From NCBI GenBank assembly GCA_964474445.1, contig CAYYSJ010000005.1, positions 17,835-81,834 on the forward strand: a DNA stretch of 64,000 nucleotides, given 5' to 3'. Positions 1 through 64,000 of this stretch are shown here, one piece after another; position 1 is the stretch's first letter, and the number at the start of each line of letters is the position of its first letter. Origin of the DNA: an uncultured Gammaproteobacteria bacterium (GTDB lineage Bacteria; Patescibacteriota; Microgenomatia; Levybacterales; UBA12049). Below the pieces are notes generated by a model. That model saw only the letters and a program-made list of their open reading frames with translations, searched no databases and was not told the origin of the DNA. Both the position numbers and the translations under genes were made by a program.

Positions 1-58
1 GTTGAGATAGAAGACTTAGTTAAAATTGCGACAATAAACGGCAGAAGGACACTAGGAA

Positions 59-868
59 TCAGTTAATCTCTAAAATATTCGTCAGGCAATGTGCACCTCC
101 TCCTGACTTCATAAATTCACTCAAATCAACCTCTTCTGTTTTATATCCTAAGTCATGAAGTTGTTCTACAAATGTTGGGTTACCTTTTTGGACAATCACA
201 TGATGGTCTGTCACAACACTATTGGATGAAAAACCAAATGCTTCCTCTTTGGTCAATTCTAGTAAATTGGGAATTCTTTTTTTTAGTTCCTGGATAGTTC
301 CAGGAGAATATGCAGGTGGATAATAAAATACGGTCTCATTGTTGAGTGGAAAAAAACCTACATCCAGATGATAAAAAGCAGGATCCATAATTTTTAAGTA
401 CACCACTTCCTTATCATATTTTTTCTGAAGAAATTTGGGGATTTCAGGATCTGAACGATATCCTGTTCCAACAAAAATGGTGTCATTCCAAAAATAGGTC
501 TCACCATTTCCTTCAAGATAATGATGTTTTGGCAATTCTACTATGTCATATCCTTTGTCCCTAAACCATTTTTTATAGTGCTCCCTTTCTCCTTGTCGTT
601 GTACCGGTCTAAAATTACTCAGCAGTACTTCCCTTTCCTTCACAATTCCTTGATCAGTTGCAAAGACCATATCATGCAATCCTTTTACTTGTGGAATGAC
701 ATCAACTGAAATGCCAAGTCTCTCGTAAATTTGTTTTAAACTATTCCATTGTTCTTTCGCTTTTTTTCTATCAACACTTCCAGGTTTCATCCAAGGGTTA
801 TAGATAAACTCAACAGTAAAGTGTAGGGGATCACACATCAGGACGCGGGTAATATTGGAGTGTTTCAT
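59..868 (-). CDS. Amidinotransferase-superfamily enzyme (DDAH / arginine-deiminase-like, about 269 aa)
   Basis: C-terminal GGGAHCLT motif with a catalytic-Cys signature typical of the amidinotransferase/DDAH/ADI fold. The size fits DDAH-like enzymes rather than a 410-aa ADI. Sits next to argG. Confidence 0.5.
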   Translation of the reverse strand: MKHSNITRVLMCDPLHFTVEFIYNPWMKPGSVDRKKAKEQWNSLKQIYERLGISVDVIPQVKGLHDMVFATDQGIVKEREVLLSNFRPVQRQGEREHYKKWFRDKGYDIVELPKHHYLEGNGETYFWNDTIFVGTGYRSDPEIPKFLQKKYDKEVVYLKIMDPAFYHLDVGFFPLNNETVFYYPPAYSPGTIQELKKRIPNLLELTKEEAFGFSSNSVVTDHHVIVQKGNPTFVEQLHDLGYKTEEVDLSEFMKSGGGAHCLTNILEIN

Positions 869-874
869 AGGAAA

Positions 875-2491
875 CTATTTTGATGCTGATAATTTTTCTA
901 TAAATTCATGTGCAACTGTTGGTGATGTGATAAGTGGTGCGTTATACCGGACCGCCATTTGTCTTGTGAATTGCCCATCTGTTTTTTCCTTGTTTGTTGT
1001 TATTTTCCCCGTTGGGATATTAATAATGACGTCAAACCGATTTGCTTCTAATAAGTCCTTGAGATTTGGTTTGAGATGAGGTTGCGACACTTTGTTCACT
1101 GCAACTGATTCGATGTGATGTGCTTTCAAGAATTTATGGGTTTTATACGTAGCATAGAGTCGGTATTTAAGGTCTGATAAGCGTTTAATATCTGGAAGCA
1201 TTTTTATTTTATTCTCTCTTTTTCCAATACTGACTAATGCCGTTCTTTCTGCTCGTTGTGCTAGTCTCATTTGCAGTGTATAGAGCTCAATAAACCCAGC
1301 TGAAGCATTTTGATTGAACGCAGTGCTTGCCATAAAGGTTGCAAGTTTTTCTTCAAAAATCGTATTAGGAGTTTCAAGAGCTATCATATGAACGTTTCCT
1401 TTATATAACTTAAGAGTAACTTTTCCTGTCACCTTCTTATTCACATTATCAACATATGCATTCAAATCGTCCATGAGAGGCTCGTACCATAATCCTCCGT
1501 AACATAAGTATGCCCATTTTGTATCAATCAGAGATTTGAATTCATTTTCTGCCCGTGTTGAAACATATGCTTCCAGTTGCTTGTGGGCAGTAACAATAAC
1601 TTCCGCAGCAGGGGCTTCAAAAATATCACGAATTTTTAGTCCAACTACCCTATCTTCAATATGAATATTAGTGCCAACACCATGCTTTGATCCTATGGTG
1701 TTTAATTTCATAATAAGATCTGCAAGTTTCATTTGTTGTCCATTGAGAGCAACAGGAAGACCTTTCACAAATTCAAGATCAACAATTTCTGATGTGTCTG
1801 GAGCTTCCTCTGGAAGTTTGTTGATTTGAAGAATTTTCTCAAGTGGAGCAACGAGTGCAGGATTTTCTATTTCTCCCCCTTCTCCTGAGATTCCCCACAT
1901 ATTGTCATCGTATGAATATGGCTTATCTTTTGTTTGGCTTACTGGAATACCGTGTTTTTTTGCGTAGTCTATTTCTTCATCTCTTCCCATATTCCACTCT
2001 CGTACTGGTGCAATAATTTTCATGTCAGGATTGAGAGCAAGAATCGTTCCCTCAATTCTCACCTGGTCATTCCCTTTGCCCGTGCATCCATGTGCAATAC
2101 AGTCTGCCCCTTCTTGCTCTGCAATTTTGACTGCCCATTTTGCGAGCAGTGGTCTTCCAAGAGGTGTTGCAAGACGATATTCTTGTTGATAAGAGGCATT
2201 TGCTTTGATTCCTTTTGCAATATACTCTTGTGCAAATTCATCTTTTGCATCGATAACAAATGCTTTCACAGCACCAAGTTTGAGTGCTTTTTTCTTGATG
2301 ACATCTAAATCATCTGCAATTTGACCAATATCAATAGTTAGTGCAATAACTTCTGCTTTGTATTCTTCATGAATCCATTTGAGCATGACTGATGTGTCCA
2401 GACCACCGGAATAGAGGAGAACAACTTTATTGACCTCACCTTTTCGGCCTTCGTAGGAGGAAACTTTTACGTATTCTGTTTTTTTCTTCAT
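875..2491 (-). CDS. argG: Argininosuccinate synthase with a C-terminal CarB-type MGS-like (allosteric) domain fusion
   Basis: N-terminal PP-loop VVLLYSGGLDTSV and ArgG-wide similarity over about 400 aa. The extra roughly 130 C-terminal residues (YRLYATYKTHKFLKAHHIESVAVNKVSQPHLKPNLKDLLEANRFDVIINIPTGK...RQMAVRYNAPLITS) match the MGS-like allosteric domain of the carbamoyl-phosphate synthase large subunit. Confidence 0.8.
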   Translation of the reverse strand: MKKKTEYVKVSSYEGRKGEVNKVVLLYSGGLDTSVMLKWIHEEYKAEVIALTIDIGQIADDLDVIKKKALKLGAVKAFVIDAKDEFAQEYIAKGIKANASYQQEYRLATPLGRPLLAKWAVKIAEQEGADCIAHGCTGKGNDQVRIEGTILALNPDMKIIAPVREWNMGRDEEIDYAKKHGIPVSQTKDKPYSYDDNMWGISGEGGEIENPALVAPLEKILQINKLPEEAPDTSEIVDLEFVKGLPVALNGQQMKLADLIMKLNTIGSKHGVGTNIHIEDRVVGLKIRDIFEAPAAEVIVTAHKQLEAYVSTRAENEFKSLIDTKWAYLCYGGLWYEPLMDDLNAYVDNVNKKVTGKVTLKLYKGNVHMIALETPNTIFEEKLATFMASTAFNQNASAGFIELYTLQMRLAQRAERTALVSIGKRENKIKMLPDIKRLSDLKYRLYATYKTHKFLKAHHIESVAVNKVSQPHLKPNLKDLLEANRFDVIINIPTGKITTNKEKTDGQFTRQMAVRYNAPLITSPTVAHEFIEKLSASK

Positions 2492-2677
2492 AGAGAGAGA
2501 AAAATGAAGGAGATTTCTTGGAAAATGTGATATTTTTTATATTTTTTTACGTTTTTCCAAAAAAAGTAACCCTTACTACAGTAGAGAAAATGGCAAAGCT
2601 TTGTCAATAGGCAAATTGAAGAATTCTAAATAAATATGTATTTTCTTTTAAAAATGAACGTTTTATTGTTAAATTTA

Positions 2678-3535
2678 TTAATTTTTTAGAGATTTTTCAG
2701 TAGCAACGACTAAATTCTCCATGAGACACGCAACATTCACTGGTCCTACTCCTCCCGGGATTGGCGTATACCATCCTGCTTTGTCCTTTATATCTTCTTC
2801 ATCGTAATCTCCCACAAATGTTCCCTCTTCTGTCCTACTCAGACCAATCCCAACAAGAATTGCATCCTTTTTTATCATGTCAGAGGTAAGGACATGTGGC
2901 TTGCCAACAGCGGTGATAATGATATCTGCTTGTTGTGTGATTTCTGATGGGTGAGGAGTTTTTGAGTCAATAACAGTCACATCTTCTCCACGTTTTTTTA
3001 GGAGCTCTATAACAGGTAGTCCTCCAGTTTTTCCTTTCCCCATGACAACAATCTTTTTTGATGCAAGCCATTCATTGAAAGACTCTCCTGTTTTCTCTGT
3101 CTCTTTTATCATAGGGATTTCCAAAACTTTCATGACTGCATTTGCAATAGGGATAATAAATTGGGAATTCGGAACAAATCCGTCAACATCTTTGTTTGGA
3201 TGAATTTCTTTAATCAGTGCTTCATAGTCAATATGGGAAGGTACAGGGAGTTGAAGGATAAGACCGTGAACATCTGTTTTGTCTTGTAAAAATGCGATGC
3301 ACTCTTTAAGTGTTTGCTGGTTAACAGAGTCTGGAAAATTGTAAACAGAAACAACTGCGCCAATTTGTTTGGCCATTTTTTCTTTTTGTGCAATATATGA
3401 AGAAATTGCTGGATCCTCTCCTACTCGAATAACTGCCATGTGAGGTTGAACCTGAAAATCTTGATCAAGCTCATCAACACGATGTAAAAGGTCTGCAAGA
3501 ATATAATTTGAGATTGTCTTGCCGTCAATAATCAT
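2678..3535 (-). CDS. folD: Bifunctional methylenetetrahydrofolate dehydrogenase/cyclohydrolase
   Basis: Full-length similarity to FolD: GKTIS start and PIPGGVGPVNVACLMENL C-terminal motif. Confidence 0.85.
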   Translation of the reverse strand: MIIDGKTISNYILADLLHRVDELDQDFQVQPHMAVIRVGEDPAISSYIAQKEKMAKQIGAVVSVYNFPDSVNQQTLKECIAFLQDKTDVHGLILQLPVPSHIDYEALIKEIHPNKDVDGFVPNSQFIIPIANAVMKVLEIPMIKETEKTGESFNEWLASKKIVVMGKGKTGGLPVIELLKKRGEDVTVIDSKTPHPSEITQQADIIITAVGKPHVLTSDMIKKDAILVGIGLSRTEEGTFVGDYDEEDIKDKAGWYTPIPGGVGPVNVACLMENLVVATEKSLKN

Positions 3536-3568
3536 AGAGGTATTATACCAGATTGAACTCAGAAGTCG

Positions 3569-3967
3569 TTACTGCTTTTTGCGATTTCTCTGTTTTCTTC
3601 TTTCGTTAGTTATTCGTTGAGAGAGAATGTTATAACGACGTGCAGTATCAGGAGAAGATAAAACATAACTTCTGCTTCTGGGAGAAAATTCTAAACCATC
3701 AGGATAGGTATCCCCAAATTGTGAAGCAGTAAAGTCCTCTCTTTCTCCATCTGGAAGCTCATTAATATAGTGAGACCGCATGTGAGCAAAAGCTGATCCT
3801 TCCAGTGACGCTCGAAGGAGTCTTCCGCCTAGCCTTTTTTGAGCGGCTGCAGCAACAACAGCACATTGCCCATACATTGGATTTTCAGAAGTCCAATTGT
3901 TAGGATCTGAGGATGTATCTTGTTGACATGCTTGTGTTAGCGTTGTGGTAAACTCTTCTTTTCTCAT
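3569..3967 (-). CDS. Hypothetical protein (132 aa), last gene of a six-gene small-protein operon
   Basis: Intact ORF, adjacent to the upstream gene. Conserved-looking NWTSENPMYGQCAVVAAAAQKRLGG segment. Arg/Lys-rich tail. Confidence 0.4.
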   Translation of the reverse strand: MRKEEFTTTLTQACQQDTSSDPNNWTSENPMYGQCAVVAAAAQKRLGGRLLRASLEGSAFAHMRSHYINELPDGEREDFTASQFGDTYPDGLEFSPRSRSYVLSSPDTARRYNILSQRITNERRKQRNRKKQ

Positions 3968-3969
3968 TC

Positions 3970-4209
3970 TTATGAAGCTCTTCGCATTCTGCTTTTTGCT
4001 GCCTCCCTTGCAATTTCATAATGGACTCCTAATAGGAGTGGATTCATTGCCGCAATACCATTTGATTCTGCTTCTCTCATGAATTTTCTTGACTTGTGTA
4101 AAAAGAGACCTTTATTTGGCCTCAGCTCATCCTCATATGCTGCTCGTCTTGCTTTTGCAAGAAATGCTTCTTGTTCTGGAGTAAGTTGATACTCTTGTTC
4201 TCTTAGCAT
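3970..4209 (-). CDS. Hypothetical small protein (79 aa)
   Basis: ORF tightly packed in an operon (3-5 nt gaps). Charged, helical composition. Confidence 0.35.
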   Translation of the reverse strand: MLREQEYQLTPEQEAFLAKARRAAYEDELRPNKGLFLHKSRKFMREAESNGIAAMNPLLLGVHYEIAREAAKSRMRRAS

Positions 4210-4214
4210 AGTAA

Positions 4215-4553
4215 TTATCCCAAATCTTCCAATGGCATTTTTGCAAGAAGCCTTCTTTTTTGTTTGGTTCCTTCTATATCTCTTATCGCTTCTACATCTG
4301 ATGTTGTTTCCACCTCACGATAATCAAATGCCCTCTCAAGACGGTCTCTTTCTGCTATGGCGCTTTGTCTTCTCTGCTCAACCTCTTCCCTTTTTACATC
4401 ACTAAGAGGTGAAGAAAGTTGCAGACGAGTTCGTCGAAGTTCTTCTGTTACAGAACGAAATTCTTTTTGCAGTCTCATAAGTCGTCCTCTTTCTTGAAAA
4501 TCAATAAGATTCATAGCTAGGTAGCCTTTACGTACCCTTTCTTTCGTAGCCAC
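4215..4553 (-). CDS. Hypothetical coiled-coil protein (112 aa; alternative start at 4514 gives 99 aa)
   Basis: ORF with a strongly Arg/Glu-rich heptad-like sequence. The alternative ATG at 4514 lies 2 nt after the upstream stop codon. Confidence 0.35.
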   Translation of the reverse strand: MATKERVRKGYLAMNLIDFQERGRLMRLQKEFRSVTEELRRTRLQLSSPLSDVKREEVEQRRQSAIAERDRLERAFDYREVETTSDVEAIRDIEGTKQKRRLLAKMPLEDLG

Positions 4554-4948
4554 AGTTGTGTTCGTTTATATTGTTCATCATCATGTTCTCTTCGTTCTTG
4601 TCCATCAGGTCCTGTAGCTGTTCTCGTTGTTAGTTTATCTAAAACTTCTCCTTTTGCCTTTCGTATTGCATTCAATTCTTTTGCCACGTGCTCTAATGTA
4701 ACCGGAGTTTCTCTGGTGCCTTGAAATGCAGAGACTCGTCTTTTGAGTTCTGCTCCATCTAAAACGTGATGACCATTCGCAGTTGAAATGCGTCGTTGTT
4801 GCTCAAGATCGTCATACTCTTTCCTCAGTGCTTGTTCACGTCTTCGTTGGTCAAGATCAATAGGCTGAGTATTGGCAGTACTTTCGTTATGAGAAGGAGT
4901 GCTTTGTGGATGTTCGATTTTTTTTTGTTCAAAGTCAATAATTGTCAT
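4517..4948 (-). CDS. Hypothetical protein (143 aa)
   Basis: ORF in an operon. Charged low-complexity sequence with no recognised domain. Confidence 0.35.
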   Translation of the reverse strand: MTIIDFEQKKIEHPQSTPSHNESTANTQPIDLDQRRREQALRKEYDDLEQQRRISTANGHHVLDGAELKRRVSAFQGTRETPVTLEHVAKELNAIRKAKGEVLDKLTTRTATGPDGQERREHDDEQYKRTQLWLRKKGYVKAT

Positions 4949-4951
4949 AGG

Positions 4952-5509
4952 TTAGCTTGCTCTTCTTCTTGGACCTTTTTTGGGCCCTTCGGTTGGGCCA
5001 TCAAATGGTTTCCAGTCAAAAGTTCCTCTTCGTACCGCTTGTATTGTATTTGCTACAGCAATTGCTGCCATTTCGTGATCCCATGCGTCATTGTGATATG
5101 GCTCTCCCCTTTTCATGAGTCTTTCCCTTTCTGCTTTCATCTTGATAAATGCTTCTGGGTCAGTGCGATATGCTCTTCTTGCTCGTGCGGTATCTGGATG
5201 AATAATCTCATCAACAGGATTTAAATTTCCTCCAATATGAATATCTTCACAAACAGAGATTACGTTATACGGATGATCTGCTGCTTTTGCAGAGAGACCT
5301 TTTACTTGGACTTCAACACCAAAAGGGCTCACATGATGTACGTGCAATGTTTTATCTTTGCCATTGCATACATGCACTCCTGGAAATTGACACTCATATC
5401 CATCTCTTCTTCTAATTTCCTCTTTTGCTGCGTCCGTTAATGTGCGTTTTTCTATTGGATATAATGTATATTTTTCGCCTTGGTCTTTTCTTACATCTGG
5501 TTTTCCCAT
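4952..5509 (-). CDS. HNH endonuclease-domain protein
   Basis: Motif CQFPGVHVC...LHVHHV...NVISVCEDIH fits the Cys...Cys / HH / N...C..H HNH nuclease pattern. Confidence 0.5.
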   Translation of the reverse strand: MGKPDVRKDQGEKYTLYPIEKRTLTDAAKEEIRRRDGYECQFPGVHVCNGKDKTLHVHHVSPFGVEVQVKGLSAKAADHPYNVISVCEDIHIGGNLNPVDEIIHPDTARARRAYRTDPEAFIKMKAERERLMKRGEPYHNDAWDHEMAAIAVANTIQAVRRGTFDWKPFDGPTEGPKKGPRRRAS

Positions 5510-6294
5510 CGTCTTCTCCTTCCTATATCTTCTTTTCCAAATACTTTTCCCGTGGCAGCTTCTACCTCATTGCTGTATCCTTTTTTTGCCATTGGACCAA
5601 GAATGTCGTTATACATAAAAAAAAGCAGCTCTTGTTGAGCTGCTGGATTAGAGGCAAGAAGGCCGAAAAGGCTTTCCCCTGGCTCAAGCAACCAGGTGAA
5701 CGCATTAGTGAGATGTTCTCTTAATGCTGTGTCAAATTCTTGAGGAGAAAGATTTGCATAATGGGGCAAGGTCTTTAGGGTTTTTACAATAAATCCTCTG
5801 TCAAAAATGGTGAGTGGTTGGGCTTTATCAAGAACACGGGTCATAAAGCCTTCTTTATCCATGCGTCCTTCACGATGTTCAAATCTGTCATCTAAGTCTT
5901 CTACATAGACTCTGTCCTGTTGGGAAAAAAGTGGAAAAACATCACTTTCCTTGTATTCCTGTTCATATGCATCATATTGAGCGCGAAGTTGGTCATAGTC
6001 TTGGCGGCCTCTTGATAAATCTCCATGAAGGTTTGCTTCTCCACTATCATGCAGGTCTGCCATAATATCTACTTCGTTCAAGTTAATTGCTTTCGAAAGG
6101 TGAGGATACTTTTGCCTTATGGAGCCAGAAAGTCTTTTCATGCCATTGACGTGATCAAGGACTGTTTCTTGTCTTCCTTGGTTATCTGTTATACCGTTGT
6201 AGCGAATAATTTGAGGAAGAATAGTACTCCTCACACGAGCAAGTGAGGCTTTAAGAGTAGGACTAGAGGCTAATGCTTCGGCTCTCTGAACCAT
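5491..6294 (-). CDS. HD-domain phosphohydrolase (YfbR-like 5'-deoxynucleotidase fold)
   Basis: VLDHVNGM ... IMADLHDSGEANLHGDL matches the H...HD...D metal-binding signature of the HD superfamily. Confidence 0.45.
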   Translation of the reverse strand: MVQRAEALASSPTLKASLARVRSTILPQIIRYNGITDNQGRQETVLDHVNGMKRLSGSIRQKYPHLSKAINLNEVDIMADLHDSGEANLHGDLSRGRQDYDQLRAQYDAYEQEYKESDVFPLFSQQDRVYVEDLDDRFEHREGRMDKEGFMTRVLDKAQPLTIFDRGFIVKTLKTLPHYANLSPQEFDTALREHLTNAFTWLLEPGESLFGLLASNPAAQQELLFFMYNDILGPMAKKGYSNEVEAATGKVFGKEDIGRRRRWENQM

Positions 6295-6446
6295 ATAATA
6301 GTGTGCTATAATACGCTTTGATCTTCAAAAATTCAGAGAGAATGGTTGATCGTATCTTGAAAACACTAGACATAAACATTTACTCGAGTAAGCATTTGCA
6401 TGTACTCATGTTAATATTAACTCAAGTCTAATGGTAATTGTAATTA

Positions 6447-6863
6447 GTGTCAATGGATCATACTATGTCAAATTCAGCTAAAAAAATTGGTGGATATACA
6501 AAATACCAGCGAGAGAAAAAGGGGTATTCTCTCAATGAGTTTGCCCGTCTTTGTAATTTTACCTCATCGTTCTTGCTTAAGCTTGAACGAGGAGATTACC
6601 ATAATGTGAAATTTGATGTTATTGAGAAGATATCGAATGCGCTGGATATGTCTATTGAGGATTTTCTTATTAAGTGTCAAATTACTTCTGGCAAAAAAAA
6701 ACTAGACAGTCTTGATTATTACTTTAAAGAATCATACCAATTTCCGGAAGAAGCTATTAGTGATTTAAAGCTTTTTATTCAATTGCTTCAGAAAAAATAC
6801 AAAACGCAAATTAAAGAGTTAAAAGAAGCGCACAAAAAATATTGGGAAGAGAAAACAAAGTAG
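6447..6863 (+). CDS. XRE-family (Cro/C1-type) helix-turn-helix transcriptional regulator
   Basis: N-terminal YSLNEFARLCNFTSSFLLKLERG...ISNALDMSIEDFL is a canonical XRE HTH. Divergent from the HD/HNH operon. Confidence 0.65.
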   Translation: MSMDHTMSNSAKKIGGYTKYQREKKGYSLNEFARLCNFTSSFLLKLERGDYHNVKFDVIEKISNALDMSIEDFLIKCQITSGKKKLDSLDYYFKESYQFPEEAISDLKLFIQLLQKKYKTQIKELKEAHKKYWEEKTK

Positions 6864-6897
6864 TTTTTGGAGTTTCCCTCACAGCTTTTGAGAGTTA

Positions 6898-9453
6898 CTA
6901 CACTTTTTCTTCAACACACGTTGCAGAGGCAATCTTATCAGCATCTTTGGAGAATCGCATGAGAATGACTCCTTGTGTTGCTCGTGAAAGTCGTGGAATT
7001 GAAACAGCGTCAAGTTGCACAACTTGACCTTTCTTTGAAGTCATAATCACTGTTTTGCAACTTGCTGGCATAATTTGTGAGACAACAACTTTTCCAGTCT
7101 TTTCTGTCACATTTGCTACTTTCACTCCCATGCCTCCTCTACTCTGTCCTCGGAATTCTGATGCTAAGGTTTTCTTTCCAAGACCATTTTCCATAATAGT
7201 GATAAGCACTGCTTCTTTATCATCTTTATTGATAATATCCATACTAATCACTTCGTCACTTGCTGGAATTTTAATACCTCTCACACCTTGTGTTGCACGG
7301 CCCATTGGTCTCACATCTTCCTCTGAAAAGCGGATTGCTTTTCCTTCTTTAGTGACAAGAAGAATAACATCCTCTCCAGTTGTTAAGTTACTCCAGACTA
7401 ATTCATCTTTTGTCTCAAGTTTTATTGCAACAATACCAGAGCGTCTGATATTTGTGAATTCTGAGACTGCAGATTTTTTAACAGTTCCATTTCGAGTTGT
7501 AAGGAAGACGTATTTCCCTTCAATTTTTCCTGAGTAGCTGATAAATGATTCAACTCGTTCCCCTGCTTCAATATTCAGAAGATTAACAATAGCTGTGCCT
7601 TTACTTGTTCTGCTACTTTCTGCAATTTCATATGCTTTCAATTGATAGACTTTTCCTTTATTGGTGAAGAACAAAATATTGTCATGTGTTTGGGCATAGC
7701 GAATTGCCATAATTTCATCTTCATCTTTCGTAGTCATGCCTTTCACTCCTTTGCCCCCTCTATTTTGCGTTGAGAATGAGGAGGTTGATTGTCTTTTAAT
7801 ATATCCTGTTGAGGTGATGGTGATAACCGTTGGTTCATTTGGAATAAGATCCTCTTCTGAGAATTCATCGACTTTTCCTTTGTATACTCTGGTTCGTCTT
7901 GCATCACCATATTTTTCTTTGAGTTGCTTCAATTCTTCTCCAATCACTTTCAAAATCTTTTCAGAATGTGCAAGTAAATCTTCCAAATATGCGATGGTTT
8001 CCTTGATCATTAACAACTCATCTTCAATCTTTTGTCGCTCCAGTGCTGCAAGTCTTCGAAGCTGCATGTCCAAAATAGCTGTTGATTGAATTTCTGAAAG
8101 CTTGAATTTCTCCATCAAGTTCTTCTTTGCTTCTTCTTGGTCTTTTGAGGCACGAATTGTTGCAATAACAGCATCAATATGGTCAACAGCAATCTTTAAT
8201 CCTTCCAAAATATGCAGTCGTGCTTGTGCCTGTCTCAATTCGAACTCTGAACGTCTAGTGACAACAATGAATCGGTGTCTTAGGTATTCTTCAAGAATTG
8301 CTTTGAGGGTAAGTGTCTGTGGTGTTCCATCAACAAGTGCAACAACATTTCCAGGGAATGATGTTTGCAAGGATGTATTTTTGAAAAGATTGTTTAATAC
8401 TTTCTTTGGTGCAGCATCCCTTTTTAATTCAACAACAACTCGAAGACCATGTCTATCTGATTCATCCCTCAGATCGGTAATACCTTCAATCTTTTTCTCT
8501 TTTGCTAAATCAGCAATGCGGCTGACTAAGAGTGCTTTGTTTACTTGGTATGGAAGCTCGGTAATAATAATTGCTGATTTTCCTTGTCCAATATCTTCAA
8601 TTTCTGCTTTTCCTCGAATAACAATCTTGCCTTTTCCTGTTGTGTAAAGATTTCGAATTTCTTGAATATCATAAATTGCACCAGCTGTTGGAAAATCAGG
8701 GCCTTTGACGTACTCTAACAACTCATCAACAGTAATGTCAGTTTGGACGTTGACGCGTAACTTACTTTCCTGTGTCAGAGCTTCTGCAGGGAGGACTGCT
8801 CCTTCTCCACTACTCTCTTTACCCGCAAGTGGGACTGGAGTATCTTTGGCAATTTTTGTTTTGGCAATCATTGCCTCAAGTGCATCAATTACTTCAGTTA
8901 AATTGTGTGGAGGGATTTTTGTTGCCATACCAACAGCAATTCCCTCTGCTCCCATCAGCAACAGATTTGGTAATTTTGCAGGAAGATAGAGTGGCTCTTG
9001 CAGTGTGTTATCAAAATTTCCTTTTGTTTCAACAGTTTCTTTCTCAAGGTCATACAGCATTTCAGCAGTAATTGCTGCCATTCGAGCTTCTGTGTAACGC
9101 ATTGCCGCTGGTGGATCGCCATCAAGTGAACCGAAATTTCCTTGGCCATCTACTAGAGGATATCTCATTGAGAAATTTTGAGCTAAACGAACCAAAGCAT
9201 CATAAATTGGCATGTCTCCATGTGGGTGGTATTTACCCATCACTTCTCCAACAATTTTTGCAGATTTTGAATACTTTGCAGAATGGTACAGACTCATTTC
9301 ATGCATTGCGTACAAAATTCTTCTGTGGACTGGCTTTAGACCGTCTCGTACATCAGGAAGTGCACGATCGACAATAACAGACATTGCGTAATCTAAATAC
9401 GCACGTCGCATCTCTTGTGTCAGCTCTGTTTTTTGTAATTTACCAATTTCCAT
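6898..9453 (-). CDS. gyrA: DNA gyrase subunit A
   Basis: 851 aa with a full-length GyrA signature ([28 protein letters not shown]) and C-terminal beta-pinwheel repeats. Confidence 0.95.
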
Positions 9454-9459
9454 AATGGA

Positions 9460-10002
9460 TTATTTGGAGAAGCCCTCTTCGTTGTATCGGGCGATACATT
9501 CGTGGACAATCTTTTTTGCTTCCTCTACATCTCCCCATCCCAGCACTTTAGTTGTGCCCGGCTTTTTGAGATCTTTGTAGTGGGCAAAATGGAATTCAAT
9601 TTTTTGTTTCCATCTTTTTGGCAGATCATCAAGCGAATTGATTGCATCTCCTGTATTTCGATCATCATCTGGAACACACACAATTTTGTAATCCATTTCT
9701 CCATCATCTTCAAAATTGAAAATGCCGATGATTTTTCCTTTTACAAATACTCCTGTTGGGATTGGTTCATGGCAGATCATTAACACATCTAATTCATCAC
9801 CATCTGTGTCTTTGGTTGCTGGAATGAAGCCGTAGTTTACTGGTTTTGGAAACACATCTGGTTCAACGCGGTCCAACATGAAGATGCCATGTTCACGGTC
9901 GTATTCGATTTTGAGTGAGGATCCTTGAGGAATATCAATAATAGTATTGACCATTCCATTATCAACATCACCTGGTGTAAGAATCTTATTAAAGTCTGGC
10001 AT
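9460..10002 (-). CDS. ppa: Inorganic pyrophosphatase (family I)
   Basis: DGDELDVLMI and a KIVCVPDDD-type Asp cluster. Size 180 aa. Confidence 0.9.
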   Translation of the reverse strand: MPDFNKILTPGDVDNGMVNTIIDIPQGSSLKIEYDREHGIFMLDRVEPDVFPKPVNYGFIPATKDTDGDELDVLMICHEPIPTGVFVKGKIIGIFNFEDDGEMDYKIVCVPDDDRNTGDAINSLDDLPKRWKQKIEFHFAHYKDLKKPGTTKVLGWGDVEEAKKIVHECIARYNEEGFSK

Positions 10003-10096
10003 ACAATTATTATAACACAGTGTTCGTATGAAGAATATAGTATCTGTATCAAGAGTATATGCTTAATACATACTCTACAATTCTTCTATACTATAA

Positions 10097-12121
<2,025 letters not shown>

Positions 12122-12141
12122 TCATCATGAGTTGGACATAT

Positions 12142-12651
12142 CTATGCAACAGTAACACGCCTTTTAGAGATACCTTCTTTGTTAAGAGCTTTTGCAATGC
12201 GAGTTTCTAGGTCAGAGTTCATGGGATTTTTGTATCCATCCTTTCCCCTTGCAGCTACCTCTTGTTGAGCAAGGGAAATCCCAAGTCGTCTTGCCATATG
12301 GAAAGGATAGTGAAGATCCCCGTCATGCATCTCACCGAGCGCTTCTTGCAGAATTGTTGGTGTCAAATAGAGCGAGAGTGTGACGTATGTACGTGCGCTT
12401 TGCTCAAGTTTTGCGGCTAGTTTTTTTTCTCCCTGTTTTCTATATGTAAGCGCAGCTGTTGCTTGTAAACATGCTTTTTGAAATAGATAGTGCCCTGCAA
12501 CTGTGTCAATATGCCTATCAGGAACGAGACGACGATAGCCGCTTATAGTAAGCATACGAGTTACATATGCTTCTGTTTGCTCTTTCAGTCTTTGTGTTTG
12601 TGGACGTAACCCCCCTCGATTGGCAACACTCCCCTCAACCATGCCAAACAT
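12142..12651 (-). CDS. Hypothetical protein (169 aa)
   Basis: Intact ORF between gyrB and dacA. No confident domain. Confidence 0.35.
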   Translation of the reverse strand: MFGMVEGSVANRGGLRPQTQRLKEQTEAYVTRMLTISGYRRLVPDRHIDTVAGHYLFQKACLQATAALTYRKQGEKKLAAKLEQSARTYVTLSLYLTPTILQEALGEMHDGDLHYPFHMARRLGISLAQQEVAARGKDGYKNPMNSDLETRIAKALNKEGISKRRVTVA

Positions 12652-12817
12652 GCTAATGGAATCTTTTCAAAAGCAAGCAAGAGAACAGTAAGAAGTCGGC
12701 AAGATAGGAAAAATATTCCTTTGTAAGAAAATGATAAGGTGATTCTCACAAAATTCGTAAGATAGGCTATCTTGTCTGCCGGTATCTTTATAATCTTGTT
12801 TCCCCTTCCCTGTTGCC

Positions 12818-13894
12818 TTGCTTGAAGTAGTCTATGACCTTTGGTATGGTCATAGACAAATGAAACGTATTAGTACAATCCTTTCTATCGTGGTACTTCT
12901 TTTTCTTCAGTTACACTCTGTAGAATTAGCAAAATCTGTTGCAAAATCAACCACTTCCCTCTTCCCTGCTCCGCAAAAGCAGTTAACATGGAATGCTGTG
13001 CAAAAAAAATTAGCAGTACAAAAAGATACCTATTCCTTGCATTATTCCTCCTCCCTTATTCCAACAGCTCATGCTGCAAGTATCTATGACAATGCGTCTT
13101 CGTATATAACAATTGATTATCAAAGTGGTGACGTATTACTACAGAAAAATCCTGATGCTTCTGTTCCAATAGCATCTCTAACAAAAATTATGACTGCTAT
13201 TGTTGCATTGGATTTGATGACACCACAAGAACAGATAACCATTTCTCAAAACGCTCCGACTGTTGTTCCAACAAAAATAGGAGTTGATAGTGGCGAGCGA
13301 ATGAGCCTTTCGGATTTGCTCCAAGCAATGCTGATGTATTCGGCAAATGATGCAGCGCAAGCGGTTCATGATGGTGTCAATGAAAGATATAGTCAACCTT
13401 TGTTTATTCAAGCAATGAATGAAAAAGCACAGTTGTTAGGACTTACTCATACACATTTTGCAAATCCACAGGGGTTTGATGATCCCAATAATTATAGTAG
13501 CGCTGCCGATTTAGCAGTATTATCTCACTATGCACTGAGTCACTATCCACTTATTGCCCAAATAGTTAGTCAAGATTATACCGTTGAACCTGCAACAGCT
13601 GCACATAAAGCATATGATTTACCAAATTGGAACGGTCTTCTGGGAGTATACCCTGGGGTGAGTGGGATAAAAATTGGTAATACAGAAAATGCTGGTTATA
13701 CAACAGTTGTTGCATCAGAGCGAGATGGTAAAAAAGTGTTGGCAGTTGTTTTAGGAACACCTGGGATATTACAGCGAGATGAGTGGACTGCTACACTTCT
13801 GGATGACACCTTTGCACAAGAATACAATTTGCCACCCGTGAATATTACTCCTTCACAGCTTCAGGCAAAGTATGCAAGCTGGTATCAACAGTAA
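12818..13894 (+). CDS. D-alanyl-D-alanine carboxypeptidase (serine-type, PBP5/DacA-like) with a signal peptide/TM
   Basis: N-terminal hydrophobic segment. SxxK (IASLTKIM), SxN (YSANDAA) and KxG (IKIGNT) active-site motifs. Confidence 0.75.
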   Translation: MLEVVYDLWYGHRQMKRISTILSIVVLLFLQLHSVELAKSVAKSTTSLFPAPQKQLTWNAVQKKLAVQKDTYSLHYSSSLIPTAHAASIYDNASSYITIDYQSGDVLLQKNPDASVPIASLTKIMTAIVALDLMTPQEQITISQNAPTVVPTKIGVDSGERMSLSDLLQAMLMYSANDAAQAVHDGVNERYSQPLFIQAMNEKAQLLGLTHTHFANPQGFDDPNNYSSAADLAVLSHYALSHYPLIAQIVSQDYTVEPATAAHKAYDLPNWNGLLGVYPGVSGIKIGNTENAGYTTVVASERDGKKVLAVVLGTPGILQRDEWTATLLDDTFAQEYNLPPVNITPSQLQAKYASWYQQ

Positions 13895-14204
13895 TCTGTT
13901 GTATGGGCTTGTTGAAATTTTTACTGAGATATAGAACGCTGGCAAGAAGAAGCTCTGCCACCCATTCCCCAAGAACTCCACAGGCAAGTGTTCCGTAGAG
14001 AAAACAGGTAAGTATTGCCCCAGCAAATAAATAGCTACCAAAAAGAGAAGAGATGAAGAGAAGAAGAATGATAATAGATTGTTCGATATGGTGTGCCATG
14101 TTTTTGTGCCAAAATTTGCCTATGAGTACTCCGATAGAAAGAAAAAGAAATATGGTGGGAAGGGTTATCCCATATTGGGCAAGTTCCATAGTCCTATCTT
14201 GCAA
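13845..14204 (-). CDS. Small integral membrane protein (hypothetical)
   Basis: Three or four hydrophobic helices. Overlaps the dacA 3' end by about 50 nt on the opposite strand, so the call is weak. Confidence 0.25.
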   Translation of the reverse strand: MQDRTMELAQYGITLPTIFLFLSIGVLIGKFWHKNMAHHIEQSIIILLLFISSLFGSYLFAGAILTCFLYGTLACGVLGEWVAELLLASVLYLSKNFNKPIQQITVDTSLHTLPEAVKE

Positions 14205-14268
14205 AAGCTTTACAAAAAAAAGCTATGGGTTAGTTAAGAATTTGGTAAGGAAGCTCTCTCTTGGTTTG

Positions 14269-14538
14269 TTAATTTCCTCTTTTGTTTCCCTCTTGGGCTC
14301 CTCCATCGATCATTGTTAACAGTTTTCCTAACTCTTTGACAAGCTTTTTTGCATGTTCTTGACTCATACCGATTCGTGCAACAACATTGGATTGATTTGA
14401 AGATCCGATTCGTTGTGCGATATCAAGAACTACCCCCTCTTCGCTGGTATTGATGATAACATTGTCTGTGTATAAAACAGGAGTTGTCACTGGATTAATG
14501 TTCACTGCAACTTGTTGCTGATTCGTTTCATTTGCCAT
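14269..14538 (-). CDS. DUF3467-like small protein
   Basis: LYTDNVIINTSEEGVVLDIAQ ... VVARIGMSQEHAKKLVKEL resembles the DUF3467 family pattern. Confidence 0.4.
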   Translation of the reverse strand: MANETNQQQVAVNINPVTTPVLYTDNVIINTSEEGVVLDIAQRIGSSNQSNVVARIGMSQEHAKKLVKELGKLLTMIDGGAQEGNKRGN

Positions 14539-14611
14539 GATCTCACCTCCTTTCGTGAAAGTAGTAGAGAAAAATTATCTATCTTCCTCGTTAGATAATT
14601 GTAACAGAAAG

Positions 14612-14947
14612 TTAGGGAGTGGTTCTTCTATATTCACAGGTTACTCTATGTCCACAAACACCGCAGTTATCTGTTATTACTCGTGGTTGAGTAGTTGGGC
14701 CAAGGGCAGTAAATATGGTCACAGCTTCATCTACGACACAGGAGGCATTGGGAACCTGTTGACGAAGTATGTCTAGTGCTTTTCCTGTAACGGGACGAGC
14801 AACAAATGCAGCTTCAACTGCATATCCAGATACTTGATCTAAAGGAATAGTGACTGTTTGGTTTAAGGCGTTAATATCTCCTTGACTATCGACTGGAAAA
14901 GTCTTTAAAGGGTAGGCCTCACAATCTGGTCTCCTTGGGGAAGTCAT
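14612..14947 (-). CDS. Hypothetical protein with a C-terminal CxxC...C metal-binding-like motif
   Basis: DNCGVCGHRVTCEY at the C-terminus. No confident family. Confidence 0.35.
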   Translation of the reverse strand: MTSPRRPDCEAYPLKTFPVDSQGDINALNQTVTIPLDQVSGYAVEAAFVARPVTGKALDILRQQVPNASCVVDEAVTIFTALGPTTQPRVITDNCGVCGHRVTCEYRRTTP

Positions 14948-14978
14948 AAAAAGAGTATAGCGTAAACTACTCTAGGAT

Positions 14979-15605
14979 TCAATATGTGGGAGTATTTTCC
15001 AAACTTCTCCATAAATACCAACACGCAGCACTTCTATACGGTTTCCAGTTCTCAGAGAGTGTAAGCATTTCTTTTTGGTCTGTTATGCCATACAGTTTGG
15101 TGATAGCATTTCGTAGTCCTAGATCACCAATAGAAAAAACATCTGGCCTCATGAGCGTAAAAATGAGAATCATTTGTGCAGTCCACTTTCCCACTCCTCG
15201 GATTTGGGTGAGAGTGGTAATCACTTCTTCATCAGTCATTTTTTGTATTTTTTGTACGTCTAAAAGGTCTGAGACGAATGCATCAGCAACACTTTTCATG
15301 TAGGAAATTTTTTGAAAAGAAATACCTGCTGTTCGTAAGGTTTCATCCGGCATATCTAAGACTTCCTGAGGGGTGGGACAAGGAAGAGATGCTGAATCAA
15401 GTTCAGAATGGTGATTCGTAAAAAGGTTTTTAAATCTGTTATAGATAGTATCCGCTGCTTTTATAGACAGTTGTTGAGAGATAATTGATTCAATAAGGTC
15501 TTCATACAAATATGCACTCCTGTCTTTGAAGTTTGGTGCAGGATAAGTAGAGATAAGGTTATTTAAAATGGTGTCTGAAAAAGAAAAGGTATGTGATTGT
15601 TTCAT
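14979..15605 (-). CDS. alkA: DNA-3-methyladenine glycosylase II (HhH-GPD family)
   Basis: HhH-GPD motif LTQIRGVGKWTAQMILIFTLMRPDVFSIGDLGLRNAI with the catalytic Asp. Confidence 0.75.
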   Translation of the reverse strand: MKQSHTFSFSDTILNNLISTYPAPNFKDRSAYLYEDLIESIISQQLSIKAADTIYNRFKNLFTNHHSELDSASLPCPTPQEVLDMPDETLRTAGISFQKISYMKSVADAFVSDLLDVQKIQKMTDEEVITTLTQIRGVGKWTAQMILIFTLMRPDVFSIGDLGLRNAITKLYGITDQKEMLTLSENWKPYRSAACWYLWRSLENTPTY

Positions 15606-15607
15606 TG

Positions 15608-16267
15608 CTATATCGTCAGAAAGGTATGCTCTAAGAGAAGTCGAAGGTTAACATTTGTTGTTTGGAGAATGGTGTATGCTTCTTGAAATTGTTGCAAAAC
15701 TCGTGCCACTTCCCCACTCTCATGCAAGTTTTCAAGGAGCTTTTTGTGTACTATTTGTATCATTGTTTCAAGCCATTCTTGTGCTTTTTGCTTATCTGAA
15801 GATAGGGTTTCTGCTAATGCAAGCTTATATGAAATATCTTCTTGGATCAGTTGTTGATATTGGGTGATAAATGCTTGTTGTGTCTCTTCTTCTATATCTT
15901 TTGTTTCTTCCTGAAGGACAAGAAGCTTACACCTTGAGAGAATTGTTGGAAGGAATGCATTGCTCGTTGATGAAGAAAGGAAAAAATAGGTATGCAGTGG
16001 TGGCTCTTCTAGAATTTTTAAAAGCGCATTTTGTGCTTCTGGTGTAAGAGTCTGGGCATTTTCAAAGACGATAAGCTTTTTTTCTCCTTTCAGGGGTTTG
16101 AAGTAGAGTGTTTTTTGCATATCACGAATCATTTCTATTCCAATAGAGGATGTTTCTGTGGAAATAACTGTTTGGTCAAATGGACTAATATGTTCTTTTG
16201 TAGAAAACGTGTCAATGTAGTTTTTTCGATTGTTTGGGTTTTTTGCAATAATGATAAAGCTATTCAT
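15608..16267 (-). CDS. holB: DNA polymerase III delta-prime subunit (short form; start refined to ATG 16267)
   Basis: LLKILEEPP...ILSRC clamp-loader delta-prime signature. A longer start at 16336 would overlap the divergent pilB start. Confidence 0.65.
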   Translation of the reverse strand: MNSFIIIAKNPNNRKNYIDTFSTKEHISPFDQTVISTETSSIGIEMIRDMQKTLYFKPLKGEKKLIVFENAQTLTPEAQNALLKILEEPPLHTYFFLSSSTSNAFLPTILSRCKLLVLQEETKDIEEETQQAFITQYQQLIQEDISYKLALAETLSSDKQKAQEWLETMIQIVHKKLLENLHESGEVARVLQQFQEAYTILQTTNVNLRLLLEHTFLTI

Positions 16268-16315
16268 ATGGTCTTTCCTTGACATTCTATCACTCCCTCG
16301 CCTACTATAAAAGTA

Positions 16316-18262
16316 ATGCCCGATCAAATTGTCCAATCACCAGCGGGAGTAGTACCTGTTGGTGATGTTTCTGCTACGCAAGTTCCCATTGATGGGAGTG
16401 TTCCAGGAGTTCTTCCAAGTGATCCCTCCCTTCCAGTTGTCCAAGATGCAACAGTCTCTCTTGATGCTGTTACTCCTCCAGCCCCTTCTGTAAGTACTAC
16501 GGCATCTACAGAGCCACCAGCTCTTGATTCTGTTCGCGAGTTCTATTCAGCATCTCCAGGATCACAATCTATTTTAGACATTTTGCTTGAAGAAAAATTA
16601 CTGACCCCCGCTCAGGCGGATGAAGTCAGAGTGGAAAGTGCAACACAAAATAAATCTATTGAGTCTGTCCTAGTTGATAAGCAAATTGTCACAAGTGAAA
16701 AAATTGCTGAGGCAAAAGCAAAGATGCTTGGTGTTCCGTATCTGTCACTTGCCACAGCCTCATTCTCACCTGAAGCACTGAACTTTATTCCTCGTGCTGT
16801 TGTTGAACGGTTCCAGTTAATTCCCTTCATGTATGACGATACAACGAAGACGTTATCCGTTGCAATGGCAAATCCTGTGGATCTAGAAGCACAGCAATTT
16901 GTCCGTCAGAAAACAGGCCTTACGATCAAAACCTATGCTGCATCTCCTGAAGAAGTAAAAAATGCAATTGATGTGCAATATCGTCAGGAGTTAGTTGGAG
17001 AAGTTGGGAAAGCAGTAAAAGAAACAGAAGAATTAAAGCAAGAAAATCAAGCAAAAACAATAAATGCTGACCAAATTGGACAAATTATCAAAGAAGCTCC
17101 GATTGCAAAAATTGTTGCGACAATTCTTGAGTATGCTGTTACCTCTCGAGCTTCTGATGTACATATTGAGCCGATGGAAGATAGAGTTCGTGTTCGCTAT
17201 CGTATCGATGGTATTTTATATGACAGACTTTCATTGCCAAAGACAGTACAAGAAGCAGTTATTTCTCGTATTAAAGTATTATCAGAAATGAAAATTGATG
17301 AACACCGAACTCCTCAAGATGGTCGTTTTAATTTTAAATCTGGCAATGAAGAAGTCGACCTTCGTATTTCTGTGTTACCAACAGTGAATGGTGAAAAAAT
17401 CGTTATGCGTTTGCTCAAAAAATCGGGAGGTATTCCAACATTGCCTGAATTGGGACTCGCTGGTATCTCTCTCAAAGAACTTGAGACAGCAATCTTACGA
17501 CCTCACGGTATTATTTTGGTTACTGGTCCTACGGGCTCTGGAAAAACAACAACGCTGTATGCTGTGCTATCAAAGCTTAATACCACACGGGTGAATATCG
17601 TGTCCTTGGAAGATCCTGTCGAATACCAAATTGCTGGAGTAAATCAGGTACAAATAAACCCGGCAGTCGGACTTACTTTTGCTTCAGGTCTGAGATCTTT
17701 TTTACGACAAGATCCAAATATCATTCTTGTCGGAGAAATCCGAGATGGTGAAACAGCTGATCTTGCAATTCAAGCAGCCTTGACGGGCCATTTAGTGTTC
17801 TCAACCCTCCATACCTCAGATGCCGCTGGAGCTCTTCCTCGTCTGTTGGATTTAGGAGCAGAAACATTCCTGCTTGCCTCAACCATTACTGCTGTGATGG
17901 GACAAAGAATTACCAGAAAAATTTGTGACCATTGTAAAGCACCGTACACTCCTGCACCACAACTTGTCGAAGAGATCAGAACAATTTTGGGTCCTCTGAT
18001 GCCTCCAGGTGAAGTGAAATTGTATCGAGGAAAAGGATGCAGTGAATGCGGGGATTCGGGGTATATAGGAAGAATTGGTATTTTTGAAGTGTTGACCGTT
18101 ACAGATAGTGTAGCGCATTTAGTGTTGCAGCGAGCAGATGCTGAAACAATAGAAAAGCAAGCTGTTGCAGAAGGAATGATCACCATGAAGCAAGATGGAT
18201 ATCTAAAAGCACTTGCAGGAGTGACAAGCATTGAAGAAGTATTGCGAGTTGCTCAGGAATAA
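16316..18262 (+). CDS. pilB: Type IV pilus assembly ATPase PilB (GspE family)
   Basis: N-terminal GSPII_E_N domain. Walker A VTGPTGSGKTT. C-terminal tetracysteine CDHC...CSEC. Confidence 0.9.
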   Translation: MPDQIVQSPAGVVPVGDVSATQVPIDGSVPGVLPSDPSLPVVQDATVSLDAVTPPAPSVSTTASTEPPALDSVREFYSASPGSQSILDILLEEKLLTPAQADEVRVESATQNKSIESVLVDKQIVTSEKIAEAKAKMLGVPYLSLATASFSPEALNFIPRAVVERFQLIPFMYDDTTKTLSVAMANPVDLEAQQFVRQKTGLTIKTYAASPEEVKNAIDVQYRQELVGEVGKAVKETEELKQENQAKTINADQIGQIIKEAPIAKIVATILEYAVTSRASDVHIEPMEDRVRVRYRIDGILYDRLSLPKTVQEAVISRIKVLSEMKIDEHRTPQDGRFNFKSGNEEVDLRISVLPTVNGEKIVMRLLKKSGGIPTLPELGLAGISLKELETAILRPHGIILVTGPTGSGKTTTLYAVLSKLNTTRVNIVSLEDPVEYQIAGVNQVQINPAVGLTFASGLRSFLRQDPNIILVGEIRDGETADLAIQAALTGHLVFSTLHTSDAAGALPRLLDLGAETFLLASTITAVMGQRITRKICDHCKAPYTPAPQLVEEIRTILGPLMPPGEVKLYRGKGCSECGDSGYIGRIGIFEVLTVTDSVAHLVLQRADAETIEKQAVAEGMITMKQDGYLKALAGVTSIEEVLRVAQE

Positions 18263-18316
18263 CAATTACTAGTAACTCCCGTAGAAAAACTTTACAATAA
18301 AATAAAGGGACAATAT

Positions 18317-19384
18317 ATGGATTTACAACAATTACTCGATTTAGTAGTGAAAAATAATGCATCTGACTTGCATTTGATGCCAGGTCTTCCCCCTGCAATA
18401 CGAATTGATGGAATGTTGCAATACGTCTCTTCACTCCCTTCTATGAGCAGTGAAAGTGTCCAGAGTATGATATTTACCCTTCTAAATCCTGAGCAAAAAG
18501 ACTTATTAACAGCAAACAAAGAGTTAGACTTTTCTATGCCCTATGGGGGAGGAATTTATGGACAATTAGGAAGGTTTCGTGTTAATGCATATTTTCAAAG
18601 AGGACAATTATGTGCAGCGTTTCGATTCTTGCCAAAAAGCATTAAAACAATAGAAGAGTTACGCCTTCCTCAAATTTGTCATACGTTTGCTAATCTTCGT
18701 CAAGGATTTGTTCTTGTTACCGGGCCAACAGGTCAAGGGAAATCAACAACCCTTGCATCAATGATTAATGAGATTAATATGACCAGATCTTCTCATATTT
18801 TAACGATTGAAGACCCAATTGAATATGTTTATCCAAATGGAAAAAGTATTATTTCCCAACGAGAGATGAAAACTGATACTCATTCATGGACCATGGCACT
18901 TCGTTCTGCTCTTCGTGAAGATCCTGACGTTGTGCTCATTGGAGAAATGAGAGACCCTGATACAATGCAGGCAGCAATGACCATTGCTGAGACAGGCCAC
19001 TTAGTGTTTTCAACACTTCACACAAATTCTGCTGCTCAAAGTATTGATCGTATTATTGATTCCTTTCCTGAACATCAGCAGGGACAAATTCGCACACAGC
19101 TTTCCTTTACCTTGAAAGGTATTCTTTCACAACGACTGATTCCGCAAATTAGTGGCGGGAGAATCCCAGCGGTTGAAGTATTAGTTGGAACGCCAGCTGT
19201 TGCAAGTAATATTCGGGATGGGAAAACCCATTTGATTGATTCAATCATTCAGACATCTCAAGATGTTGGTATGGTGACACTTGATTATTCGTTATCCCAA
19301 CTGGTACTTTCAGGTGCAATCAGTCTTGATACTGCAAAATCATATAGCCTGCATCCTGACGAGTTATTGAGGATGGTTGGGTAA
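18317..19384 (+). CDS. pilT: Twitching-motility/retraction ATPase PilT
   Basis: Walker A VTGPTGQGKSTT, PilT-type AIRExxDVVLIGEMRD motif. 355 aa. Confidence 0.9.
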   Translation: MDLQQLLDLVVKNNASDLHLMPGLPPAIRIDGMLQYVSSLPSMSSESVQSMIFTLLNPEQKDLLTANKELDFSMPYGGGIYGQLGRFRVNAYFQRGQLCAAFRFLPKSIKTIEELRLPQICHTFANLRQGFVLVTGPTGQGKSTTLASMINEINMTRSSHILTIEDPIEYVYPNGKSIISQREMKTDTHSWTMALRSALREDPDVVLIGEMRDPDTMQAAMTIAETGHLVFSTLHTNSAAQSIDRIIDSFPEHQQGQIRTQLSFTLKGILSQRLIPQISGGRIPAVEVLVGTPAVASNIRDGKTHLIDSIIQTSQDVGMVTLDYSLSQLVLSGAISLDTAKSYSLHPDELLRMVG

Positions 19385-19471
19385 AAGAAACATGAACCGT
19401 CAAGCATCAGCCGTTCAAGGATTTTTAGAAAAAACTATCCTCATACTCATCGGTTAAGGGTCTATGCTGTT

Positions 19472-20674
19472 ATGAAAGTACAATATCGTGCAACCACAAA
19501 AGACGGGAAAGTTGTTCAAGGAGTTTTAGAAGCAAAAGATACACAAGAAGCTGCATTTTTTCTACGTGGAAAAGAGATGCTTCCGCTGTCTCTTCGTCAA
19601 GTAGAACAAAAAGAAATACCTTTTGCTTCCCTTTTTAAAAAATCGAGTACATCTGATTTAGTCTTATTCACGAGACAATTATCATCGATCCTTTCATCAG
19701 GTCTGACACTGATGCAAGCATTAGCAATCCTCAAGGAACAAATACAAAATCCAGTGATGAGAGAAGTTGTTACTGGTATTATTGCTGATGTTCAGGAAGG
19801 AAAAACATTTGGAACTGCAATTGAAAAGTATCCAAACATTTTCAGCAAAATTTATATCGCACTTATTAAAGCTGCAGAATCTTCAGGTTTTTTGGATAAG
19901 GTATTACTCCGACTGGCTGATAATCTAGAAAAAGAACAAAAGTTAAAATCAACGATTAAATCAGCCCTCATGTATCCAATTATCGTTGTTATTTTGATGG
20001 TTGTTGTGATGTTTGTCATGATGATTTTTGTTATCCCACAACTGACTGTGTTGTATCAAAATTTAAATATTCCACTTCCCTTTACAACCCAAGTTCTTGT
20101 TACCGTTTCAAATCTTACTATTACCTTCTGGCCTATTGTTTTGGGAAGCATTGTTGCTATTGGTATTGCCTATCAACGATGGGTCAAAACTGACTCAGGA
20201 GAGTTGTTAACCGATGGATTGAAATTAAAAGTACCAGTGTTTGGCAAGCTTATTCGTCAAACAATTCTTGCTGAATTTTCTCGTACCTTTGGTCTTTTAG
20301 TTGGAGCAGGAACACTGGTTGTCCAGTCATTGAATGAGGCTGCTGATACATCCGGAAATAGGATTTATGAGAATGCGATCCAAGAAATTGCAAAACGTGT
20401 TGAGAAGGGAATTTCTATTGGAGATGCAATGGCAGCTTTTGATATCTTCCCTCCTATTCTCGTCCAAATGGTAAAAATTGGTGAACAGACTGGAAAACTA
20501 GATGAATCACTGTTAAAAGTCAGTGAATATTTTGAACGAGAAGTAGATGGGACAGTCAAGACATTAACAACAGCAATGGAACCATTTATCATGATTGTCT
20601 TAGGTGTTGGTGTTTCCTTCCTGATTATTTCTATTATTACGCCAATTTACAACCTTACCTCAAGTATTCAATAG
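19472..20674 (+). CDS. pilC: Type IV pilus inner-membrane platform protein PilC (GspF family)
   Basis: Two GspF repeats and three TM segments. 400 aa. Confidence 0.9.
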   Translation: MKVQYRATTKDGKVVQGVLEAKDTQEAAFFLRGKEMLPLSLRQVEQKEIPFASLFKKSSTSDLVLFTRQLSSILSSGLTLMQALAILKEQIQNPVMREVVTGIIADVQEGKTFGTAIEKYPNIFSKIYIALIKAAESSGFLDKVLLRLADNLEKEQKLKSTIKSALMYPIIVVILMVVVMFVMMIFVIPQLTVLYQNLNIPLPFTTQVLVTVSNLTITFWPIVLGSIVAIGIAYQRWVKTDSGELLTDGLKLKVPVFGKLIRQTILAEFSRTFGLLVGAGTLVVQSLNEAADTSGNRIYENAIQEIAKRVEKGISIGDAMAAFDIFPPILVQMVKIGEQTGKLDESLLKVSEYFEREVDGTVKTLTTAMEPFIMIVLGVGVSFLIISIITPIYNLTSSIQ

Positions 20675-20700
20675 TTAACTTCGTGGTCTGGGGCTAGGTT

Positions 20701-21171
20701 TTAAAAAGGTCTTCCCATCTCTTCAAGTTCTTTTATTCCTTCTATGGAGTGGATAATAGAATCGACTGCTACGTTTTCCCTATCTGCAATAATAAGTCCC
20801 TGAATAATATTTCGGGCTCTAATGGCATCCCTTTTTTTAAGATGACGAATACTCATTACCTGATTTTGGAATACTCGTCCAGGAAGAATATGCAGTGTTG
20901 CAAAAAAAAGACTGTGGTCGACTGAAAGATCGGAAATATGTTTAATAGGAACAGAATGAATTTGTGCTGATCCAAAAAAATCACGAATGATAACACTCAC
21001 TTTTTCACTATCAATAACCAGATCATCTGGGAAAAAATCAAAGGGAAAAACAGTTTTTGTTCGAAAGAGGACACACGAACATTTGCCCCTCAAGTGATCT
21101 ATCGTTTGTTTTTCTGAAGGGGTAAGAGGAAGTGACGTATCTCTGCGAAAAATGGTACCAGGTTGAAGCAT
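20701..21171 (-). CDS. Hypothetical protein (possible PH/PilZ-like beta-sandwich), start refined to 21171
   Basis: ORF convergent with pilC. aagga precedes the internal ATG. No confident motif. Confidence 0.3.
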   Translation of the reverse strand: MLQPGTIFRRDTSLPLTPSEKQTIDHLRGKCSCVLFRTKTVFPFDFFPDDLVIDSEKVSVIIRDFFGSAQIHSVPIKHISDLSVDHSLFFATLHILPGRVFQNQVMSIRHLKKRDAIRARNIIQGLIIADRENVAVDSIIHSIEGIKELEEMGRPF

Positions 21172-21296
21172 ACATATCCTTTCATACCTAATGATGTGAC
21201 ACGATTTTATAAAAACTATGTGGTAAATAGTGATGAAACATGTAGGAATAAGGGAGTTTACAAATTGGTAATTGCTTTCTATCATAAGAAGACATT

Positions 21297-22466
21297 ATGA
21301 GGAAGTTGTTCTTTATTGATTATGCATCACTGTTTCTGTTTTCTTTTGTTGTCACAATTACTGTGACGACATTTATCTATCCTCCCAGTAACCGTATGGA
21401 TTTTAGTATTTATCTTCTTGTTACAAAAGTTGCGCTTTTGCATAAATCGCTCTATCCATTATTTATTGACGGAGTTCTCTTTCCATATACTCACCCAACA
21501 AGTCTTACTCCATTTTTCTTTCCCTTTTTATTTCTCTCCCCTTCTCTTGCCGCAAGTGTATGGAATGCTCTTTCATTAGTGTGTTTGATTAGTGGCATCT
21601 TTTTTGTGATACGAAGTGTTCACCCGGTAAAACTTTCAACAATGCTTCTTATCCTTTCAAGTGTTCTTTTATTAGAACCTGTAAGAGAAAGTTTTCTTTT
21701 TGGTCAGAATAATTGTGTTGTATTATTGTTTGTGTTACTAGCATTTCTTTGTTCTAGGAAAAACAAATTTTCCTATCAAATCATAAGTGGTATATGTATT
21801 GGTATTGCCGCTTCTTTGAAATTATTTCCACTTTTTCTTCTTGTCTATTTTTTACTAAAAAAACAGTGGGTTAGTCTTATGGTGAGTCTTTTGATTTTTG
21901 TTTTTTTCCTACTCCTTGGAACATTTGGTCATGTTTCCTATATAGGGGAATACATGCAGTATGCGTTTGGTGTGATGGATTCTTCCCGTGTCCTCCCCGG
22001 TGATTACTCTTTATCATCATTACTATTTCTCTTTTTCCCTATGCCTTCTCTTCTGCGAATGATTTGTGTTAGTCTTTTCTCTATGCTGTTTATTGCAGTG
22101 TCTTTTTTTATTTGGAAAAAAGGAAGAAATGATGATCTGTCTGACTTTCTTTTTTTTAGTAGTATACTTGCTGTTACAATTCTTATGATCACACCACTAG
22201 CATGGGTGCATCATCTTGTCTTTCTTATTCCGTTTTGTCTGGGTCTTTTTCTCAAAGCACTCGAAACATCAGGCATACAAAGTAAGGTTATTTTTCTTGT
22301 CGCGTTTCTTCTCATATTTGTCAATTGGGAAGACTTTGTTATTTTTTTGCAAACACATGGAGCTGGATATATTCCGTTATTGTATTTTCATGCGTTATTT
22401 GGTTTGGGAGTGGTAATAATTGGAGAGCTTCTTTTACTTTCGTTTCAAAAGTTTGAAAAGAAGTAG
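21297..22466 (+). CDS. Polytopic membrane protein, probable GT-C glycosyltransferase (DUF2029/GT87-like)
   Basis: About 11 TM helices. Motifs GQNNCVVLL, GIAASLKLFPLFLL and PLAWVHHLVF resemble the DUF2029 (GT87) family. Confidence 0.4.
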   Translation: MRKLFFIDYASLFLFSFVVTITVTTFIYPPSNRMDFSIYLLVTKVALLHKSLYPLFIDGVLFPYTHPTSLTPFFFPFLFLSPSLAASVWNALSLVCLISGIFFVIRSVHPVKLSTMLLILSSVLLLEPVRESFLFGQNNCVVLLFVLLAFLCSRKNKFSYQIISGICIGIAASLKLFPLFLLVYFLLKKQWVSLMVSLLIFVFFLLLGTFGHVSYIGEYMQYAFGVMDSSRVLPGDYSLSSLLFLFFPMPSLLRMICVSLFSMLFIAVSFFIWKKGRNDDLSDFLFFSSILAVTILMITPLAWVHHLVFLIPFCLGLFLKALETSGIQSKVIFLVAFLLIFVNWEDFVIFLQTHGAGYIPLLYFHALFGLGVVIIGELLLLSFQKFEKK

Positions 22467-24689
22467 ACTTACGCTAAGTGGTGGTAAGGCAAGGAGTATC
22501 CACGCTAAATTAATCGTTATTGTTTTTTTCACTGGTGCAACATGGATTGCAGCAACAGTCGTTTTTTGTGCAGTATCAAAGGTTGTTCGCACGGTCCCTG
22601 AACCTCCTTGAGCAGTTGGTCCATTGGTGTTTTCAGTGATTGGATTTTGGTTGTTTGATGCGGTTGGTGTTGTTGCAAGTTGCGCTGGCTGCTGTGGTGC
22701 AGAACTTGGTGATGGAGATTGGGTTGGTGTTGCAATACTTTGTGTAGTTGTTTGTTGCGCATTTGTCTGTGTATTGGTATTGTTTTGTGGTGTTTGCGTA
22801 TGTTGTTTTGTCTGGCCCGGTGTCACAAAGTCGCCTACCCATTTCCCAAATACATTAACAACAGTAACAAACAGCTTGCCCTTTCCAACAATATTGTCAT
22901 TAACAAAGTTAACAATGTTCGCAAGAATTTTTGCATCCCCTGTTTGAACAGTGACATTTCCTCCGGTATTTTCATTTGCAATATTGCCACCAGTATTGGC
23001 AGAAAGAGTAAGTTTGTTGCCAACTGTACCTGTATTTTTTTGTTGTGTTGTTGTTTGGGAATTTTGCGTTGTTTGTGCGTTATTAGTACTCCCTGCTCCA
23101 TTTCCATTATTACTTGCACTTACATTTCCATTTGCATCACTCGTAATCGTAAGACCATTTGATGCAACAGTAGATCCACTGGGTGCCCCGATCAGCTGAC
23201 CAATCCACTGCCCTGCTTTGTTAACAAGGACAAGCCATAAGTTACCGTCTGAAATATTGGAGTTTGCGATATTCAACACATGTGAATCCGCGGACGCTTG
23301 TCCACTATTTACCGTTGTTGTACCACCCGTATTTCGTGTGGCATCATTTCCTCCTGTTGTACTAGTCGTTTGCAGATTGTTGTCGATGACAGCGTCATTT
23401 GTTTGAGAAAGAAGATTATGTGACATCTGATTTGCAACCGAAGTATTGCTACTGCCTGCTCCGTTTCCTGCATTACTTAAGGATGTATTTGTGTTGTTGC
23501 AGCCATTTGTGCAGGGATTAAACGAATCCAACACGCTTTGTGGCAGGATGATATCTCCCTGTAAGTTTCCATAAATATTCACAACACCGTAGACAACATT
23601 TCCTGAAGCGATATTATTGTTCAAAAATGTTAATGAGTTTGCGGATACATTGGCATTGCCTGTTTGAATCCCTGTATTTCCTCCCGTATTCTTGTTTGAG
23701 AGATTGTCTCCAGAATTTGCCGTGAGAACTAAATTATTTCCAACACTTCCATCATTGGTTTGTGTGAGGGAGGATTGAGACGTTTTGTTTGCTTGAGAAG
23801 TGTTAGTACTCCCTGCCCCATTGCCGATATTTTTCACTATTTCTCCTGGAACTGTTGTTGAACATCCACTAATACAATGTGCTCCAAAATCCAAGACAAG
23901 ATCACCAGTATGGTTGTCTGCAATATTGAATTCTGCAACTGCTACACCATCAACGTTCGTGTTTTGCGCGGTAATGATTGTTCCGGAAACATTTGCATCG
24001 CCTGTTTTGGTTGCTGTATCTCCAACATTTTCAGAAGCATTGTTTTTGCCTGTGACAGATGCTTGTGAAAGTGTTTGGGCAGAACTTGCAGTATTTGTTT
24101 GGACAGCACTCGTTGTATTGTTTGTTGATGTCGATGTTGCATTGGTAGATTGTGCTCCGTTTCCTGCATTTGTTGCATTTGATGATGATGGTGTTGGTGA
24201 GGCATCATGTGTTGTTCCAATTCCTGATGGGGACGTCGCTCCATTATTGTTTCCAGTTGTTGTACTGGTATTTTGTGGATTTGCGTTACCTGTTGTCACG
24301 GCGTTTGTCCCTGCTGGTGCAGAAGTTGGTGTGGGAGATGTAGAAACTGTTGGATCCCAATGAGGATCATTTTGCTGTGGATTCCCTCCAGAATTTACAC
24401 TTGGACTTTGTGTAGGGGTAGAAGTAGTTGGGGTATGTTCGTGAGGAGGATTGTTTGTAGTATTGTTCGTGTTACTTGTAGAGGTTTGTTGTTGCGGTGA
24501 TGGTGTTTGAGAAGTGGAAGGTACAGATGGAGCTGCTGGGGCGCTTGGTGCTGTTGGAGCACTGGGTGGTGTTTGTATCGTTGCTGCATGGATAGGAAGC
24601 GTGTTAAAAAGAATCATGCAGAGAATCAGTATGCCTGTGAAGAATTTTTTTAGACTGATTTCTCTATATTGTTTTATTTTATGTTTCAT
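22434..24689 (-). CDS. Secreted/surface Asn-Thr-Gly-rich tandem-repeat protein (751 aa) with a C-terminal hydrophobic anchor
   Basis: N-terminal signal peptide. Pro/Ser/Thr-rich linker. Three approximately 100-aa repeats (GNGAGS.N...NTGGN..V.TG.A...). C-terminus LAWILLALPPLSVSLLLFKLLKRK (TM plus basic tail). Confidence 0.6.
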   Translation of the reverse strand: MKHKIKQYREISLKKFFTGILILCMILFNTLPIHAATIQTPPSAPTAPSAPAAPSVPSTSQTPSPQQQTSTSNTNNTTNNPPHEHTPTTSTPTQSPSVNSGGNPQQNDPHWDPTVSTSPTPTSAPAGTNAVTTGNANPQNTSTTTGNNNGATSPSGIGTTHDASPTPSSSNATNAGNGAQSTNATSTSTNNTTSAVQTNTASSAQTLSQASVTGKNNASENVGDTATKTGDANVSGTIITAQNTNVDGVAVAEFNIADNHTGDLVLDFGAHCISGCSTTVPGEIVKNIGNGAGSTNTSQANKTSQSSLTQTNDGSVGNNLVLTANSGDNLSNKNTGGNTGIQTGNANVSANSLTFLNNNIASGNVVYGVVNIYGNLQGDIILPQSVLDSFNPCTNGCNNTNTSLSNAGNGAGSSNTSVANQMSHNLLSQTNDAVIDNNLQTTSTTGGNDATRNTGGTTTVNSGQASADSHVLNIANSNISDGNLWLVLVNKAGQWIGQLIGAPSGSTVASNGLTITSDANGNVSASNNGNGAGSTNNAQTTQNSQTTTQQKNTGTVGNKLTLSANTGGNIANENTGGNVTVQTGDAKILANIVNFVNDNIVGKGKLFVTVVNVFGKWVGDFVTPGQTKQHTQTPQNNTNTQTNAQQTTTQSIATPTQSPSPSSAPQQPAQLATTPTASNNQNPITENTNGPTAQGGSGTVRTTFDTAQKTTVAAIHVAPVKKTITINLAWILLALPPLSVSLLLFKLLKRK

Positions 24690-24785
24690 AGTTCTTTATT
24701 ATTGTTTCTTCTTTTTTTGTTGCTTTCGTCTTCCTGTAGGGTTTGGAGAGAAGTGCTTCTCCAAGATCCCTACAGAAAGAACTAG

Positions 24786-26024
24786 TTATAGATGCATAGA
24801 TCCAAGAGCATTACCCATATCAAAGGTAAAATTGAGATCTGTTCCTCCTGGAAGCTGCAATCCACCTGGCCCAAAGGTATTTACATTAGCATTGTTTCGT
24901 ACCGTTGTATCACTCCCTGAATGTCCAGTCACGACGTCGACTGGATCACCTCGGAATAGATTTCCTGTATTTCTGTTTGCATTGTTTTTACCGGTACTTC
25001 CTTTGCTGGTAACATCGTTTGATATCGCTGCGTTTCCATCTTGGAAGGCAGAAAGTTCGTCTGTCGAACGATGGGTAATATTGTTCTCAGATTGTGCTCC
25101 GTTTCCAGAGATTCTTCCAAAGACACCATCATCTCGAAGACATCCACAGTTACCTAAGTCTGCACTATTAAAGTTTGCTAATGTTCTGACACCAGTGCGG
25201 TTGGTTGCATTGCCTGTATCAACAGTAACGTTGCCATCGGTATTTTCATTTGCGTTATTTTTTCCTGTTGTTGCATCTGCATGAACTTTATTGCGAACAT
25301 CGGCTTGGTTGTCTTGTACCAAACTGACGGAGTTGTTACGGTTGAGATCTATCTGATTAGAAGACTCTGCACCGTTTCCATGGATACGCAATTCAGCTCC
25401 TGTACCATTTCCATTTCCTCCATCATTTCCCATTCTTGCCACATTGGCGTTCACTGCTGTACTCAGCGCTGTGTCATTGGCTGCATGTCCTGTAAGGACT
25501 GACACATCTCCTCCTGTATTCCTATCTGCATTGTTGTGACCTGTCCTTGCGTTTGCAGTGACATCATTCGTCACGTTTGCTTCATTGTTTTGGAAAAGAG
25601 ATGTATTACGGGTTGTGTCAACAGAAGCATTATTGTTGGAATTAAAACCATTACCAGAAAGGGTAACGGTTGATTGTCCATCTCCGTTGCAGTTACAGTT
25701 TCCTACATCTGCAACATTTGCATTTGCTCGTGTTCTAACATCAGTCGTGTTACGAGCATTTCCTGTATCAATACTGACATTCCCTCCCGTATTTTCATTT
25801 GCTCTATTTCCTCCTGTTGTTGCATCTGAATGGACGTTATTGGAAATGTCTGCGTTATTGTCTTGGACAACTGTTGTCTTTTTGTTGGAAGTGGTATCTA
25901 CAGAATTATTCGATTCTGCTCCATTTCCGTTGATGCGTAATGTGGAATCTGCGAATACCATTGGCGTTAATGCATTAAGTAAAAGAGTTCCACTTGCGAA
26001 CATCGTCAGTAATTGTTTTTGCAT
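24786..26024 (-). CDS. Secreted Asn-Thr-Gly-rich tandem-repeat protein (412 aa), paralogous repeat type to the upstream gene
   Basis: Signal peptide. About 3.5 approximately 100-aa repeats (NGNGAES.N...TTG.N.ANENTGGNV..DTGNA...) with conserved CNC/CGC pairs. Confidence 0.6.
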   Translation of the reverse strand: MQKQLLTMFASGTLLLNALTPMVFADSTLRINGNGAESNNSVDTTSNKKTTVVQDNNADISNNVHSDATTGGNRANENTGGNVSIDTGNARNTTDVRTRANANVADVGNCNCNGDGQSTVTLSGNGFNSNNNASVDTTRNTSLFQNNEANVTNDVTANARTGHNNADRNTGGDVSVLTGHAANDTALSTAVNANVARMGNDGGNGNGTGAELRIHGNGAESSNQIDLNRNNSVSLVQDNQADVRNKVHADATTGKNNANENTDGNVTVDTGNATNRTGVRTLANFNSADLGNCGCLRDDGVFGRISGNGAQSENNITHRSTDELSAFQDGNAAISNDVTSKGSTGKNNANRNTGNLFRGDPVDVVTGHSGSDTTVRNNANVNTFGPGGLQLPGGTDLNFTFDMGNALGSMHL

Positions 26025-26189
26025 ATATTCTGTTCACCCCCTTTCCTTTCAAAGATCCTGTTTTTCTCAGGCGCACTTCAGCGCAAACTGTAGAGAGTAG
26101 CTCTTAAGGAGAAGTTAATAAGCAGTAAGACTTGGGTAATAACAAAGATGAAGTGACAAAAACAATTATGAATGGTCAAAGAACAGATG

Positions 26190-26795
26190 TTATTTTTTCA
26201 GAGGAATATTAATGACTGTTTTTTGTCCATTGATTTCTCCAACATGCAGCTTCACGTCTTTTATTGTGTCATTCACTGGTAAACCAATTCGTGTATATTT
26301 TGTTGAAATTGGTTGGATGGTAACAGGATCATTGTGAATTTCTGGAGCCAACAACTCTGGATGATTATCAAGACTAATTCGGATAAAATCGCGACTATTC
26401 AGTTGCATACTTTGTGTACTTGGATTACCAATTTTTAAATTGAGGATAAGAAATGTTCTTCCTGCAACTGCGTCTGCTTTTTGTCCTTGCAAAATAATTT
26501 GATCTTGTAAATCCAGAGATTGAATAGTATAGGTAACTTGCGTAATGACGTCTCCCTTATCATCTCTCACAGGAAATGAGAAATCTTTATTAATCGTTTT
26601 AGAATAATAGGGTTTGGCAACACTGATTTTTGTAGGAGACTTTTTCGCTGTTTGATTCCCGACAACATATGCAGCGATAATAAGAAGAACAACAAGGAGG
26701 ATTTTTCCTCCTGTCCATACTGTTCTTTTTGCAATCACTCCTTTCTTGGAAGAAGTTGTTGTGGGTTGATAGATAGCAAGTGGACTGATATGCAT
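26190..26795 (-). CDS. Membrane-anchored DUF4352-like (Ig-like) protein
   Basis: Single N-terminal TM, then a beta-rich domain (FLILNLKIGNPS...). Confidence 0.35.
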   Translation of the reverse strand: MHISPLAIYQPTTTSSKKGVIAKRTVWTGGKILLVVLLIIAAYVVGNQTAKKSPTKISVAKPYYSKTINKDFSFPVRDDKGDVITQVTYTIQSLDLQDQIILQGQKADAVAGRTFLILNLKIGNPSTQSMQLNSRDFIRISLDNHPELLAPEIHNDPVTIQPISTKYTRIGLPVNDTIKDVKLHVGEINGQKTVINIPLKK

Positions 26796-26798
26796 AGA

Positions 26799-27224
26799 TT
26801 AGTCACAGAGTGCATGGATAAAAATTGTTGTCGATGTTTCCTTTGCACCTTTGCCAATAATAATGGAAAGTTGTTGATGATTTTTTTCTCCAACAAGCAT
26901 GTTTGATGATGTTCCGTTCGTGTTGTCGACAATATCGGTTACAATGGAAAATTGTTCCTGTTGTAGCTTTTCTTTATACCATTCCACAACATGCAATGGT
27001 TCGTCTGTTGTTTCTAAACGCACATATTCTTGTTGATTGTCTTTTACTATTGTTTTGGGGTAAAAAAATGCTGAAGGACAGGGTTTTTGTAGTGGCAGTT
27101 GGGATATTTTTGTTTGTGTTTTAGTGTTTGCAAGGGTAAGTTGTTGCTGTTTATTCCACGACGAGACATATACTTGAAAAAGAATTACTGCAATAAGAAA
27201 AAAAAGAGGCCAATATTTTTTCAT
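26799..27224 (-). CDS. Small membrane-anchored hypothetical protein
   Basis: N-terminal TM helix and ORF adjacency. Confidence 0.3.
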   Translation of the reverse strand: MKKYWPLFFLIAVILFQVYVSSWNKQQQLTLANTKTQTKISQLPLQKPCPSAFFYPKTIVKDNQQEYVRLETTDEPLHVVEWYKEKLQQEQFSIVTDIVDNTNGTSSNMLVGEKNHQQLSIIIGKGAKETSTTIFIHALCD

Positions 27225-27301
27225 ACAAAGCAGTCAGGCAACATCATAAAAATACCTATTATGAAACTTTGTTGAATTGTGTAAGACTTACGTAACAAGG
27301 A

Positions 27302-28891
27302 CTATGTTTTCGGAATACGAAATGAAAACGTAGAACCTTTGCCTGGTGTACTTGCCACAGACATATCTCCTCCATGGGCTTTCACAATTTGTGATGAGAT
27401 ATACAGGCCAAGGCCAAGTCCCTGCGTAAATTGTGTTTGTTTTTGCTCTCCTCGATAAAACCGTTCAAAAATCTTTCTAGCAACATCTTTTGACATCCCT
27501 ATGCCAAAATCGGTGACGTGAATCAACATATCTTTTCTTCTATTCTCGAGTGTTACCAGAATACGTGTTGCCTCAGGAGAATATTTAATTGCGTTATTGA
27601 GGAGATTAATCAGGACTTCTTCTATTTTTCTTTTATCTATCATGATTGATGTTTTAATGGTACCCTTTTTGATAATGCGATGTTGTTTTTCAGAAGACTG
27701 TATTGTTTCGATAATCTCTTGAACAAGTTGATTGATATCAACTTGTTCTTTGTTCAGTATGACTGATCCTTTTTGAATTTGTGAGACATCAAGGAGTGTT
27801 GTGATCAAATCAAAAAGTCTCTGCAATTGGTTTGATGCTTTTTTTAGATAATTTTGTGCATCCTTGTCTGGATGCGTTTGATAATATTTTTGCAATAATT
27901 GTAAATACAAAGCGGTACTGGAAACTGGATTTTTTAGTTCATGAGCAGCAATACTAATAAAATCTTCTTTTTCTTGTTCTTGACGTTTTACGTCTGTTGT
28001 GTCTCGAAAAAGTTTAATAAATCCATAGAATTGATTATTACTTGTCCAGAGTGGAGTAGTAAATCCACTTGAGAAAAACCGTGACCCATTTTTCTTTTGT
28101 AACTGATTTTCATCTGTTGATTTTCCATAACGAAGAGCTTTCACAAACTCTTTTTCTGGTATATTTTTTTCTTTATCCTCTTGTGTATACAAAATTGAAA
28201 TAAATTTACTCTGAAGCTCTCCTCTCTTATATCCAGTAAGACGATAGACACCTTCATTTGCATCAGTAATATATCCCCTTTTATTAAAGAAAATAATGCC
28301 GTAATCTGTTGTATTTTCAAGAAGAAGTTGAAATGAGAGTTTTATTGATTCTGCTTGTGTCGTTGCATTTTTTAGATTAGCAATGAAATAACTTACCACG
28401 ATACCCTCAATACCATAGAGAAGAAGAACAACGACGTTTCTTATCGGATGTATGGCAAAACTCCAAAATGGAGGAACAGCAATATATGAGACAACAAATA
28501 TTCCTAAAAGCGTTGCGAGAAGACCAGAATACAACCCTGCTAACCAACTGCTAAAAATAACTGGGAATAAAAAAAGAAACAATTGTACATTGGAAAAAAC
28601 CTGGGAAAACTGGATTTTTATAATAAGCACAACAAGGACAGTGATAATAGGAAATCCAAACCCTCTCACCCAAGAAGAAATGACTTCCTGCATCTCTTGT
28701 TGAGGAGTTTTCTCAGGCTCATGGTTTCGAAATTCTCTGATAACTGCCTTAATGATATTTTCCTTCTGTATTTGTTTCAATGAAGGAATTCGTGGAGGCA
28801 TATAGTATTGGTTTTCTGTGTCTACTATCTGTGGTATCAGTAAAAATTTATAGAGAAATTCGTAAGAATGTTTCAAGATTACAGATAACAA
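27302..28891 (-). CDS. Membrane sensor histidine kinase (TM - PAS - HisKA - HATPase_c); an alternative start at 28801 is possible
   Basis: H-box ISIAAHELKNPVSS. N, G1 and G2 boxes (NLLNNAIKYS, DFGIGM, GLGLGLYIS). Four N-terminal TM helices. No adjacent response regulator. Confidence 0.8.
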   Translation of the reverse strand: MLSVILKHSYEFLYKFLLIPQIVDTENQYYMPPRIPSLKQIQKENIIKAVIREFRNHEPEKTPQQEMQEVISSWVRGFGFPIITVLVVLIIKIQFSQVFSNVQLFLFLFPVIFSSWLAGLYSGLLATLLGIFVVSYIAVPPFWSFAIHPIRNVVVLLLYGIEGIVVSYFIANLKNATTQAESIKLSFQLLLENTTDYGIIFFNKRGYITDANEGVYRLTGYKRGELQSKFISILYTQEDKEKNIPEKEFVKALRYGKSTDENQLQKKNGSRFFSSGFTTPLWTSNNQFYGFIKLFRDTTDVKRQEQEKEDFISIAAHELKNPVSSTALYLQLLQKYYQTHPDKDAQNYLKKASNQLQRLFDLITTLLDVSQIQKGSVILNKEQVDINQLVQEIIETIQSSEKQHRIIKKGTIKTSIMIDKRKIEEVLINLLNNAIKYSPEATRILVTLENRRKDMLIHVTDFGIGMSKDVARKIFERFYRGEQKQTQFTQGLGLGLYISSQIVKAHGGDMSVASTPGKGSTFSFRIPKT

Positions 28892-28938
28892 TACCTATTG
28901 ACAAGGTTAAAATTAGTGTGCTTAACTTAAACTGTAGG

Positions 28939-29481
28939 ATGAAAAAACTGTCCAACCTCATTCGATGTTTTTCAATAAAACCTCAAGCTGGATTTACTCT
29001 TATCGAACTGCTTGTTGTTATTGGTATTTTAGGTGTGTTAGCAGCTGCACTGGTCGCAACAATTGATCCTTTTGAGCAGTTGAAAAAGGCAAATGATGCC
29101 AATATAAAAAATACTGCAGTTGAATTTATTAACGCGAATATTCGTTACTATACAACCCACAATCAAATGCCATGGATCGCTAATTGTTTGGGTGCTGGAG
29201 CAACTGCTCCATCTGGAAATCCATTATATCCTAACCTGACTGGTTGTTTAGTAAGCTTGGTTGGAGATGGAGAAATTAAAAGTGCCTTTACGACGGTAAC
29301 TGGCGTCTTAAGTAGTATTACCATTACCGGGGATGCGAACTCGGTGACTGCATGTTTCTTACCACAATCAAAAGCGCAACGAGCAGATGGGAATACGAGA
29401 TGGAATAATACTGGTTCTGCTACAATAGCACCAGCAAGCTGTGGACCTACCTCAACGCTTTGTTACTGGTGTTCACAGTAA
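28939..29481 (+). CDS. Type IV (major) pilin with a class III signal peptide
   Basis: Prepilin cleavage motif KPQAG/FTLIELLVVIGILGVLAAAL after the internal ATG at 28939. C-terminal Cys pair. Confidence 0.8.
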   Translation: MKKLSNLIRCFSIKPQAGFTLIELLVVIGILGVLAAALVATIDPFEQLKKANDANIKNTAVEFINANIRYYTTHNQMPWIANCLGAGATAPSGNPLYPNLTGCLVSLVGDGEIKSAFTTVTGVLSSITITGDANSVTACFLPQSKAQRADGNTRWNNTGSATIAPASCGPTSTLCYWCSQ

Positions 29482-31508
29482 CAAACCTCATGATAAAAAA
29501 ACACATACAAGCATCCATACTTATTGTTGTCGTTTTTATTCTGTATCTACACAACCTTTCTCGTAGTGTGTATGGTGGAGATGTTGGAGATTTAGTCACT
29601 GCTGCTTCTCTTATGGGTGTTGCCCATCCTCCTGGTTACCCTCTCTTTACTTTCCTCGGATTCTTGTTAACACGTTTGACATTCCTGCACCTTCCTCAGG
29701 CATTTTTAGTAGGACTGATTTCTGTTTTTTCGGCAGTGATAGGTGTCGGAGCTTTTTACGCTTTGACTTTCCAGTTGTCAAAAAATAGACTCTCCTCTCT
29801 TCTTGCAACTGCTATTCTTTCGTTCTCTTTTCTCTATTGGTTCTATGCTGAAATTGCAGAAGTATTTGCGCTCAACAGCATGTTTGCCATTTTGTTACTC
29901 CTTGTTGCACTCCTTTTCCGAAAAAAACCAACATTATCTCTCTTAGGAATCTTCTCCTTTCTCCTTGGCCTTTCCATTACAAATCATCAAACAATTATTC
30001 TTCTCTTTCCATCCCTAGCTCTTCTTACTGTCAAACCAGTGTGGCATATGGTGAAAACAGCAAAAAAAGCAATTGGAATTGTTTGTATAGGCGTACTCAT
30101 AGGTATGTTGCCCTATAGCTATATCCCCTTTGCAGCATCGCACCACCCGATTGTGAATTGGGATAATGTTCATGATCTTCGTTCATTCTTGCATCTTGTC
30201 TTACGACAGGATTATGGAACATTTCAGGCAGGTATTTTTGAAAAGCCGACCTTGTTACAACGACTTGTTACACTCAAGGTATATAGTCTTTATCTTATCT
30301 CACAAGTAACAATTCCCGTTGTTTTGGTAAGTTTTCTAGGATTTGTGACACTTTGGAAAAAGGAGAGAATAGTCAGTATTGCACTGTTTCTTGCATTTCT
30401 TCTTTCAGGACCAGTGTTTATCGCATATGCAGGATTTCCGTTAACAGGTAGTTTTATTTTAGGGGTGTATGAACGCTTTTTCCTCCTCTCATCCATTGTG
30501 CTTCTTATCCCCTTTTCTGTAGGAATTCTATGGATTGCGACGCGTCTGAGTTCAATTCTTTCAAGAAAAATCTATATCTCTGTTTTCCAGCTCGTTTTTT
30601 TCCTTATTCCACTGGCACTGTTGCTGTATAACTTTCCCAAAACAGATCTTTCATCAGTCATGGTTGGAGATACCTATGCAGAAGATCTTCTCAATTCTCT
30701 CCCTCAAAACTCTTTGCTGGTATTTAGCGGAGATACCCTTGTTTTTAACACATGGTATGTCCACTATGTACGACATGTCAGACCAGATATTACGCTGTAT
30801 AATTTTGGAGGTGAAGTGCAGAATGCCTCTTCACGTCTTACCCCAATACAGAGAGTGGAAAATAAATTGAATACATTGGTTGCAACGTTGATAGAGAATG
30901 CAAAAGAACGTCCTGTTTTCTCTTCAGTGCTTTTAGAACCAACAAACGATAGGAAAAAAATAACCTGGATTCCTTATGGATTGGTATACAAATTGAGTTC
31001 TTCATCAGACGGCCTTCCTGGAAAAGATGCCTATGTCCCAGACCAAAAACGTTTATGGTCTATGTTTCATCTTCCAACCCAGGAGGAGATGAAAAAAAAT
31101 GTCTTTCATAATTTAACGATTGCAGCATTCCCAACTGCTTTCTCTGATGCTGCTCTGACGACAGGAACATTTATCTATACCAAGTATGCTGACAGTGAGG
31201 ATGCCATGTCATATTATCAAAAAGCCCTTGCCTTAGATCCTGGTAATGCGAAAGCGTACGAAACACTTGGAGCATATTATGTTGGTGTAAGTGGAAAATG
31301 TTCTGAGGTTGTTGGTAATTTGAGCAAATCTCTTTATTTGAATCCGTTTGAAAAGCTTCCGTATTTTCTGTTATATGCAACGTATAAAGATTGTTATCAC
31401 AGAATGGATATTGCGAAAAAAATTGCATTGCAATTTAATACAGTCTTTCAGCAGGATTTTACAAAAGAAATGAAAAATCAAGTTTCTGCAACACTTTTCT
31501 CTCAGTAG
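29460..31508 (+). CDS. GT-C fold membrane protein of the DUF2723/TMEM260 family with a C-terminal TPR domain (putative protein O-glycosyltransferase)
   Basis: N-terminal GGDVGDLVTAASLMGVAHPPGYPLF motif, which is the DUF2723 hallmark. At least 10 TM helices. C-terminal TPR-like YYQKALALDPGNAKAYETLGAYY. Confidence 0.55.
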   Translation: MLLVFTVTNLMIKKHIQASILIVVVFILYLHNLSRSVYGGDVGDLVTAASLMGVAHPPGYPLFTFLGFLLTRLTFLHLPQAFLVGLISVFSAVIGVGAFYALTFQLSKNRLSSLLATAILSFSFLYWFYAEIAEVFALNSMFAILLLLVALLFRKKPTLSLLGIFSFLLGLSITNHQTIILLFPSLALLTVKPVWHMVKTAKKAIGIVCIGVLIGMLPYSYIPFAASHHPIVNWDNVHDLRSFLHLVLRQDYGTFQAGIFEKPTLLQRLVTLKVYSLYLISQVTIPVVLVSFLGFVTLWKKERIVSIALFLAFLLSGPVFIAYAGFPLTGSFILGVYERFFLLSSIVLLIPFSVGILWIATRLSSILSRKIYISVFQLVFFLIPLALLLYNFPKTDLSSVMVGDTYAEDLLNSLPQNSLLVFSGDTLVFNTWYVHYVRHVRPDITLYNFGGEVQNASSRLTPIQRVENKLNTLVATLIENAKERPVFSSVLLEPTNDRKKITWIPYGLVYKLSSSSDGLPGKDAYVPDQKRLWSMFHLPTQEEMKKNVFHNLTIAAFPTAFSDAALTTGTFIYTKYADSEDAMSYYQKALALDPGNAKAYETLGAYYVGVSGKCSEVVGNLSKSLYLNPFEKLPYFLLYATYKDCYHRMDIAKKIALQFNTVFQQDFTKEMKNQVSATLFSQ

Positions 31509-31549
31509 TTTTGCTTGTTTGCATGCTTTTCTCATAGTATACTGAAACC

Positions 31550-32710
31550 ATGAAAATAGACTGGCATATTGTTGGTATGATCGCATTTGTGAAAATATGT
31601 ATTTTCTCATTACTGTTTCTTTCTTTTGAGTTTTTTCCTTTTAATACTGTCTATTATTTCTCAAACTTTATCTATCCAAAAGGAGAGGCTATTTCATTAA
31701 AAACTGCGTACAAAACATGGGATGCTCAGCACTTCTTATTTTTGAGTGAAAAAGGATATCATGCAAAAAATGATTCAAATGCCTTTCCTCCTTTGTATCC
31801 ACTTGCTATATTTTTACTCACGACTCTCACAAAAAATAGCTTTGTGTCTGGCTTAATTATTTCCAATCTTTGCTCTCTGGTTGGCTTCTATCTGTTCTAT
31901 GAGCTTGTCTCTCTTTGGTTTACAAAAAAAATTGCGTATACAAGTCTTCTTCTTTTACTCTCATTTCCAACAAGTTTTTTCTTCTCACTGATTTATTCTG
32001 AATCACTATTCTTTTTGTGCCTTATGCTGTTTTTCTCGTTTCTAACAAAGAAACAGATCGGTTTTGCTGCTCTCATGGCTCTTCTTCTTCCGACAATCCG
32101 TTTAGTTGGAGTTGCTATTGTGCTTCCTTTTGTCAGCTGGTATGTGTTTGACATGCGCAAGTTGACTCTTTTTGATGAGGTAAAAAATATTGCAGAAAAC
32201 ATGCTGAGAAAAGAGGCACTCCTTCTCCTCTCTCCCCTACTTGGTTTTGGAGTTGTCCTGCTTTGTATGTTTTTGTTTACAGGAAATGCATTTGCACCAT
32301 TTGATGCGTTGCAACAATATGTTTCTCATCACTCGGTACTTTCCTTGTTTAATCTCTTCTCTTTTCTTGGAGTATTCTTCCATTTCCCCCTTGCTTTACA
32401 TGGGTATACAAATTCTATTTTTGATAGAGTGTTCTTTCTCGGATTCGTACTGCTTAGTGTACTCATGATACGAAGAGTATCGATAACGCTTCTTCTCTTT
32501 AGTATTGCCTTTGGGGTACTTCCCGTTTTGAGTGGAAGTTTCATGTCATATATGCGCTACGTTGCTGTTATCTTTCCTCTCTATATTGTCTTAGCACAAC
32601 TTGTAGAAGAAAAAAAATATCAAGCTTTCAAATTTCCTTTGTTATTTTTCTTTATTCTCTTGCAAACGCTATTTGTTATTATGCATAGTATAAATTATTG
32701 GGTTGCGTAA
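31550..32710 (+). CDS. PIG-V/GT76-like (Mannosyl_trans2) polytopic membrane glycosyltransferase
   Basis: WDAQHFLFLSEKGY...NAFPPLYPL resembles the PIG-V mannosyltransferase motif. Multi-TM. Confidence 0.45.
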   Translation: MKIDWHIVGMIAFVKICIFSLLFLSFEFFPFNTVYYFSNFIYPKGEAISLKTAYKTWDAQHFLFLSEKGYHAKNDSNAFPPLYPLAIFLLTTLTKNSFVSGLIISNLCSLVGFYLFYELVSLWFTKKIAYTSLLLLLSFPTSFFFSLIYSESLFFLCLMLFFSFLTKKQIGFAALMALLLPTIRLVGVAIVLPFVSWYVFDMRKLTLFDEVKNIAENMLRKEALLLLSPLLGFGVVLLCMFLFTGNAFAPFDALQQYVSHHSVLSLFNLFSFLGVFFHFPLALHGYTNSIFDRVFFLGFVLLSVLMIRRVSITLLLFSIAFGVLPVLSGSFMSYMRYVAVIFPLYIVLAQLVEEKKYQAFKFPLLFFFILLQTLFVIMHSINYWVA

Positions 32711-33498
32711 GCATGCTTGCTGTTATGATATATTTTTTTGTATTTATTGTTGGACTGTGTGTTGGTTCTTTTTTGAATGTTGTTATTGATAGAATCCCTC
32801 ACCATAGATCTATTGTGAAAGGAAGATCAGAGTGTGATTTTTGTCACCATACTCTTGCCTGGTATGATCTTATTCCTGTTTTCTCATTTGTCTTTCTCAG
32901 AGGTGCATGCAGATATTGCAAACACACGTTGTCACTTCAGTACCCGATTGTTGAAATACTTACCGGAGTATTATTTCTTGTGTCATACGTCTTACTACTA
33001 GGAAGTCCAGGTGTTTTTGCATTGGGAAAGTCGTTTCTTCTTTTGAGTCTTTTTGCAACATTTTTTGCTCTTTCTGTAATGGATATAAAATATGGAATAT
33101 TATCTGACACGTTAATCCTCTTTTCGGTAGGACTAACAGTTGGACTGTTGTTATTTTCTCCTGCGCTTTTTTTTGCACATCTTTTGGTTGGATTTGTGTG
33201 TTTGGGCGTATTATTGCTTCTTTTTCTTGTGACGAAAGGTCGAGGAATTGGGCTTGGTGATGTCAAACTAAGTTTTGTGATGGGACTATTGCTTGGATTC
33301 CCCTCAATTGTCGTTGCGTTCTATATAGCTTTCTTGACAGGTGCTTGTATTGCAATCATACTAATAGTAGCAAAGAAAAAAAAGCTGGTTGGAGGGACAA
33401 TAGCATTTGGTCCTTTCTTGCTTCTTGGGACATATATCAGCTGGTATTTTGGTAGCAGCGTATGGATGTTTTTTCTGCACATACTCGGCATTCTTTAG
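32698..33498 (+). CDS. pilD: Prepilin peptidase PilD (A24 family)
   Basis: N-terminal CxxC...CxxC zinc-binding region (CDFC...CRYC). Eight TM helices. Asp-containing peptidase motifs. Confidence 0.85.
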   Translation: MGCVSMLAVMIYFFVFIVGLCVGSFLNVVIDRIPHHRSIVKGRSECDFCHHTLAWYDLIPVFSFVFLRGACRYCKHTLSLQYPIVEILTGVLFLVSYVLLLGSPGVFALGKSFLLLSLFATFFALSVMDIKYGILSDTLILFSVGLTVGLLLFSPALFFAHLLVGFVCLGVLLLLFLVTKGRGIGLGDVKLSFVMGLLLGFPSIVVAFYIAFLTGACIAIILIVAKKKKLVGGTIAFGPFLLLGTYISWYFGSSVWMFFLHILGIL

Positions 33499-34232
33499 AA
33501 AAAGGGTTTACGCTTATTGAACTATTAGTTGTTGTTGTCATGTTTGCAACACTACTTCTTGGTCTTATTGTTACCTTTAATCCACTCGGTCAGATCAATA
33601 AGGCAAAAAACCTTGATCGTGAACATAACCTTGACCAAATAAAATCAGCCTTGGATAGTTATTATAACGATAATGGGTGTTACCCAACTGCTCTCACGTT
33701 TGGGTCCATATGGCAAAATAACAATAGTGTCTATATGCCAAAAGTCCCCCAAGATCCTGATTTTGTCAGCGGCTCAACAAGCAATCTTCCCTACGTCTAT
33801 CAAACAGATGGGTCAAGTTGTCCTCAATGGAATGTGTTGTATGCGGGACTTCGGGTACCTATTAATATTTCACTTCCCTGTCCTCTTGCCAAAAGAACAG
33901 CATGTGTTCCCCAGGGATTTAACTCGTTCTATAATTTCTGTCTCTCCTCAGGAACGGTAAATTGTGCGTATATTGCCTCCACAAGTCTTCAGACAGGTCC
34001 TACTCCTACCCAACCTGCAACTCCTACACCAACTGTGGGTCCAACCCCAACTCCCTATATTGTTAATTGTCAAACAAACTATTATGCATGTACTGGAGAT
34101 AACAGGTGTAATGTCTTGAGTGTTGATCCTGTGTCGCATCAACCAACACAGTGTTTTGGCTATGGAGGGACGTACCAATGTTATTGTGATAATCTTTGTC
34201 GAGTAAATGGCGTGCTACAATGTGCACACTAA
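33462..34232 (+). CDS. Type IV pilin-like protein with a Pro/Thr linker and Cys-rich C-terminal domain
   Basis: EKG/FTLIELLVVVVMF class III signal. TGPTPTQPATPTPTVGPTPTP linker. C-terminal module with nine Cys. Confidence 0.7.
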   Translation: MDVFSAHTRHSLEKGFTLIELLVVVVMFATLLLGLIVTFNPLGQINKAKNLDREHNLDQIKSALDSYYNDNGCYPTALTFGSIWQNNNSVYMPKVPQDPDFVSGSTSNLPYVYQTDGSSCPQWNVLYAGLRVPINISLPCPLAKRTACVPQGFNSFYNFCLSSGTVNCAYIASTSLQTGPTPTQPATPTPTVGPTPTPYIVNCQTNYYACTGDNRCNVLSVDPVSHQPTQCFGYGGTYQCYCDNLCRVNGVLQCAH

Positions 34233-34241
34233 GCAATTGCT

Positions 34242-34841
34242 ATGAAAACAAAAAAACGAGTAGGACACTCCTTTATCACACGTAATCATCATGCTGGTTT
34301 TACCATGGTAGAACTGTTAATTAGTATTGGTGTGTTAGCAATACTTGCTGTGTTTGCATTAGCTGCAGTAAACCCGATTGATCAATTTAAAAAAGCAAGA
34401 GACTCGCAGAGAAAATCTGATTTAGCACAACTGCAAAAAGTTTTGGAACAATACTATCAAGACTGGGGACACTATCCTCCCAATAGCAATGCGTATCAAC
34501 TTGAGGATGAGAGAGCAAATCCCTATACTATCATTCCGTGGGGAGGGTCTGGAGGATGGACTCCCTATATTGATCTTGTTCCAAAAGATCCTGATCCTGC
34601 TCGTACGTATATCTATTACTCAACAAATAGCGGCCAAAAATATTATGTATATACCTCTCTGGAAAGAGGACCGCTTGATCCGACAACATGTATGGCAACA
34701 AATGCGCAGTGTAAGGCAAATCCTACAAGCACATTCTGTAATTGTACAGGTGCAACGAGTTTAACAACGCCGACATTTTGTGGGGCAACAACACTCCTTC
34801 CTTGTAATTATGGTGCGACAAGTTCAAACACGACACCCTAA
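34242..34841 (+). CDS. Type IV pilin (GspG/PilA-like)
   Basis: HAG/FTMVELLISIGVLAILA prepilin motif. Confidence 0.75.
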   Translation: MKTKKRVGHSFITRNHHAGFTMVELLISIGVLAILAVFALAAVNPIDQFKKARDSQRKSDLAQLQKVLEQYYQDWGHYPPNSNAYQLEDERANPYTIIPWGGSGGWTPYIDLVPKDPDPARTYIYYSTNSGQKYYVYTSLERGPLDPTTCMATNAQCKANPTSTFCNCTGATSLTTPTFCGATTLLPCNYGATSSNTTP

Positions 34842-34859
34842 GACGTTGACGATTTCTTT

Positions 34860-35387
34860 GTGACACTTTACTATAACAATATGAAGATAAAAAGAAAAAA
34901 CAGTATATACACTCGCTCACTCACGACGATACAACGAGGGTTTACTCTTGTTGAGCTGTTGATTGTTATTGCAATCATTGGCATTCTCTCAACACTGCTA
35001 ATGGCCAATTTTATCGGTATCAGACAACGAGCACGAGATGCGCAACGAAAATCTGATGTGCGACAAATCCAGTCAGCACTTGAGTTGTATAGAGCAGATA
35101 ATGGAAGTTACCCTGCACCGGCAGGGTCGAATGGGTTAACAACAAATTGCCCAAATCCAGCCGCCTTTACTGCAAACGGGACAACGTATATGGCTCAAAT
35201 CCCTTGTGATCCACTGGGAGCCTCTTTCTATCACTCAGGAAACTATTTTTATAAACTAACAACAGGTGGATATGAACTGGGTACATGTTTGGAAAATATA
35301 GCTGACAATGATTATTATTCTGGCAGTTTTGATGGAGCTGATAATTCTTGTACCACAGCACACTATTTTGTAAAAACAAACCCCTAA
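34860..35387 (+). CDS. Type IV pilin (GspG/PilE-like)
   Basis: QRG/FTLVELLIVIAIIGILS prepilin motif. Conserved NGSYP segment. Confidence 0.75.
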   Translation: MTLYYNNMKIKRKNSIYTRSLTTIQRGFTLVELLIVIAIIGILSTLLMANFIGIRQRARDAQRKSDVRQIQSALELYRADNGSYPAPAGSNGLTTNCPNPAAFTANGTTYMAQIPCDPLGASFYHSGNYFYKLTTGGYELGTCLENIADNDYYSGSFDGADNSCTTAHYFVKTNP

Positions 35388-35426
35388 TACATTGACGCAG
35401 AAGATCCAACCATTTACCATAGAATT

Positions 35427-35996
35427 ATGTTAGACAAAAAAGGAAGGACGTCTCAGTCGGGGTTCACTCTTATTGAGCTTATTATTGTCTTCACGCTTTT
35501 TACGCTTCTTTCAGGAGTTGGTGTTGCTTCCTTTGTTACCTATAGCAGAAGCCAGGCAGTTGATAATAGTATGAAAGAGCTAAAAACCACACTATTTACT
35601 GCCAGGTCGCGAGCACTTTCCCAGTTAAAAGATGCGAGTTGTGGAAGTTCAACAAATCTGCAACTTCTTGGATATGAGGTTGTTTTATGTACAGTTCCAG
35701 GTCATTCCCACCCTGCAAATGTTGCGTGTAATGCTGCCTCAAACTCCTATGAGTTACAAATTATTTGTGGAAAGCCAGATGGTTCAGGACAAATTGCAAC
35801 TACGGTGCTTGGAAAAAGTTTTATTGATCGAAATATCAGTTTTGATACAACCTCAACTGCAACGTATTTCTTTTTCACATCAATAACAGCATCTGTTATA
35901 TCAGATAATGCAAGTGGTGGAAACCCAACAGCTGTTATCAATGGCTATTCTCTGAAAAAATCGGTAAATGTATCCCAGACTGGAGTTATTCAATGA
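35427..35996 (+). CDS. Pseudopilin (GspH/FimT-like)
   Basis: QSG/FTLIELIIVFTLF class III signal. Confidence 0.7.
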   Translation: MLDKKGRTSQSGFTLIELIIVFTLFTLLSGVGVASFVTYSRSQAVDNSMKELKTTLFTARSRALSQLKDASCGSSTNLQLLGYEVVLCTVPGHSHPANVACNAASNSYELQIICGKPDGSGQIATTVLGKSFIDRNISFDTTSTATYFFFTSITASVISDNASGGNPTAVINGYSLKKSVNVSQTGVIQ

Positions 35997-36526
35997 TCAG
36001 AAATGAACGTGGCCAGACTCTTATTGAAGTATTAGTAGGACTTGCCGCTGCTGTGATTGTTATTGCAGCAATTACTGTTGCTGCTGTTTCCTCTTTAAAT
36101 AATGCTGAATATAGTCGTGACCAGAGTTTAGCAACTCAGTATACGCAAGAAGGCATTGAGGTTGTCAGAAATATGCGAGATCAGAATATCTCTTCAATCA
36201 GTTCTTCCTCTCTTCCTGATGGCACCTATTGTATGGCAAAAGGGTGTCAGTCAATAACGCCAAACGCTGGAAATTGTGGACCACGAAGTGGAAACCGCTG
36301 TAGTCAAAATGTCAATAATTTTGTTCGAGAAATCACCATCCTTCACAATGATAGTACGTGTAATGGCAATGGACCAACCCCGAACCCTACGCCAACGCCG
36401 ACGTTAAAAATAACAGCGGTAACGTACTGGGGTGATACGAAATGTACAAGTTCGACAAATCCATTTTGTCATAGCGTTATCTCAACATCATGTCTTTCTG
36501 ATTTTACGATTGTCCCAACGCCATAA
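35993..36526 (+). CDS. Pseudopilin (PilV/GspI-like)
   Basis: RG/QTLIEVLVGLAAAVIVIAAI N-terminus with Glu at position +5. Confidence 0.6.
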   Translation: MIRNERGQTLIEVLVGLAAAVIVIAAITVAAVSSLNNAEYSRDQSLATQYTQEGIEVVRNMRDQNISSISSSSLPDGTYCMAKGCQSITPNAGNCGPRSGNRCSQNVNNFVREITILHNDSTCNGNGPTPNPTPTPTLKITAVTYWGDTKCTSSTNPFCHSVISTSCLSDFTIVPTP

Positions 36527-36528
36527 CT

Positions 36529-37086
36529 ATGAAAATTTCTCGACATGTTTTTCGTTTACCAAGGCAAGAGGCTGGTTTTACTCTTGTTGAGATGCTTGCT
36601 GTCATGGTTGTTTTTATTATTGTTGGGAGCATTATGCTCTCTATCCTCGTGACAACATTCAGAACATCTCAAAAAACAGATACCCTGACGCAAGTCAGAG
36701 AAAATGGCAACTATGTTCTTACCCAAATGGCAAAAACAATTCGCAGTGCGACAGGTCTTGTTGCTCCTTTCCCCTGTGTGACCCCAGTCATAACAAGTAC
36801 CCTAACCGTTCTGACGCCTGATCATAATCAGATTATCTATGATTGTACGATCCCACCCAGTCCAACTCCTGCCACGATTGCATCAAACAGTGCATCTGTC
36901 CTGGATACCTCAGCCGTTACATTAACCGCCTGTAGCTTTACGTGTACACAAAATAGTAAAAGCGAATTGCCTATCATACAAATCAATTTTTCGCTCAAAC
37001 AGCAAAGTAGTAGTACCTTTGTTGAAAAAACCGTTTCCACTGTTTCTTTCCAAACATCCGTTGTTATGAGAAACATCATTCGCTAG
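36529..37086 (+). CDS. Pseudopilin (PilW/GspJ-like)
   Basis: EAG/FTLVEMLAVMVVFIIVGS class III signal. Confidence 0.7.
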   Translation: MKISRHVFRLPRQEAGFTLVEMLAVMVVFIIVGSIMLSILVTTFRTSQKTDTLTQVRENGNYVLTQMAKTIRSATGLVAPFPCVTPVITSTLTVLTPDHNQIIYDCTIPPSPTPATIASNSASVLDTSAVTLTACSFTCTQNSKSELPIIQINFSLKQQSSSTFVEKTVSTVSFQTSVVMRNIIR

Positions 37087-37133
37087 CTACCTTTGCAATT
37101 GACAGGCTCTTTCACTCTTGTTACTCTAGAAGT

Positions 37134-38033
37134 ATGGTATTTCTTACCGAGTTTTTCCGTAGTCGTGAACAAGAAAAAGGACAAGCACTCTTAATTGTTG
37201 TCCTCGTGATTGTGGTGACCTTAACCGTTGGTCTCTCATTGGCCTCGCGCAGTATTGTCCAGCTTCGCAATACAACGGATGAGGCAAATTCCCAAGCAGC
37301 ATTTTCTGCAGCCGAAGCAGGGGTTGAGCAAGCAACCAAATTAGGAAACGTCAATGGCAGTGGCGTTATTAGTGGCATCAATTTGAATGATAAAAATAAT
37401 TCTCAAATTAGTACTGTTGATGTCACTATTATGAAAGCAGATAGTGTGTTAATCAACAATGGCACTCCTCTATTTCAAGATAATGGAGCTGACTTGTGGT
37501 TAACTCCTTACGATACAAACCAGGCAAACCTCTTTGATAGCACGAAAGCGTTCAACGGGACATTAACCATCTATTGGGGAACAAATACCAATCCTTGTGT
37601 AGATCCTGCAGTTGAAATCCTTATTATCTCAGGAACAAGAACAAGTCCGACGCTGAGTAAATATGCCTATGACCAATGTGGGTCAAATAGTACCCAACCT
37701 CTCAAAAGAGCAAATGGATTTCCTGATGCCCCTCAAAAAGTAACCTCCCAGACACAATCTGCCTTTACCATTAGTGGAACAAACGGTTCTACAGTGTTTA
37801 ACTATAAAGCACAAATTGCTGTTGGTAGTGGTCTTATTGCTCGCATTATTCCACTCTACAATTCAGGCCAAGTTGGAGCATCTGGTATTGGTTTACCAGA
37901 TCAGGGGAAAATTATCACATCAACGGGAACAGCAGGCATTTCAAACCAACAAGTTGTGCGAAAAGTAGGCTTTTTCCAAGGACATGAGCAATTGCCCATT
38001 CAATTTTACTACTCACTTTTTACATCACGATAA
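37134..38033 (+). CDS. PilX/GspK-like minor pilin
   Basis: KGQALLIVVLVIVVTLTVGLSLASRS...ANSQAAFSAAEAGVE is a typical PilX N-terminal helix. Confidence 0.55.
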   Translation: MVFLTEFFRSREQEKGQALLIVVLVIVVTLTVGLSLASRSIVQLRNTTDEANSQAAFSAAEAGVEQATKLGNVNGSGVISGINLNDKNNSQISTVDVTIMKADSVLINNGTPLFQDNGADLWLTPYDTNQANLFDSTKAFNGTLTIYWGTNTNPCVDPAVEILIISGTRTSPTLSKYAYDQCGSNSTQPLKRANGFPDAPQKVTSQTQSAFTISGTNGSTVFNYKAQIAVGSGLIARIIPLYNSGQVGASGIGLPDQGKIITSTGTAGISNQQVVRKVGFFQGHEQLPIQFYYSLFTSR

Positions 38034-39055
38034 TGAAACAAAAAGCATTTGGACTCGATATTGGGACAAACAGTATAAAAGTAGTATGGCTTTCTCGTGA
38101 ATCAAAAGGATTTTTTTTGCAAGCTGCCCAAGTAATCCCTACTCCACTTCGTGGCATGCTATCTGAATCACCACTGGATCAGGAAGAAATGGCAAAAGCA
38201 ATTCGTGCGATTGTCACTGAATCAAGAATTTCAACGAGATACGTCAATATTGCGCTTCCTGAGAATCAAGTATATACCCGTGTCATTGATATGCCTCCGC
38301 TGTCTGATAAAGAACTTTCCAGTGCAATTTATTGGGAAGCAGAACAATATATCCCTGTTCCGCTGCCAACAATTACCCTTGATTATAAAGTGTTACGGCG
38401 TCCTCAACCAGGAAGCATGGAAAAGATGCAAGTTTTGTTAGTAGGAGCACCAACTGCAATTATTGATAAATACGAATCTGTTTTAAATCTTGCAGGATTA
38501 TCAATCAATGCTGTTGAAACAGAACTGCTCTCTTTAGTTAGAGCACTTGTGGTTGATGAGAAATTTCCCGCATCTCTCATTGTTGCTATTGGAGCGGTAA
38601 GTACGTCTCTTGCCATCATTCATGACAACATGCTTGTATTTACCTATTCATTGCCAACAGGAGGTGTTGCCCTGAGCCGTGCGATTGCTGCAGATTTTGG
38701 CTTTGCGATACAACAAGCAGAAGAATATAAAAAAGTGTACGGGTTAGCAGATCAGAATATTGGAGGGAAAATTGGCAAGGTTACTGAACCAATTCTTTCA
38801 TCTATTTTAACAGAAATGAAAAAGGCATTAGCATTCTATGGGAATAAATACCCTACTGATCCTATCAAGCAACTTATTATCTCAGGAGGGACAGCACGCT
38901 TGCCTGGTCTTGCCACTTATTTTACTGCCAATACTGGTATTGAAACAGCAATAGCAAATCCGTGGAAAATTTTAGTAGAGCAAGAAGTGCCAAAAGATAT
39001 TATTGAAAATGCTTCTGAGTATAGCATTGCAGTTGGCCTTGCAATGAGAGATTAA
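38033..39055 (+). CDS. pilM: Type IV pilus assembly protein PilM (actin-like ATPase fold)
   Basis: FGLDIGTNSIKVV N-terminal phosphate-1 motif. 340 aa. Confidence 0.85.
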   Translation: MKQKAFGLDIGTNSIKVVWLSRESKGFFLQAAQVIPTPLRGMLSESPLDQEEMAKAIRAIVTESRISTRYVNIALPENQVYTRVIDMPPLSDKELSSAIYWEAEQYIPVPLPTITLDYKVLRRPQPGSMEKMQVLLVGAPTAIIDKYESVLNLAGLSINAVETELLSLVRALVVDEKFPASLIVAIGAVSTSLAIIHDNMLVFTYSLPTGGVALSRAIAADFGFAIQQAEEYKKVYGLADQNIGGKIGKVTEPILSSILTEMKKALAFYGNKYPTDPIKQLIISGGTARLPGLATYFTANTGIETAIANPWKILVEQEVPKDIIENASEYSIAVGLAMRD

Positions 39056-39059
39056 TGGT

Positions 39060-39596
39060 ATGAGTAATGATATTAACCTGCTCTCACATCAGAGTAAAAC
39101 ACGTTTTTCACAGGAGCAAATCCTTGCTTACAGTAAGGTAGCAGCAATCATATGCAGTATCCTTACTGTTTCACTGGCACTGATGCTGTTTCTTCTCAAT
39201 CGTGACCCTACTCTTTCGCAACTGCAAGGACAGCAACAAACGGTTTTGGCAGAGTTAACGATTCTTCACAGTAAGACGGCAAAAGATTTAATTATTCTGG
39301 ATAGAGTAAAACGTATTGTACAAATTAATCAACAAAGAAGTTCTCTTGGACAAAAAGTAACAGATATCCAAAAACAACTTCCCAGTGGTATATCGATCTC
39401 ATCATTCACTCTTGATAGTAAACACGTTAATCTCACTATTACTTCATCATCGCTTGTTCCCATGGGGACGTTTATTAACAATCTGACACAGGCAATTAAC
39501 AATAAAACGTTGTTGAAACAACTAACAATTCAAGGAATTATCTCTGATGAAAAAACAGGCACGTATTTACTGAGTATTACCGGTGATTTATTATGA
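39060..39596 (+). CDS. pilN: PilN-like bitopic inner-membrane protein
   Basis: Single TM after a short cytoplasmic N-terminus, then a coiled coil. Position directly after pilM. Confidence 0.55.
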   Translation: MSNDINLLSHQSKTRFSQEQILAYSKVAAIICSILTVSLALMLFLLNRDPTLSQLQGQQQTVLAELTILHSKTAKDLIILDRVKRIVQINQQRSSLGQKVTDIQKQLPSGISISSFTLDSKHVNLTITSSSLVPMGTFINNLTQAINNKTLLKQLTIQGIISDEKTGTYLLSITGDLL

Positions 39597-40312
39597 GCGC
39601 ACTTAATCCAAAAGTTTCGTTAGACCAACTTGTTCTGAAAGCTCTGTACTATCGGTACAAGAACTTTCTTGTTCCTATGGGGACAATTGCAGTATGTGTT
39701 CTGTTGTTTCTGTTTATCATTATCCCCCAAATACAAGCATGGTTTGCCATGAAGGATGAAATATCAGTTGATACGCAAAAACTTCAAACGTTAAAACAAA
39801 ACCTGCAAACAATCTCCCGTCTTGATGATGGACAATTAGATACGTATTTAACAACAGCATCCAATGCCCTTCCAACAGACAAAGACTTTGGGAGCATCTT
39901 ACAAACATTGGCAGCTGCGGCAGCAACTGCAGGGACAAGTTTAGGAGACTATAACTTCCAAATAGGAGATTTAGTCAGTCCAGACACAAAAACTACTGGG
40001 GGTCAGATTCCTCTTGAATTATCGATTAATCTTAAGGGAGATGTCACAACAGGGAAACAATTTATCGATGCGTTGAAAGCACAGCTGCCTATTTCTGATG
40101 TGACATTAATGAATGTCAATGCAAACGGAACAATCAATATCACTCTTGTCTTCTATTATGCTCCACTGCCAAAGATTACGTTTGATGATTCTGTACCATT
40201 ACAAACGCTTTCTGCAAAGGATCAAGCTATGTTACAACTTCTTGCAACACCTCAGGTAACACCATTGATTACGCAGCCTCCTGCTACTACATCAGCAAAA
40301 CTTACTCAGTAG
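39593..40312 (+). CDS. pilO: PilO-like bitopic membrane protein
   Basis: Single TM, then coiled coil and a periplasmic domain. Position after pilM and pilN. Confidence 0.5.
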   Translation: MSALNPKVSLDQLVLKALYYRYKNFLVPMGTIAVCVLLFLFIIIPQIQAWFAMKDEISVDTQKLQTLKQNLQTISRLDDGQLDTYLTTASNALPTDKDFGSILQTLAAAAATAGTSLGDYNFQIGDLVSPDTKTTGGQIPLELSINLKGDVTTGKQFIDALKAQLPISDVTLMNVNANGTINITLVFYYAPLPKITFDDSVPLQTLSAKDQAMLQLLATPQVTPLITQPPATTSAKLTQ

Positions 40313-41000
40313 AGGTAAGATCGGGGCGATACTGTTTCGTTAGTTTTTTTGCTTCTTCTTTTTTCCACTCTTCTATTTTTTTATGATCTCCCGAAACGAG
40401 AATATCAGGTACTTTCATCCCTTTATATTCCCTTGGTGTTGTATATTGTGGGTATTCAAGGAGAATATTCCCTTCTTTATCGGTACTAAATGATTCATAA
40501 AACGTGGCGTCTTCTTTAAGAACTCCTGGGACAAGTCTACTCACTGCATCAGTAATAAGCATTGCAGGAATTTCTCCACCGGTGAGAACAAAGTCCCCTA
40601 TGGAAATTGTTTCATCAACCAGACTCCTCACCCGTTCATCAACGCCTTCATAATGAGCACACAAAAGAATAAGGTGTTTAAGCTCTGAGAATTCTTGTGC
40701 TTTTGCTTGTTTGAAGGTTTCTCCCCGTGGGTCCAAAAGGACTACTTTCTGTTCTTGGCTACTGAATGTGGGATCTTTTACTGCCTGTATTGTCTGATCA
40801 AGAATATCAACTTTCATGACCATTCCGACTCCCCCACCGTATGCCCTGTCATCCACAACTTTATGACGTCCAATACCAAAATCTCGAATATTAACAAAAT
40901 TTATTTCTAAAAGCCCTTTTTCTTGTGCTCTTTTCAGAATTGACTCTGAAAAAGGTCCCTCAAACATGTCAGGAAAAAGTGTCAAAATGGTGATTTTCAT
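40302..41000 (-). CDS. trmD: tRNA (guanine37-N1)-methyltransferase
   Basis: TrmD signature ITILTLFPDMF...RAYGGGVGMVMK. 232 aa. Confidence 0.9.
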   Translation of the reverse strand: MKITILTLFPDMFEGPFSESILKRAQEKGLLEINFVNIRDFGIGRHKVVDDRAYGGGVGMVMKVDILDQTIQAVKDPTFSSQEQKVVLLDPRGETFKQAKAQEFSELKHLILLCAHYEGVDERVRSLVDETISIGDFVLTGGEIPAMLITDAVSRLVPGVLKEDATFYESFSTDKEGNILLEYPQYTTPREYKGMKVPDILVSGDHKKIEEWKKEEAKKLTKQYRPDLTSTE

Positions 41001-41041
41001 AATGGTATTGTACCAAAGTGGGGAAATTATTGGATGTGGAA

Positions 41042-41272
41042 TTATTCTCCGAGCTGGATTTGCACTTTTTTGTGTTCTTTCATTGCAGGGATCTTCATGA
41101 CATTGCGGATAGAGCGGATAACTTTGCCTTGCTTTCCAATAAGCTTACCCATATCTTCTTTTGCTGCGTGGATTGTGTAAGTGACAACACCATCAACATC
41201 TTCTTCATCAACGGTGATTGCATCTGGAGAGTCAACTATTGCTTTAACGATGTATTCGAGTACGTCTTTCAT
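41042..41272 (-). CDS. KH-domain RNA-binding protein (YlqC/UPF0109 family)
   Basis: GKLIGKQGKVIRSIR KH GxxG loop. Located between rpsP and trmD as in the canonical operon. Confidence 0.7.
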   Translation of the reverse strand: MKDVLEYIVKAIVDSPDAITVDEEDVDGVVTYTIHAAKEDMGKLIGKQGKVIRSIRNVMKIPAMKEHKKVQIQLGE

Positions 41273-41502
41273 TATTTTTTCTCAATGAGCTTTTTTACTG
41301 TTGCTGAAGGTTGTGCACCTTGAGACAACCAGTATGTTATTCGTTCCATGTTGATATCTTTTTGTGTCCCTTTGGTTGTTTTGGTAACCCATCCAAGGTA
41401 TTCTGCTGGACTACCGTCTCTTCGATATCGTTTTTCTGTGACAACGAGTCGGTATTTTGCTTCGCCTTTATGTCCTGTTTTTGTAAGTCTAAGTACTAAC
41501 AT
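41272..41502 (-). CDS. rpsP: 30S ribosomal protein S16 (start refined to ATG 41502)
   Basis: MLVLRLTKTGHKGEAKYRLVV... is the S16 N-terminus. The longer ORF-track call overlaps the rnc 3' end. Confidence 0.85.
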   Translation of the reverse strand: MLVLRLTKTGHKGEAKYRLVVTEKRYRRDGSPAEYLGWVTKTTKGTQKDINMERITYWLSQGAQPSATVKKLIEKK

Positions 41503-41518
41503 ATCTATATTATACCAT

Positions 41519-42181
41519 TTACTTCCCCTTCTTCTCAAGGGCTTGTTTCGCTGCGTTTTCTTCTGCTTCTTGCTTTGATTTTCCTTTTCCTTCGCCAAGG
41601 AGGACGTCCTTCACATACACGCCTACGGTAAATACCTTTGCGTGTGAAGGGCCTTCTTCAGTTATCACTTTATATACAGGTGAAGCATGTGTTTGAGCCT
41701 GCATTTGTTCCTGGAACAGACTTTTTGGATCTTTAAAGTTCTTTTTTGCAACAATTGCGTCCATTTTTGGGAACAGTGTTTCTTTGATAAAGTGTTCTAC
41801 GACCTCTATTCCTTGATCTAGGAAGAGAGCTCCGATAAATGCTTCAAATGAATCAGCAAGAAGACTTTGGTTTTCCCGTCCTTTTGCATCTTCTTCTCCT
41901 TTAGAGAGTTTCAGGTATTCACCAAACCCTAATTCCTTTGCTGTTTCGGCTAAGGTTTTGGTATTGACCAGAAGGGACCTGATATTGGTGAGGGTTCCTT
42001 CATGATATTCTGGATATTTTCGAAACAGTTCTTGGGAAACAATGTAGGAAAGGATACTATCCCCTAAAAATTCGAGTCGTTCATTAGAATCAACTTTTTG
42101 CTTTGACTCATTAAGATATGACCTATGGGTAAAGGCTTGATGGAATAAGCTTTGGTTTTTAAATGTTGGTAATTGTGTCAT
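41519..42181 (-). CDS. rnc: Ribonuclease III
   Basis: RNase III signature ERLEFLGDSILS and a C-terminal dsRBD. Confidence 0.9.
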   Translation of the reverse strand: MTQLPTFKNQSLFHQAFTHRSYLNESKQKVDSNERLEFLGDSILSYIVSQELFRKYPEYHEGTLTNIRSLLVNTKTLAETAKELGFGEYLKLSKGEEDAKGRENQSLLADSFEAFIGALFLDQGIEVVEHFIKETLFPKMDAIVAKKNFKDPKSLFQEQMQAQTHASPVYKVITEEGPSHAKVFTVGVYVKDVLLGEGKGKSKQEAEENAAKQALEKKGK

Positions 42182-42525
42182 TTTTTTACAAAGTGATCTA
42201 AAGCCCCATTCACAAAGGCTGAGCTGCTTTGGCCTCCATATTCCTTTGCAAGCTCAATTGCTTCATCGATAACGACTTTTGCAGGCTCTTTTTTGATCAA
42301 AAGGAGCTCATAGAAAGCTAGTCGCAAAATTGCTAAATCCACCTTGTTAATCTTCTCTATTGGAAATTCAGGGGCAGCTTTTACGATTTCACTATCTAAA
42401 AAATCTTTTTGTTCAAGGATTTTTTGTGCTTCTTGATCTATTTTTTGTGGATGGAAATCACCTTTGAAGAGTTCTTCAACCAACAATTGTCGACGAATAT
42501 GTCGTGGATCAAGAGGATTTTTCAT
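42178..42525 (-). CDS. nusB: Transcription antitermination factor NusB
   Basis: ILRLAFYELL...VVIDEAIELAKEYGG...FVNGAL pattern. 115 aa. Confidence 0.7.
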   Translation of the reverse strand: MKNPLDPRHIRRQLLVEELFKGDFHPQKIDQEAQKILEQKDFLDSEIVKAAPEFPIEKINKVDLAILRLAFYELLLIKKEPAKVVIDEAIELAKEYGGQSSSAFVNGALDHFVKK

Positions 42526-42535
42526 GAGATCCTTA

Positions 42536-42739
42536 TTAATTTCGTGTTACTTTTGCTCGTGTAGAAGTTTTAACAACCTGTGTCCCCTTATAAAATCCGC
42601 ATGTTGCGCAGACTCTATGAGGCACCATTGCGCTTCCACAATTTGGACAAGTAACAACTTTGGTAACTGCAAGTTTAATACTTGCTCGTCTTTTGCCTTT
42701 TCTTTGAATTGAATGTCTTCGTTTCGGTTCGTGTGGCAT
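42536..42739 (-). CDS. rpmF: 50S ribosomal protein L32 (start refined to ATG 42739)
   Basis: MPHEPKRRHSIQRKGKRRAS... with a CPNCG...CATCG zinc ribbon. Confidence 0.8.
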   Translation of the reverse strand: MPHEPKRRHSIQRKGKRRASIKLAVTKVVTCPNCGSAMVPHRVCATCGFYKGTQVVKTSTRAKVTRN

Positions 42740-42834
42740 AGGTTTTAATAGTATCTGTATTTTACTCGATTTTACCAATTTCTGCAAGCTTGGAGTTCTG
42801 AAGACACGTTAACACATGGACAGAAGAGATGCCA

Positions 42835-43110
42835 TTAGTGTTGAGGGGTAATATTATCCACTAAATTCTTAACCCTTTGCAATGCTTCCCTGCTAGAATC
42901 TCCTCGTTCCATATAAAATACACCATAATCAACGACTTGTCTTCTTGTTGCTTTTAACTGAACACTTTTATTCGGATGCTTATCTAAAAAGCTGACAAAC
43001 GGTTGATCAGTTTCCAGATTGGACCAACGTTGTCTGGCAAATTGCACCAGAGGTTTCACTTCGGAATAACTTATATGTTGTTGTGGTATTGCATGTTCAG
43101 GACTTGTCAT
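42835..43110 (-). CDS. Hypothetical protein (91 aa)
   Basis: ORF upstream of rpmF. No motif. Confidence 0.3.
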   Translation of the reverse strand: MTSPEHAIPQQHISYSEVKPLVQFARQRWSNLETDQPFVSFLDKHPNKSVQLKATRRQVVDYGVFYMERGDSSREALQRVKNLVDNITPQH

Positions 43111-43251
43111 ATTGAGGCTATAATAGCAATGGAGTGTGTGATGGCAAGTAAGAAAAGAAACCCTATATTCATCAATATCTTGAAAGAGTTTTGTAATAAA
43201 TTTTTATTAGGATATTGTTATTGGTAATAAAGAAGAATAATAATAGGAATT

Positions 43252-44046
43252 ATGGAAGAGCAAGTAATTTCTCCTGCAAAAACTACTAGAGAAGGGTTTT
43301 CAGTTCCTCGTTACAATCTCGAAAACCTTGGTGAGAAGAACCAGCATATCCAAGATATTCTCAACAGACACCCTATCGCAAAAGACTTGTTACGTCAGCT
43401 TGCAGAGTATCATTCCGGGACGTTTGATCATAGTATTGATGTTGGGAGAGGTGTTTATGCATTTACTACCCAAATAACTTCTCGTGATACTCTTTCTCCT
43501 GATGATATCGAAGCTGTTACGCTTGCAGGACTGCTTCATGATATTGGAAAAATGAAACTGGGAGAAGAAGGCAAAGAGATTCTCTCCTCTCCCCGACCTT
43601 TAACAGATGACGAGAGAACAAAGGTGGAACAGCATGCGAGATTAGGGTTTGTCATGGTAAAAGAGGCTGCTGAAAGAGTTGTCCCCAGGGATAATCTTCT
43701 ATCAGAAGCTGCAAATATTATGATTGCTCATCATGAATTCCAACCAAACCCTTATCCAAGAGATCTACAGAAGGATGATGCAAGAAGAGAACCAAATCCA
43801 AAGAGGCAATTACTCCAACGATATGTTGCAGCTTTTGATCAAGCAGTTGGCCTTGCTCAAGGAGGAGAAGGTGGACATGCATATATGGGAAACAATTTAT
43901 CTGCACGAGAAGTAAGACAAAGACTTATGGTCGATAGAAATAATAACCCAACCGCCCATTTTGCTGATATATCTCCTCGTGTTGTCTATACTCTTGTCAA
44001 AATTGGAGTCATTCAAAATGTTCCTAATCAGGTGAGACATGGTTAA
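43252..44046 (+). CDS. HD-domain phosphohydrolase
   Basis: HSIDVG...GLLHDIGK HD motif. Confidence 0.6.
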   Translation: MEEQVISPAKTTREGFSVPRYNLENLGEKNQHIQDILNRHPIAKDLLRQLAEYHSGTFDHSIDVGRGVYAFTTQITSRDTLSPDDIEAVTLAGLLHDIGKMKLGEEGKEILSSPRPLTDDERTKVEQHARLGFVMVKEAAERVVPRDNLLSEAANIMIAHHEFQPNPYPRDLQKDDARREPNPKRQLLQRYVAAFDQAVGLAQGGEGGHAYMGNNLSAREVRQRLMVDRNNNPTAHFADISPRVVYTLVKIGVIQNVPNQVRHG

Positions 44047-46060
44047 GGGTCAATTCAGTAACTTTTCCCAAAAGTTGTGGGTATTTTTGTAACTCTGGGA
44101 ATACTTTGTTTGCTTCCTGTCTTGCAGTACTAATGAGTTTCATATCACCAATTTGTGCAATTTTTAACCATGCTTTTCCATGTTGGAGTGTGCCGTATAG
44201 TTCCCCTGCTCCTCTCAGTTTTAAATCCAACTCTGCCAGCTCTGCTCCGTTATGGATTTTTTCCAAGGATTTGAGTCTATGAATGGTACCGGGGGATCTT
44301 GACTCGGTAAACAAGAGACAATAGGATTGCTTTTCCCCTCTTCCCACTCTTCCTCGCAGTTGGTGTAACCCGGCAAGACCAAAGCGTTCTGCTGCCTCAA
44401 TAACAATTATAGTTGCATTAGGAATATCGATACCAACCTCAACGACAGGTGTTGCAACCAAAATGTCTATCTTCTTATCCCGAAAATCCTGAAGAATTGC
44501 ATCTTTTTCTTTTGGCCGCTGCTTTCCATGCAGAAGTCCTAATCGAAGTTTTGGAAATACATGCTTTTGTAGTCTTTCAAATTCAACAGCAGCAGCTTTT
44601 ACAGTTGTCATACTTTCTGACTCTTCGATAAATGGACATACAATAAAGGCTTGGTCTCCTTCATTCACTTTTCCTTCAATCCACTTGTATGCTCCCTCTC
44701 GTTTTATTTCTGGGATAAGCCAGGTTTTAATGATTTGTCTTCCTTTTGGCAGTTCATCGATAACAGAAAGGTCCAAATCACTGTAGAGAGTGAGAGCAAC
44801 AGTACGAGGAATTGGTGTTGCTGTCATGGTTAAAACATGAGGATTTTCTCCTTTTTCTCTCATAACTCCCCGCTGTTGTACGCCAAATCGATGTTGCTCA
44901 TCAATAACGATAAGACCAAGTTTCTCAAATTGAACTGTTTCTGCAAGAACTGCATGGGTACCAACGAGGATATCAGTATTATGTGGTTTTTTACTCTCCT
45001 TCTCTTTTACCGTTTTACTGTTTCCTGTTTGCAGCCCAACAGTTATCCCTAGTGGCGTAAGGAGTTTGTTCAGTGTTTGGTAATGTTGCTCAGCCAAAAT
45101 CTGTGTTGGTGCCATGAGGACTGATTGGAACCCATTTAAAAAAGCAAGATACATGGCAATGCCAGCAACAACTGTTTTTCCTGATCCAACGTCTCCCTGA
45201 ACAAGTCGGTTCATTGGCTCTGTTTTTTCCAAGTCTTTGAAAATTTCATGAATCACTCGTCGTTGTGCATTCGTTGGTTCAAAAGGAAGCTGCTCCCAGA
45301 ATTTTTGAATGTCTTTTTCAAATTTCTCAATGGTAAATGCGTGTCCTTTTAATTTCTGTCTCCATTCTGACTTTCTCTGCAGTGCTGCGAGTTGCAGAAG
45401 AAAGACTTCATCAAATCCAAGTCGTTCTCGTGCTTTTTCTGCTTTTTCCAAAGACTCTGGAAAATGAATTTCATGTAATGCAGAGGAATAATCCATTAAT
45501 CCTAAGGTGTGGAGTGTGGGCTTTGGTAAAAAGTCAGTCAACTCATCTGTTTTCTGAAGCAGTTTATATACCTGTCGTCGAAGCCATTTTGAAGAAACTC
45601 CTGCAGTCTCCGGATAGACAGGAACAAGTCTTCCTGTGTGAATGGTATGACCGTCTTCTGGAATGATTTCAAAATCAGGTGCAGTAAGAGAGAGTAAAAA
45701 TCCATCGCTTTCAATTCGTCCGGAAAGAGCAATCTTATCACCAAATTTGAGTGTTTTGGTAATAAAGGGTTGATTAAACCAGACAATGTTGATACTTCCT
45801 GTTGGATCAGTAACTTGCGCTTTTTGGATTTGTTTATGACTTTTTGTATAGTGGTTGGAAATATCAGTAATAGTTCCTTGAATCGTAACGACCTCTCCTG
45901 CTTTGACGTTTGTAATAGGGGTAATAAGGGAATAGTCATCATAGCGATGAGGGAGATGGTATAAAAAATCTTTCAGAGTGAGAATTTCTAGATTCTCCAA
46001 CCTCTTTGCATACATGTGGTAGAGTTTGCCTGCATCGGCAACAGGAGTAGAAAGATTCAT
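44024..46060 (-). CDS. recG: ATP-dependent DNA helicase RecG
   Basis: Walker A GDVGSGKT, DEQH box, TATPIPRT motif, N-terminal wedge domain. 678 aa. Confidence 0.9.
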   Translation of the reverse strand: MNLSTPVADAGKLYHMYAKRLENLEILTLKDFLYHLPHRYDDYSLITPITNVKAGEVVTIQGTITDISNHYTKSHKQIQKAQVTDPTGSINIVWFNQPFITKTLKFGDKIALSGRIESDGFLLSLTAPDFEIIPEDGHTIHTGRLVPVYPETAGVSSKWLRRQVYKLLQKTDELTDFLPKPTLHTLGLMDYSSALHEIHFPESLEKAEKARERLGFDEVFLLQLAALQRKSEWRQKLKGHAFTIEKFEKDIQKFWEQLPFEPTNAQRRVIHEIFKDLEKTEPMNRLVQGDVGSGKTVVAGIAMYLAFLNGFQSVLMAPTQILAEQHYQTLNKLLTPLGITVGLQTGNSKTVKEKESKKPHNTDILVGTHAVLAETVQFEKLGLIVIDEQHRFGVQQRGVMREKGENPHVLTMTATPIPRTVALTLYSDLDLSVIDELPKGRQIIKTWLIPEIKREGAYKWIEGKVNEGDQAFIVCPFIEESESMTTVKAAAVEFERLQKHVFPKLRLGLLHGKQRPKEKDAILQDFRDKKIDILVATPVVEVGIDIPNATIIVIEAAERFGLAGLHQLRGRVGRGEKQSYCLLFTESRSPGTIHRLKSLEKIHNGAELAELDLKLRGAGELYGTLQHGKAWLKIAQIGDMKLISTARQEANKVFPELQKYPQLLGKVTELTLNHVSPD

Positions 46061-46262
46061 AGTACTAATTGTTTCACTGTTATATTGCTACATTGATGGA
46101 CTTATTGCAACTATGAATCTATCGTCCAAGTGCGAGATATGGAAGGAGTGCCCCAAGGACAAGCGCAATACTTGAGATTGCAATAAGTACTTTTAAAACC
46201 CACTGATGTTTTCTAAAAAATTCCATATGATAGGTTATGATATCCTCTCTATTTCAAACCCA

Positions 46263-47459
46263 TTATTCTTGTACTGTTACTTTTACAAACTTTCTCTTTC
46301 CTACTTTTACAACAACAGAATCTTCTATTGCAACCTCTTTTGCAGGATTTTCTTGCCTTTCCTCATCAATCATAACTCCTCCCTGCTCTACTAATCTCTT
46401 TGCTTCTGTTTTGCTGTTTGCAAGACCAAGTCTCACCAGTAAGTCTGCAAGTTGGAAAAGGTTCTCTGATGCGCTAACTGTAACAACAGGGATTTCATCT
46501 GGTATTTCCTTGTTCTGAACTGTCCTTTCAAAATATGCTGCTGCCTCTTGTGCTGCATCTTCACCATGGAATTCTTTAACTATCTCAAGAGCGAGTTCTT
46601 TCTTGATACGCATTGGATGCTCGCCTGATGCAAGACGTGTTTCAACGTCATAGACCTTTTCCATAGGGACACGGGTTCCCAGTTTGAAGTAATTGACAAT
46701 GAGGTCATCTTCAATAGCCATAACTTTTGCAAACATATCTCGTGGTTCTTCCTCAAGCCAAATTGCGTTTCCTCCAGTTTTGGACATTTTTTTGCCATCT
46801 GTCCCAATCAAGAATTCCATAGTCAGGACAAAAGAATCTTTGTTTCGCAAATCTTTTTGCAGTGTTCTTCCTGCTTGCATATTAAATGTTTGATCAGTAC
46901 CACCTATTTGAATATCAGTATCCAAAAAGTAACTGTCATATCCTTGCATAACAGGATACAATACTTCATGAAGACCTACCCGTTTATTTTCCTGTAATCG
47001 TTTTCTGATAAGTTCCCGTCCAACAAAATCTCCAACTGCGAAATGTTGCGTAAGTTTGACAATCTCTGTAAATGGTAGTTTGGATAACCATTCACTATTA
47101 TGGACAACTCGTACTTTAGAGAAATCAACAATTTTTTCTGCCTGCTTTTTATAGGTTTGAAAATTCTCATGAATTTGTTCAGAGGTAAGGACCGGTCTTT
47201 CAGAATCTTTATCTGATGTATCTCCGATAAGTGCGGTGAAGTCTCCAATAAGAAAGGTAACAGTGTGTCCTAATTCTGCAAATGCTTGTAGTTTTCGTAA
47301 AGGAACAGCATGACCTAAATGAATTTTTGTTGCGGTAGGATCAATGCCTAAATAGATATGTAATTTTTCTCCGGAATCTAAACGTTTTCTGAGTTCTTCT
47401 TTTCCAGGGATAATATTTGCTACACCTCGTGTGAGTACTTCTTCAATCTTGTCATTCAT
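46263..47459 (-). CDS. tyrS: Tyrosyl-tRNA synthetase
   Basis: HIGH-class motif (IHLGHAVPL), KMSKT motif (KMSKTGGNAIWL), C-terminal S4 domain. Confidence 0.9.
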   Translation of the reverse strand: MNDKIEEVLTRGVANIIPGKEELRKRLDSGEKLHIYLGIDPTATKIHLGHAVPLRKLQAFAELGHTVTFLIGDFTALIGDTSDKDSERPVLTSEQIHENFQTYKKQAEKIVDFSKVRVVHNSEWLSKLPFTEIVKLTQHFAVGDFVGRELIRKRLQENKRVGLHEVLYPVMQGYDSYFLDTDIQIGGTDQTFNMQAGRTLQKDLRNKDSFVLTMEFLIGTDGKKMSKTGGNAIWLEEEPRDMFAKVMAIEDDLIVNYFKLGTRVPMEKVYDVETRLASGEHPMRIKKELALEIVKEFHGEDAAQEAAAYFERTVQNKEIPDEIPVVTVSASENLFQLADLLVRLGLANSKTEAKRLVEQGGVMIDEERQENPAKEVAIEDSVVVKVGKRKFVKVTVQE

Positions 47460-47492
47460 AGCTTAAAGTATAACACGCTCATGTAATTTCTG

Positions 47493-47753
47493 CTATTGCC
47501 TTGCAACCACAAGAAATCTTGTCAGATTATCTTTTTTATCCTGCAAATCTTTTGCAATAATATCAAAATGATAGTGATCAGCAAGAGTCTTAGGGCCTAA
47601 AATTGCCGTGGTTGATGGAAGATTTCCTTTTGCCAATTCTTCTGCTGCTTTTGCTGTATCAACAAGATCTCCTTCTCCACTCATAAGAGTAAGATGTGAG
47701 TATGTTGCTCGCAATGTTTGCTCACATTGTTTGAATACTTGAGGGTGAGCCAT
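47493..47753 (-). CDS. pheA: C-terminal portion of the prephenate dehydratase (PDT) domain. In frame with the upstream ORF across a single TGA at 47778-47780.
   Basis: MAHPQVFKQCEQTL... aligns to the PDT core (SHPQALAQC in E. coli PheA). The reading frame is the same as ORF 47778..48824. Confidence 0.6.
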   Translation of the reverse strand: MAHPQVFKQCEQTLRATYSHLTLMSGEGDLVDTAKAAEELAKGNLPSTTAILGPKTLADHYHFDIIAKDLQDKKDNLTRFLVVARQ

Positions 47754-47777
47754 AATTGTTGTAATATCCTTTTCTTC

Positions 47778-48824
47778 TCAATCGTTTCGTTTCATGAGAA
47801 AGTGACGTATGAGAAGAGTAAAGTCTTCTACAATAACAAACTTGTACCTTGCCATTGCTTGTAGAGACTCCTCAACGAGTCCTCCTGTTGCATTAGAAAT
47901 GGCAAAAAGCCCATAATCAATCGTTCCTTCATACAGATGTTGTAACACTTTCTCTGATGTATAGAGATACTGGGTCGTGTGTTTTTCTACTCCATGACTT
48001 AAAAGGTAGAGTTGTAGTGCTTCTTCATTAAAACTCCCTTTTCCTCCTTGGATACCAAATGTCAAAAAATCAGGATCCACTTGGTTTGGGAGTAACTCAT
48101 TGTACAGTGTATCGAACGCTTGCCCTATCTGGATTCTCATTGCTTTTGTAGATGGATTGTATGTCTGTAAGTCATGGAAAAGTTCTCGTGTATCGTTACA
48201 TGTTTGATCTTTCACTTCTAACAATTTTTTTGTCCCAAGTGAATCAATTGGTGTTGGTTGAAAATGTACTTTTTCAAGAAGTCTTCCAACAAAATGCGTT
48301 ACTCCTTGAGACCGTGCTGCATAATCATCATGTTCTTCTGCTGACATCTCTACAACTCGAAGTTGTTTCCTTTCAAAATATTCTTTCCAGAAACGATATG
48401 TCTCATCTGTTGTTTTGAATTGATCAAGAATAATAGGGAGTCCTGAAAATCCATCTTTGCTACTATCGGGACCAAACATCGGATGGGTTAGTAATACTTG
48501 ATTGGTATGAATATATGTTTCACATATTTTTTTCGGGTGTACTTTTACTGACAATACATCAATAAGAATATTGTACGGTTTTATATGCAGTTGGTGTTCT
48601 TGTATAACGGATGCAAATGCATTAATTGGGACAGCATAAAAAATAGCATCACTTTCATATACTTCATCAAGTGTTGTTGCAATAGTTGTATGTTTTGTAA
48701 AATGTTCTCTCTCCGTAGGTGGGATAGTGCTTCTGTTAAAAATGGTAATAGCAAAGTCGTCTTTTAGTAAACGATAAAGGGTTTTTCCAAATCTTCCAAA
48801 TCCAACAATGCTGACTGTCTTCAT
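47778..48824 (-). CDS. tyrA: Prephenate dehydrogenase (TyrA) fused to the N-terminal part of prephenate dehydratase. Terminated by an in-frame TGA.
   Basis: N-terminal Rossmann IVGFGRFGKTL (TyrA). From about residue 250 the PDT motifs follow: LTFGIQGGKGSFNEEA...GLFAISNATGGLVEES. Confidence 0.7.
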   Translation of the reverse strand: MKTVSIVGFGRFGKTLYRLLKDDFAITIFNRSTIPPTEREHFTKHTTIATTLDEVYESDAIFYAVPINAFASVIQEHQLHIKPYNILIDVLSVKVHPKKICETYIHTNQVLLTHPMFGPDSSKDGFSGLPIILDQFKTTDETYRFWKEYFERKQLRVVEMSAEEHDDYAARSQGVTHFVGRLLEKVHFQPTPIDSLGTKKLLEVKDQTCNDTRELFHDLQTYNPSTKAMRIQIGQAFDTLYNELLPNQVDPDFLTFGIQGGKGSFNEEALQLYLLSHGVEKHTTQYLYTSEKVLQHLYEGTIDYGLFAISNATGGLVEESLQAMARYKFVIVEDFTLLIRHFLMKRND

Positions 48825-49966
48825 AAGTAGGTATCAAGATCAGTAGTATCGGCGCAAATACTTGCACGAATATATTTTTTGCCATTGTTTCCAAATGCTG
48901 ACCCTGGTGCAAAAAAGACTTGTTTTTCTCGAAGGATTTTTAACACATAGCTTTCGGAATCAGGTTCATTATCAGGGATTTTTGCCCAAATATATAATCC
49001 TCCTTTTGGAAGAGTGAAGGTCAAACCTAATGCTGTCAGTTTTTCAGCGATTTTGTCTCTTCTTTTTTGATAACTTTCTATCATTGCTTGATGCCACGAG
49101 TTGTCTGGGTGAGAAAGTGCAAAAGCACCTAGTTCTTGCAGAGGAAGTGACATACCTGAATCAAGTTGCGATTTTATTTTCGTTAATGCGTCAATCACGT
49201 GTTTATTTCCAACAATCCACCCCATTCGATATCCAGCAAATGAATAACTTTTTGAAAAAGATCCTATTTCAACTGCAACATCTTTTGCTCCTGCTATTTC
49301 TAAAATACTGGGAGCAACAACTCCATTAAAGGTAATTTCTGAATATGCGTTGTCATAAATGAGAACAATATTGTGTTTTTTTGCAAATTGGACAAGTGGA
49401 ATAAGTTGTTCTTTTGTTGCAACTTGTCCTGTTGGATTAGAAGGAAAATTAACCCATAAACACTTTGTTTTAGGAGTAATTTTTGCAGCAAGTTCCTTCA
49501 TGTCAATTGGATTCTCTCCATCTATATGAAGTGTATAGGGAACAGGAACACCACCAAAAAGTAGGATCGGTCCACTAAAACCAGGGTATCCTGGGTCTGG
49601 TACAAGAGCTTGATCTCCCTCGTCAAGAAGAGCCAAGGAAATATGACTTGTCCCGTCTTTTCCCCCTAAGAGTGGCAGTAATTCATCTTCTGAAAGTTCT
49701 ACTCCAAACCGTTTTTTGTACCACTCTATGAGTGCAGATGCAAATGATGGTATTGCCTTGTACCCAGGATACAGATGCGCCTTTGGTGCATCAAGAAGTT
49801 CTTGATATTTCTCTACATAGAGTTTGCTTGGTGGTACATCCGGAGATCCGATTCCTAAATTGATCACCTTTCTTCCTGATTCTTTTTCTACTTCTTTGAT
49901 CACTTTGTTCATTCGAGAGAAAATGTATTCGGGGAAATTATTGAGCCGTTTTGCAAGCTGTATCAT
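48821..49966 (-). CDS. Class I/II pyridoxal-phosphate aminotransferase (probable aromatic/aspartate aminotransferase)
   Basis: PLP-Lys region SFSKSYSFAGYRMGW. N-terminal NLGIGSPD. 4-nt overlaps with both neighbours. Confidence 0.8.
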   Translation of the reverse strand: MIQLAKRLNNFPEYIFSRMNKVIKEVEKESGRKVINLGIGSPDVPPSKLYVEKYQELLDAPKAHLYPGYKAIPSFASALIEWYKKRFGVELSEDELLPLLGGKDGTSHISLALLDEGDQALVPDPGYPGFSGPILLFGGVPVPYTLHIDGENPIDMKELAAKITPKTKCLWVNFPSNPTGQVATKEQLIPLVQFAKKHNIVLIYDNAYSEITFNGVVAPSILEIAGAKDVAVEIGSFSKSYSFAGYRMGWIVGNKHVIDALTKIKSQLDSGMSLPLQELGAFALSHPDNSWHQAMIESYQKRRDKIAEKLTALGLTFTLPKGGLYIWAKIPDNEPDSESYVLKILREKQVFFAPGSAFGNNGKKYIRASICADTTDLDTYL

Positions 49967-50232
49967 ACTTGTTCCTCTTTCTTCAATGATTCTTTATGAA
50001 TAGTGTTCCAAATAGTTATGATGAACTCTTCTGTAAGTCCGAGTTGTTTTCCTATTTCTGTTCGCGTTTTCACGACTTCGTCCCACCGTGCTTTATCTAA
50101 TGGAGGTATGTTTTGTATTTTTTTCAGTTTTCCAATGTTACTCACAATTTCCATTCTTTTTGCCAATATGTGCAGTAATGTGTTATCTACCTCATCAAGT
50201 TCTTTTCGCAGTGCTGCAAGGTGTTTATTCAT
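49963..50232 (-). CDS. Chorismate mutase (AroQ class)
   Basis: LRKELDEVDNTLLHILAKRMEIVSNIGKLK fits the AroQ helix-1 pattern. 89 aa. ATGA overlaps. Confidence 0.75.
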   Translation of the reverse strand: MNKHLAALRKELDEVDNTLLHILAKRMEIVSNIGKLKKIQNIPPLDKARWDEVVKTRTEIGKQLGLTEEFIITIWNTIHKESLKKEEQV

Positions 50233-50987
50233 TTCCAGTCCTCCATGATGGTGTCAAATTCGTCCCATGTCACTTGTTGTTTCGAATCAGTCAACGCATG
50301 TTTTGGATCGTGATGTACTTCAATCATGAGTCCATCTAAATTGTTTTGTGCTGCTTCTTTTGCTAAGTAAAAAACATTGGGGACATTTCCTCCACTGTGT
50401 GATGGGTCAAAGATAACCGGGATTCCGGTCTTTTCTTTTACTCTCTCAGTCATAGCATAATCTGGCTTATTTCGAAGTCCCAGTGGATTATCACCATGAG
50501 GAGAAAATCCCCGATGGCAGTTTATAAGATGATCTTTGTCAACTCCTCCTGAGAGGACATGCTCCACAATACCTTCCCAATGTTCCTCATTTACCCATGG
50601 TTGATTCTTTACTAAAAGAAATGCTCGTTTATCTTTTGCAACAATTTGTGCAATTTCTTTTTGAATAAAATGATTTTGATTTCTTGCACCTATCCATAAC
50701 AGTACTTTTGTATTGGAAACAGCAGAAAGAACAGCGTCCATAACAAGTTGTGCTTGTTTTGGTGTGAGCACTTCTGTTCCCGGATTAACTCCCTGTTTTG
50801 CTGCTGCAATCATCCATGGAATACCTTCCTCCCCTACCCCTTCAAAGCCTGGTTTAGTTCGAGGTTTCCATAAATTAACGCGCAAAAAATCAACATGTCT
50901 TTTCTTTGCTTCTTTAATTGCTATATCGATTTGTTCTTTTGATTCAGCAGCACAGGGCCCGGGAATCATGATTGGTTTTTTCTTCAT
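50229..50987 (-). CDS. 3-deoxy-7-phosphoheptulonate (DAHP) synthase, type I-beta
   Basis: IPGPCAAES, GARN, FDPSHSGG motifs of the KDO8P/DAHP-I-beta family. Confidence 0.85.
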   Translation of the reverse strand: MKKKPIMIPGPCAAESKEQIDIAIKEAKKRHVDFLRVNLWKPRTKPGFEGVGEEGIPWMIAAAKQGVNPGTEVLTPKQAQLVMDAVLSAVSNTKVLLWIGARNQNHFIQKEIAQIVAKDKRAFLLVKNQPWVNEEHWEGIVEHVLSGGVDKDHLINCHRGFSPHGDNPLGLRNKPDYAMTERVKEKTGIPVIFDPSHSGGNVPNVFYLAKEAAQNNLDGLMIEVHHDPKHALTDSKQQVTWDEFDTIMEDWK

Positions 50988-51898
50988 AGTTCAAGTCCTT
51001 GAAAATAATTGGTTATTGTTTTTCGTTTAACAGATTTTTTTTGAATCACAAGATTTCTGCACAATGCAATTTCTTGTTTAGTTGGTATTGCTGCAACATT
51101 TCCTACTTTAGTACATTGCAGTGCTGCTACCAAATTGGCGAATTGTATCGTTTCATGAATGTCCCAATCTTGCAATATCCCAAATGCAAAAGCTCCTCGA
51201 AAAATATCCCCTGCTCCTGTTGTATCAATTGTTTTAATTGACAGTGACGGGATAATTTCCATTTTTTCGCCGTCAAATAAGAGAGATCCTAATTCTCCTG
51301 CTGTTGCAATGAGAGGTTTGGATGAAAGTTTTTGTACTGTTTTCAGACAACTTAATAAATGTTTTTTCTTGTTCACTTTGAGTAATGCCTCGATAGGAAC
51401 AATTGGGTATGTTGCGTGTCGTAACATATCAATGGTAAAGTCAGAGATCTCTGTTGATGTATCAACAAGAAGTGTGGTTGTGGGGTTTTTCTTAGCAATG
51501 ATTTCATAAAACGCTTCTTTTTCATGTCTGTCTAGTAGAATCAAGTCAAATTGGCGAAGGAACGCAGGAGTCAAGTGAGTAATAGGACGATGTTTGATTG
51601 CTTCACGTTTTTTTTCTCGCTGACCAGTCTGTGCATCGACAATAATCGTATGGATTTTGGTTCTTTCCTGTTTATGGGTAATCACTTGTACCTGTTCTTC
51701 TTGTAACGTTTGTTGAATGATATTTCCATACGAATCATTTCCAAGGCTTGTTATTAATGTGCATTCCATACCAAGTCGAGAGAGTAAAATGAGGCCTACT
51801 GGAACAGGTCCACCGACATGTTGTTCTGTAGTTTCCAAACGCCTGTCTTTTATAATGACATTGTCTATAACTGATTCACCAATTCCTAATATTTTCAT
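50984..51898 (-). CDS. PfkB-family carbohydrate/sugar-acid kinase (start refined to ATG 51898); first gene of the aro operon
   Basis: DTTGAGDIFRGAFAFG anion-hole motif. N-terminal GIGESVID. 4-nt overlap with DAHP synthase. Confidence 0.75.
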   Translation of the reverse strand: MKILGIGESVIDNVIIKDRRLETTEQHVGGPVPVGLILLSRLGMECTLITSLGNDSYGNIIQQTLQEEQVQVITHKQERTKIHTIIVDAQTGQREKKREAIKHRPITHLTPAFLRQFDLILLDRHEKEAFYEIIAKKNPTTTLLVDTSTEISDFTIDMLRHATYPIVPIEALLKVNKKKHLLSCLKTVQKLSSKPLIATAGELGSLLFDGEKMEIIPSLSIKTIDTTGAGDIFRGAFAFGILQDWDIHETIQFANLVAALQCTKVGNVAAIPTKQEIALCRNLVIQKKSVKRKTITNYFQGLEL

Positions 51899-51908
51899 AT
51901 ATTTACAC

Positions 51909-51931
51909 AAAAAAACCTCCCGGTTGGGAGG
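51909..51931 (-). terminator. Intrinsic terminator (attenuator 3:4 helix): CCUCCC-AACC-GGGAGG followed by U7
   Basis: Plus-strand aaaaaaacctcccggttgggagg. On the minus strand a 6-7 bp GC stem with a 4-nt loop and seven U. Lies 11 nt upstream of the kinase ATG. Confidence 0.65.
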
Positions 51932-51957
51932 TGTTCTTTTTGCTTCGTCGTTATGAC

Positions 51958-52032
51958 TTATGCGAGCAACAAACCTCCCTCGTCAGAGGTAAAAAAGTAA
52001 AAATAAAAGTTTGCTGCTTTTCTAATATGCAT
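51958..52032 (-). CDS. Leader peptide MHIRKAANFYFYFFTSDEGGLLLA (24 codons, six consecutive Phe/Tyr codons)
   Basis: Hand-translated on the minus strand: atg cat att aga aaa gca gca aac ttt tat ttt tac ttt ttt acc tct gac gag gga ggt ttg ttg ctc gca taa. Sits between a promoter-like element and the terminator. Confidence 0.55.
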   Translation of the reverse strand: MHIRKAANFYFYFFTSDEGGLLLA

Positions 52033-52044
52033 AGGTTAGTTGAA

Positions 52045-52073
52045 ATTATTCCATACCTTGTTTTCTTTGTCAA
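52045..52073 (-). promoter_or_regulatory. Sigma70-like promoter: TTGACA, 17-nt spacer, AATAAT
   Basis: Minus-strand ttgaca (52073-52068), a 17-nt spacer, then aataat (52050-52045). This is a sequence pattern only. Confidence 0.4.
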
Positions 52074-52241
52074 GTTGGCACAATATTCTCCGGAGAAATC
52101 TGAAAATGAGAAACTTAGTTTTTCGGATTAACCATGATTAATCGCCTACTCTTAAATCCATCATGTATTGTTACACCAAAGCCTTGAGGCACTTCTGCTA
52201 ATCTAAAAAAAGATGGAGAGTTCGTCTCGTATATGTTGCTT

Positions 52242-54341
52242 TTATATAGTGGGTAACAAAAAACAAAAGGAGGTCTGTTTTTTCTGTTGATCACTTCTTC
52301 CCCAAATTTTTCCATTGTGTGCTTTGATAATTTCTGCTGCAATGTAGAGTCCTAATCCCATTCCAGGAACACGGAGTTTTTTAGGATTTGTACGAACAAA
52401 AGGTTTAAAGATGCTATCTAAATCTTTTTTATTGATACCAATTCCATAATCTTTGACACACACTTTTATATTATTTGTCTCTCTTGAAAGCATAATATCA
52501 ATTGAGGTTGCATCGGGAGAATATTTCACTGCGTTATTAACGAGATTGATAAGTACTCGGCGGATCTTCTCTTTATCTCCTAATACTTTTCCTTCAACTG
52601 TCCCTTTTATATGCACAGTATGAGTAAGTATTGTCGGTTTCATTTCACTAATAGTTTCTTTGACTAGCTTCCCAAGAGCAATCTGTCTTTTACGAATTTT
52701 TTCTTCGCTATATTTTATTTTTGTGATATCAAGCATGTCCTTTACTAAAGATGATAATCTGTTTGTTTGTTCGATAGACTGTGTTACGATGCGAGGCATA
52801 TTCTCATATTGATTATTTTTCAAAGAACGTTGTAATGCTGATAGGTACAAGGTCAGACTTGTTAATGGCGTTTTTAATTCATGACTGGCAATGCCAATAA
52901 ACTCCTCTTTTATCAACTCTTTTTGTTTTAGATCAGAAATATCTTGCACAATGTCTACAATATTTTGTAGTGTTTTTTTATACACAATCGGGAAGGACTT
53001 AATTCTTAACCATTGTGTTGTTTCATCATCCCAAGTTAAACACAAATCCTTTTCGTATACATGAGGATCCTGGAACATTTTTTCGTAGTGTAATTGCGTT
53101 GTGTCCATCTGCCTTCCCTCTTCGTCAGTGACAAAAAGTAGGTTTCTTTTCCCTGACAAGGAAGTTTCTTGTTTTCCGTCAGAAAACAGATATACTCTTT
53201 TTGCTTCATTGTTCATAAAAAGAATCTTTCCCCTTGCGTCCCGAATAATAATCCCCTCCCCGACCTTAAGAAGAATTCTTTCTAAATCTTGTTTGGATTG
53301 ATACAATTTTTCTCTGGAAATAACTCTATCCAGTGCTTGTGCACATTGTCCAGCAAGCATAAGAATCACTTGTTTATCAAAATCTGTAAAGTTTTGGGGT
53401 GTCCGAAAGTAAAAATTAATACTCCCAAATACTTTTTCTTTTACTTTTAACGGGAGAAACGAGAGAGATGATAAACCTGTAGCATGGATAATTTCGTTCA
53501 GTGTCTTAAATTTTTTATCTATCGAATGTACATTGGTAATAAATAGTGGTTGTTTTTTTTGAATAACTACGTTGGTAAGATAGGTATCTTTAGCACGGTA
53601 CGTTGTTGGCCACGTATCAACAAGTTTTTTAGGATAACCAATCTGGGTAATAACGTCATAGGTATTTGTTTTTTCGTCAAAGATAACAACCTCTCCAACT
53701 TGAGCGTCTATCATATTAAACCCTTCTTTCACCATAATTTCGCCAACCTTTTCTTTCGTAGATGCATAAGACAAAAGTGAGGTAATCTTTTGCAATCCCA
53801 CAATCTTTTTCACAATATTTTCATATTTGGGTATTTCCGAAAACTCGACGGATTGTTTTTCTATGACATTGAGCATTTGATCAGCAAAAGCCAATGCTAT
53901 CTCTTTTGTAAACAAAGAAAACCGTTTCACAGGGAGAAAGAAAAAACATATGTATTCAGCAGTATTTTTACGAATTCTCATAACAATACATGTTTCGGGG
54001 GTGTTTTGAAGATAGGTGTGTAACTGAGGTATGGCTTTCCAGAATGAAAGATCTTCTACAAAAAGAACCTCTTGAGAGGAGAAAAGTTGTTCAAAAAGCA
54101 CATACTCAGCGTTAAGCGCGTGAGTAACGTATTCCATTGTTTGCTTATTCTTCCCAATGTGCGTTAGAAGTTTAAGCGGTGAACCAATCTCTTTCTTCCA
54201 TATAGCCGCTGCTTGTGCTCCGAGGAGAGAACTTCCTAATGTTACGACGATTTCTGAAAGTTGATTCAAAGAAGTAGCATGAGCTAATGCAATAGAAACC
54301 TGTGAAAATTTTGCCAATTGTTCTTGAGCACGTCCGTTCAT
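52242..54341 (-). CDS. Cytoplasmic sensor histidine kinase (GAF - GAF - PAS - HisKA - HATPase_c)
   Basis: H-box IGIASHELKTPLTS, N-box NLVNNAVKYS, G-boxes DYGIGI and GMGLGLYIA. No TM. No adjacent response regulator. Confidence 0.8.
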   Translation of the reverse strand: MNGRAQEQLAKFSQVSIALAHATSLNQLSEIVVTLGSSLLGAQAAAIWKKEIGSPLKLLTHIGKNKQTMEYVTHALNAEYVLFEQLFSSQEVLFVEDLSFWKAIPQLHTYLQNTPETCIVMRIRKNTAEYICFFFLPVKRFSLFTKEIALAFADQMLNVIEKQSVEFSEIPKYENIVKKIVGLQKITSLLSYASTKEKVGEIMVKEGFNMIDAQVGEVVIFDEKTNTYDVITQIGYPKKLVDTWPTTYRAKDTYLTNVVIQKKQPLFITNVHSIDKKFKTLNEIIHATGLSSLSFLPLKVKEKVFGSINFYFRTPQNFTDFDKQVILMLAGQCAQALDRVISREKLYQSKQDLERILLKVGEGIIIRDARGKILFMNNEAKRVYLFSDGKQETSLSGKRNLLFVTDEEGRQMDTTQLHYEKMFQDPHVYEKDLCLTWDDETTQWLRIKSFPIVYKKTLQNIVDIVQDISDLKQKELIKEEFIGIASHELKTPLTSLTLYLSALQRSLKNNQYENMPRIVTQSIEQTNRLSSLVKDMLDITKIKYSEEKIRKRQIALGKLVKETISEMKPTILTHTVHIKGTVEGKVLGDKEKIRRVLINLVNNAVKYSPDATSIDIMLSRETNNIKVCVKDYGIGINKKDLDSIFKPFVRTNPKKLRVPGMGLGLYIAAEIIKAHNGKIWGRSDQQKKQTSFCFLLPTI

Positions 54342-54410
54342 AACAAGATAACCTACTTTGATTTTTCTTTACTGTGTCTCTATACTAAAATTATATCAGT
54401 AATCTTGCTA

Positions 54411-55142
54411 ATGAAATCAATAAGAAATCCTTATAGCAAAAGCTTCTCTAACTTTTACGACATCTATGCGAACGAAGATTTCTCGAAAGTCACTCAACTT
54501 GTCAATTCACTGTTAGATACACACAATCCAGATGGGAAAACGCTACTTGAGTTAGGATGTGGAACAGGAAAGATTCTGGAAAGCATTTCGAAACGATATA
54601 CCTTTGAAGGTCTTGATATTTCTCAACATATGCTTGCAATTGCAAAAAAGAAATTCCCAAAAGCACGGTTTTATCTCAAAGACATGACAAATTTTTCCAT
54701 TCATAAAAAATTTGATGCTATTATTTGCTTTTCAGATGCTATTAATCATCTGCATACATTTTCGGAATGGAGGAAAACGTTTCAAAGAGTTTCTACCCAT
54801 CTGAGGAAAGGAGGCATCTTTATTTTTGATATGAATACCCAGGTACGATTGGAAAGGCTCTCTCATATGACGCGTTATGTGAGTCCGCTTTTACAGAATC
54901 AGTTTTTTACTGTGAAAGTGTCTCACGTAAAAGATACGATGTATAGCTTTTCTATTCAACTATTCACAATGGAAAAAAACGCTATTTCGCTTCATGAAGA
55001 CGTTATTATGGAAAGCTCTTTTCCCATACAAAAAGTAAAGAAATCTTTGGAAGGACACTTTACCATTAAGGACATGTTAGATGTAGTGCGACCGAAAGTA
55101 AGCAAAAAAACAGGAAAGGTAGTCTTTATTTGCAAAAAATAA
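54411..55142 (+). CDS. Class I SAM-dependent methyltransferase (start refined to ATG 54411)
   Basis: Motif I LLELGCGTGK. Acidic motif II LKDM. Confidence 0.7.
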   Translation: MKSIRNPYSKSFSNFYDIYANEDFSKVTQLVNSLLDTHNPDGKTLLELGCGTGKILESISKRYTFEGLDISQHMLAIAKKKFPKARFYLKDMTNFSIHKKFDAIICFSDAINHLHTFSEWRKTFQRVSTHLRKGGIFIFDMNTQVRLERLSHMTRYVSPLLQNQFFTVKVSHVKDTMYSFSIQLFTMEKNAISLHEDVIMESSFPIQKVKKSLEGHFTIKDMLDVVRPKVSKKTGKVVFICKK

Positions 55143-55480
55143 TATTGCCTAAGTTCTACTCTTCCCTGCTGTTTATTTATTTTTATAGGGCGCCGAGTGG
55201 GCCCCCGCCTAATCTGATCATATACTTTTATATAAACCCTTTTCCATCTGGAATGCAATAAGCCGAGTTTAGGATGTTATAAGGTGATTTGTGCGTATCT
55301 ATTACCATGGTGCTTCATTTTAGAGAAATGTAAAGGTAGTTTTCGTAACATGTCGTCACTTGGCAGATTCAATTTTTTTTGTATTTTCCTCTAGAAGCTT
55401 GTTTATGGGACACTTTATATCTTGAATCTAGAATTTTAATTAGTAAATGGATCAGAATGAAGATAAATAAATGGAGAATC

Positions 55481-55524
55481 TTGCTCTCTGATGTTCAGAT
55501 GCTTCGAACGTATTTTATAGAAAC
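55481..55524 (+). repeat. 44-nt direct repeat copy R1 (TTGCTCYCTGAYGTTCASAYRCTTCGAACGTATTTTMTWGAAAY)
   Basis: ttgctctctgatgttcagatgcttcgaacgtattttatagaaac. It lies 37 nt past the 3' end of the minus-strand gene 55561..56244. Confidence 0.7.
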
Positions 55525-55560
55525 TAATAGAGAATCTTACACAATTGTATTTAAGCTTCC

Positions 55561-56244
55561 TTAAAGTCTATCACGAAGTACTCTTAAATTATCTAGAAAA
55601 CGATCTCGCAGAAGCCGATTTTTTTTCATTAAATCTTCTCGTTGTTCAACATTTATTTTTGCCTCATGCAAATCCAGTATCATCAATTGCCATGAACCGT
55701 TAGGATGGACAAGAAGTTCAAAAGCATCATCACCGTCTGGAAGCTGAATGCCATTTGTTGTTGCAATGTCTACACACCTGTTTACTTGGTCTTCAATTAA
55801 GCGTATTTGACGTGATCCAACAATTTTTTTGAACAAAGGATCTATGTTAGTTCTTCTTCTGGGAGATGGGTCATCTTCCCTAAAGCCTAACACTATACTT
55901 AGAGCCAAACCCTTACCATAAGTTTCACTTCCATCGGCCTTAACATCGGTAACAAAAACTGTACCTTCATCTGTTTCTCGAACTGTATCTACTACTGGTA
56001 ACCCAACTCTCTTAAGCTCTACCCAATTTGCGAAATATAAACCCTTTCTTCGTCGCTTATCTATATCTGTACCAAATGATCTTTCGATTAGATGTACCTC
56101 TCTTCCTTTAGGGAACCTAACATTTGCCTTTACTCTAAATTTTGGCTCTACTCCTCCACCCGTAAACTTAATTGCTTCTGTAATGTAAAGGGTGTGTATA
56201 CGTTGACCTGAACCAGGAATTGCATCAACTACTCTCTCTGTCAT
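55561..56244 (-). CDS. Hypothetical protein (227 aa)
   Basis: Intact ORF flanked by repeat copies R1 and R2. No domain recognised. Confidence 0.4.
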   Translation of the reverse strand: MTERVVDAIPGSGQRIHTLYITEAIKFTGGGVEPKFRVKANVRFPKGREVHLIERSFGTDIDKRRRKGLYFANWVELKRVGLPVVDTVRETDEGTVFVTDVKADGSETYGKGLALSIVLGFREDDPSPRRRTNIDPLFKKIVGSRQIRLIEDQVNRCVDIATTNGIQLPDGDDAFELLVHPNGSWQLMILDLHEAKINVEQREDLMKKNRLLRDRFLDNLRVLRDRL

Positions 56245-56291
56245 GAGGTAATTTTATATTAAGAAGCGTTAAAAGTCAAACTATAGGTTTA

Positions 56292-56335
56292 TTGCTCCCT
56301 GATGTTCAGATACTTCGAACGTATTTTATTGAAAC
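56292..56335 (+). repeat. 44-nt direct repeat copy R2
   Basis: ttgctccctgatgttcagatacttcgaacgtattttattgaaac. It lies 33 nt past the purN stop. Confidence 0.7.
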
Positions 56336-56367
56336 AGAGGAAAATTTTATATCTACCCTTACCTAAA

Positions 56368-56979
56368 TTACTTAATAGCAATTTTGTCTAAATCAATTTC
56401 TCCAGTACTAATTTTTTGCAATATTTCAGAAAAAAACTTATGTTCCTCTGCAAGAACTCTCTCTGCTAATGATTTCGGAGTATCATTTTCTAAAACGGGT
56501 ACTTCACTCTGGGCAACTATTTCGCCTTCATCATAATTTTCATTTACAAGATGAATTGTTACTCCTGAAACTTTTTCTTTTGCTTCAATAACTGCGTCAT
56601 GAACAAATTGTCCATACATTCCCTTGCCACCAAATTTTGGGAGTAACGCTGGATGTATATTAAGAATACGATTTTTATAATAGGTCAGTGTTTTATGCCC
56701 AAGCATTCGCATGTATCCTGCAAGAACTATTATATTCACATGATATTTTTGTAGGGTTTGCAGTATCACTTCATCTAAGTCTTCTGGATTTGTTTTACCA
56801 CTCAAGTGAAAAGCTGGTACTCCTTCTTTTCGTGCTCTTTCTAAAGCCAAAGAATCATTATTGTTACTGATTACAACGCATGGAGTCCCATCAAGCTTTC
56901 CCTCTTTACAGGCCTCAATAATTGCTTGCATATTTGACCCACCATGAGAGGCAAGAAACCCTACATTAAGATGAGACAT
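56368..56979 (-). CDS. purN: Phosphoribosylglycinamide formyltransferase (PurN-like)
   Basis: Formyl_trans_N motifs NIHPALLP, the His-containing VLAGYMRML, and TIHLVNENYDEGEIVAQ. 203 aa. Confidence 0.8.
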   Translation of the reverse strand: MSHLNVGFLASHGGSNMQAIIEACKEGKLDGTPCVVISNNNDSLALERARKEGVPAFHLSGKTNPEDLDEVILQTLQKYHVNIIVLAGYMRMLGHKTLTYYKNRILNIHPALLPKFGGKGMYGQFVHDAVIEAKEKVSGVTIHLVNENYDEGEIVAQSEVPVLENDTPKSLAERVLAEEHKFFSEILQKISTGEIDLDKIAIK

Positions 56980-57040
56980 AAACAGCTAGATTATAACAGA
57001 AGTTCGAAGATTCAACCTGATCTGAGGCTAATAAAGACCG

Positions 57041-57084
57041 TTGTTCCCTGACGTTCACACACTTCGAACGTATTTTCTAGAAAT
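57041..57084 (+). repeat. 44-nt direct repeat copy R3
   Basis: ttgttccctgacgttcacacacttcgaacgtattttctagaaat. It lies about 165 nt past the stop of gene 57248..57868. Confidence 0.65.
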
Positions 57085-57247
57085 TGAGGAGAAGTTTGAA
57101 CCTGTTACTACTATGAAGCGTATCCCTCTTGTAGTTGTCTTGTTGTTACTATCTGGACTGCTTCCTCCTTAAGGTGCTGCTTTTTCTGCTACTTTGATAT
57201 ATTTTTTAAAATAGGGACCATGCAAGCTATTCCTCGTAGATATGCTA

Positions 57248-57868
57248 TTAACCTTGTTTATGGAGAAGAGGATAAAATTTATCGAACAGTCTTCGTAAAG
57301 GATTTACTGCTCTATACGTTTGTCTAAACGCGGTTGCATCAATAATATATGGTTCCCCCCTTAATTCTCTTGTTTTAGGATTATAAGTATCTGCTAACAT
57401 GGCATCTGCTCCACCATTTTGCATGTATCCCCAGGAAGCCATCATTGTAATTTTTCTCTTATATGGGTTTCTTCTGGATCTGATCTGTCCTTTATCAACA
57501 TATGTTCTTGTTTCGCCTGGTTGAGGCTTCCTTTGCCCTCGTTTTAGAGAATATGTCACAGTCATTTCTGTAGGATCAATAATGTATTGTTCTCCTCCTG
57601 GGTTAGTTACAATACCATCCCCTCGCTTTGCAATATCTGTTGTTTCAAGCCTTCCATCAGTAAATCGTGTAGTGATTTGTTCTTGACCTCTTGCAATTGT
57701 AATTTGTACTTTTCCCACTTTTCGATATCTTGGAGCTCTGCGAAGACTTCGCATGATTTTAGGATTATGCCTATCTACTTCTAAAACTTGTTCTGCTTCT
57801 CTGTTGGTCATATAATTAATACTATAATACCGCAAATTTGCTAGTTTGTCAAAGATATGGGGCAACAT
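57248..57868 (-). CDS. Hypothetical protein (206 aa)
   Basis: Intact ORF. Basic, Gly/Arg-rich. No recognised domain. Confidence 0.4.
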   Translation of the reverse strand: MLPHIFDKLANLRYYSINYMTNREAEQVLEVDRHNPKIMRSLRRAPRYRKVGKVQITIARGQEQITTRFTDGRLETTDIAKRGDGIVTNPGGEQYIIDPTEMTVTYSLKRGQRKPQPGETRTYVDKGQIRSRRNPYKRKITMMASWGYMQNGGADAMLADTYNPKTRELRGEPYIIDATAFRQTYRAVNPLRRLFDKFYPLLHKQG

Positions 57869-58042
57869 GCATTAGATGAAACAAGATGTTAATGCATGCG
57901 TAAACGATAACGCCCATTTTCTATGGGTTTATACAAGCGTTCGGATGGTTAAAGAAGTTAGTATGGCTCCTATTAAGGAATAGAAGCAGATGAACAGGCT
58001 GGTACCTTGATTAGATTTGTCCTGTAGTGTATAATTTCAGAT

Positions 58043-59563
58043 GTGAATAAAGAAGCATTTGCAAGGTGGATTTCTTTTGAAGGCAGACCTTCTATGACTG
58101 CTGATCAGGTTGCGAAAATCCCTACTCCAAGACATGTTATTCGAACACGAACGCTTGCTCGTGAAGTGAGCAAAGCAAATAGTGTTCCCTATACAGAAGC
58201 ACTACATGAAATTATGGTACGCCAGAAAGGAAGAGCTGACGGCTTTTTCCCTCGAATACGTATTCTTGAACCCTTTGGTGAGCGAGTTGCGTATGTAGGA
58301 GATATTCATGGAGGAAATGATGCATTTTATAAGCGTCTAGAGAGAATGGCAGACAATCCTCCAGATTTACTTATTCTCAGTGGAGATATTGCAGGCTCAC
58401 TTGACTATGAAGAGTTACAACGGCGTTTTTATAACACCTTGGTAAATCATACCAAGCCTTTTCTCAAGGAAAATCCCTCTGATGAAGAGTTATTAAGCTA
58501 CCGAGATGTTGTGGGAGAGGATCCCCTCACCCATCAAAAAGTGCATACAGATACGATGAAAGAAGGATTCTTAGGTCTTCGAAAAAAAGAACTTTCAGTT
58601 GCAGGGAAGAGTCCAGAAGAGATTGAAAGCATGATGCAAAGTCTTGACGATGCAACAATTGCCTCAGAAATAAGAAGGTATAGCAAGTACGTTCATTTTG
58701 GCCATTATGTATCCAATTTGCCAGAGGAAGTTGTTAAAAACTTAGTTGCGCAGTTAGATGAGGGGGTACAAACTTTTGTAAATGCAGTAAGACCACTTCA
58801 TGAGAAAGGGACACAAATAATTATCAATCGGGGGAATTGGGACAGTGCTACACCAACTGATTTTGAGAGAGGAACAGAAAAGCCGGTAAGACTTCCTGAA
58901 AATGAGAGACCTTTTAGAGTGTGGGATGCCATCCATGCAAAAGATGCAGCACTTACCATGATAGATGGCCCTGTTTCTGTTGAAAGATCAAAACGATCTC
59001 GGTCTCTGCATGTTGTTGTTCCTTTTGATTCCTTGGTTGGTCTTGTGGGAAAGGATGGACAAGTAAGAGAGGATGATTTGCAAAATAAATTTGGGGAATT
59101 GAAACAAAAAGTTGATCGTGCGCGAAAAAAAGGAAAAGCAGTGATTCTTGTTACTCACGGGCAGCCAGATTGGGAGATGCATTACCTCAATTACCGCAGT
59201 CAACCAGAAGAAAAACGTCCACAACCAAATGCTGAAAATAAAGCAGTTATTGCTGGAACGAAACGATTAGTTGCATACGTCGGTCCTGACGAACTTGTTT
59301 ATGGACATATGCATGAGCAAAAGGATGAGAATGGAGACGACATTGCTCCTCATGTACGATATGTATTACAAGTTACAAAAGATGGAAGATCTGTAGATGT
59401 TGTGCAAAGTCCTGAGGAATTTAGTAAGGGGGATGTTGTTGCTTCTTTAACTCCTCTTCAGGAGATAGCAAGAAGCTATATCCCAGCAAAAAGAAGATTA
59501 CGAGGCATATCGTTGAACGGAAAAAACAAAGGAAGAAAAGCTGCAATTATAGAAAGAGAGTAG
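58043..59563 (+). CDS. Calcineurin-like metallophosphoesterase-domain protein
   Basis: VAYVGDIHGG, LLILSGDIAG and NRGNWD (GNH[DE]-like) metallophosphatase motifs. Confidence 0.6.
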   Translation: MNKEAFARWISFEGRPSMTADQVAKIPTPRHVIRTRTLAREVSKANSVPYTEALHEIMVRQKGRADGFFPRIRILEPFGERVAYVGDIHGGNDAFYKRLERMADNPPDLLILSGDIAGSLDYEELQRRFYNTLVNHTKPFLKENPSDEELLSYRDVVGEDPLTHQKVHTDTMKEGFLGLRKKELSVAGKSPEEIESMMQSLDDATIASEIRRYSKYVHFGHYVSNLPEEVVKNLVAQLDEGVQTFVNAVRPLHEKGTQIIINRGNWDSATPTDFERGTEKPVRLPENERPFRVWDAIHAKDAALTMIDGPVSVERSKRSRSLHVVVPFDSLVGLVGKDGQVREDDLQNKFGELKQKVDRARKKGKAVILVTHGQPDWEMHYLNYRSQPEEKRPQPNAENKAVIAGTKRLVAYVGPDELVYGHMHEQKDENGDDIAPHVRYVLQVTKDGRSVDVVQSPEEFSKGDVVASLTPLQEIARSYIPAKRRLRGISLNGKNKGRKAAIIERE

Positions 59564-59649
59564 CATCCTTTTTGCATGGTACCTTTTCTGGTGGGTTATC
59601 ATCCGATGATTTGCCATTTCACCGTAAATTTGGTTTAATTTAATAGTAT

Positions 59650-61944
59650 TTGTCTATGCAGGACTTTAAAAGTCGACGGCGAAGTAAAGGTATTTTTCAT
59701 ATTCTGCTCCACTTGATTCCGGGAATTGGTGGGAAATCTGATATTGAGCTACTCAGTACTCTTACAAAATATGCGTTTTTTGCACTCATTGGCCTTGTTG
59801 TTGTTGTTGTCTTTCTCTTTATTTGGTATGGCAAAGACTTGCCAACTCCAGGAAAATTAATTACCAGTAGTCTTACTGAATCAACAAGAATCTATGACCG
59901 AAAAGGCATCTTACTTTACTCAGTGTACAAGGATCAAAATAGAGCGTATGTGCAATTGCAAGATATCCCCAAAAACCTACAACATGCAACCATTGCCATT
60001 GAAGACAGGAATTTTTACCAAAATTCCGGATTCTCTATCAGAGGATATTTACGAGCGTTTGTTGGGATTATTACCCTTCGTGGGATTTCTGGAGGATCTA
60101 CACTTACCCAACAGTTAGTAAAAAATGTGTTGTTGCAAGATACCAGGCAAACAGTTACTCGTAAAATAAAAGAGCTCATTTTAGCAATTCAGGTCGATAA
60201 GAGGTATTCCAAAGATCAAATTTTAGAAATGTATTTAAATGATGTGCCATATGGTGGTGCAAATATTGGTGTTGAAGCTGCTGCTGAGGCATATTTTGGA
60301 AAGCATGCGAAAGATTTGGATGTTGCTGAATGTGCATTTCTTGCAGGTCTTCCTCAAGGACCAAGTCTCTACTCCCCTTTCAATGGTCATAAATATTATT
60401 TAGGAAGAAGTAAGAATGTGTTGCAGGCAATGACGGACGAAAATTATATTACCCAAAAACAAGCAGATGCTGCGTATAAAGAAATTCAAGGCATGACGTT
60501 CTCAGATACGGATAGGTCCATCAAAGCGCCACATTTTGTTATGTATATCAAGCAATTGGCAGCAAAACAATTTGGTGATGCAACAGTACAAAATGGAGGA
60601 CTGCAAATCTATACGACCCTTGATTATGACATTGAAAAACAGGCAGAACAGATTGTGAAAGATGAGGTTAGCAAATTAAAGGGATATCATGTGGCAAATG
60701 GTGCAGCAATGGTGATGGATCCAAAGACTGGACAAATTCTGGCAATGGTTGGAAATACCGATTATTTCGATACGACGGCGGATGGTAACTTTAATGATGC
60801 AGTTGATGCAAAAAGACAACCAGGATCATCCCTAAAACCTGTTATTTATGCAACAGGTCTCATGAAAGGATACACTGCAGCGACTACCTTTATGGATGTG
60901 AAGACTGATTTTCCAAGTGGAGATCCAACACATCCTACCTATACCCCGGTGAACTATGATGGCAAGTTTCATGGACCAATCCAAATGCGGTTTGCTCTGG
61001 GGAATTCTATGAATATTCCTGCTGTGAAGATGCTTGCGATGGTTGGTATTAAAGACGCAATGCAAACAGGTTATCAGATGGGAATCCAAAGTTGGGAGCC
61101 AACACAAGAAACAATTGCAAGTGTTGGACTATCACTTGTTTTAGGAGGACGAGAAACAACATTGTTAAATGAAATGACAGCATATAGTACCTTTGCAACA
61201 GGCGGTATTCGTCATGATCCAGTCTCAATCATGAAAATAACAGACAGTCATGGAAACACCCTCTTTACCAACACAGATAAACCAGGAGTAAAAGTATTGT
61301 CACCTGATGTCTCCTTCATTATTTCTCATATGCTTTTGGATAACAACGCAAGAACTTTGGAATTTGGACCAAGTAGTTATTTAGTGATTCCTGGAAAGAC
61401 TGTGAGTGTAAAGACGGGAACCACCGATGATAAACGGGATAACTGGACCATGGGCTATACCCCCTCCTCTGTTGTTGGAGTATGGGTTGGAAATAATGAT
61501 AATACGCCAATGAATCAGGCCATTGCCTCAGGGGTGACCGGTGCTTCTCCAATCTGGAATAGGATTATGACTGCAGTTCTTAAAGGCAAAGCAGATGAAC
61601 AACCCCAAAAGCCAGATAATGTGAATGCTGTTTCGATTGATGCTCTCTTTGGAGGGTTGCCCGTGGATGGACAGCCAACACGAGTTGAGTACTTTATTAA
61701 AGGGACAGAGCCAACAAGCAAATCCTCTGTGTATCAACAAAAAGATGGGAAAACGTATTATATAGTGAGAGAGAGTGATCCTGTCTCAACAGATGGACAG
61801 AATCGCTGGCAACAAGGGATAGATGCGTGGATTCATGAAAACCATTCAGCAGCAGATTACCAATGGTACCCACCAGATGATTTACTCAAGTCTTTGGGGA
61901 TTACCCCAGCACCGAGTATTACACCTACCCCCACTCCACACTAG
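59650..61944 (+). CDS. Class A penicillin-binding protein (PBP1A; glycosyltransferase + transpeptidase)
   Basis: N-terminal TM. GT51 motif IEDRNFYQNSGFS. TP motifs SSLKP, SMN and KTGTT. Confidence 0.85.
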   Translation: MSMQDFKSRRRSKGIFHILLHLIPGIGGKSDIELLSTLTKYAFFALIGLVVVVVFLFIWYGKDLPTPGKLITSSLTESTRIYDRKGILLYSVYKDQNRAYVQLQDIPKNLQHATIAIEDRNFYQNSGFSIRGYLRAFVGIITLRGISGGSTLTQQLVKNVLLQDTRQTVTRKIKELILAIQVDKRYSKDQILEMYLNDVPYGGANIGVEAAAEAYFGKHAKDLDVAECAFLAGLPQGPSLYSPFNGHKYYLGRSKNVLQAMTDENYITQKQADAAYKEIQGMTFSDTDRSIKAPHFVMYIKQLAAKQFGDATVQNGGLQIYTTLDYDIEKQAEQIVKDEVSKLKGYHVANGAAMVMDPKTGQILAMVGNTDYFDTTADGNFNDAVDAKRQPGSSLKPVIYATGLMKGYTAATTFMDVKTDFPSGDPTHPTYTPVNYDGKFHGPIQMRFALGNSMNIPAVKMLAMVGIKDAMQTGYQMGIQSWEPTQETIASVGLSLVLGGRETTLLNEMTAYSTFATGGIRHDPVSIMKITDSHGNTLFTNTDKPGVKVLSPDVSFIISHMLLDNNARTLEFGPSSYLVIPGKTVSVKTGTTDDKRDNWTMGYTPSSVVGVWVGNNDNTPMNQAIASGVTGASPIWNRIMTAVLKGKADEQPQKPDNVNAVSIDALFGGLPVDGQPTRVEYFIKGTEPTSKSSVYQQKDGKTYYIVRESDPVSTDGQNRWQQGIDAWIHENHSAADYQWYPPDDLLKSLGITPAPSITPTPTPH

Positions 61945-62009
61945 GATGGATGATGCTTTTCCACTCGATAAGTTCTATTTGGGTTCTTCAAAAAGCTCAG
62001 GATGATAAT

Positions 62010-62558
62010 TTAGCCAATTAATTTAAGGAGGAGAGGAAATTCTTTGTAAGGTTGATTAAAATAATCAGAACCCATATGTGCTTCTCCTTTTGGAATAATT
62101 AATGTGCCTTTTTCTAATTGATCAAGCATATATCTTCCTTCAACGTCATTGCATCCCCAAGGATCATTGTCAGAATTAATAAAAATAATATCATCTACAT
62201 TATCTGAAATTTTTTTCCAGTCATATGTGTTTTGGAGAATTTTTTCTGGATCTTTTTCCTCACCTTTTGGTCTTGCATAACCGGCAACAAGAATTGCCTG
62301 TTTAATCTTTACGTCAATATTCTCTAAAACACTTAGTTGTAAGGGGCCTCCAGCAGAATGTCCTAAGAGAATTGTTTCCTCGTTGTAATTTTCTTTTAGT
62401 GCAACAGGAAGCCAATTAGCCAAATCAGGATAATCTGGATTTGGAAGAAGAGGAATAGAAACAGAATATCCTTTTTCTTCTAATTCTTTCTTTAACCAAG
62501 GAAACCAAAAAGATTGATCTGTTTCACCTGTTCCGTGGAGAATGATGATGTTTTTCAT
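62010..62558 (-). CDS. Alpha/beta serine hydrolase (YdeN/RBBP9-like)
   Basis: GHSAGG nucleophile elbow. 182 aa. Confidence 0.6.
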   Translation of the reverse strand: MKNIIILHGTGETDQSFWFPWLKKELEEKGYSVSIPLLPNPDYPDLANWLPVALKENYNEETILLGHSAGGPLQLSVLENIDVKIKQAILVAGYARPKGEEKDPEKILQNTYDWKKISDNVDDIIFINSDNDPWGCNDVEGRYMLDQLEKGTLIIPKGEAHMGSDYFNQPYKEFPLLLKLIG

Positions 62559-64000
62559 TTTACTTTTCCTTTGAAGGTTTTCTCAATTGAGGAAATAATC
62601 TTTTTACGAATATCAGCTACGTCTTCTGTTGTGAGATTTTTTTCTTTGTGTTGATAGACAATATGGAAAGTTCTAGTGTTCTCATAGATATCTAGTAATG
62701 AAACTTCTGTGATCAAATCACTTTGTTTTTGGATATTTACTATCACATCTCCTGTTCTCACTTTACTATCCAACACAAAAGCAAGATCTTCTGTAATTGC
62801 TGGATACTTAGCAAGTGGTGTATATGTTTTATGCAGTGTTGCATGTTTGAGGAGTGTCTCAAAGTCAAATTCTGCAGTAACAACATGTTTATCCATTACT
62901 TCAATAACTCCCACATGATCTTTTCCAATATAGACACTTGCTCCAATACCACCAAGTTCTGAGTCAGTAAAGGTGAGATCGTGTATGCCAAATTCTTTTG
63001 CTAATTGCTCAATGGTTCCTTTTGCATGAGAGAATGTTCCTCGTTTGCCTTTGAGAATATATGCAAGTGTTCTTCTCTCATCTGGCAATTTCTTCTTTTT
63101 ATTCTTTGTATACACATTGGCAATTTCAAAGATTTCAACAGTATCCCTTGCCTTATTTTCTGCAACAACTTGCAAAAGACTTGGGGTAAGCGTTGTTCGC
63201 ATATGCACATGATCATTATCCAACGGATTTGCAAGCGTGACTGCTTCATCAATTGGTCCTTCAAGCAGTGCCTCACTGACCATGGAGTAGGTGTACACTT
63301 CTGTTAATCCCCATAATTTGAGCATGTCTTTTGCTTTTTGTTCCCAGAAGAATTGGTTACTTCCCTGATGATATGGTGTTGTAAAAGTAAATGGAGGAAG
63401 CGTACTTGGAATATTATGATACCCATACATTCTTGCAACTTCTTCAATAACATCCTCTGGAATCGTAACATCCAGTTCCCGCCAACTTGGCACTTTAACC
63501 ATTAAACTGCTATTTTTTTCTTCCACTTCAAATCCGAGACCTTTTAAAATGGTGATGGATTTTGAGAGAGGAATAGCAACACCAATCGTGCGATTAATTT
63601 CTTCGTGAGTGACGGTTACTGTTGCTGGTTTTACTTTTCCTGGGTAAATATCAATAACCTCACTGACAACTTTTGCATGTGCCACTTCTTTATATAACTG
63701 TACTCCCCTTTGAAGTGCTTGCAATGCAAGCTCTGGATCAACACCTTTTTCATTCAATGCTGCTGCTTCGGTACGAATAGCAAGCCCCATCGATGTTTTT
63801 CGAATTCTCCATGGATCGTTGTTATCAAAGAAGAAAAGAATTCGTTTAGTAGCATCTGTGACAACACTATTTGCTGTTCCCATGATCCCCAGCAAATCAA
63901 TAATTTCCCCTTCTCCGTTATCAGCAACAATATCTCCACCTGAAAGCGTATGTTCCTTTTTATCAAGCGTTACAATTTTTTCTCCTTTTTTGGATGGACG
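62555..64000 (-). CDS. pheT: Phenylalanyl-tRNA synthetase beta subunit. 3' portion only; the reading frame stays open to the window edge.
   Basis: B3/B4 region (DLLGIMGTANSVV), B5 and the C-terminal FDX-ACB/anticodon-binding-like region. Hand translation of 63896-64000 shows no stop codon, so the N-terminus is outside the window. Confidence 0.8.
   Translation of the reverse strand, partial: RPSKKGEKIVTLDKKEHTLSGGDIVADNGEGEIIDLLGIMGTANSVVTDATKRILFFFDNNDPWRIRKTSMGLAIRTEAAALNEKGVDPELALQALQRGVQLYKEVAHAKVVSEVIDIYPGKVKPATVTVTHEEINRTIGVAIPLSKSITILKGLGFEVEEKNSSLMVKVPSWRELDVTIPEDVIEEVARMYGYHNIPSTLPPFTFTTPYHQGSNQFFWEQKAKDMLKLWGLTEVYTYSMVSEALLEGPIDEAVTLANPLDNDHVHMRTTLTPSLLQVVAENKARDTVEIFEIANVYTKNKKKKLPDERRTLAYILKGKRGTFSHAKGTIEQLAKEFGIHDLTFTDSELGGIGASVYIGKDHVGVIEVMDKHVVTAEFDFETLLKHATLHKTYTPLAKYPAITEDLAFVLDSKVRTGDVIVNIQKQSDLITEVSLLDIYENTRTFHIVYQHKEKNLTTEDVADIRKKIISSIEKTFKGKVK

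Follow-up and report, generated by a model that had tools for sequence, protein, structure and literature searches.

Argininosuccinate synthase (ArgG) is usually controlled through gene expression, and we know of no ArgG with an appended regulatory or effector domain that has been described or characterized. In the cyanobacterial ornithine-ammonia cycle, ArgG is joined by CarAB, ArgF, ArgH, and the arginine dihydrolase ArgZ/AgrE, with ArgZ converting arginine to ornithine, ammonia, and CO2. CPR bacteria are frequently described as lacking biosynthesis. Carbamoyl-phosphate synthetases carry allosteric domains: that at the C terminus of E. coli CarB (residues ~937 to 1073) binds UMP, IMP, and ornithine, the roles of its effector-pocket residues are known (PMC6245113), and it forms its ornithine site where it meets the carbamoyl-phosphate domain (PMC6245113). 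The L4 domain of human CPS1 is an N-acetylglutamate switch, and the residues of its N-acetylglutamate site, together with the signaling pair Pro1439/Arg1453, have been reported (PMC4655335).

Here we analyze a 64-kb stretch of DNA (the window) in which ArgG carries a domain of this type at its C terminus. The ArgG-MGS fusion is a real variant of known parts and is unreported; we found no earlier description of it in the literature, including that on Microgenomates/Patescibacteria.

An argininosuccinate synthase with a C-terminal MGS-like domain

The gene occupies positions 875 to 2491 of the minus strand (stop codon, 875 to 877) and is a single unbroken frame of 538 amino acids in the ORF list. 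An earlier note on this DNA had put the protein at about 130 aa longer than normal; the excess comes to ~138 aa beyond a 400-aa ArgG and is accounted for by a 21-aa N-terminal extension and a C-terminal domain of ~122 aa, neither of which belongs to canonical ArgG. From the alignment of family members, the extension (aa 1 to 21; 2429 to 2491, minus strand) stands ahead of the canonical ArgG start. Both the ArgG profiles and Thermus thermophilus ArgG first align at aa 19 to 22, and within the extension Y7, K9, Y13, E14, K17, and G18 are invariant in the family alignment.

The catalytic core (aa 22 to 415; 1247 to 2428, minus strand) was delimited by matches to NF001770, TIGR00032, and 1j1z. NF001770, the NCBIfam argininosuccinate synthase equivalog, scores 519 bits against a cutoff of 334, its match spanning aa 19 to 415 and profile positions 3 to 398 of 401; TIGR00032 scores 473 bits (cutoff, 268). 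In Pfam, PF00764 covers aa 22 to 183 and PF20979 covers aa 192 to 410. T. thermophilus ArgG (1j1z; ~400 aa) is a collinear full-length match (371 bits; aa 22 to 409) that shares SGGLDTS, GxTGKGNDQVR, and the C-terminal helix with which the core ends. Two motifs, the P-loop LLYSGGLDTS and HGCTGKGNDQVRIE, have aligned counterparts in T. thermophilus ArgG and are unchanged in 22/22 family members, and the alignments indicate that the ATP-site and aspartate/citrulline-motif residues are kept. Judged by its sequence, the ArgG part is a genuine type I argininosuccinate synthase with predicted activity, which would convert citrulline, aspartate, and ATP to argininosuccinate, AMP, and PPi.

In the window protein, however, the conserved SRGxYExP motif reads IRDIFEAP, with Phe at the Tyr that corresponds to T. 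thermophilus Y270, which we take to be a citrulline-site residue. This Tyr is present in all five solved ArgGs with printed alignments. Among 76 fused ArgGs, it is replaced by Phe in 22, the window's subgroup included, and kept in the other 54; the replacement casts some doubt on unchanged substrate handling in this subgroup. P110 (T. thermophilus S89) was also considered as a changed citrulline site and was rejected, since the solved ArgGs vary there (Ser, Ala, or a deletion).

The remainder of the protein (aa 417 to 538; 878 to 1243, minus strand) was assigned from PF02142, PDB profile matches, AF2, and Foldseek, and these bear out the proposal of the earlier note that it is a CarB-type MGS-like domain. 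PF02142 (MGS-like) matches aa 431 to 522 in Pfam with 51 bits (gathering threshold, 24.1; E = 1.7e-13), as had been predicted, and no unrelated fold was assigned. Two CarB models, TIGR01369 and NF003671, align their extreme C-terminal positions, 909 to 1050, with aa 388 to 535 (E = 4e-11). When a profile of 16 MGS domains was compared with the PDB, the allosteric domain of human CPS1 (2yvq and 5dou) was matched at an E value of 6e-12 and residues 946 to 1043 of E. coli CarB at 1.6e-3; all PDB matches were to carbamoyl-phosphate synthetases, except for one weak match to PurH. The motif strings by which the domain had been recognized were approximately right (VNKVS, PNL.DLL, DVIINIPTG, and APLIT in the window protein).

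The fold comparison, which rests on an AF2 model of the domain alone (pLDDT, 84; pTM, 0.77), agrees with the profiles. Foldseek returned a probability of 1.0 against CPS1, CarB, and methylglyoxal synthase and placed CPS1 and E. coli CarB best, with TM scores of 0.70 to 0.77 (0.76 for CPS1 and 0.70 to 0.74 for CarB), ahead of the MgsA structures (about 0.65, at 16 to 21% identity); no MgsA model appeared among the NCBIfam matches at an E value of ≤0.1. The full-length AF2 model, built with 22 close homologues, was poor (pLDDT, 63; pTM, 0.36). There is no linker, as the ArgG profile stops at aa 415 and the first MGS strand begins at aa 417. As in CarB, the domain is C-terminal in its host protein, and the metabolic neighborhood is that of arginine and pyrimidine synthesis. 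The host itself differs: CPSase_L domains are absent from ArgG-MGS in Pfam, and an enzyme of the N-type ATP-pyrophosphatase fold, ArgG, takes the place of the ATP-grasp synthetase.

Conservation of the effector pocket

The domain is only ~22 to 26% identical to that of CarB. The pocket residues are S421, K428, T448, T451, K467, N491, P493, D505, R510, and T522 (the T448-T451 codons map to 1139 to 1150 of the minus strand by residue mapping from alignments). In 22 full-length family members, K428, T448, K467, N491, P493, D505, G506, R510, and T522 never vary, and conservation is at least 90% at S421 and T451. Equivalents of CarB S948, K954, T974, T977, K993, N1015, R1030, and T1042 are conserved in ArgG-MGS, and the pocket likewise aligns with CPS1 T1391, T1394, W1410, N1437, P1439, and R1453. 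Pocket residues are still present in a representative that is 34% identical in the domain (P0175) and are mostly present in the AsnA-like, dihydroorotase-fused, and stand-alone versions.

With CPS1 L4, ArgG-MGS has in common the INxP motif (P493 = Pro1439), the signaling Arg (R510 = Arg1453), and the Thr pair at a helix N terminus (T448/T451 = Thr1391/Thr1394). At the position of CPS1 Trp1410, ArgG-MGS and bacterial CarB both have Lys; a variable loop stands in for the A-loop (Thr1443, Lys1444, and Phe1445) with which CPS1 wraps N-acetylglutamate; and there is no CPSase L3 domain to take up the signal. The departures from CarB are the change of T1017 to Pro (P493), the additional invariant residues K450, H452, and S469, and the absence of the partner residues of the ornithine site.

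Conservation of the residues that bind UMP and IMP in CarB and N-acetylglutamate in CPS1 makes an effector-binding regulatory role plausible, while the differences in part of the CarB pocket mean that the ligand may be neither UMP nor IMP. Direct allosteric control of ArgG by the domain, as the earlier note supposed, can reasonably be inferred from the sequence. Ornithine, one of the ligands then named, is a weak candidate. T522 does align with the ornithine-site Thr1042 of CarB, but that site is at the interface with the carbamoyl-phosphate domain and is presumably made mostly of residues of this other domain, which ArgG lacks.

Distribution of the fusion

All 120 homologues among the matches listed, at 73 to 100% identity, have the ArgG-MGS architecture (PF00764, PF20979, and PF02142); they are 518 to 572 aa long, nearly all of them 535 to 545 aa. 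More than 120 protein clusters share the architecture, as do 76 species genomes, the source assemblies coming from NCBI, JGI, ENA, and Logan, and remoter ArgG+MGS representatives, from a library clustered at 50% identity, extend down to 34% identity in the MGS domain. These data bear on whether a separate argG and a small MGS-like gene could have been joined by a frameshift or an assembly chimera. Stand-alone proteins of ~120 to 170 aa with the same domain do exist (e.g., P0132, 138 aa), as such an artifact would need, but the frame is unbroken, the clusters that share the architecture are independent, and an independent Logan contig is 100% identical across the ArgG/MGS junction. Recurrence across independent assemblies refutes the artifact, to which we assign a negligible probability; ArgG and its extension are one gene.

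Records that name a lineage for the carriers mostly give Patescibacteria of the Microgenomates type, and the fusion is a trait of this lineage. A spread outside the CPR, suggested by labels such as uncultured Gammaproteobacteria, Limisphaerales, Methylomirabilota, and Sulfotelmatobacter, was not accepted. The sole non-CPR-labeled locus that was individually checked (L071) has the same gene context as the other loci, and the MGS domains of the non-CPR-labeled loci are 53 to 73% identical to the query.

The downstream ArgZ-like gene

A codirectional ORF (59 to 868, minus strand) begins 6 nt past the ArgG-MGS stop and encodes a predicted ArgZ-like guanidino-group hydrolase of 269 aa with the amidinotransferase fold, assigned from PF19420 (46 bits; cutoff, 23; E = 4e-12 in Pfam) and from alignment with ArgZ. 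Opposite its GGGAHCLT Cys and its FYHLD His, ArgZ has the same residues in the alignment. The best PDB match is the N-terminal domain of ArgZ/AgrE (6jv0; E = 2e-52), whereas the solved DDAHs reach only 3e-9. Identity to the catalytic N-terminal domain of ArgZ is ~45%, as estimated by eye from the alignment; unlike ArgZ/AgrE, the protein is single domain, without their C-terminal domain. Scores were 210 bits for NF052232 (ArgZ/AgrE; curated cutoff, 450), 238 bits for the NCBIfam model DiMArgaseDdahMtb (cutoff, 300), and, for an identity as arginine deiminase, 18.8 bits for PF02274 (cutoff, 22.8) and 15.8 for NF002381 (cutoff, 414). At a position where the ArgZ PDB sequences 6jv0 and 6juz differ by an Asn, the window protein has Asp.

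The earlier note had called this neighbor a DDAH/ADI-fold enzyme that makes citrulline for ArgG. The amidinotransferase fold and the GGGAHCLT motif stand; the protein is far closer to ArgZ than to DDAH or ADI. Since the closest characterized relatives are the ArgZ/AgrE arginine dihydrolases and the product of ArgZ is ornithine, other readings are preferable to a supply of citrulline to ArgG. Nor do the two genes form a fixed module, as only 21 of 77 loci have the ArgZ-like gene immediately after ArgG-MGS.

Pyrimidine and arginine genes around ArgG-MGS

The region upstream of ArgG-MGS is an AT-rich intergenic sequence of 186 nt (2492 to 2677, minus strand), presumably containing the promoter of the ArgG-MGS/ArgZ-like pair, although promoter-like matches there were not commoner than in shuffled sequence. 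Scans of the region for tRNAs, Rfam families, promoters, and terminators gave nothing above chance (Rfam, 0 matches in 2492 to 2677). FolD follows at 2678 to 3535 (minus strand) as the upstream neighbor; the two genes lie no more than 10 kb apart in 23 of 77 loci, FolD mostly upstream.

The flank beyond the window start is supplied by a contig (L082) recovered via the ArgZ-like protein, which overlaps the window over 1,882 nt with 0 mismatches (100% identity). Its order is ArgZ-like, amidohydrolase (opposite strand), PyrD, PyrF, Prs, and PyrE. The strongest and dominant conserved context of ArgG-MGS is pyrimidine and carbamoyl-phosphate metabolism, whose genes begin right outside the window and so were out of sight of the earlier note. 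In 54 of 77 loci, pyr or car genes are found at a distance of 10 kb or less, and in three loci (L007, L009, and L011) a single strand carries ArgG-MGS, amidohydrolase, CarA, CarB, PyrB, PyrC, and PyrD in this order, followed in L009 and L011 by PyrF. A PRK06886-type amidohydrolase (NF005365; 456 bits) is encoded no more than 10 kb away in 56 of 77 loci. Five loci carry an 8-oxoguanine-deaminase-like enzyme, and in four of them its gene comes immediately after ArgG-MGS. In these clusters, fusions of the same MGS domain subfamily with an AsnA-like ligase, with dihydroorotase, and with PyrD occur as well. The pyr synteny is seen within a single bacterial class and may partly mirror shared ancestry rather than functional coupling.

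Arginine genes recur as neighbors too, namely, ArgH, ArgF, arginase, CtlX, and the ArgZ-like gene. ArgH directly adjoins ArgG-MGS in L019, L041, and L044 and is within 10 kb in 6 of 77 loci; ArgF is near it in L010, L023, and L052. ArgH and ArgF were not found within the 64-kb window. A 62-kb contig from a relative, whose ArgG-MGS is 78% identical, holds ArgH (TIGR00838; 349 bits; cutoff, 279.5), ArgF (TIGR00658; 405 bits), CarA, CarB, and the ArgZ-like gene as well, a set like that of the ornithine-ammonia cycle. Unlike in cyanobacteria, the host is a small-genome CPR bacterium, and the cycle is a putative one here.

A proposed sensor role and its alternatives

With slightly more confidence than doubt, we propose that ArgG-MGS is a real ArgG that carries a CarB/CPS1-type sensor, through which a small anionic effector modulates its activity at the junction of arginine and pyrimidine metabolism. 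The C-terminal oligomerization helix of ArgG would run straight into the MGS-like domain, which appears to retain the crevice at the C-terminal edge of the parallel sheet that holds UMP/IMP in CarB and N-acetylglutamate in CPS1. From the preserved crevice, we infer that a small anionic effector binds the domain, our first guess being UMP, IMP, or another nucleoside monophosphate, and its binding would modulate ArgG activity. The gene sits between arginine genes (ArgZ-like and, in relatives, ArgF, ArgH, CarAB, CtlX, and arginase) and those for de novo pyrimidine synthesis. Expressed from a single transcript, ArgG, which is anabolic, and the ArgZ-like enzyme, which is catabolic, would run a futile cycle of the ornithine-ammonia type. 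Aspartate and carbamoyl-phosphate-derived units are, in addition, resources for which ArgG and aspartate carbamoyltransferase compete; protein-level control of ArgG would answer both problems.

The presence of the same domain on AsnA-like aspartate ligase, dihydroorotase, and PyrD suggests a sensor module shared across the aspartate/carbamoyl-phosphate/pyrimidine node. It is possible, if on balance doubtful, that one CarB allosteric-domain subfamily serves Microgenomates-type Patescibacteria as a portable sensor on these enzymes and on ArgG, its targets being users of aspartate and carbamoyl phosphate or members of the pyrimidine pathway. A single shared effector, e.g., a pyrimidine nucleotide, would then partition the precursors at the protein level, in genomes where transcriptional control may count for little, and regulation of a CPR ornithine-ammonia-type cycle would fall on ArgG-MGS, with its cotranscribed ArgZ-like hydrolase. 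If it is true that the same domain regulates four different enzymes, domain fusions would provide compact, regulon-like control. More generally, the conserved ArgG-sensor fusion is a testable case of allostery by domain transfer from an enzyme of a neighboring pathway and may uncover a new effector logic at the point where the arginine and pyrimidine pathways branch, and the loci indicate that some CPR bacteria retain a linked gene set for carbamoyl phosphate, arginine, and pyrimidine metabolism.

Other roles can be envisaged for the fused protein. It could be a neofunctionalized ArgG paralogue that makes no argininosuccinate and acts on another ureido compound in pyrimidine or nucleobase metabolism, together with the cytosine-deaminase-like amidohydrolase. 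The frequency of the PRK06886-type gene (56/77 loci), the 8-oxoguanine-deaminase-like gene directly downstream in 4/5 loci, the scarcity of ArgH within 10 kb (6/77), and the Y-to-F change in 22/76 fused ArgGs fit this picture, which is nevertheless highly improbable given scores far over the ArgG equivalog cutoffs, conserved ATP-site and aspartate/citrulline-motif residues, the recurrence of ArgH, ArgF, arginase, CtlX, and ArgZ-like neighbors, and a Tyr kept in most members. Also improbable is a self-contained citrulline-arginine salvage module, in which the neighbor makes citrulline from arginine derivatives and the MGS domain responds to ornithine or arginine. The two genes are on the same strand 6 nt apart, the pairing recurs in 21/77 loci, and release of citrulline instead of full dihydrolysis is conceivable because the Asn that varies between 6jv0 and 6juz is Asp in the window protein; T522, moreover, equals the ornithine-site Thr1042 by alignment (PMC6245113). 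Yet the closest characterized relatives yield ornithine, the neighbor is absent in 56/77 loci, ArgG is without the carbamoyl-phosphate domain at whose interface CarB forms its ornithine site (PMC6245113), and the dominant pyrimidine context is left out of account.

A structural or docking module that senses no ligand is an unlikely but more serious competitor. The domain would stabilize the ArgG tetramer or build a multienzyme complex, pairing either with the allosteric domain of CarB or with the domain's identical copies on dihydroorotase, PyrD, or the AsnA-like ligase. Its linker-free junction with the ArgG oligomerization helix and its occurrence on several enzymes encoded side by side would suit such a role, and the allosteric domains of CarB contribute contacts in the E. 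coli (alpha-beta)4 tetramer. Against it, the invariant polar residues line the CarB/CPS1 effector crevice rather than a surface patch and persist at 34% domain identity, and a purely structural role would not need T448, T451, and K467. The sensor and docking roles of the MGS domain are not mutually exclusive.

The fused gene and its distribution

ArgG-MGS, the fusion of argininosuccinate synthase with a C-terminal MGS-like domain, lies at 875 to 2491 on the minus strand and encodes 538 aa in an uninterrupted frame; a second open reading frame, of 269 aa (59 to 868, minus strand), starts 6 nt after it. Pfam places the ArgG domains at aa 22 to 183 and aa 192 to 410, and the MGS-like domain PF02142 at aa 431 to 522 (51 bits versus a gathering threshold of 24.1; E, 1.7e-13). 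Among the NCBIfam models, the argininosuccinate synthase equivalog NF001770 was matched end to end at aa 19 to 415, with 519 bits (cutoff, 334), while the C-terminal ends of two CarB models matched aa 388 to 535 (E, 4e-11 and 7e-11). Since the NF001770 match runs end to end, the ArgG part is complete; the extra 122 residues start no more than 2 residues from the end of the ArgG profile. These matches bear out the earlier note, made from the sequence alone, which described an ArgG with a CarB-type MGS-like extension and expected PF02142 within it. The protein also has a conserved 21-aa N-terminal extension (2429 to 2491, minus strand) that is absent from canonical ArgG; its residues Y7, K9, Y13, E14, K17, and G18 are invariant in the fused family, and it might contact the added domain.

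The fusion is not an artefact. The three-domain architecture of the PF00764/PF20979/PF02142 type is present in all 120 homologues among the matches listed (73 to 100% identity), which come from NCBI, JGI, ENA, and Logan assemblies and measure 518 to 572 aa, nearly all 535 to 545. When one genome per species was scanned, 76 genomes had the fusion; complete genomes that carry it include CP066689.1, OY970292.1, and OZ246394.1. Over a stretch of 1,882 nt that spans the junction, the independent Logan contig L082 and the window are identical; together with the uninterrupted frame and the recurring architecture, this argues against two genes concealed by a frameshift, which the note had considered. 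In a protein library clustered at 50% identity, further ArgG-plus-MGS representatives have MGS domains just 34 to 49% identical to that of the window. The lineages named most often are Roizman-, Levy-, Gottesman-, Davies-, and Woykebacteria, Microgenomates, and "Patescibacteria group," a statement that rests on record titles, many of them generic or probably mislabelled.

A CarB/CPS1-type domain with a conserved pocket

Among MGS-like families, the C-terminal extension belongs with CarB and CPS1, in agreement with the earlier assignment to CarB. A PDB search with a profile of 16 such domains returned carbamoyl-phosphate synthetases alone, apart from one weak PurH match; human CPS1 (2yvq and 5dou) was found at an E value of 6e-12 and E. 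coli CarB (residues 946 to 1043) at 1.6e-3. An AlphaFold model of the domain by itself was confident (pLDDT, 84.3; pTM, 0.77), and its best Foldseek matches were CPS1 and E. coli CarB (TM, 0.70 to 0.77), with methylglyoxal synthases (TM, about 0.65) and PurH ranked below. No methylglyoxal synthase model was among the NCBIfam matches to the protein.

In 22 full-length members, mean column identity is 71% in the MGS part versus 78% overall, so that conservation in the added domain is close to that of the catalytic core. Polar residues that are invariant or nearly so in these members are S421, K428, T448, K450, T451, H452, K467, S469, N491, P493, D505, G506, R510, and T522. HMMER and MAFFT alignments gave as counterparts S948, K954, T974, T977, K993, N1015, R1030, and T1042 in the E. 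coli enzyme and T1391, T1394, W1410, N1437, P1439, and R1453 in human CPS1. K954, T974, and N1015 of CarB have roles in its IMP complex. In CarB, Thr977 and Lys993 are crucial to UMP inhibition and binding, the Ser948Phe substitution abolishes the response to UMP and IMP, and Thr1042 is an ornithine residue (PMC6245113). In CPS1, Thr1391, Thr1394, Trp1410, Asn1437, and Pro1439 line the N-acetylglutamate site, and the signal is transmitted via Pro1439 and Arg1453 (PMC4655335). The same pocket residues are kept in a fused ArgG from the library whose MGS domain is just 34% identical (P0175), and they are mostly kept in versions of the domain on other enzymes. This conservation points to a maintained ligand site. 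ArgG-MGS differs from CarB in having P493 in place of T1017 and extra basic residues at K450 and H452; because of these differences, its ligand may be other than UMP or IMP.

The catalytic part and linked arginine genes

The ArgG part looks functional, as judged from its sequence: Thermus thermophilus ArgG aligns collinearly (371 bits), and the P-loop and GxTGKGNDQVR motif are intact. The Tyr of SRGxYExP, kept in all five solved ArgGs among the matches listed, is Phe in the window protein; of 76 fused ArgGs, 22 have Phe at this position and 54 have Tyr. A divergent library protein with both parts, P0127 (535 aa), has an ATP P-loop (TGGIKSS) and a substrate motif that are both degenerate; for these reasons, it may be a noncatalytic paralogue.

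Both ArgH and ArgF are present in these organisms. Of the 77 loci compared, 6 have ArgH at a distance of up to 10 kb from ArgG-MGS, directly adjacent in three, and three have ArgF nearby. Contig CAYQEE010000011.1, with an ArgG-MGS 78% identical to that of the window, has the gene order GyrA, FolD, ..., ArgH, ..., ArgF, CarA, CarB, ..., ArgG-MGS, ArgZ-like; ArgH (TIGR00838, 349 bits; cutoff, 279.5) and ArgF (TIGR00658, 405 bits; cutoff, 281) both exceed their thresholds. This 62-kb contig from the candidate phyla radiation (loci L079 and L004) also carries a GNAT acetyltransferase; no component of a cyanobacterial-type ornithine-ammonia cycle is missing from it.

The 269-aa neighbour has an amidinotransferase fold. 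Among characterized proteins, it comes closest to the catalytic domains of two arginine dihydrolases, ArgZ (Sll1336, 6jv0; E, 2e-52) and AgrE (6lrf; E, 3e-48), whereas DDAH structures matched at 3e-9 at best and the Pfam and NCBIfam arginine deiminase models stayed below threshold. The earlier description of a DDAH/ADI-fold enzyme was therefore right as to the fold, but not as to the nearest family. The protein falls under both curated cutoffs, for the Mycobacterium tuberculosis-type DDAH model (238 versus 300) and the arginine dihydrolase model (210 versus 450); its FYHLD His and GGGAHCLT Cys both align to counterparts in ArgZ. In 21 of 77 loci, ArgG-MGS is followed by a co-oriented ArgZ-like gene, directly except in L047, where one short ORF intervenes. 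The citrulline hydrolase CtlX is beside ArgG-MGS in 6 loci (349 bits; cutoff, 334) and an arginase-like protein in 2. The latter, an arginase-family gene (TIGR01229, 197 bits; cutoff, 228), is directly upstream of the fused ArgG at L073:7762-8688 (minus strand) and L076:7627-8601 (plus strand), and these two fused ArgGs are the most divergent in the genome scan (about 55% identity). L073 has a CtlX-type gene upstream as well; no ArgZ-like neighbour was present in the available sequence of L076, a contig that ends shortly downstream.

Pyrimidine genes and the same domain on other enzymes

Pyrimidine synthesis is the dominant context of ArgG-MGS. Within 10 kb, a cytosine-deaminase-like amidohydrolase of the NF005365 (PRK06886) family occurs in 56 of 77 loci, PyrF in 37, PyrD in 27, CarA and CarB in 11, a PyrB-type carbamoyltransferase in 10 (reclassified as 7 PyrB and 3 ArgF), PyrE in 10, and PyrC in 6. 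A total of 54 of 77 loci have a pyr or car gene of some kind, as do 36 of the 44 loci with a length of 15 kb or more. Three loci (L007, L009, and L011) have ArgG-MGS, the amidohydrolase, CarA, CarB, PyrB, PyrC, and PyrD on one strand, followed by PyrF in the last two. The 64-kb window itself contains no ArgH, ArgF, CarAB, or pyr genes; beyond its position 1, L082 continues with the amidohydrolase (convergent), PyrD, PyrF, PRPP synthetase, and PyrE. The amidohydrolase, a "hypothetical protein" of an uncharacterized family (L082:1817-2881, minus strand), accompanies ArgG-MGS more regularly than any other neighbour. In L065:11281-13428 (715 aa), and possibly also in L030, it is joined to PyrD in one protein; pyrimidine salvage or an alternative dihydroorotase are candidate roles.

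The MGS domain alone, searched against 1.84 billion representatives, gave 417 matches at an E value of 1e-3 or lower. Besides ArgG and CarB, its carriers include an AsnRS/AsnA-like class II core of about 490 to 500 aa without the anticodon domain, a canonical dihydroorotase with the domain at its C terminus (P0148, 491 aa), and PyrD (P0151); in P0132 it stands alone, and in P0134 (1,134 aa) the AsnRS/AsnA-like core and MGS are further fused to PyrD and a phosphoribosyltransferase. The MGS domains of ArgG and the AsnA-like protein are 50% identical, versus 29% for CarB of the related locus L011. Six loci have an AsnA-like-MGS gene no more than 10 kb from ArgG-MGS, namely, L034 (second gene downstream, 496 aa), L038, L044, L046, L047, and L069, and in three of them it adjoins PyrD; none of the six is among the 6 loci that have canonical PyrC. 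Library proteins with this arrangement are P0139, P0134, P0192, and P0228. AsnA-like-MGS might be an ATP-dependent pyrimidine-pathway enzyme instead of an asparagine synthetase.

Interpretation

The best-supported reading is that ArgG-MGS is a true ArgG with an acquired CarB-type, putatively effector-binding domain. Control at the protein level would make sense because ArgG and the adjacent pyrimidine pathway draw on the same aspartate and carbamoyl-phosphate-derived substrates, and because the putative arginine-degrading enzyme with which ArgG is cotranscribed would, if there were no control, complete a futile ornithine-ammonia-type cycle. That the domain recurs on other enzymes that use aspartate or act in pyrimidine metabolism suggests that they share an effector; since the Thr/Thr/Lys triad is retained, the simplest guess is a nucleoside monophosphate, either pyrimidine or purine.

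Rival readings can be set beside effector control. Less probably, the domain could serve in docking or oligomerization, the ArgG part could have a changed substrate, or the two genes could form the citrulline-salvage module proposed in the earlier note. ArgG, the MGS-like allosteric domain, and the ArgZ-like pentein hydrolases each belong to a known family; in the literature searched, we found no description of ArgG combined with an MGS-like domain, and source records label the homologues plain "argininosuccinate synthase." A specialist would find the fusion moderately surprising, and it can be tested directly.

Other regions of the window

Between FolD and GyrA (3569 to 6294, minus strand), a YunG-family gene is followed by a series of small ORFs that are highly charged and match no family; one of them (4952 to 5509) contains HNH-like His/Cys motifs. 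At 0.41, the GC content of this region is slightly raised. In the relative L079, FolD is followed by other genes that lead to ArgH, ArgF, and CarAB; for this reason, the window stretch may be an insertion or rearrangement. From about 18300 to 40300 (plus strand) there is a long codirectional block of ORFs, several of which, at 33462 to 37086, have prepilin-like N termini (GFTLIELL or GFTLVELL); these N termini suggest a type IV pilus or pseudopilus gene cluster.

Follow-up and report, generated by a model that had tools for sequence, protein, structure and literature searches.

A block of about 3.34 kb (3558..6897) in the 64-kb stretch of DNA analysed here (the window) carries seven genes, an XRE regulator and a six-gene operon-like block, and on comparison with related sequences it is an insertion, a horizontally acquired accessory cassette. 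This conclusion was drawn because the block is missing from the gyrA|folD junction in the closest genome (L004) and in two more relatives (L005 and L006). The cassette belongs to a very rare, modular family of approximately ten related loci, a mobile family with a constant XRE regulator and swapped cargo that has no significant match to any PADLOC anti-phage system. It is tentatively read as a repressor-gated nuclease and nucleotide-depletion conflict module, acting in defence or addiction. The 'defence or toxin module' of the first-pass annotation is a hypothesis drawn from architecture and distribution only, given that neither a PADLOC match nor prophage hallmarks were found.

Gene content and insertion site

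The genes of the cassette and its flanks are as follows.

6898-9453, minus strand, gyrA (stop codon at 6898)
6447-6863, plus strand, XRE regulator, 138 aa
5491-6294, minus strand, HD protein, 267 aa
4952-5509, minus strand, HNH protein, 185 aa
4517-4948, minus strand, small protein s143, 143 aa
4215-4514, minus strand, small protein s99, 99 aa from ATG 4514 (112 aa, 4215-4553, if GTG 4553)
3970-4209, minus strand, small protein s79, 79 aa
3569-3967, minus strand, YunG-family protein, 132 aa
3542..3550, minus strand, extended -10 of folD itself, TGGTATAAT, located 6 nt ahead of the folD ATG; conserved in L004 as well
2678-3535, minus strand, folD

The six minus-strand genes (6294..3569) are read divergently from the XRE gene (6447-6863). 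The first-pass annotation had described six tightly packed ORFs divergent from an XRE gene between folD and gyrA, and all seven genes were confirmed where it had placed them. Of the 19-37 nt overlaps that it noted, the 19-nt one, which lies between the HD and HNH genes, was retained, with the GGAAGGAG ribosome-binding site lying inside the 3' end of the HD gene, and the gaps between the remaining operon genes are 2-5 nt. The 37-nt one, between s143 and s99, is probably a longest-ORF artefact, as it vanishes when s99 starts at ATG 4514. This start lies 2 nt after the upstream stop and gives a 99-aa protein beginning MNLIDF, in alignment with residue 1 of the 97-aa L049 homologue, which begins MTIIPF. 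The cassette ORFs were taken as real genes rather than chance ORFs because homologues were present in independent contigs for every cassette gene but YunG (HMM E-values of 1e-40 to 1e-86), and for YunG because of its match to Pfam PF24585.

Composition of the cassette is mildly atypical: the GC fraction of the operon is 0.41 vs 0.385 for the window, by tetranucleotide distance it is among the 5 most distant of 123 windows, and the ratio Arg/(Arg+Lys) is 0.53-0.77 in the cassette vs 0.37 in other genes. This was counted for the conflict-module reading. Arg-rich C-terminal tails are common to otherwise unrelated cargo proteins.

Variable presence of the block between folD and gyrA, which the first-pass annotation had named as a check on its proposal, was borne out by comparison with three genomes. 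In L004, whose GyrA is 87% identical, gyrA is followed by a gap of 305 nt that contains a 69-aa ORF, unrelated to the cassette, and then by folD; in L005, gyrA abuts folD directly; and in L006, a single 215-aa SGNH-like gene separates them. Uninterrupted sites are available at L004 9687-10000 and at the L005 gyrA/folD junction. Similarity to L004 picks up again at TTCAATC..TGGTATAATAC, shortly before the start codon of folD, and the extended -10 of folD (3542..3550) marks the host side of the cassette junction. No direct or inverted repeats were found flanking the cassette, nor was a tRNA found at it. L004 has another wHTH-type accessory ORF nearby.

Regulator and cargo proteins

The XRE protein was assigned to the XRE/Cro-C1 HTH class (PF01381, PF13443) by Pfam profile matches above the curated cut-offs over residues 19-75 (HTH_26, 39 bits vs 22; HTH_3, 36.7 bits vs 23), and its C-terminal helical domain (approximately residues 85-135) is highly conserved. 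Relatives form eight clusters in 5.8 billion proteins, with 57-75% identity and 43 invariant columns, and the MSID/MSIE N-termini of homologues back the GTG start. It is the part of the cassette that stays constant across the family, 47-75% identical between loci. The protein also matches PHROG repressor families and restriction-modification control-protein models (PADLOC PDLC03665, 4.7e-7), the latter match being generic HTH similarity. The control region between the divergent genes contains the following elements.

6425..6453, minus strand, candidate operon promoter (TTGACA 6453-6448, 17 nt, TAGACT 6430-6425; 10/12 consensus matches)
6416-6427, plus strand, operator candidate 3, 12-bp direct repeat ATTAACTCAAGT
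6400-6411, plus strand, operator candidate 2, 12-bp direct repeat ATGTACTCATGT
6378-6389, plus strand, operator candidate 1, 12-bp direct repeat ATTTACTCGAGT
6295..6313, minus strand, conserved element TATTATAGCACACTATTAT, directly before the HD start codon

Across 64 kb, the pattern ATKWACTCRWGT is matched 4 times, and 3 of these matches fall at 6378..6427, vs 0.14 expected, a count that is partly circular because the pattern was derived from those same sites. In most related loci, at least 2 copies of ATTGATTyrwrT occur, placed as in the window with respect to the XRE start; repeats of this operator-like kind are concentrated at the divergent promoter, and their sequence varies across loci together with the regulator. 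We infer that the candidate operators (6378-6427) are bound by XRE. The -35 of the candidate operon promoter falls within XRE codons 1-3, and ATTGACA is invariant in six aligned loci; promoter-like sites are no more numerous in the region than shuffling predicts, and the operon promoter is a consensus match only. The sequence upstream of the HD start codon has no Shine-Dalgarno, and the alignment of all three HD-containing loci (window, L049, L051) conserves TATTATAGCACACTATTAT, which may serve as an alternative -10 and yield a near-leaderless mRNA.

The HD protein is predicted to be a phosphohydrolase of the HD_3/YfbR/HDDC2 type, acting as a 5'-(deoxy)nucleotidase or dNTPase; the 'two nucleases' of the first-pass annotation were accordingly reduced to one, as this clade comprises 5'-(deoxy)nucleotidases. 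Comparison of the family profile with PDB sequences returned HDDC2 (3e-8), the oxetanocin-like protein 1xx7 (6e-6), and YfbR (1.3e-5). Only 18 relatives were found among 1.84 billion representatives; PF13023 was matched by 14 of these 18 at E<=0.01 (best 2.1e-13, gathering score not applied), and the window protein by itself is under the Pfam cut-off (15 vs 22.5 bits). The conserved H...HD...D metal ligands and the HDxxE catalytic glutamate are present, and the metal/catalytic residues H48, H82-D83, E86, and D156 are invariant in the 18 relatives. Hydrolysis of dNTPs, as by other small HD enzymes, would be equally possible as that of 5'-dNMPs. The invariant H...HD..E...D motif and profile-level homology to the HDDC2 and YfbR structures are shared with YfbR/HDDC2/YGK1-type HD_3 enzymes (PF13023, PF12917), whereas the window protein exceeds them by approximately 70-100 aa and has a C-terminal helical extension that is conserved, the HD proteins of cassettes carry an Arg-rich tail, and the gene lies in a mobile repressor-gated operon beside an HNH gene rather than being a housekeeping gene.

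A functional analogy, and only that, can be drawn with Dmp of phage T5, a 5'-deoxynucleotidase that also acts alongside DNA breakdown and depletes dNMPs from DNA degradation in phage-host conflict, although Dmp is phage-encoded and serves the phage; depletion of dNMPs is a documented lever in such conflict (bioRxiv 10.1101/2024.12.20.629578), which was counted for the conflict-module reading. The HD protein had no sequence match among 50,697 phage records.

The HNH protein has a CCCH zinc-finger HNH core (residues ~25-95) and, beyond it, a helical C-terminal extension specific to the family (~100-165); its tail is RRRAS. The His-His pair, final His, and Cys/His zinc site of the beta-beta-alpha-Me fold are present; C40, C48, H58, H59, C87, and H91 are invariant, and N82 occurs in 4/5 members. 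PHROG HNH families (8446, 8048, 119) were matched at 2.8e-6 to 2e-4 and Pfam HNH_2 by 3/5 family members (best 5.5e-5); the window protein itself had no Pfam match, and its AlphaFold model (pLDDT 37) was unusable. A full-length homologue including the C-terminal extension (33% identity, E 1e-18) is free-standing in a 38-kb viral contig (L068 7965-8474); none was found in GenBank phages by tblastn. The CCCH zinc-finger core is shared with free-standing phage HNH endonucleases of these PHROG and HNH_2 families, whereas the window gene is a chromosomal one that is paired with an XRE repressor and accompanied by three small helical proteins.

Those small proteins include s143, which is basic and Arg/Glu-rich, accompanies the HNH gene, and has homologues in L055 (38%) and L049 (30%); it had no significant family match, a marginal match to the addiction-module component TIGR02574 (E 0.012), and no relatives in viral contigs. 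The Arg/Glu-rich s99 has a homologue in L049 (28%) with a conserved PLED-G C-terminus, and has in common with s143 only an N-terminal MxIIxF motif (hhalign probability 3.7%). In the small, basic, helical s79, GI..(H/N)PLLLG..Y is a conserved motif and the tail is RRAS; it has homologues in L055 (40%) and L049 (49%), and no family match and no relatives in viral contigs were found for it. Two AlphaFold models were available (pLDDT 37 and 47), and as both were poor, they gave no structural support for any small protein. The first-pass annotation could name no family for the small proteins, a statement corrected here for the 132-aa protein, which is a member of the YunG family (PF24585, E 1.8e-20, 73.7 bits vs a cut-off of 27, residues 4-122 of 132). 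It has invariant G-Q-C35, H66, N69, and D78 relative to Bacillus and Paenarthrobacter homologues and an added Arg/Lys-rich tail. YunG cargo is specific to the window cassette and absent from the others; in L049, s143 is followed by obg.

Related loci and known systems

Related cassettes lie at dnaE|gatB (L055), adjoining secA (L057), between a GIY-YIG gene and obg (L049), and at other sites in L051, L056, L060, and L081/82, in agreement with the candidate mobile module proposed in the first-pass annotation. Their cargo is shuffled and consists of HD, HNH, and small proteins; HNH and small proteins; HNH alone (L057); or MBL-fold hydrolases (L051, L060). The MBL cargo is RNase J-like, another cargo protein has a weak HAD match, and L056 and L082 have a possible restriction-fold protein (E 0.024) and a possible metallophosphoesterase (motifs read by eye), respectively. 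HNH is the commonest cargo (5 of approximately 10 loci); XRE loci without it are L056, L058, L060, and L081/82. L051 and L081/82 have a common flanking gene (440/452 aa, 54% identical) and different cargo. Cargo diverges faster (HD 36-41%, HNH 30-49% identity across cassettes) than XRE. Retention of one regulator alongside exchanged effectors is characteristic of conflict systems.

Searches of PADLOC-DB v2.0.0 for known anti-phage systems returned no significant system match, with only generic HTH matches for XRE and HNH matches at E 0.017; HD, YunG, the small proteins, and the cargo carried by related loci had none. A C-protein-controlled restriction-modification system resembles the cassette in that a small XRE-type controller with repeated operators adjoins a nuclease gene, and PADLOC Control_protein models were matched; the cassette differs in lacking a methyltransferase, in having a small HNH unmatched to known restriction enzymes, and in having cargo swapped among unrelated hydrolases. 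This candidate was rejected for lack of a cognate methyltransferase in the locus, and none was present in L049, L051, L055, or L057 either. CapH/CapP of CBASS and other systems likewise combines an XRE HTH and a C-terminal helical domain divergent from an effector operon, and almost the entire capH model matches XRE (E 9e-6), a weak similarity owed mostly to the HTH, whereas no CBASS genes or CapP-like metallopeptidase occur at the cassette; the regulatory pair was rejected, no peptidase being encoded in or beside the cassette. ZorE of Zorya II and PtuB of Septu share the HNH fold with marginal similarity (E 0.017, 30 residues), whereas their partner proteins ZorAB and PtuA are missing from the cassette. 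With regard to type II toxin-antitoxin systems, the XRE gene is divergent and not co-transcribed.

Proposed mechanism and alternative explanations

In the proposed mechanism, the conserved XRE repressor would gate a divergent set of metal-dependent phosphoesterases. Bound to the three 12-bp repeats between the divergent starts, which overlap the candidate promoters, it would keep the operon shut, and probably its own gene too. A signal, most plausibly foreign DNA infection or lost repressor supply, would release the six genes on one translationally coupled message, a step for which their tight spacing is the observed basis. The zinc-finger HNH endonuclease, in which conserved catalytic and zinc residues were observed, is predicted to cut DNA, and the YfbR/HDDC2-type HD protein would strip phosphate from dNMPs or dNTPs, substrates suggested by its family, so that released or pooled deoxynucleotides would not be reusable. 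The HNH gene, rather than the HD gene, is the one with which the three small Arg/Glu-rich helical proteins occur, and these may be HNH modulators, either inhibitor/immunity proteins or DNA-targeting partners; YunG would be carried as an additional passenger and may be a thiol hydrolase. Overall, DNA replication would be blocked, under control of the repressor, by damage to DNA combined with depletion of nucleotides, and the cassette would be a biological-conflict module, whether for anti-phage/abortive infection or as a self-stabilising addiction module.

The gyrA|folD insertion polymorphism among close relatives and the related cassettes at unrelated sites count for the conflict module; the constant regulator with shuffled and swapped cargo, the intact catalytic residues of both enzymes, the full-length phage HNH homologue, and the operator-like repeats at the divergent promoter also point to it. 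Against it count the lack of a significant PADLOC match, of a defence-island neighbourhood (the flanks are housekeeping genes), and of a recognisable sensor or NTPase component in the cassette; XRE and HNH alone (L057) would be a very minimal defence system, and the promoter and operator assignments are consensus-level only. Furthermore, HD_3 enzymes are usually housekeeping nucleotidases, the classical 5'-deoxynucleotidases, and the wider HD family includes stand-alone genes in ordinary contexts. Both facts would suit nutritional DNA/nucleotide catabolism, in which an inducible nuclease (HNH here, MBL-fold elsewhere) and a nucleotidase (HD here, HAD-like elsewhere) would supply nucleosides for salvage in a reduced-genome bacterium unable to make nucleotides. 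Every recognisable cargo enzyme is a nucleic-acid or nucleotide phosphoesterase (HD_3, HNH, MBL/RNase J-like, weak HAD match), and one relative is labelled Patescibacteria. This explanation is nevertheless unlikely: cassettes of this family are extremely rare (in billions of proteins, 8 XRE clusters and 3 close relatives of HD), a salvage pathway would be expected to be more widely conserved, the cassette is absent from the closest relatives and found at differing sites with shuffled cargo, no signal peptides were seen by eye in the cassette proteins, and an intracellular HNH without regulation would act against the DNA of its own cell.

Intergenic homing endonucleases in phages insert between conserved genes, and a selfish homing-type element, in which a phage-related free-standing HNH drives insertion, XRE silences it, and the rest is hitch-hiking cargo, would fit the frequency of HNH, its occurrence as sole cargo, its free-standing viral homologue, and insertion beside the very conserved genes gyrA, dnaE, secA, obg, and gatB with no integrase or repeats. 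HNH cannot, however, be the universal mobility engine, as some XRE loci lack it; in a small genome housekeeping genes flank nearly every intergenic site, nothing points to a target site, and the intact HD catalytic motifs suggest selection for function, which together make homing somewhat less probable still. That the cassette is the remnant of a decayed prophage or satellite, with a repressor and few early-region genes left after deletion, was judged very unlikely. XRE with its divergent promoter and repeated operators recalls a cI/cro switch and matches PHROG repressor families, HNH is phage-type, and the L004 wHTH-type ORF could be added to these; but no integrase or recombinase, att repeats, tRNA target, or phage structural, replication, or lysis genes were found at the cassette, for which reason the cassette was not classed as a prophage or integrative element and the prophage-remnant architecture of the first-pass annotation was not supported. 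XRE, HD, s79, and s143 also have no relatives in viral collections, and the same compact architecture with intact genes in several genomes is unlike random decay.

The lowest probability was given to modification-dependent (Type IV-like) restriction, in which a C-protein-like XRE controls an HNH that would cut only modified foreign DNA, so that no methyltransferase would be needed, and HD disposes of the released non-canonical nucleotides. The control-protein match of XRE, the lack of a methyltransferase in any cassette, the conserved extra C-terminal HNH domain, which could read DNA, and the HD_3 relatives acting on unusual nucleotides (oxetanocin-like protein 1xx7) are in its favour, whereas the XRE match is generic, no known modification-reading domain was detected, and no search turned up a resemblance to McrA or another Type IV enzyme. 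It would be a special case of the conflict-module explanation rather than a true alternative.

Gene layout and the gyrA|folD junction

The six minus-strand ORFs from 6294 to 3569 and the divergent XRE gene proposed in the first-pass annotation were confirmed by the ORF list and the sequence, as were the flanking genes, with folD downstream of the operon and gyrA beyond the regulator. The features are as follows (s143, s99 and s79 denote small proteins).

2678-3535: folD
3569-3967, minus strand: YunG-family protein, 132 aa
3970-4209, minus strand: s79, 79 aa
4215-4553, minus strand: s99, 112 aa as the longest ORF, 99 aa from the ATG at 4514
4517-4948, minus strand: s143, 143 aa
4952-5509, minus strand: HNH, 185 aa
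5491-6294, minus strand: HD, 267 aa
6447-6863, plus strand: XRE, divergent from the six genes
6898-9453: gyrA

The HD and HNH reading frames share 19 nt, a GGAAGGAG ribosome-binding site lying within the HD 3' end, and the other operon junctions measure 2-5 nt. A 37-nt overlap reported upstream of s99 is probably a product of choosing the longest ORF; the ATG available at 4514, 2 nt past the upstream stop, yields a 99-aa protein whose N-terminus (MNLIDF) pairs in alignment with residue 1 of a 97-aa homologue in L049, one of the related XRE loci. The operon ORFs are real genes. For five of the six products, homologues were recovered from independent metagenomic contigs at HMM E-values between 1e-40 and 1e-86, and the sixth matches the Pfam YunG family (73.7 bits).

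Relatives for comparison of the junction were retrieved with FolD, and the nearest records were MAGs, two carrying the label Gammaproteobacteria (L004, L005) and one Patescibacteria (L006). In the closest, L004 (FolD 76% and GyrA 87% identical), the gene order is gyrB-ppa-gyrA-folD-argG, and gyrA and folD are separated by a 305-nt gap (9696-10000) that holds an unrelated 69-aa coiled-coil-like ORF and nothing else. In L005 gyrA abuts folD directly (3651/3652), leaving the slot empty, and the L006 slot (9261-9908) is occupied by a single SGNH/GDSL-hydrolase-like gene. The check for variable presence that the first-pass annotation suggested thus came out positive, the block being absent from all three records. 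What lies between gyrA and folD varies within this lineage, and since this slot differs among relatives, the whole block of XRE and six genes (about 3558-6897) is accessory DNA. Similarity between the window and L004 restarts a few bases past the YunG stop, at an extended -10 of folD (TGGTATAAT). This element, conserved with L004, ends 6 nt before the ATG (window 3533-3550, minus strand; L004 9987-10003), so that folD may be transcribed without a leader.

The cassette is not flanked by direct or inverted repeats, and no tRNA, Rfam element or recombinase was found. Its composition is only mildly atypical: GC is 0.41 in the operon and 0.385 in the window as a whole, the operon is among the five highest of 123 windows in tetranucleotide distance, and the Arg/(Arg+Lys) fraction is 0.53-0.77 in all six operon proteins versus 0.37 for other genes; XRE, unlike the operon proteins, is Lys-rich. 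Separately, folD and argG of L004 are separated by an ORF of 330 aa that is winged-helix-like (11320-12312), in place of which the window has a 187-nt gap (2492-2677); the cassette site thus has another indel next to it.

Predicted activities of the operon products

HD had been counted as a second nuclease. Searched alone, it gave a borderline match to Pfam HD_3 (E 0.023), and a word-indexed homologue search recovered only HD itself. When 1.84 billion representatives were searched exhaustively, 18 relatives emerged, of which just two are close (P0002 at 41% and P0003 at 36%); more distant members are stand-alone genes in ordinary contexts. The alignment invariants (R31, E43, H48, H82-D83, G85-E86, D156, Q159) keep intact the YfbR-type signature H...HD..E...D. 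Among solved structures, the family profile matched human HDDC2 (3e-8), the E. coli 5'-deoxynucleotidase YfbR (1.3e-5), the predicted phosphohydrolase 3kh1 and the oxetanocin-like protein 1xx7, and PF13023 was matched by 14 of the 18 members and PF12917 (YfbR-like) by 8. The signature and the profile matches rule against a nuclease, and HD is therefore a predicted (deoxy)nucleotide phosphohydrolase.

The catalytic motif of HNH is also intact (invariants C40, C48, H58, H59, C87, H91); the protein matches PHROG HNH families (2.8e-6), and Pfam HNH_2 is matched by three of five family members. Beyond this core, some 70 C-terminal residues form a conserved helical extension (H104, D106, R112, Y114 and others) that none of the libraries searched recognised. 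A word-indexed search returned one relative, a sequence search of solved structures returned none, and an AlphaFold2 model from a 2-sequence alignment was unusable (pLDDT 37).

The small proteins s143, s99 and s79 are Arg/Glu-rich and mostly basic. The earlier statement that no small protein matches a family stands for these three, which gave no significant match in the libraries searched, and fails for the 132-aa YunG protein. Across the related loci the small proteins accompany the HNH gene, not the HD gene. The N-terminal motif MxIIxF, M-x-(I/L)-I-x-F-(E/Q/D), is shared by s143 and s99 (window 4931-4948 and 4497-4514, minus strand) and occurs also in their L049 and L055 homologues; it may be a common docking peptide. 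Paralogy of s143 and s99 was considered and rejected, their common part being this 9-residue motif alone.

Compared with Bacillus and Paenarthrobacter homologues, the YunG protein has the invariants G-Q-C35, H66, N69 and D78, which recall the triad of papain-/NlpC-like thiol hydrolases and suggest a thiol enzyme. The family is scattered over Bacillus, Ralstonia and actinobacterial plasmids, annotated 'hypothetical protein' (L063 and L064 among the records), and the literature on it and its plasmid gene contexts were uninformative about function. Nothing was found by sequence search of solved structures, and a single-sequence AlphaFold2 model was unusable (pLDDT 47).

Unrelated cargo proteins, those encoded divergently from XRE, share Arg-rich C-terminal tails.

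Arg-rich C-terminal tails of cargo proteins in the window and in the related locus L051
Window: HD, ..GRRRRWENQM; HNH, ..GPRRRAS; s79, ..SRMRRAS; YunG, ..NERRKQRNRKKQ
L051: HD, ..SRRRKIS; HNH, ..KKRGRRTKAA; MBL-fold, ..TRKRRKSA; HAD-like, ..IRQRRKP

Of 22 cassette proteins, 64% have three or more Arg among their 12 C-terminal residues, versus 2% of 51 other window proteins (Mann-Whitney p 1.5e-9); the tails were noted in the cargo of the window, L049, L051, L055 and L057. Homologues in this set are not independent, yet six or more unrelated families carry the tail. With expectation set by the composition of each protein, 60 tail Arg were observed and 27.7 expected (z 6.5). The tail is missing from the Bacillus YunG homologue and from most stand-alone HD relatives. 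Conceivable roles are binding of nucleic acids, marking of the proteins for degradation, and targeting or export through a signal common to the cargo.

Regulator, control region and related cassettes

XRE is a clear Cro/C1 HTH protein (Pfam HTH_26, 39 bits; HTH_3, 36.7 bits) with a strongly conserved C-terminal helical domain. Contexts of HD and XRE relatives revealed about ten loci in public data built on this one protein, across which it is 47-75% identical with 43 invariant columns, more conserved than the cargo (HD 36-41%, HNH 30-49%). The cargo is swapped in modular fashion.

Cargo and flanks of loci sharing the XRE regulator
Window: HD-HNH-s143-s99-s79-YunG; flanks gyrA and folD
L049: HD-HNH-s99-s79-s143; flanks GIY-YIG gene and obg
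L051: HD-HNH, followed by an MBL-fold protein (600 aa) and a weakly HAD-like protein (261 aa)
L055: HNH-s143-s79, then a 205-aa protein, no HD; flanks dnaE and gatB
L057: HNH alone; adjoins secA
L060: 970-aa MBL-fold protein, homologue of that in L051
L056: 344-aa protein, marginal restriction-fold toxin match (E 0.024)
L081/82: protein of at least 299 aa, metallophosphoesterase-like motifs read by eye only
L058: protein of at least 314 aa, family not assigned
L059, L062: no cargo seen (short contigs); XRE adjoins transporter

The 205-aa protein of L055 (5665-6282) was read by eye as a nucleoside 2-deoxyribosyltransferase/dNMP N-hydrolase-like Rossmann protein, an assignment that no search supported; were it true, another nucleotide-destroying enzyme would replace HD. 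Sequence searches of solved structures found nothing for this protein or for the L082 cargo. In L049 a small stand-alone GIY-YIG nuclease gene (57-377; PF01541, 1.5e-15) lies just past XRE, placing a second mobile-type nuclease at that site. A 440/452-aa protein gene, 54% identical and with no Pfam match, ends exactly at the XRE 3' end in L051 (8092-9450) and L081 (463-1785), where the divergent cargo differs; the gene may be host sequence flanking both sites or else belong to the cassette as its eighth component.

The 152-nt region between XRE and HD holds three operator-like 12-bp direct repeats.

6378-6389: ATTTACTCGAGT
6400-6411: ATGTACTCATGT
6416-6427: ATTAACTCAAGT

Their degenerate pattern has 4 matches in the 64-kb window versus 0.14 expected, a count that is partly circular because the pattern was built from those very sites. 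The fourth exact match (ATTTACTCAAGT, 61880-61891) lies inside a class A penicillin-binding-protein gene (59650-61944) and is probably due to chance. A related motif, ATTGATTyrwrT, occurs in at least 2 copies in most related loci, at a constant position relative to the XRE start and a spacing of 16 or 22 nt; the motif varies where the regulator varies, behaviour expected of operators. At consensus level only, a candidate operon promoter (TTGACA-17-TAGACT, minus strand) has its -35 in XRE codons 1-3 and its -10 overlapping a repeat, and a candidate XRE extended -10, read by eye, lies between repeats 2 and 3. Directly before the HD start codon, where there is no Shine-Dalgarno sequence, the element TATtATAgCACACTAtTATATG (window 6295-6313, minus strand; L049 1025-1043; L051 9982-10000) is kept in all three HD-containing cassettes; it may be an alternative promoter, a -10 giving a near-leaderless mRNA.

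Proposed mechanism and alternatives

The best-supported reading, at slightly less than an even chance, is a repressor-gated conflict module serving defence or addiction. XRE would silence the operon, presumably by binding the repeats; after derepression by an inducing signal, HNH would cut its DNA substrate, HD would dephosphorylate dNMPs or dNTPs, and the small proteins would modulate or direct HNH, to some presumed biological benefit. In its assembly the cassette is like C-protein-controlled nucleases and XRE-gated defence operons, and the narrower version of the conflict module in which it is a restriction cassette resembling Type IV is highly improbable. T5 Dmp provides a precedent for dNMP depletion as a lever between phage and host (bioRxiv 10.1101/2024.12.20.629578). 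Counterpoints to the conflict module are that PADLOC gave no significant match for the window proteins or the cargo of related loci, that no sensor or NTPase is recognisable in the cassette and that HD_3 enzymes are usually housekeeping. A nutritional operon turning DNA into nucleosides is unlikely.

A full-length HNH homologue, C-terminal extension included, occurs in the 38-kb viral contig L068 (33% identity, E 1e-18) as a free-standing gene. That the cassette is a purely selfish HNH homing element is distinctly unlikely. GenBank phages gave no match for HNH or HD, IMG/VR no relatives of the XRE family, and viral collections none of s79 or s143; that the cassette is a prophage remnant is very unlikely. 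We give scant credence to a lineage-specific effector system in which XRE would act as sensor and switch, the Arg tails would have been acquired separately by unrelated cargo (HD, HNH, s79, YunG, MBL-fold, HAD-like) as a shared targeting or export signal, and nuclease and nucleotidase would enter a host cell or a neighbour, which would either be killed or have its DNA broken down to nucleosides that feed an episymbiont auxotrophic for nucleotides. A precedent is that some substrates of type IV secretion bear C-terminal signals with positive charge (PMC10025392); the window contains no type IV secretion genes. The tails on unrelated cargo point to a common, directly testable targeting step.

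Each recognised part (XRE, HD_3, HNH, YunG) appears to be a member or divergent relative of a known family. No described system was found that matches an HD_3 nucleotidase and a phage-type HNH with three novel small proteins, effectors swapped around one XRE, and shared Arg tails. If functional, the cassette, which pairs a phage-type HNH nuclease with a predicted dNMP/dNTP-hydrolysing HD, would represent a kind of repressor-gated conflict cassette not described before and a clean case of a conserved XRE sensor whose effectors are exchanged, and nucleotide dephosphorylation would join the known nucleotide-depletion strategies of bacterial immunity. The host group is uncultured, poorly studied and probably of reduced genome, and its mobile elements and immune systems are almost unexplored. 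The architecture is coherent and testable, the functional claims are all computational, and generality is limited because the cassettes are extremely rare.

Elsewhere in the window, two adjacent large ORFs (22434-24689 and 24786-26024, minus strand; 751 and 412 aa) had no Pfam match at E<=1e-6, amid an otherwise well-annotated housekeeping region. The argininosuccinate synthase (875-2491, minus strand) has the unusual feature of a fused MGS-like domain at its C-terminus (PF02142, 1.7e-13), and L004 carries the same 539-aa form.

Follow-up and report, generated by a model that had tools for sequence, protein, structure and literature searches.

The closest precedent for the system described here is TfpW of Pseudomonas aeruginosa, a GT-C enzyme with TPR repeats that is encoded immediately downstream of pilA and O-glycosylates Ser/Thr residues of the pilin (bioRxiv 10.1101/2020.04.19.049825). 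Pilin glycosylation by a GT-C enzyme thus already has an example in TfpW. A second reference is human TMEM260, in which the D52A, H67A, R264A, Y267A, and D441A substitutions abolish activity and R355A lowers it; the mannose is contacted by D52, H67, Y267, and R355 and the phosphate by R264, with D441 as the catalytic base (bioRxiv 10.64898/2026.03.17.711096).

We analysed a window of 64,000 nucleotides (the whole stretch of DNA under study) from an uncultured ultra-small bacterium of the Patescibacteria, Microgenomates group. The window contains pilB, pilT, pilC, the gene of the major pilin, pilD, six pilins with class III signals, and pilM, pilN-like, and pilO-like genes, together with three GT-C membrane glycosyltransferases, namely a GT87 enzyme, a TMEM260-like (DUF2723) enzyme with TPR repeats, and a small PIG-V/PMT_2-like enzyme. 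We consider it fairly likely that the locus represents a single operon for a type IV pilus that includes a system for glycosylating the pilin. Its features are as follows.

16316–18262, plus strand: pilB, extension ATPase (T2SSE, 2.5e-127; MshEN, 5e-14), at the equal position in all related loci
18317–19384, plus strand: pilT, retraction ATPase (T2SSE, 1.6e-43), syntenic in relatives
19472–20674, plus strand: pilC, platform protein (T2SSF, 3.5e-62, two copies)
20701–21285, minus strand: small ORF after pilC, no Pfam or NCBIfam match; homologues at the equal position in relatives
21297–22466, plus strand: GT87/DUF2029 GT-C glycosyltransferase, PimE-like, accessory (PF09594, 1e-27)
22434–27224, minus strand: optional four-gene module, encoding Ser/Thr/Asn-rich repeat secreted proteins of 751 and 412 aa, then proteins of 201 and 141 aa
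27302–28891, minus strand: PAS sensor histidine kinase (HATPase_c, HisKA, PAS_9, DUF4118), divergent from the pilin
28939–29481, plus strand: major pilin, leader MKKLSNLIRCFSIKPQAG, then mature FTLIELL... (N_methyl, 5e-9; TIGR02532)
29490–31508, plus strand: TMEM260-like (DUF2723) GT-C enzyme (PF11028, 1.3e-19; TPR), with Rossmann-like and TPR extracytoplasmic domains
31550–32710, plus strand: small PIG-V/PMT_2-type GT-C enzyme, accessory (PF04188, 9e-6; PMT_2, 1e-4)
32698–33498, plus strand: pilD, prepilin peptidase/N-methyltransferase (A24_N_bact, 4.5e-34; Peptidase_A24, 8e-11)
33462–37086, plus strand: six minor pilins/pseudopilins (33462–34232, 34242–34841, 34860–35387, 35427–35996, 35993–36526, and 36529–37086; N_methyl in all six, T2SSG also in three)
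37134–38033, plus strand: PilX_N-like large minor pilin (PilX_N, E = 7e-4, under the gathering score), position conserved in relatives
38033–39055, plus strand: pilM (PilM_2, 1.8e-54)
39060–39596, plus strand: pilN-like (PilN, E = 0.008, sub-threshold)
39593–40312, plus strand: pilO-like (T2SSM, E = 0.003, sub-threshold)

The pilus genes were called from Pfam, which bears out the clustering of pilB, pilT, pilC, pilin, pilD, six minor pilins, and pilM that a preliminary description of this DNA had proposed. Its assignment of pilM, pilN, and pilO holds for pilM, and for the other two our calls draw on sub-threshold matches together with their conserved position after pilM in relatives. That description had also seen a 24-kb pilus locus with an embedded GT-C trio. 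The pilus genes and the presence of all three enzymes in the cluster were upheld, but ~6.5 kb of it (22434–28891) is a minus-strand block that encodes a histidine kinase (499 aa by the gene caller), two secreted proteins rich in repeats, and two small proteins. This block is not pilus machinery and parts the GT87 gene from the pilin, so that the trio is not contiguous. Housekeeping genes (holB, trmD, rnc, and nusB) flank the pilus cluster. Family searches with the four-gene module gave no match. Blocks homologous to it at 39–74% identity occur in four related loci: L008 and L010 have theirs immediately before the pilin gene, and L091 and L092 have theirs close behind GT87, on contigs that stop before any pilin. 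The module is absent from L001–L007. The small ORF after pilC has positional counterparts at 46–62% identity in L001, L004, L006, L091, and L092, and it shares 33% identity with an ORF in L008, whose pilC falls outside the fetched flank.

The TMEM260-like ORF spans 29460–31508 with its real start at 29490, and the 672-aa product is identical to database protein P0001. Its ATG lies 8 nt past the pilin stop codon, and no terminator was found between the two. The PF11028 and TPR matches and this short gap thus confirmed the proposed DUF2723/TMEM260-like protein directly after the major pilin. Indeed, a profile of 44 family members matched the solved human TMEM260 (9rql) with E = 3.4e-68 over TMEM260 residues 31–479, and on this sequence evidence the window protein is a true TMEM260 homologue. 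The residues D31, H46, R239, Y242, R329, and D415 correspond to D52, H67, R264, Y267, R355, and D441 of TMEM260, and these equivalents are kept in 53–56 of the 56 pilus-linked homologues, some of which are only ~28–30% identical, which makes the homology stronger than the preliminary description could know. The AlphaFold model (pLDDT 88.7) gave GT-C enzymes as all of its top PDB fold matches, and its architecture is that of human TMEM260, with a GT-C membrane part, an alpha/beta domain at ~390–510, and TPR helices at 512–672. The pilus-linked clade alone has the pair Cys604/Cys635 in the C-terminal domain, which would be consistent with an extracytoplasmic domain that contains a disulphide. 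TfpW and the window enzyme have in common the GT-C part, the TPR, and a gene just downstream of the pilin, and we propose the TMEM260-like enzyme as the initiating pilin O-mannosyltransferase.

The survey of synteny covered 80 species-representative TMEM260-like loci, 58 of the Patescibacteria type and 22 from other phyla. Core pilus genes were found within 6 kb in 50/58 Patescibacteria-type loci versus 0/22 from other phyla, and a same-strand pilin gene ending at most 150 bp upstream in 40/58 versus 0/22. All 56 pilus-linked sequences fell into one neighbour-joining clade, down to ~28% identity; core pilus genes were not seen near seven in-clade copies (L019, L024, L025, L026, L029, L032, and L043), two of which, L019 and L043, lie on short contigs. 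The order pilC, pilin, TMEM260-like gene, pilD is kept in 40–50 species-level genomes of several Microgenomates candidate phyla and survives inversions and insertions elsewhere in the locus. Related genomes thus place the GT-C genes beside pilus genes and not elsewhere, as expected from the preliminary description. The slot adjoining the TMEM260-like gene is variable, holding a PIG-V-like gene in 7/58 loci, a YfhO-like gene in 25/58, GT87 in the nearest relatives only, and cassettes of GT2, GT4, and methyltransferase genes in L027 and L052.

The two smaller enzymes also belong to GT-C families, which were matched by sequence for all three window proteins and by fold for both models, the TMEM260-like and the PIG-V-like; the motifs HPPGYPLF, WDAQHF, and FPPLYPL are all present. 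The GT87 protein matched the solved PimE (9dm5) with E = 8.8e-11. Only eight homologues reach at least 44% identity, and in all five contexts examined the gene lies just after pilC in a pilus locus; it probably extends the glycan. The PIG-V-like protein scored 25.7 bits against PF04188 (cut-off 22.4), and its AlphaFold model (pLDDT 94.2) gave significant PDB matches to GT-C enzymes, including GPI-MT-I, ALG12, ArnT, and PimE. Its Asp58 is invariant and in the alignment matches the Asp of GPI mannosyltransferase 1. A relative at 39% identity sits outside any pilus context, and a PIG-V-like and YfhO-like gene pair is also found away from pilus loci. Of the three GT-C genes, the TMEM260-like one alone is conserved as a member of the operon; the other two are accessories confined to particular lineages.

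As for the acceptor, the major pilin ORF spans 28780–29481, of which the gene proper begins at the ATG at 28939, and the product shares 58–83% identity with the pilins that precede the TMEM260-like gene in relatives. None of the Ser and Thr positions in the major pilin is kept throughout the pilus-linked lineages; where the window's group has 'YYTTH', for example, some others have 'YYAIK' or 'FYAVQ'. The Ser/Thr/Pro-rich and Cys-rich C-termini described earlier were recovered in the minor pilins, as PT-rich linkers in minor pilins 1, 5, and 6 of the six and Cys-rich C-termini (14 Cys in minor pilin 1). PT-rich minor pilins occur in only 10/43 related loci and therefore cannot be a universal target.

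Taken together, the locus probably serves extracytoplasmic O-mannosylation dedicated to the pilin, with a variable slot for genes that extend the glycan. The prepilin would first be inserted into the membrane, where the TMEM260-like enzyme, on the outer face, may grip an extended stretch of it with the Rossmann-like and TPR domains and transfer to Ser or Thr a hexose, most probably mannose, taken from a polyprenyl-phosphate-sugar. The GT87/PimE-like and PIG-V/PMT_2-like enzymes, which have no large soluble domain, would then add sugars singly from the same kind of lipid-linked donor, before PilD cuts off the leader and the glycosylated pilin would be polymerised by the PilB/C/M/N/O machinery. 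The characterised relatives of all three enzymes (TMEM260, PimE, and the GPI mannosyltransferases) use polyprenol-phosphate-mannose. Dedicated pilin decoration by GT-C enzymes, as put forward in the preliminary description, is supported by the family and synteny results; the acceptor, sugar, and donor, as well as the order of the steps and the part of the two small enzymes in elongation, are inferred.

It is possible, but unlikely, that the GT-C enzymes are active on an acceptor other than the pilin, such as an S-layer protein, a polymer of the wall, a lipid polymer, or the Ser/Thr/Asn-rich repeat proteins of the locus, and are co-regulated with the pilus as both shape the attachment surface of the cell. 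The Ser/Thr-rich secreted repeat proteins (22434–26024), which recur in the locus of some relatives (L008, L010, L091, and L092), could be alternative acceptors, but the block is missing in most pilus-linked loci (e.g. L001–L007). YfhO-family enzymes are known for glycosylation of teichoic acids, not of proteins (PMC5836110), and the occurrence of their gene with a PIG-V-like gene outside pilus loci, the TMEM260-like homologues of other phyla that are not pilus-linked, and the variable Ser/Thr positions of the major pilin would suit such an acceptor as well. However, the pilin and TMEM260-like pair is near-universal and tightly spaced in pilus-linked loci, and the clade-specific C-terminal domain evolved alongside pilus linkage. 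Furthermore, TMEM260 O-mannosylates proteins specifically and holds the peptide in extended form, and its base D441, located in the peptide-binding domain, is conserved here.

The supply of the donor bears on a different reading. Patescibacteria have a reduced metabolism, and the supply of the donor sugar is therefore in question. Neither a polyprenyl-phosphate-mannose synthase nor a GtrA-like flippase was found in the window, ~2 kb past its right end, or ~7 kb past its left end, and the GT2 genes of related loci resemble those for TarS or chondroitin synthase and do not look like GtrB or DPM1. This lack of a donor-synthesis gene, and the position of the TMEM260-like gene between pilin and pilD, in an operon otherwise made up of assembly genes, would agree with a mainly structural or chaperone part in the pilus machine of a single-membrane cell, in which the TPR docks or pilots pilins and glycosyl transfer is lost or secondary. 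Other type IV pilus systems indeed use TPR proteins as assembly factors. We regard this role as very improbable, since dispensable catalysis would not be expected to keep the six TMEM260 residues across such divergent homologues, and the accessory genes nearby, for glycosyltransferases and methyltransferases, speak for genuine glycan chemistry. Least credible of all is a coincidental placement of general envelope GT-C enzymes within the pilus cluster; compact patescibacterial genomes often pack unrelated genes, and the flanks here are housekeeping genes, but the conserved gene order spans genomes with identities of 28–49%, which are not near-identical. Chance adjacency would not outlast such divergence, and coincidence is therefore effectively refuted by the synteny survey.

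The glycan genes in the slot beside the conserved TMEM260-like gene vary between lineages, and under pilin O-mannosylation we read this as diversification of the pilus glycan, which might, speculatively, plausibly serve host recognition or phage evasion.

All sizeable ORFs from 14 to 43 kb of the window were scanned with Pfam, which revealed PilB, PilT, PilC, PilD and PilM clustered with pilins carrying class III signals, which together constitute a type IV pilus system. The identification of the window as a type IV pilus locus in the preliminary description is thus borne out by the matches to these five proteins and to N_methyl pilins. The locus is arranged as follows, with holB upstream and trmD, rnc and nusB downstream as flanking housekeeping genes.

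Features of the pilus locus (window positions)
16316-18262: pilB (Pfam)
18317-19384: pilT (Pfam)
19472-20674: pilC (Pfam)
20701-21285, minus strand: small ORF without a family match
21297-22466: GT87 gene, an accessory GT-C gene
22434-27224, minus strand: Ser/Thr/Asn-rich repeat proteins of 751 aa and 412 aa, then 201-aa and 141-aa proteins
28939-29481: major pilin, in ORF 28780-29481 with its real start at ATG 28939; class III signal peptide with leader ...KPQAG/FTLIELL (cleavage at the slash); mature sequence beginning FTLIELLVVIGILG...
29490-31508: TMEM260-like (DUF2723) GT-C enzyme
31550-32710: PIG-V-like gene, an accessory GT-C gene
32698-33498: pilD (Pfam)
33462-37086: six further N_methyl pilins (Pfam)
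37134-38033: PilX_N-like protein (Pfam)
38033-39055: pilM (Pfam)

The two genes 3' of pilM gave PilN and T2SS-M matches only below threshold, and relatives carry the same unannotated genes at this position. No secretin was seen in the pilus locus, as would be expected of a single-membrane cell. The three GT-C genes described earlier as a trio embedded in the locus are all present, but they are not contiguous, since 22434-28891 is a minus-strand block of non-pilus genes. Similarly, the DUF2723 gene had been placed at 29460-31508; its identity and end are correct, whereas its start lies at 29490, which gives a 672-aa product identical to a database protein.

Five homologue loci fetched from other genomes (L001, L004, L006, L091 and L092) have a counterpart of the small ORF at 20701-21285 in the corresponding position after pilC (46-62% identity), and a 33%-identical copy occurs in a sixth, L008, where pilC lies outside the fetched flank. 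The ORF may encode a so far undescribed part of the pilus loci. Elsewhere in the window, a single 348-aa ORF (47778-48824) fuses a prephenate dehydrogenase N-domain with a prephenate dehydratase domain, and an argininosuccinate synthase (875-2491) carries a C-terminal MGS-like domain, both unusual fusions. In an Rfam scan of the whole window (1-64000), no family reached its gathering score, tRNAs and riboswitches included.

The TMEM260-like enzyme matched PF11028 with 71.1 bits (cut-off 24.2; E = 1.3e-19), while its matches to TPR_17, TPR_11 and TPR_1 were all below the Pfam threshold. A family profile, A1, constructed from 44 members, matched the solved human TMEM260 (9rql_A, one of the structures PDB 9rql, 9rqm and 9rqn) with E = 3.4e-68, and its positions 12-454 aligned to TMEM260 residues 31-479, so that the alignment spans the complete GT-C part and reaches into the luminal domain. 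Furthermore, A1 positions 513-652 matched TPR proteins in the PDB (best E = 4e-31), and the AlphaFold model generated from the family alignment (pLDDT 88.7) places a GT-C part, an alpha/beta domain at about 390-510 and TPR helices at 512-672 in this order. In human TMEM260, D52, H67, Y267 and R355 contact the mannose of Dol-P-Man, R264 contacts its phosphate, and the catalytic base, D441, lies in the Rossmann-like luminal domain; Ala mutations of D52, H67, R264, Y267 and D441 abolished the activity, and R355A reduced it (bioRxiv 10.64898/2026.03.17.711096). A HMMER alignment equates D52, H67, R264, Y267, R355 and D441 with D31, H46, R239, Y242, R329 and D415 of the window enzyme, and in an alignment of locus-derived sequences these six positions are kept in 53-56 of the 56 pilus-linked homologues. 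As judged from its sequence, the TMEM260-like protein is a real TMEM260 homologue with intact active-site residues.

The two enzymes thus share homology over the GT-C part and the Rossmann-like domain, the order of the GT-C, Rossmann-like and TPR domains, and the six essential residues. In the human enzyme, the TPR and Rossmann-like domains grip the acceptor peptide in an extended form, and with the same architecture, a protein acceptor is the natural expectation for the window enzyme; the two would probably also share polyprenol-phosphate-mannose as the donor and Ser/Thr residues of an extended peptide as the acceptor. In contrast, the window enzyme comes from a bacterium, its gene belongs to a pilus operon, and its presumed client is a pilin, whereas that of human TMEM260 is the IPT domain; the proposed human acceptor signature, P-x5-P-x3-G-P-x2-[GA]-G-G-x2-[TS], rests on residues required for IPT-domain folding. 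In the distal TPR region, the two sequences cannot be aligned, and a Cys604/Cys635 pair (51/56 and 49/56 sequences) is confined to the pilus-linked clade and absent from other phyla. The cysteine pair would fit an extracytoplasmic, disulphide-stabilised domain specialised for the pilus context. In addition, the O-mannose added by human TMEM260 remains unextended, whereas the two further GT-C genes in the window suggest an extension.

We next compared the gene neighbourhood in related genomes. The closest homologues all belong to Patescibacteria (candidate phyla radiation), and those with names (Levybacteria, Gottesmanbacteria, Curtissbacteria, Woesebacteria and Roizmanbacteria) to its Microgenomates group; the GC content of the window is about 38%. 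In all six fetched contexts, with TMEM260-like proteins of 42-70% identity, holB is followed by pilB, pilT, pilC and, further on, the pilin and the TMEM260-like gene, and five of them run on through pilD, minor pilins and pilM/N/O up to trmD; the sixth contig (L004) stops at the TMEM260-like gene. The pilin stop codon lies less than 12 bp from the TMEM260-like start in these six, and the gap in the window is 8 nt. A survey of one genome per species (GTDB representatives) then yielded 80 homologue loci, which were annotated by phmmer with the window proteins and by a class-III-signal pattern. Of the 58 Patescibacteria-type loci, 50 contained a core pilus gene within 6 kb, and 40 had a same-strand pilin ending at most 150 bp upstream, so that the association with pilins noticed in the window extends to its relatives. 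Neither arrangement was found in any of the 22 loci from other phyla (Chthoniobacterales/Verrucomicrobia, Acidobacteria, Gemmatimonadetes and others; 26-31% identity).

In a neighbour-joining tree, one clade takes in all 56 pilus-linked TMEM260-like sequences. Seven unlinked sequences also fall inside it; the contigs of two (L019 and L043) are too short to judge, and some of the remaining five may be second copies, as with L024, which shares its MAG with the pilus-linked L079. Since the pilus linkage persists down to about 28% identity and through local inversions, a chance placement of GT-C genes in the pilus locus was excluded. Many of the loci (L013, L015-L018, L020-L025 and about 20 others) come from MAG records labelled 'uncultured Gammaproteobacteria'. 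These labels look wrong, because the synteny from holB and pilB through to trmD and the enzyme tree place the loci in the Patescibacteria clade. Among individual loci, L037 has an IS200-like transposase (Y1_Tnp; 5095-5814) inserted in the pilus locus beside the TMEM260-like gene, where the orientation is rearranged, and the Levybacteria gyrB in L002 (1-2036) contains an intein (PF14890 Intein_splicing match within GyrB).

The accessory GT-C genes are less uniformly distributed. The GT87 protein matched PF09594 with 97.8 bits (cut-off 25; E = 1e-27) and the solved PimE (9dm5_A) with E = 8.8e-11, but it is not a PimE orthologue, because it scored 65 bits against NCBIfam PRK13375, far under the equivalog cut-off of 413. 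The alignment with PimE begins at PimE residue 74, past the first extracytoplasmic loop, in which the catalytic Asp would be expected; in the window protein, the first transmembrane helix is followed by 'NRMDFSIY'. Only eight homologues reach 44% identity or more, beyond which the identity drops to 29%; the gene directly follows pilC in all five contexts examined. The PIG-V-like protein gave a marginal match to PF04188 (25.7 bits; cut-off 22.4) and one below threshold to PMT_2 (22.6 bits; cut-off 26.1), and its family profile, A2, matched GPI mannosyltransferase 1 with E = 0.005, so that the PIG-V subfamily assignment is a loose one. Its Asp58 does not vary among 48 sequences, and in the alignment with GPI-MT-I it falls on the Asp of 'FHDAAKY'. 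Foldseek searches with its AlphaFold model (pLDDT 94.2, from the family alignment) and with that of the TMEM260-like enzyme returned GT-C enzymes as the significant PDB matches, across both models ArnT, PglB, STT3, ALG9/12, Pmt4, AftA, EmbB, PimE and GPI-MT-I. The membrane proteins thus did not turn out to belong to non-GT families, nor did their genes in relatives lie away from the pilus genes, and the proposal of pilin O-glycosylation made from the window sequence withstood both comparisons.

In 7 of the 58 loci, the PIG-V-like gene sits between the TMEM260-like gene and pilD, and its homologues down to about 40% identity appear to share contigs with TMEM260-like homologues, as judged from the matching lengths of their longest contigs. 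In 25 of the 58 loci, the same slot holds an opposite-strand gene of the YfhO family (717-816 aa), for example in L040 (7838-10084, minus strand), L035, L041, L042 and L045-L048; in these proteins, the Pfam match is limited to roughly the final 80 residues of the YfhO model. YfhO has been proposed as a GT-C enzyme and glycosylates teichoic acids (PMC5836110). In L090 (5629-9131), a relative with 39% identity to the PIG-V-like protein adjoins a YfhO-like gene; this 853-kb contig shows no pilus gene less than 8 kb away, and therefore PIG-V-like and YfhO-like enzymes also work in another context. Two further loci, L027 (8024-11554) and L052 (2617-5187), carry cassettes of GT2, GT4 and SAM-dependent methyltransferase genes in the pilus locus beside the TMEM260-like gene, so that the glycans of these lineages may be methylated or more complex; one of the cassette methyltransferases is rhamnosyl-O-methyltransferase-like. 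The GT87 and PIG-V-like genes are accessories in a variable slot, and the combination of a fixed initiating enzyme with changeable glycan genes resembles a glycosylation island.

Functionally, the nearest precedent is TfpW of P. aeruginosa (group IV pilin). TfpW (646 aa) spans the membrane with 11 helices, has a TPR domain in the periplasm and is encoded directly after pilA; it is required for the addition of D-arabinofuranose to pilin Ser/Thr from a lipid-linked monosaccharide donor (bioRxiv 10.1101/2020.04.19.049825). The window gene likewise lies directly 3' of the major pilin, as in 40 of the 58 related loci, and encodes a polytopic GT-C N-terminal part with an extracytoplasmic TPR C-terminus, at a length (672 aa) similar to the roughly 650 aa of TfpW. 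However, a regular-expression search of its 672 residues found neither of the TfpW motifs, DDX (loop 1) and YX6PFX7P (loop 4), in place of which it has GGDVGD (loop 1) and HPPGYPLF. TfpW resembles Emb arabinosyltransferases and needs DprE1/DprE2-type D-Araf genes, whereas no DprE1/DprE2 or phosphoribosyltransferase domains of the D-Araf pathway occurred among the window ORFs scanned. Since the motifs are absent and the arabinose genes are not in the window, we did not file the gene as a member of the TfpW family (AAM52060.1, compared by its published motifs).

PglL/TfpO enzymes (PilO; Neisseria and P. aeruginosa group I) also attach glycans to pilins at the outer face of the inner membrane, with tfpO directly after pilA, but they possess a Wzy_C domain and transfer a preassembled, undecaprenyl-pyrophosphate-linked oligosaccharide en bloc, whereas the window system appears to be stepwise with monosaccharide donors. 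Indeed, no Wzy_C or O-antigen-ligase domain was detected among the window ORFs scanned (all those of at least 250 aa that are not antisense inside listed genes, except the pheT beta-subunit fragment at 62555-63895, covered by precomputed annotation only), in agreement with the earlier view that the system is not of the PglL/TfpO type. In the actinobacterial and fungal PMT/GT39 systems, a GT-C enzyme similarly starts O-mannosylation outside the membrane from polyprenol-phosphate-mannose, and GT87 enzymes of the same organisms use this lipid-linked mannose, although the substrates of the solved PimE are phosphatidylinositol mannosides and not proteins. The window system differs in its initiating enzyme, which is of the TMEM260 type and not GT39, and in having its genes dedicated to a single operon with presumably a single client, instead of many secreted proteins. 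Finally, the GtrA/GtrB/Gtr* and CsbB-YfhO systems likewise combine a lipid-phosphate monosaccharide donor with a GT-C enzyme outside the membrane (PMC11127046, PMC5836110), the YfhO-like genes of the 25 loci being a further likeness, but their GT2 synthase and flippase were not found beside the window GT-C genes, and their known acceptors are polysaccharides or teichoic acids, as opposed to the presumed protein here. Pilin-adjacent GT-C glycosylation is already known; what is new is the TMEM260-type enzyme, the extra GT-C enzymes and the conservation across a large uncultured lineage.

From these comparisons, we consider pilin glycosylation the probable function of the system. The TMEM260-like enzyme would O-mannosylate the pilin at the outer face of the membrane with polyprenyl-phosphate-mannose as the donor, the PimE-like GT87 enzyme and, likewise, the PIG-V-like enzyme would extend the sugar, and PilD and the assembly machinery would process the pilin afterwards. 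Since characterised relatives of all three enzymes use polyprenol-phosphate-mannose, an oligomannose-type O-glycan is the simplest prediction. Neither a GT2 polyprenyl-phosphate-sugar synthase nor a GtrA-like flippase turned up in the 64-kb window or beyond its ends, where the stretches fetched came from short assemblies that give partial coverage. The GT2 genes of L027 and L052 were considered as GtrB/DPM1-like donor synthases, which was unsupported, as their best solved relatives are other GT2 enzymes (5tze) and chondroitin synthase, and no GtrB or DPM synthase was named among their structure matches. PT-rich linkers are typical acceptors of PMT-type O-mannosylation. The PT-rich pilins reported earlier are indeed present, as three minor pilins (33462-34232, 35993-36526 and 36529-37086), but PT-rich minor pilins were rejected as the universal acceptor, being found in only 10 of 43 related loci. 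A search for a universally conserved Ser/Thr in the major pilin found none.

The serious rival to this reading is that the GT-C enzymes act on a surface molecule other than a pilin. Wall polymers, the targets of YfhO enzymes, would be one such acceptor, and Ser/Thr/Asn-rich secreted repeat proteins another, since the latter are encoded in the locus of the window and of L008, L010, L091 and L092. The 751-aa repeat protein has a signal peptide and a C-terminal membrane anchor, and none of the four block proteins matched Pfam or NCBIfam. The absence of the block (22434-28891) from L001-L007 prompted the idea of a one-off insertion, which was rejected because homologous blocks, at 39-74% identity, recur in the same locus of four other genomes, directly upstream of the pilin in L008 (1060-5155) and L010 (261-4355) and just after GT87 in L091 (9121-11058) and L092 (5979-10627). 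These proteins could be alternative glycosylation targets or pilus-associated adhesins. However, the block is missing from most pilus-linked loci, whereas the pairing of pilin and enzyme is nearly universal, which favours the pilin as the acceptor. A purely structural role of the TMEM260-like protein is unlikely, because its catalytic residues are conserved.

Beyond pilin glycosylation itself, we put forward more tentatively, and with some doubt, the joint reading that Microgenomates TMEM260 homologues are dedicated pilin O-mannosyltransferases acting at a near-obligatory step of pilus biogenesis (pilin, glycosyltransferase, PilD), with a hyper-variable slot that provides each lineage with its own glycan for host recognition or phage evasion.

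The literature searched contained no paper that links DUF2723 or TMEM260 homologues to pili or pilins, and none on pilin glycosylation by such enzymes in the candidate phyla radiation. The only experimental study of a Patescibacteria pilus that we found predicts O-glycosylation but names no enzyme (PMC11623550), and the TMEM260 discovery paper mentions only 'distant homologs in bacteria' (PMC10214176). The window locus and its approximately 50 relatives give a concrete candidate enzyme system for pilus glycosylation, and the first functional context for bacterial TMEM260 homologues. Patescibacteria are ultra-small, mostly uncultured episymbionts, and type IV pili are thought to be their main means of finding hosts and holding on to them. 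Our analysis predicts a sugar-coated pilus surface whose coat varies between lineages, a prediction that can be tested without culturing the organism. Loss of human TMEM260 leads to a congenital heart and kidney syndrome. If the Microgenomates homologues are dedicated pilin O-mannosyltransferases, as in the tentative reading above, this would provide the first function for bacterial DUF2723 proteins, and a tractable prokaryotic model of this disease-linked human enzyme.
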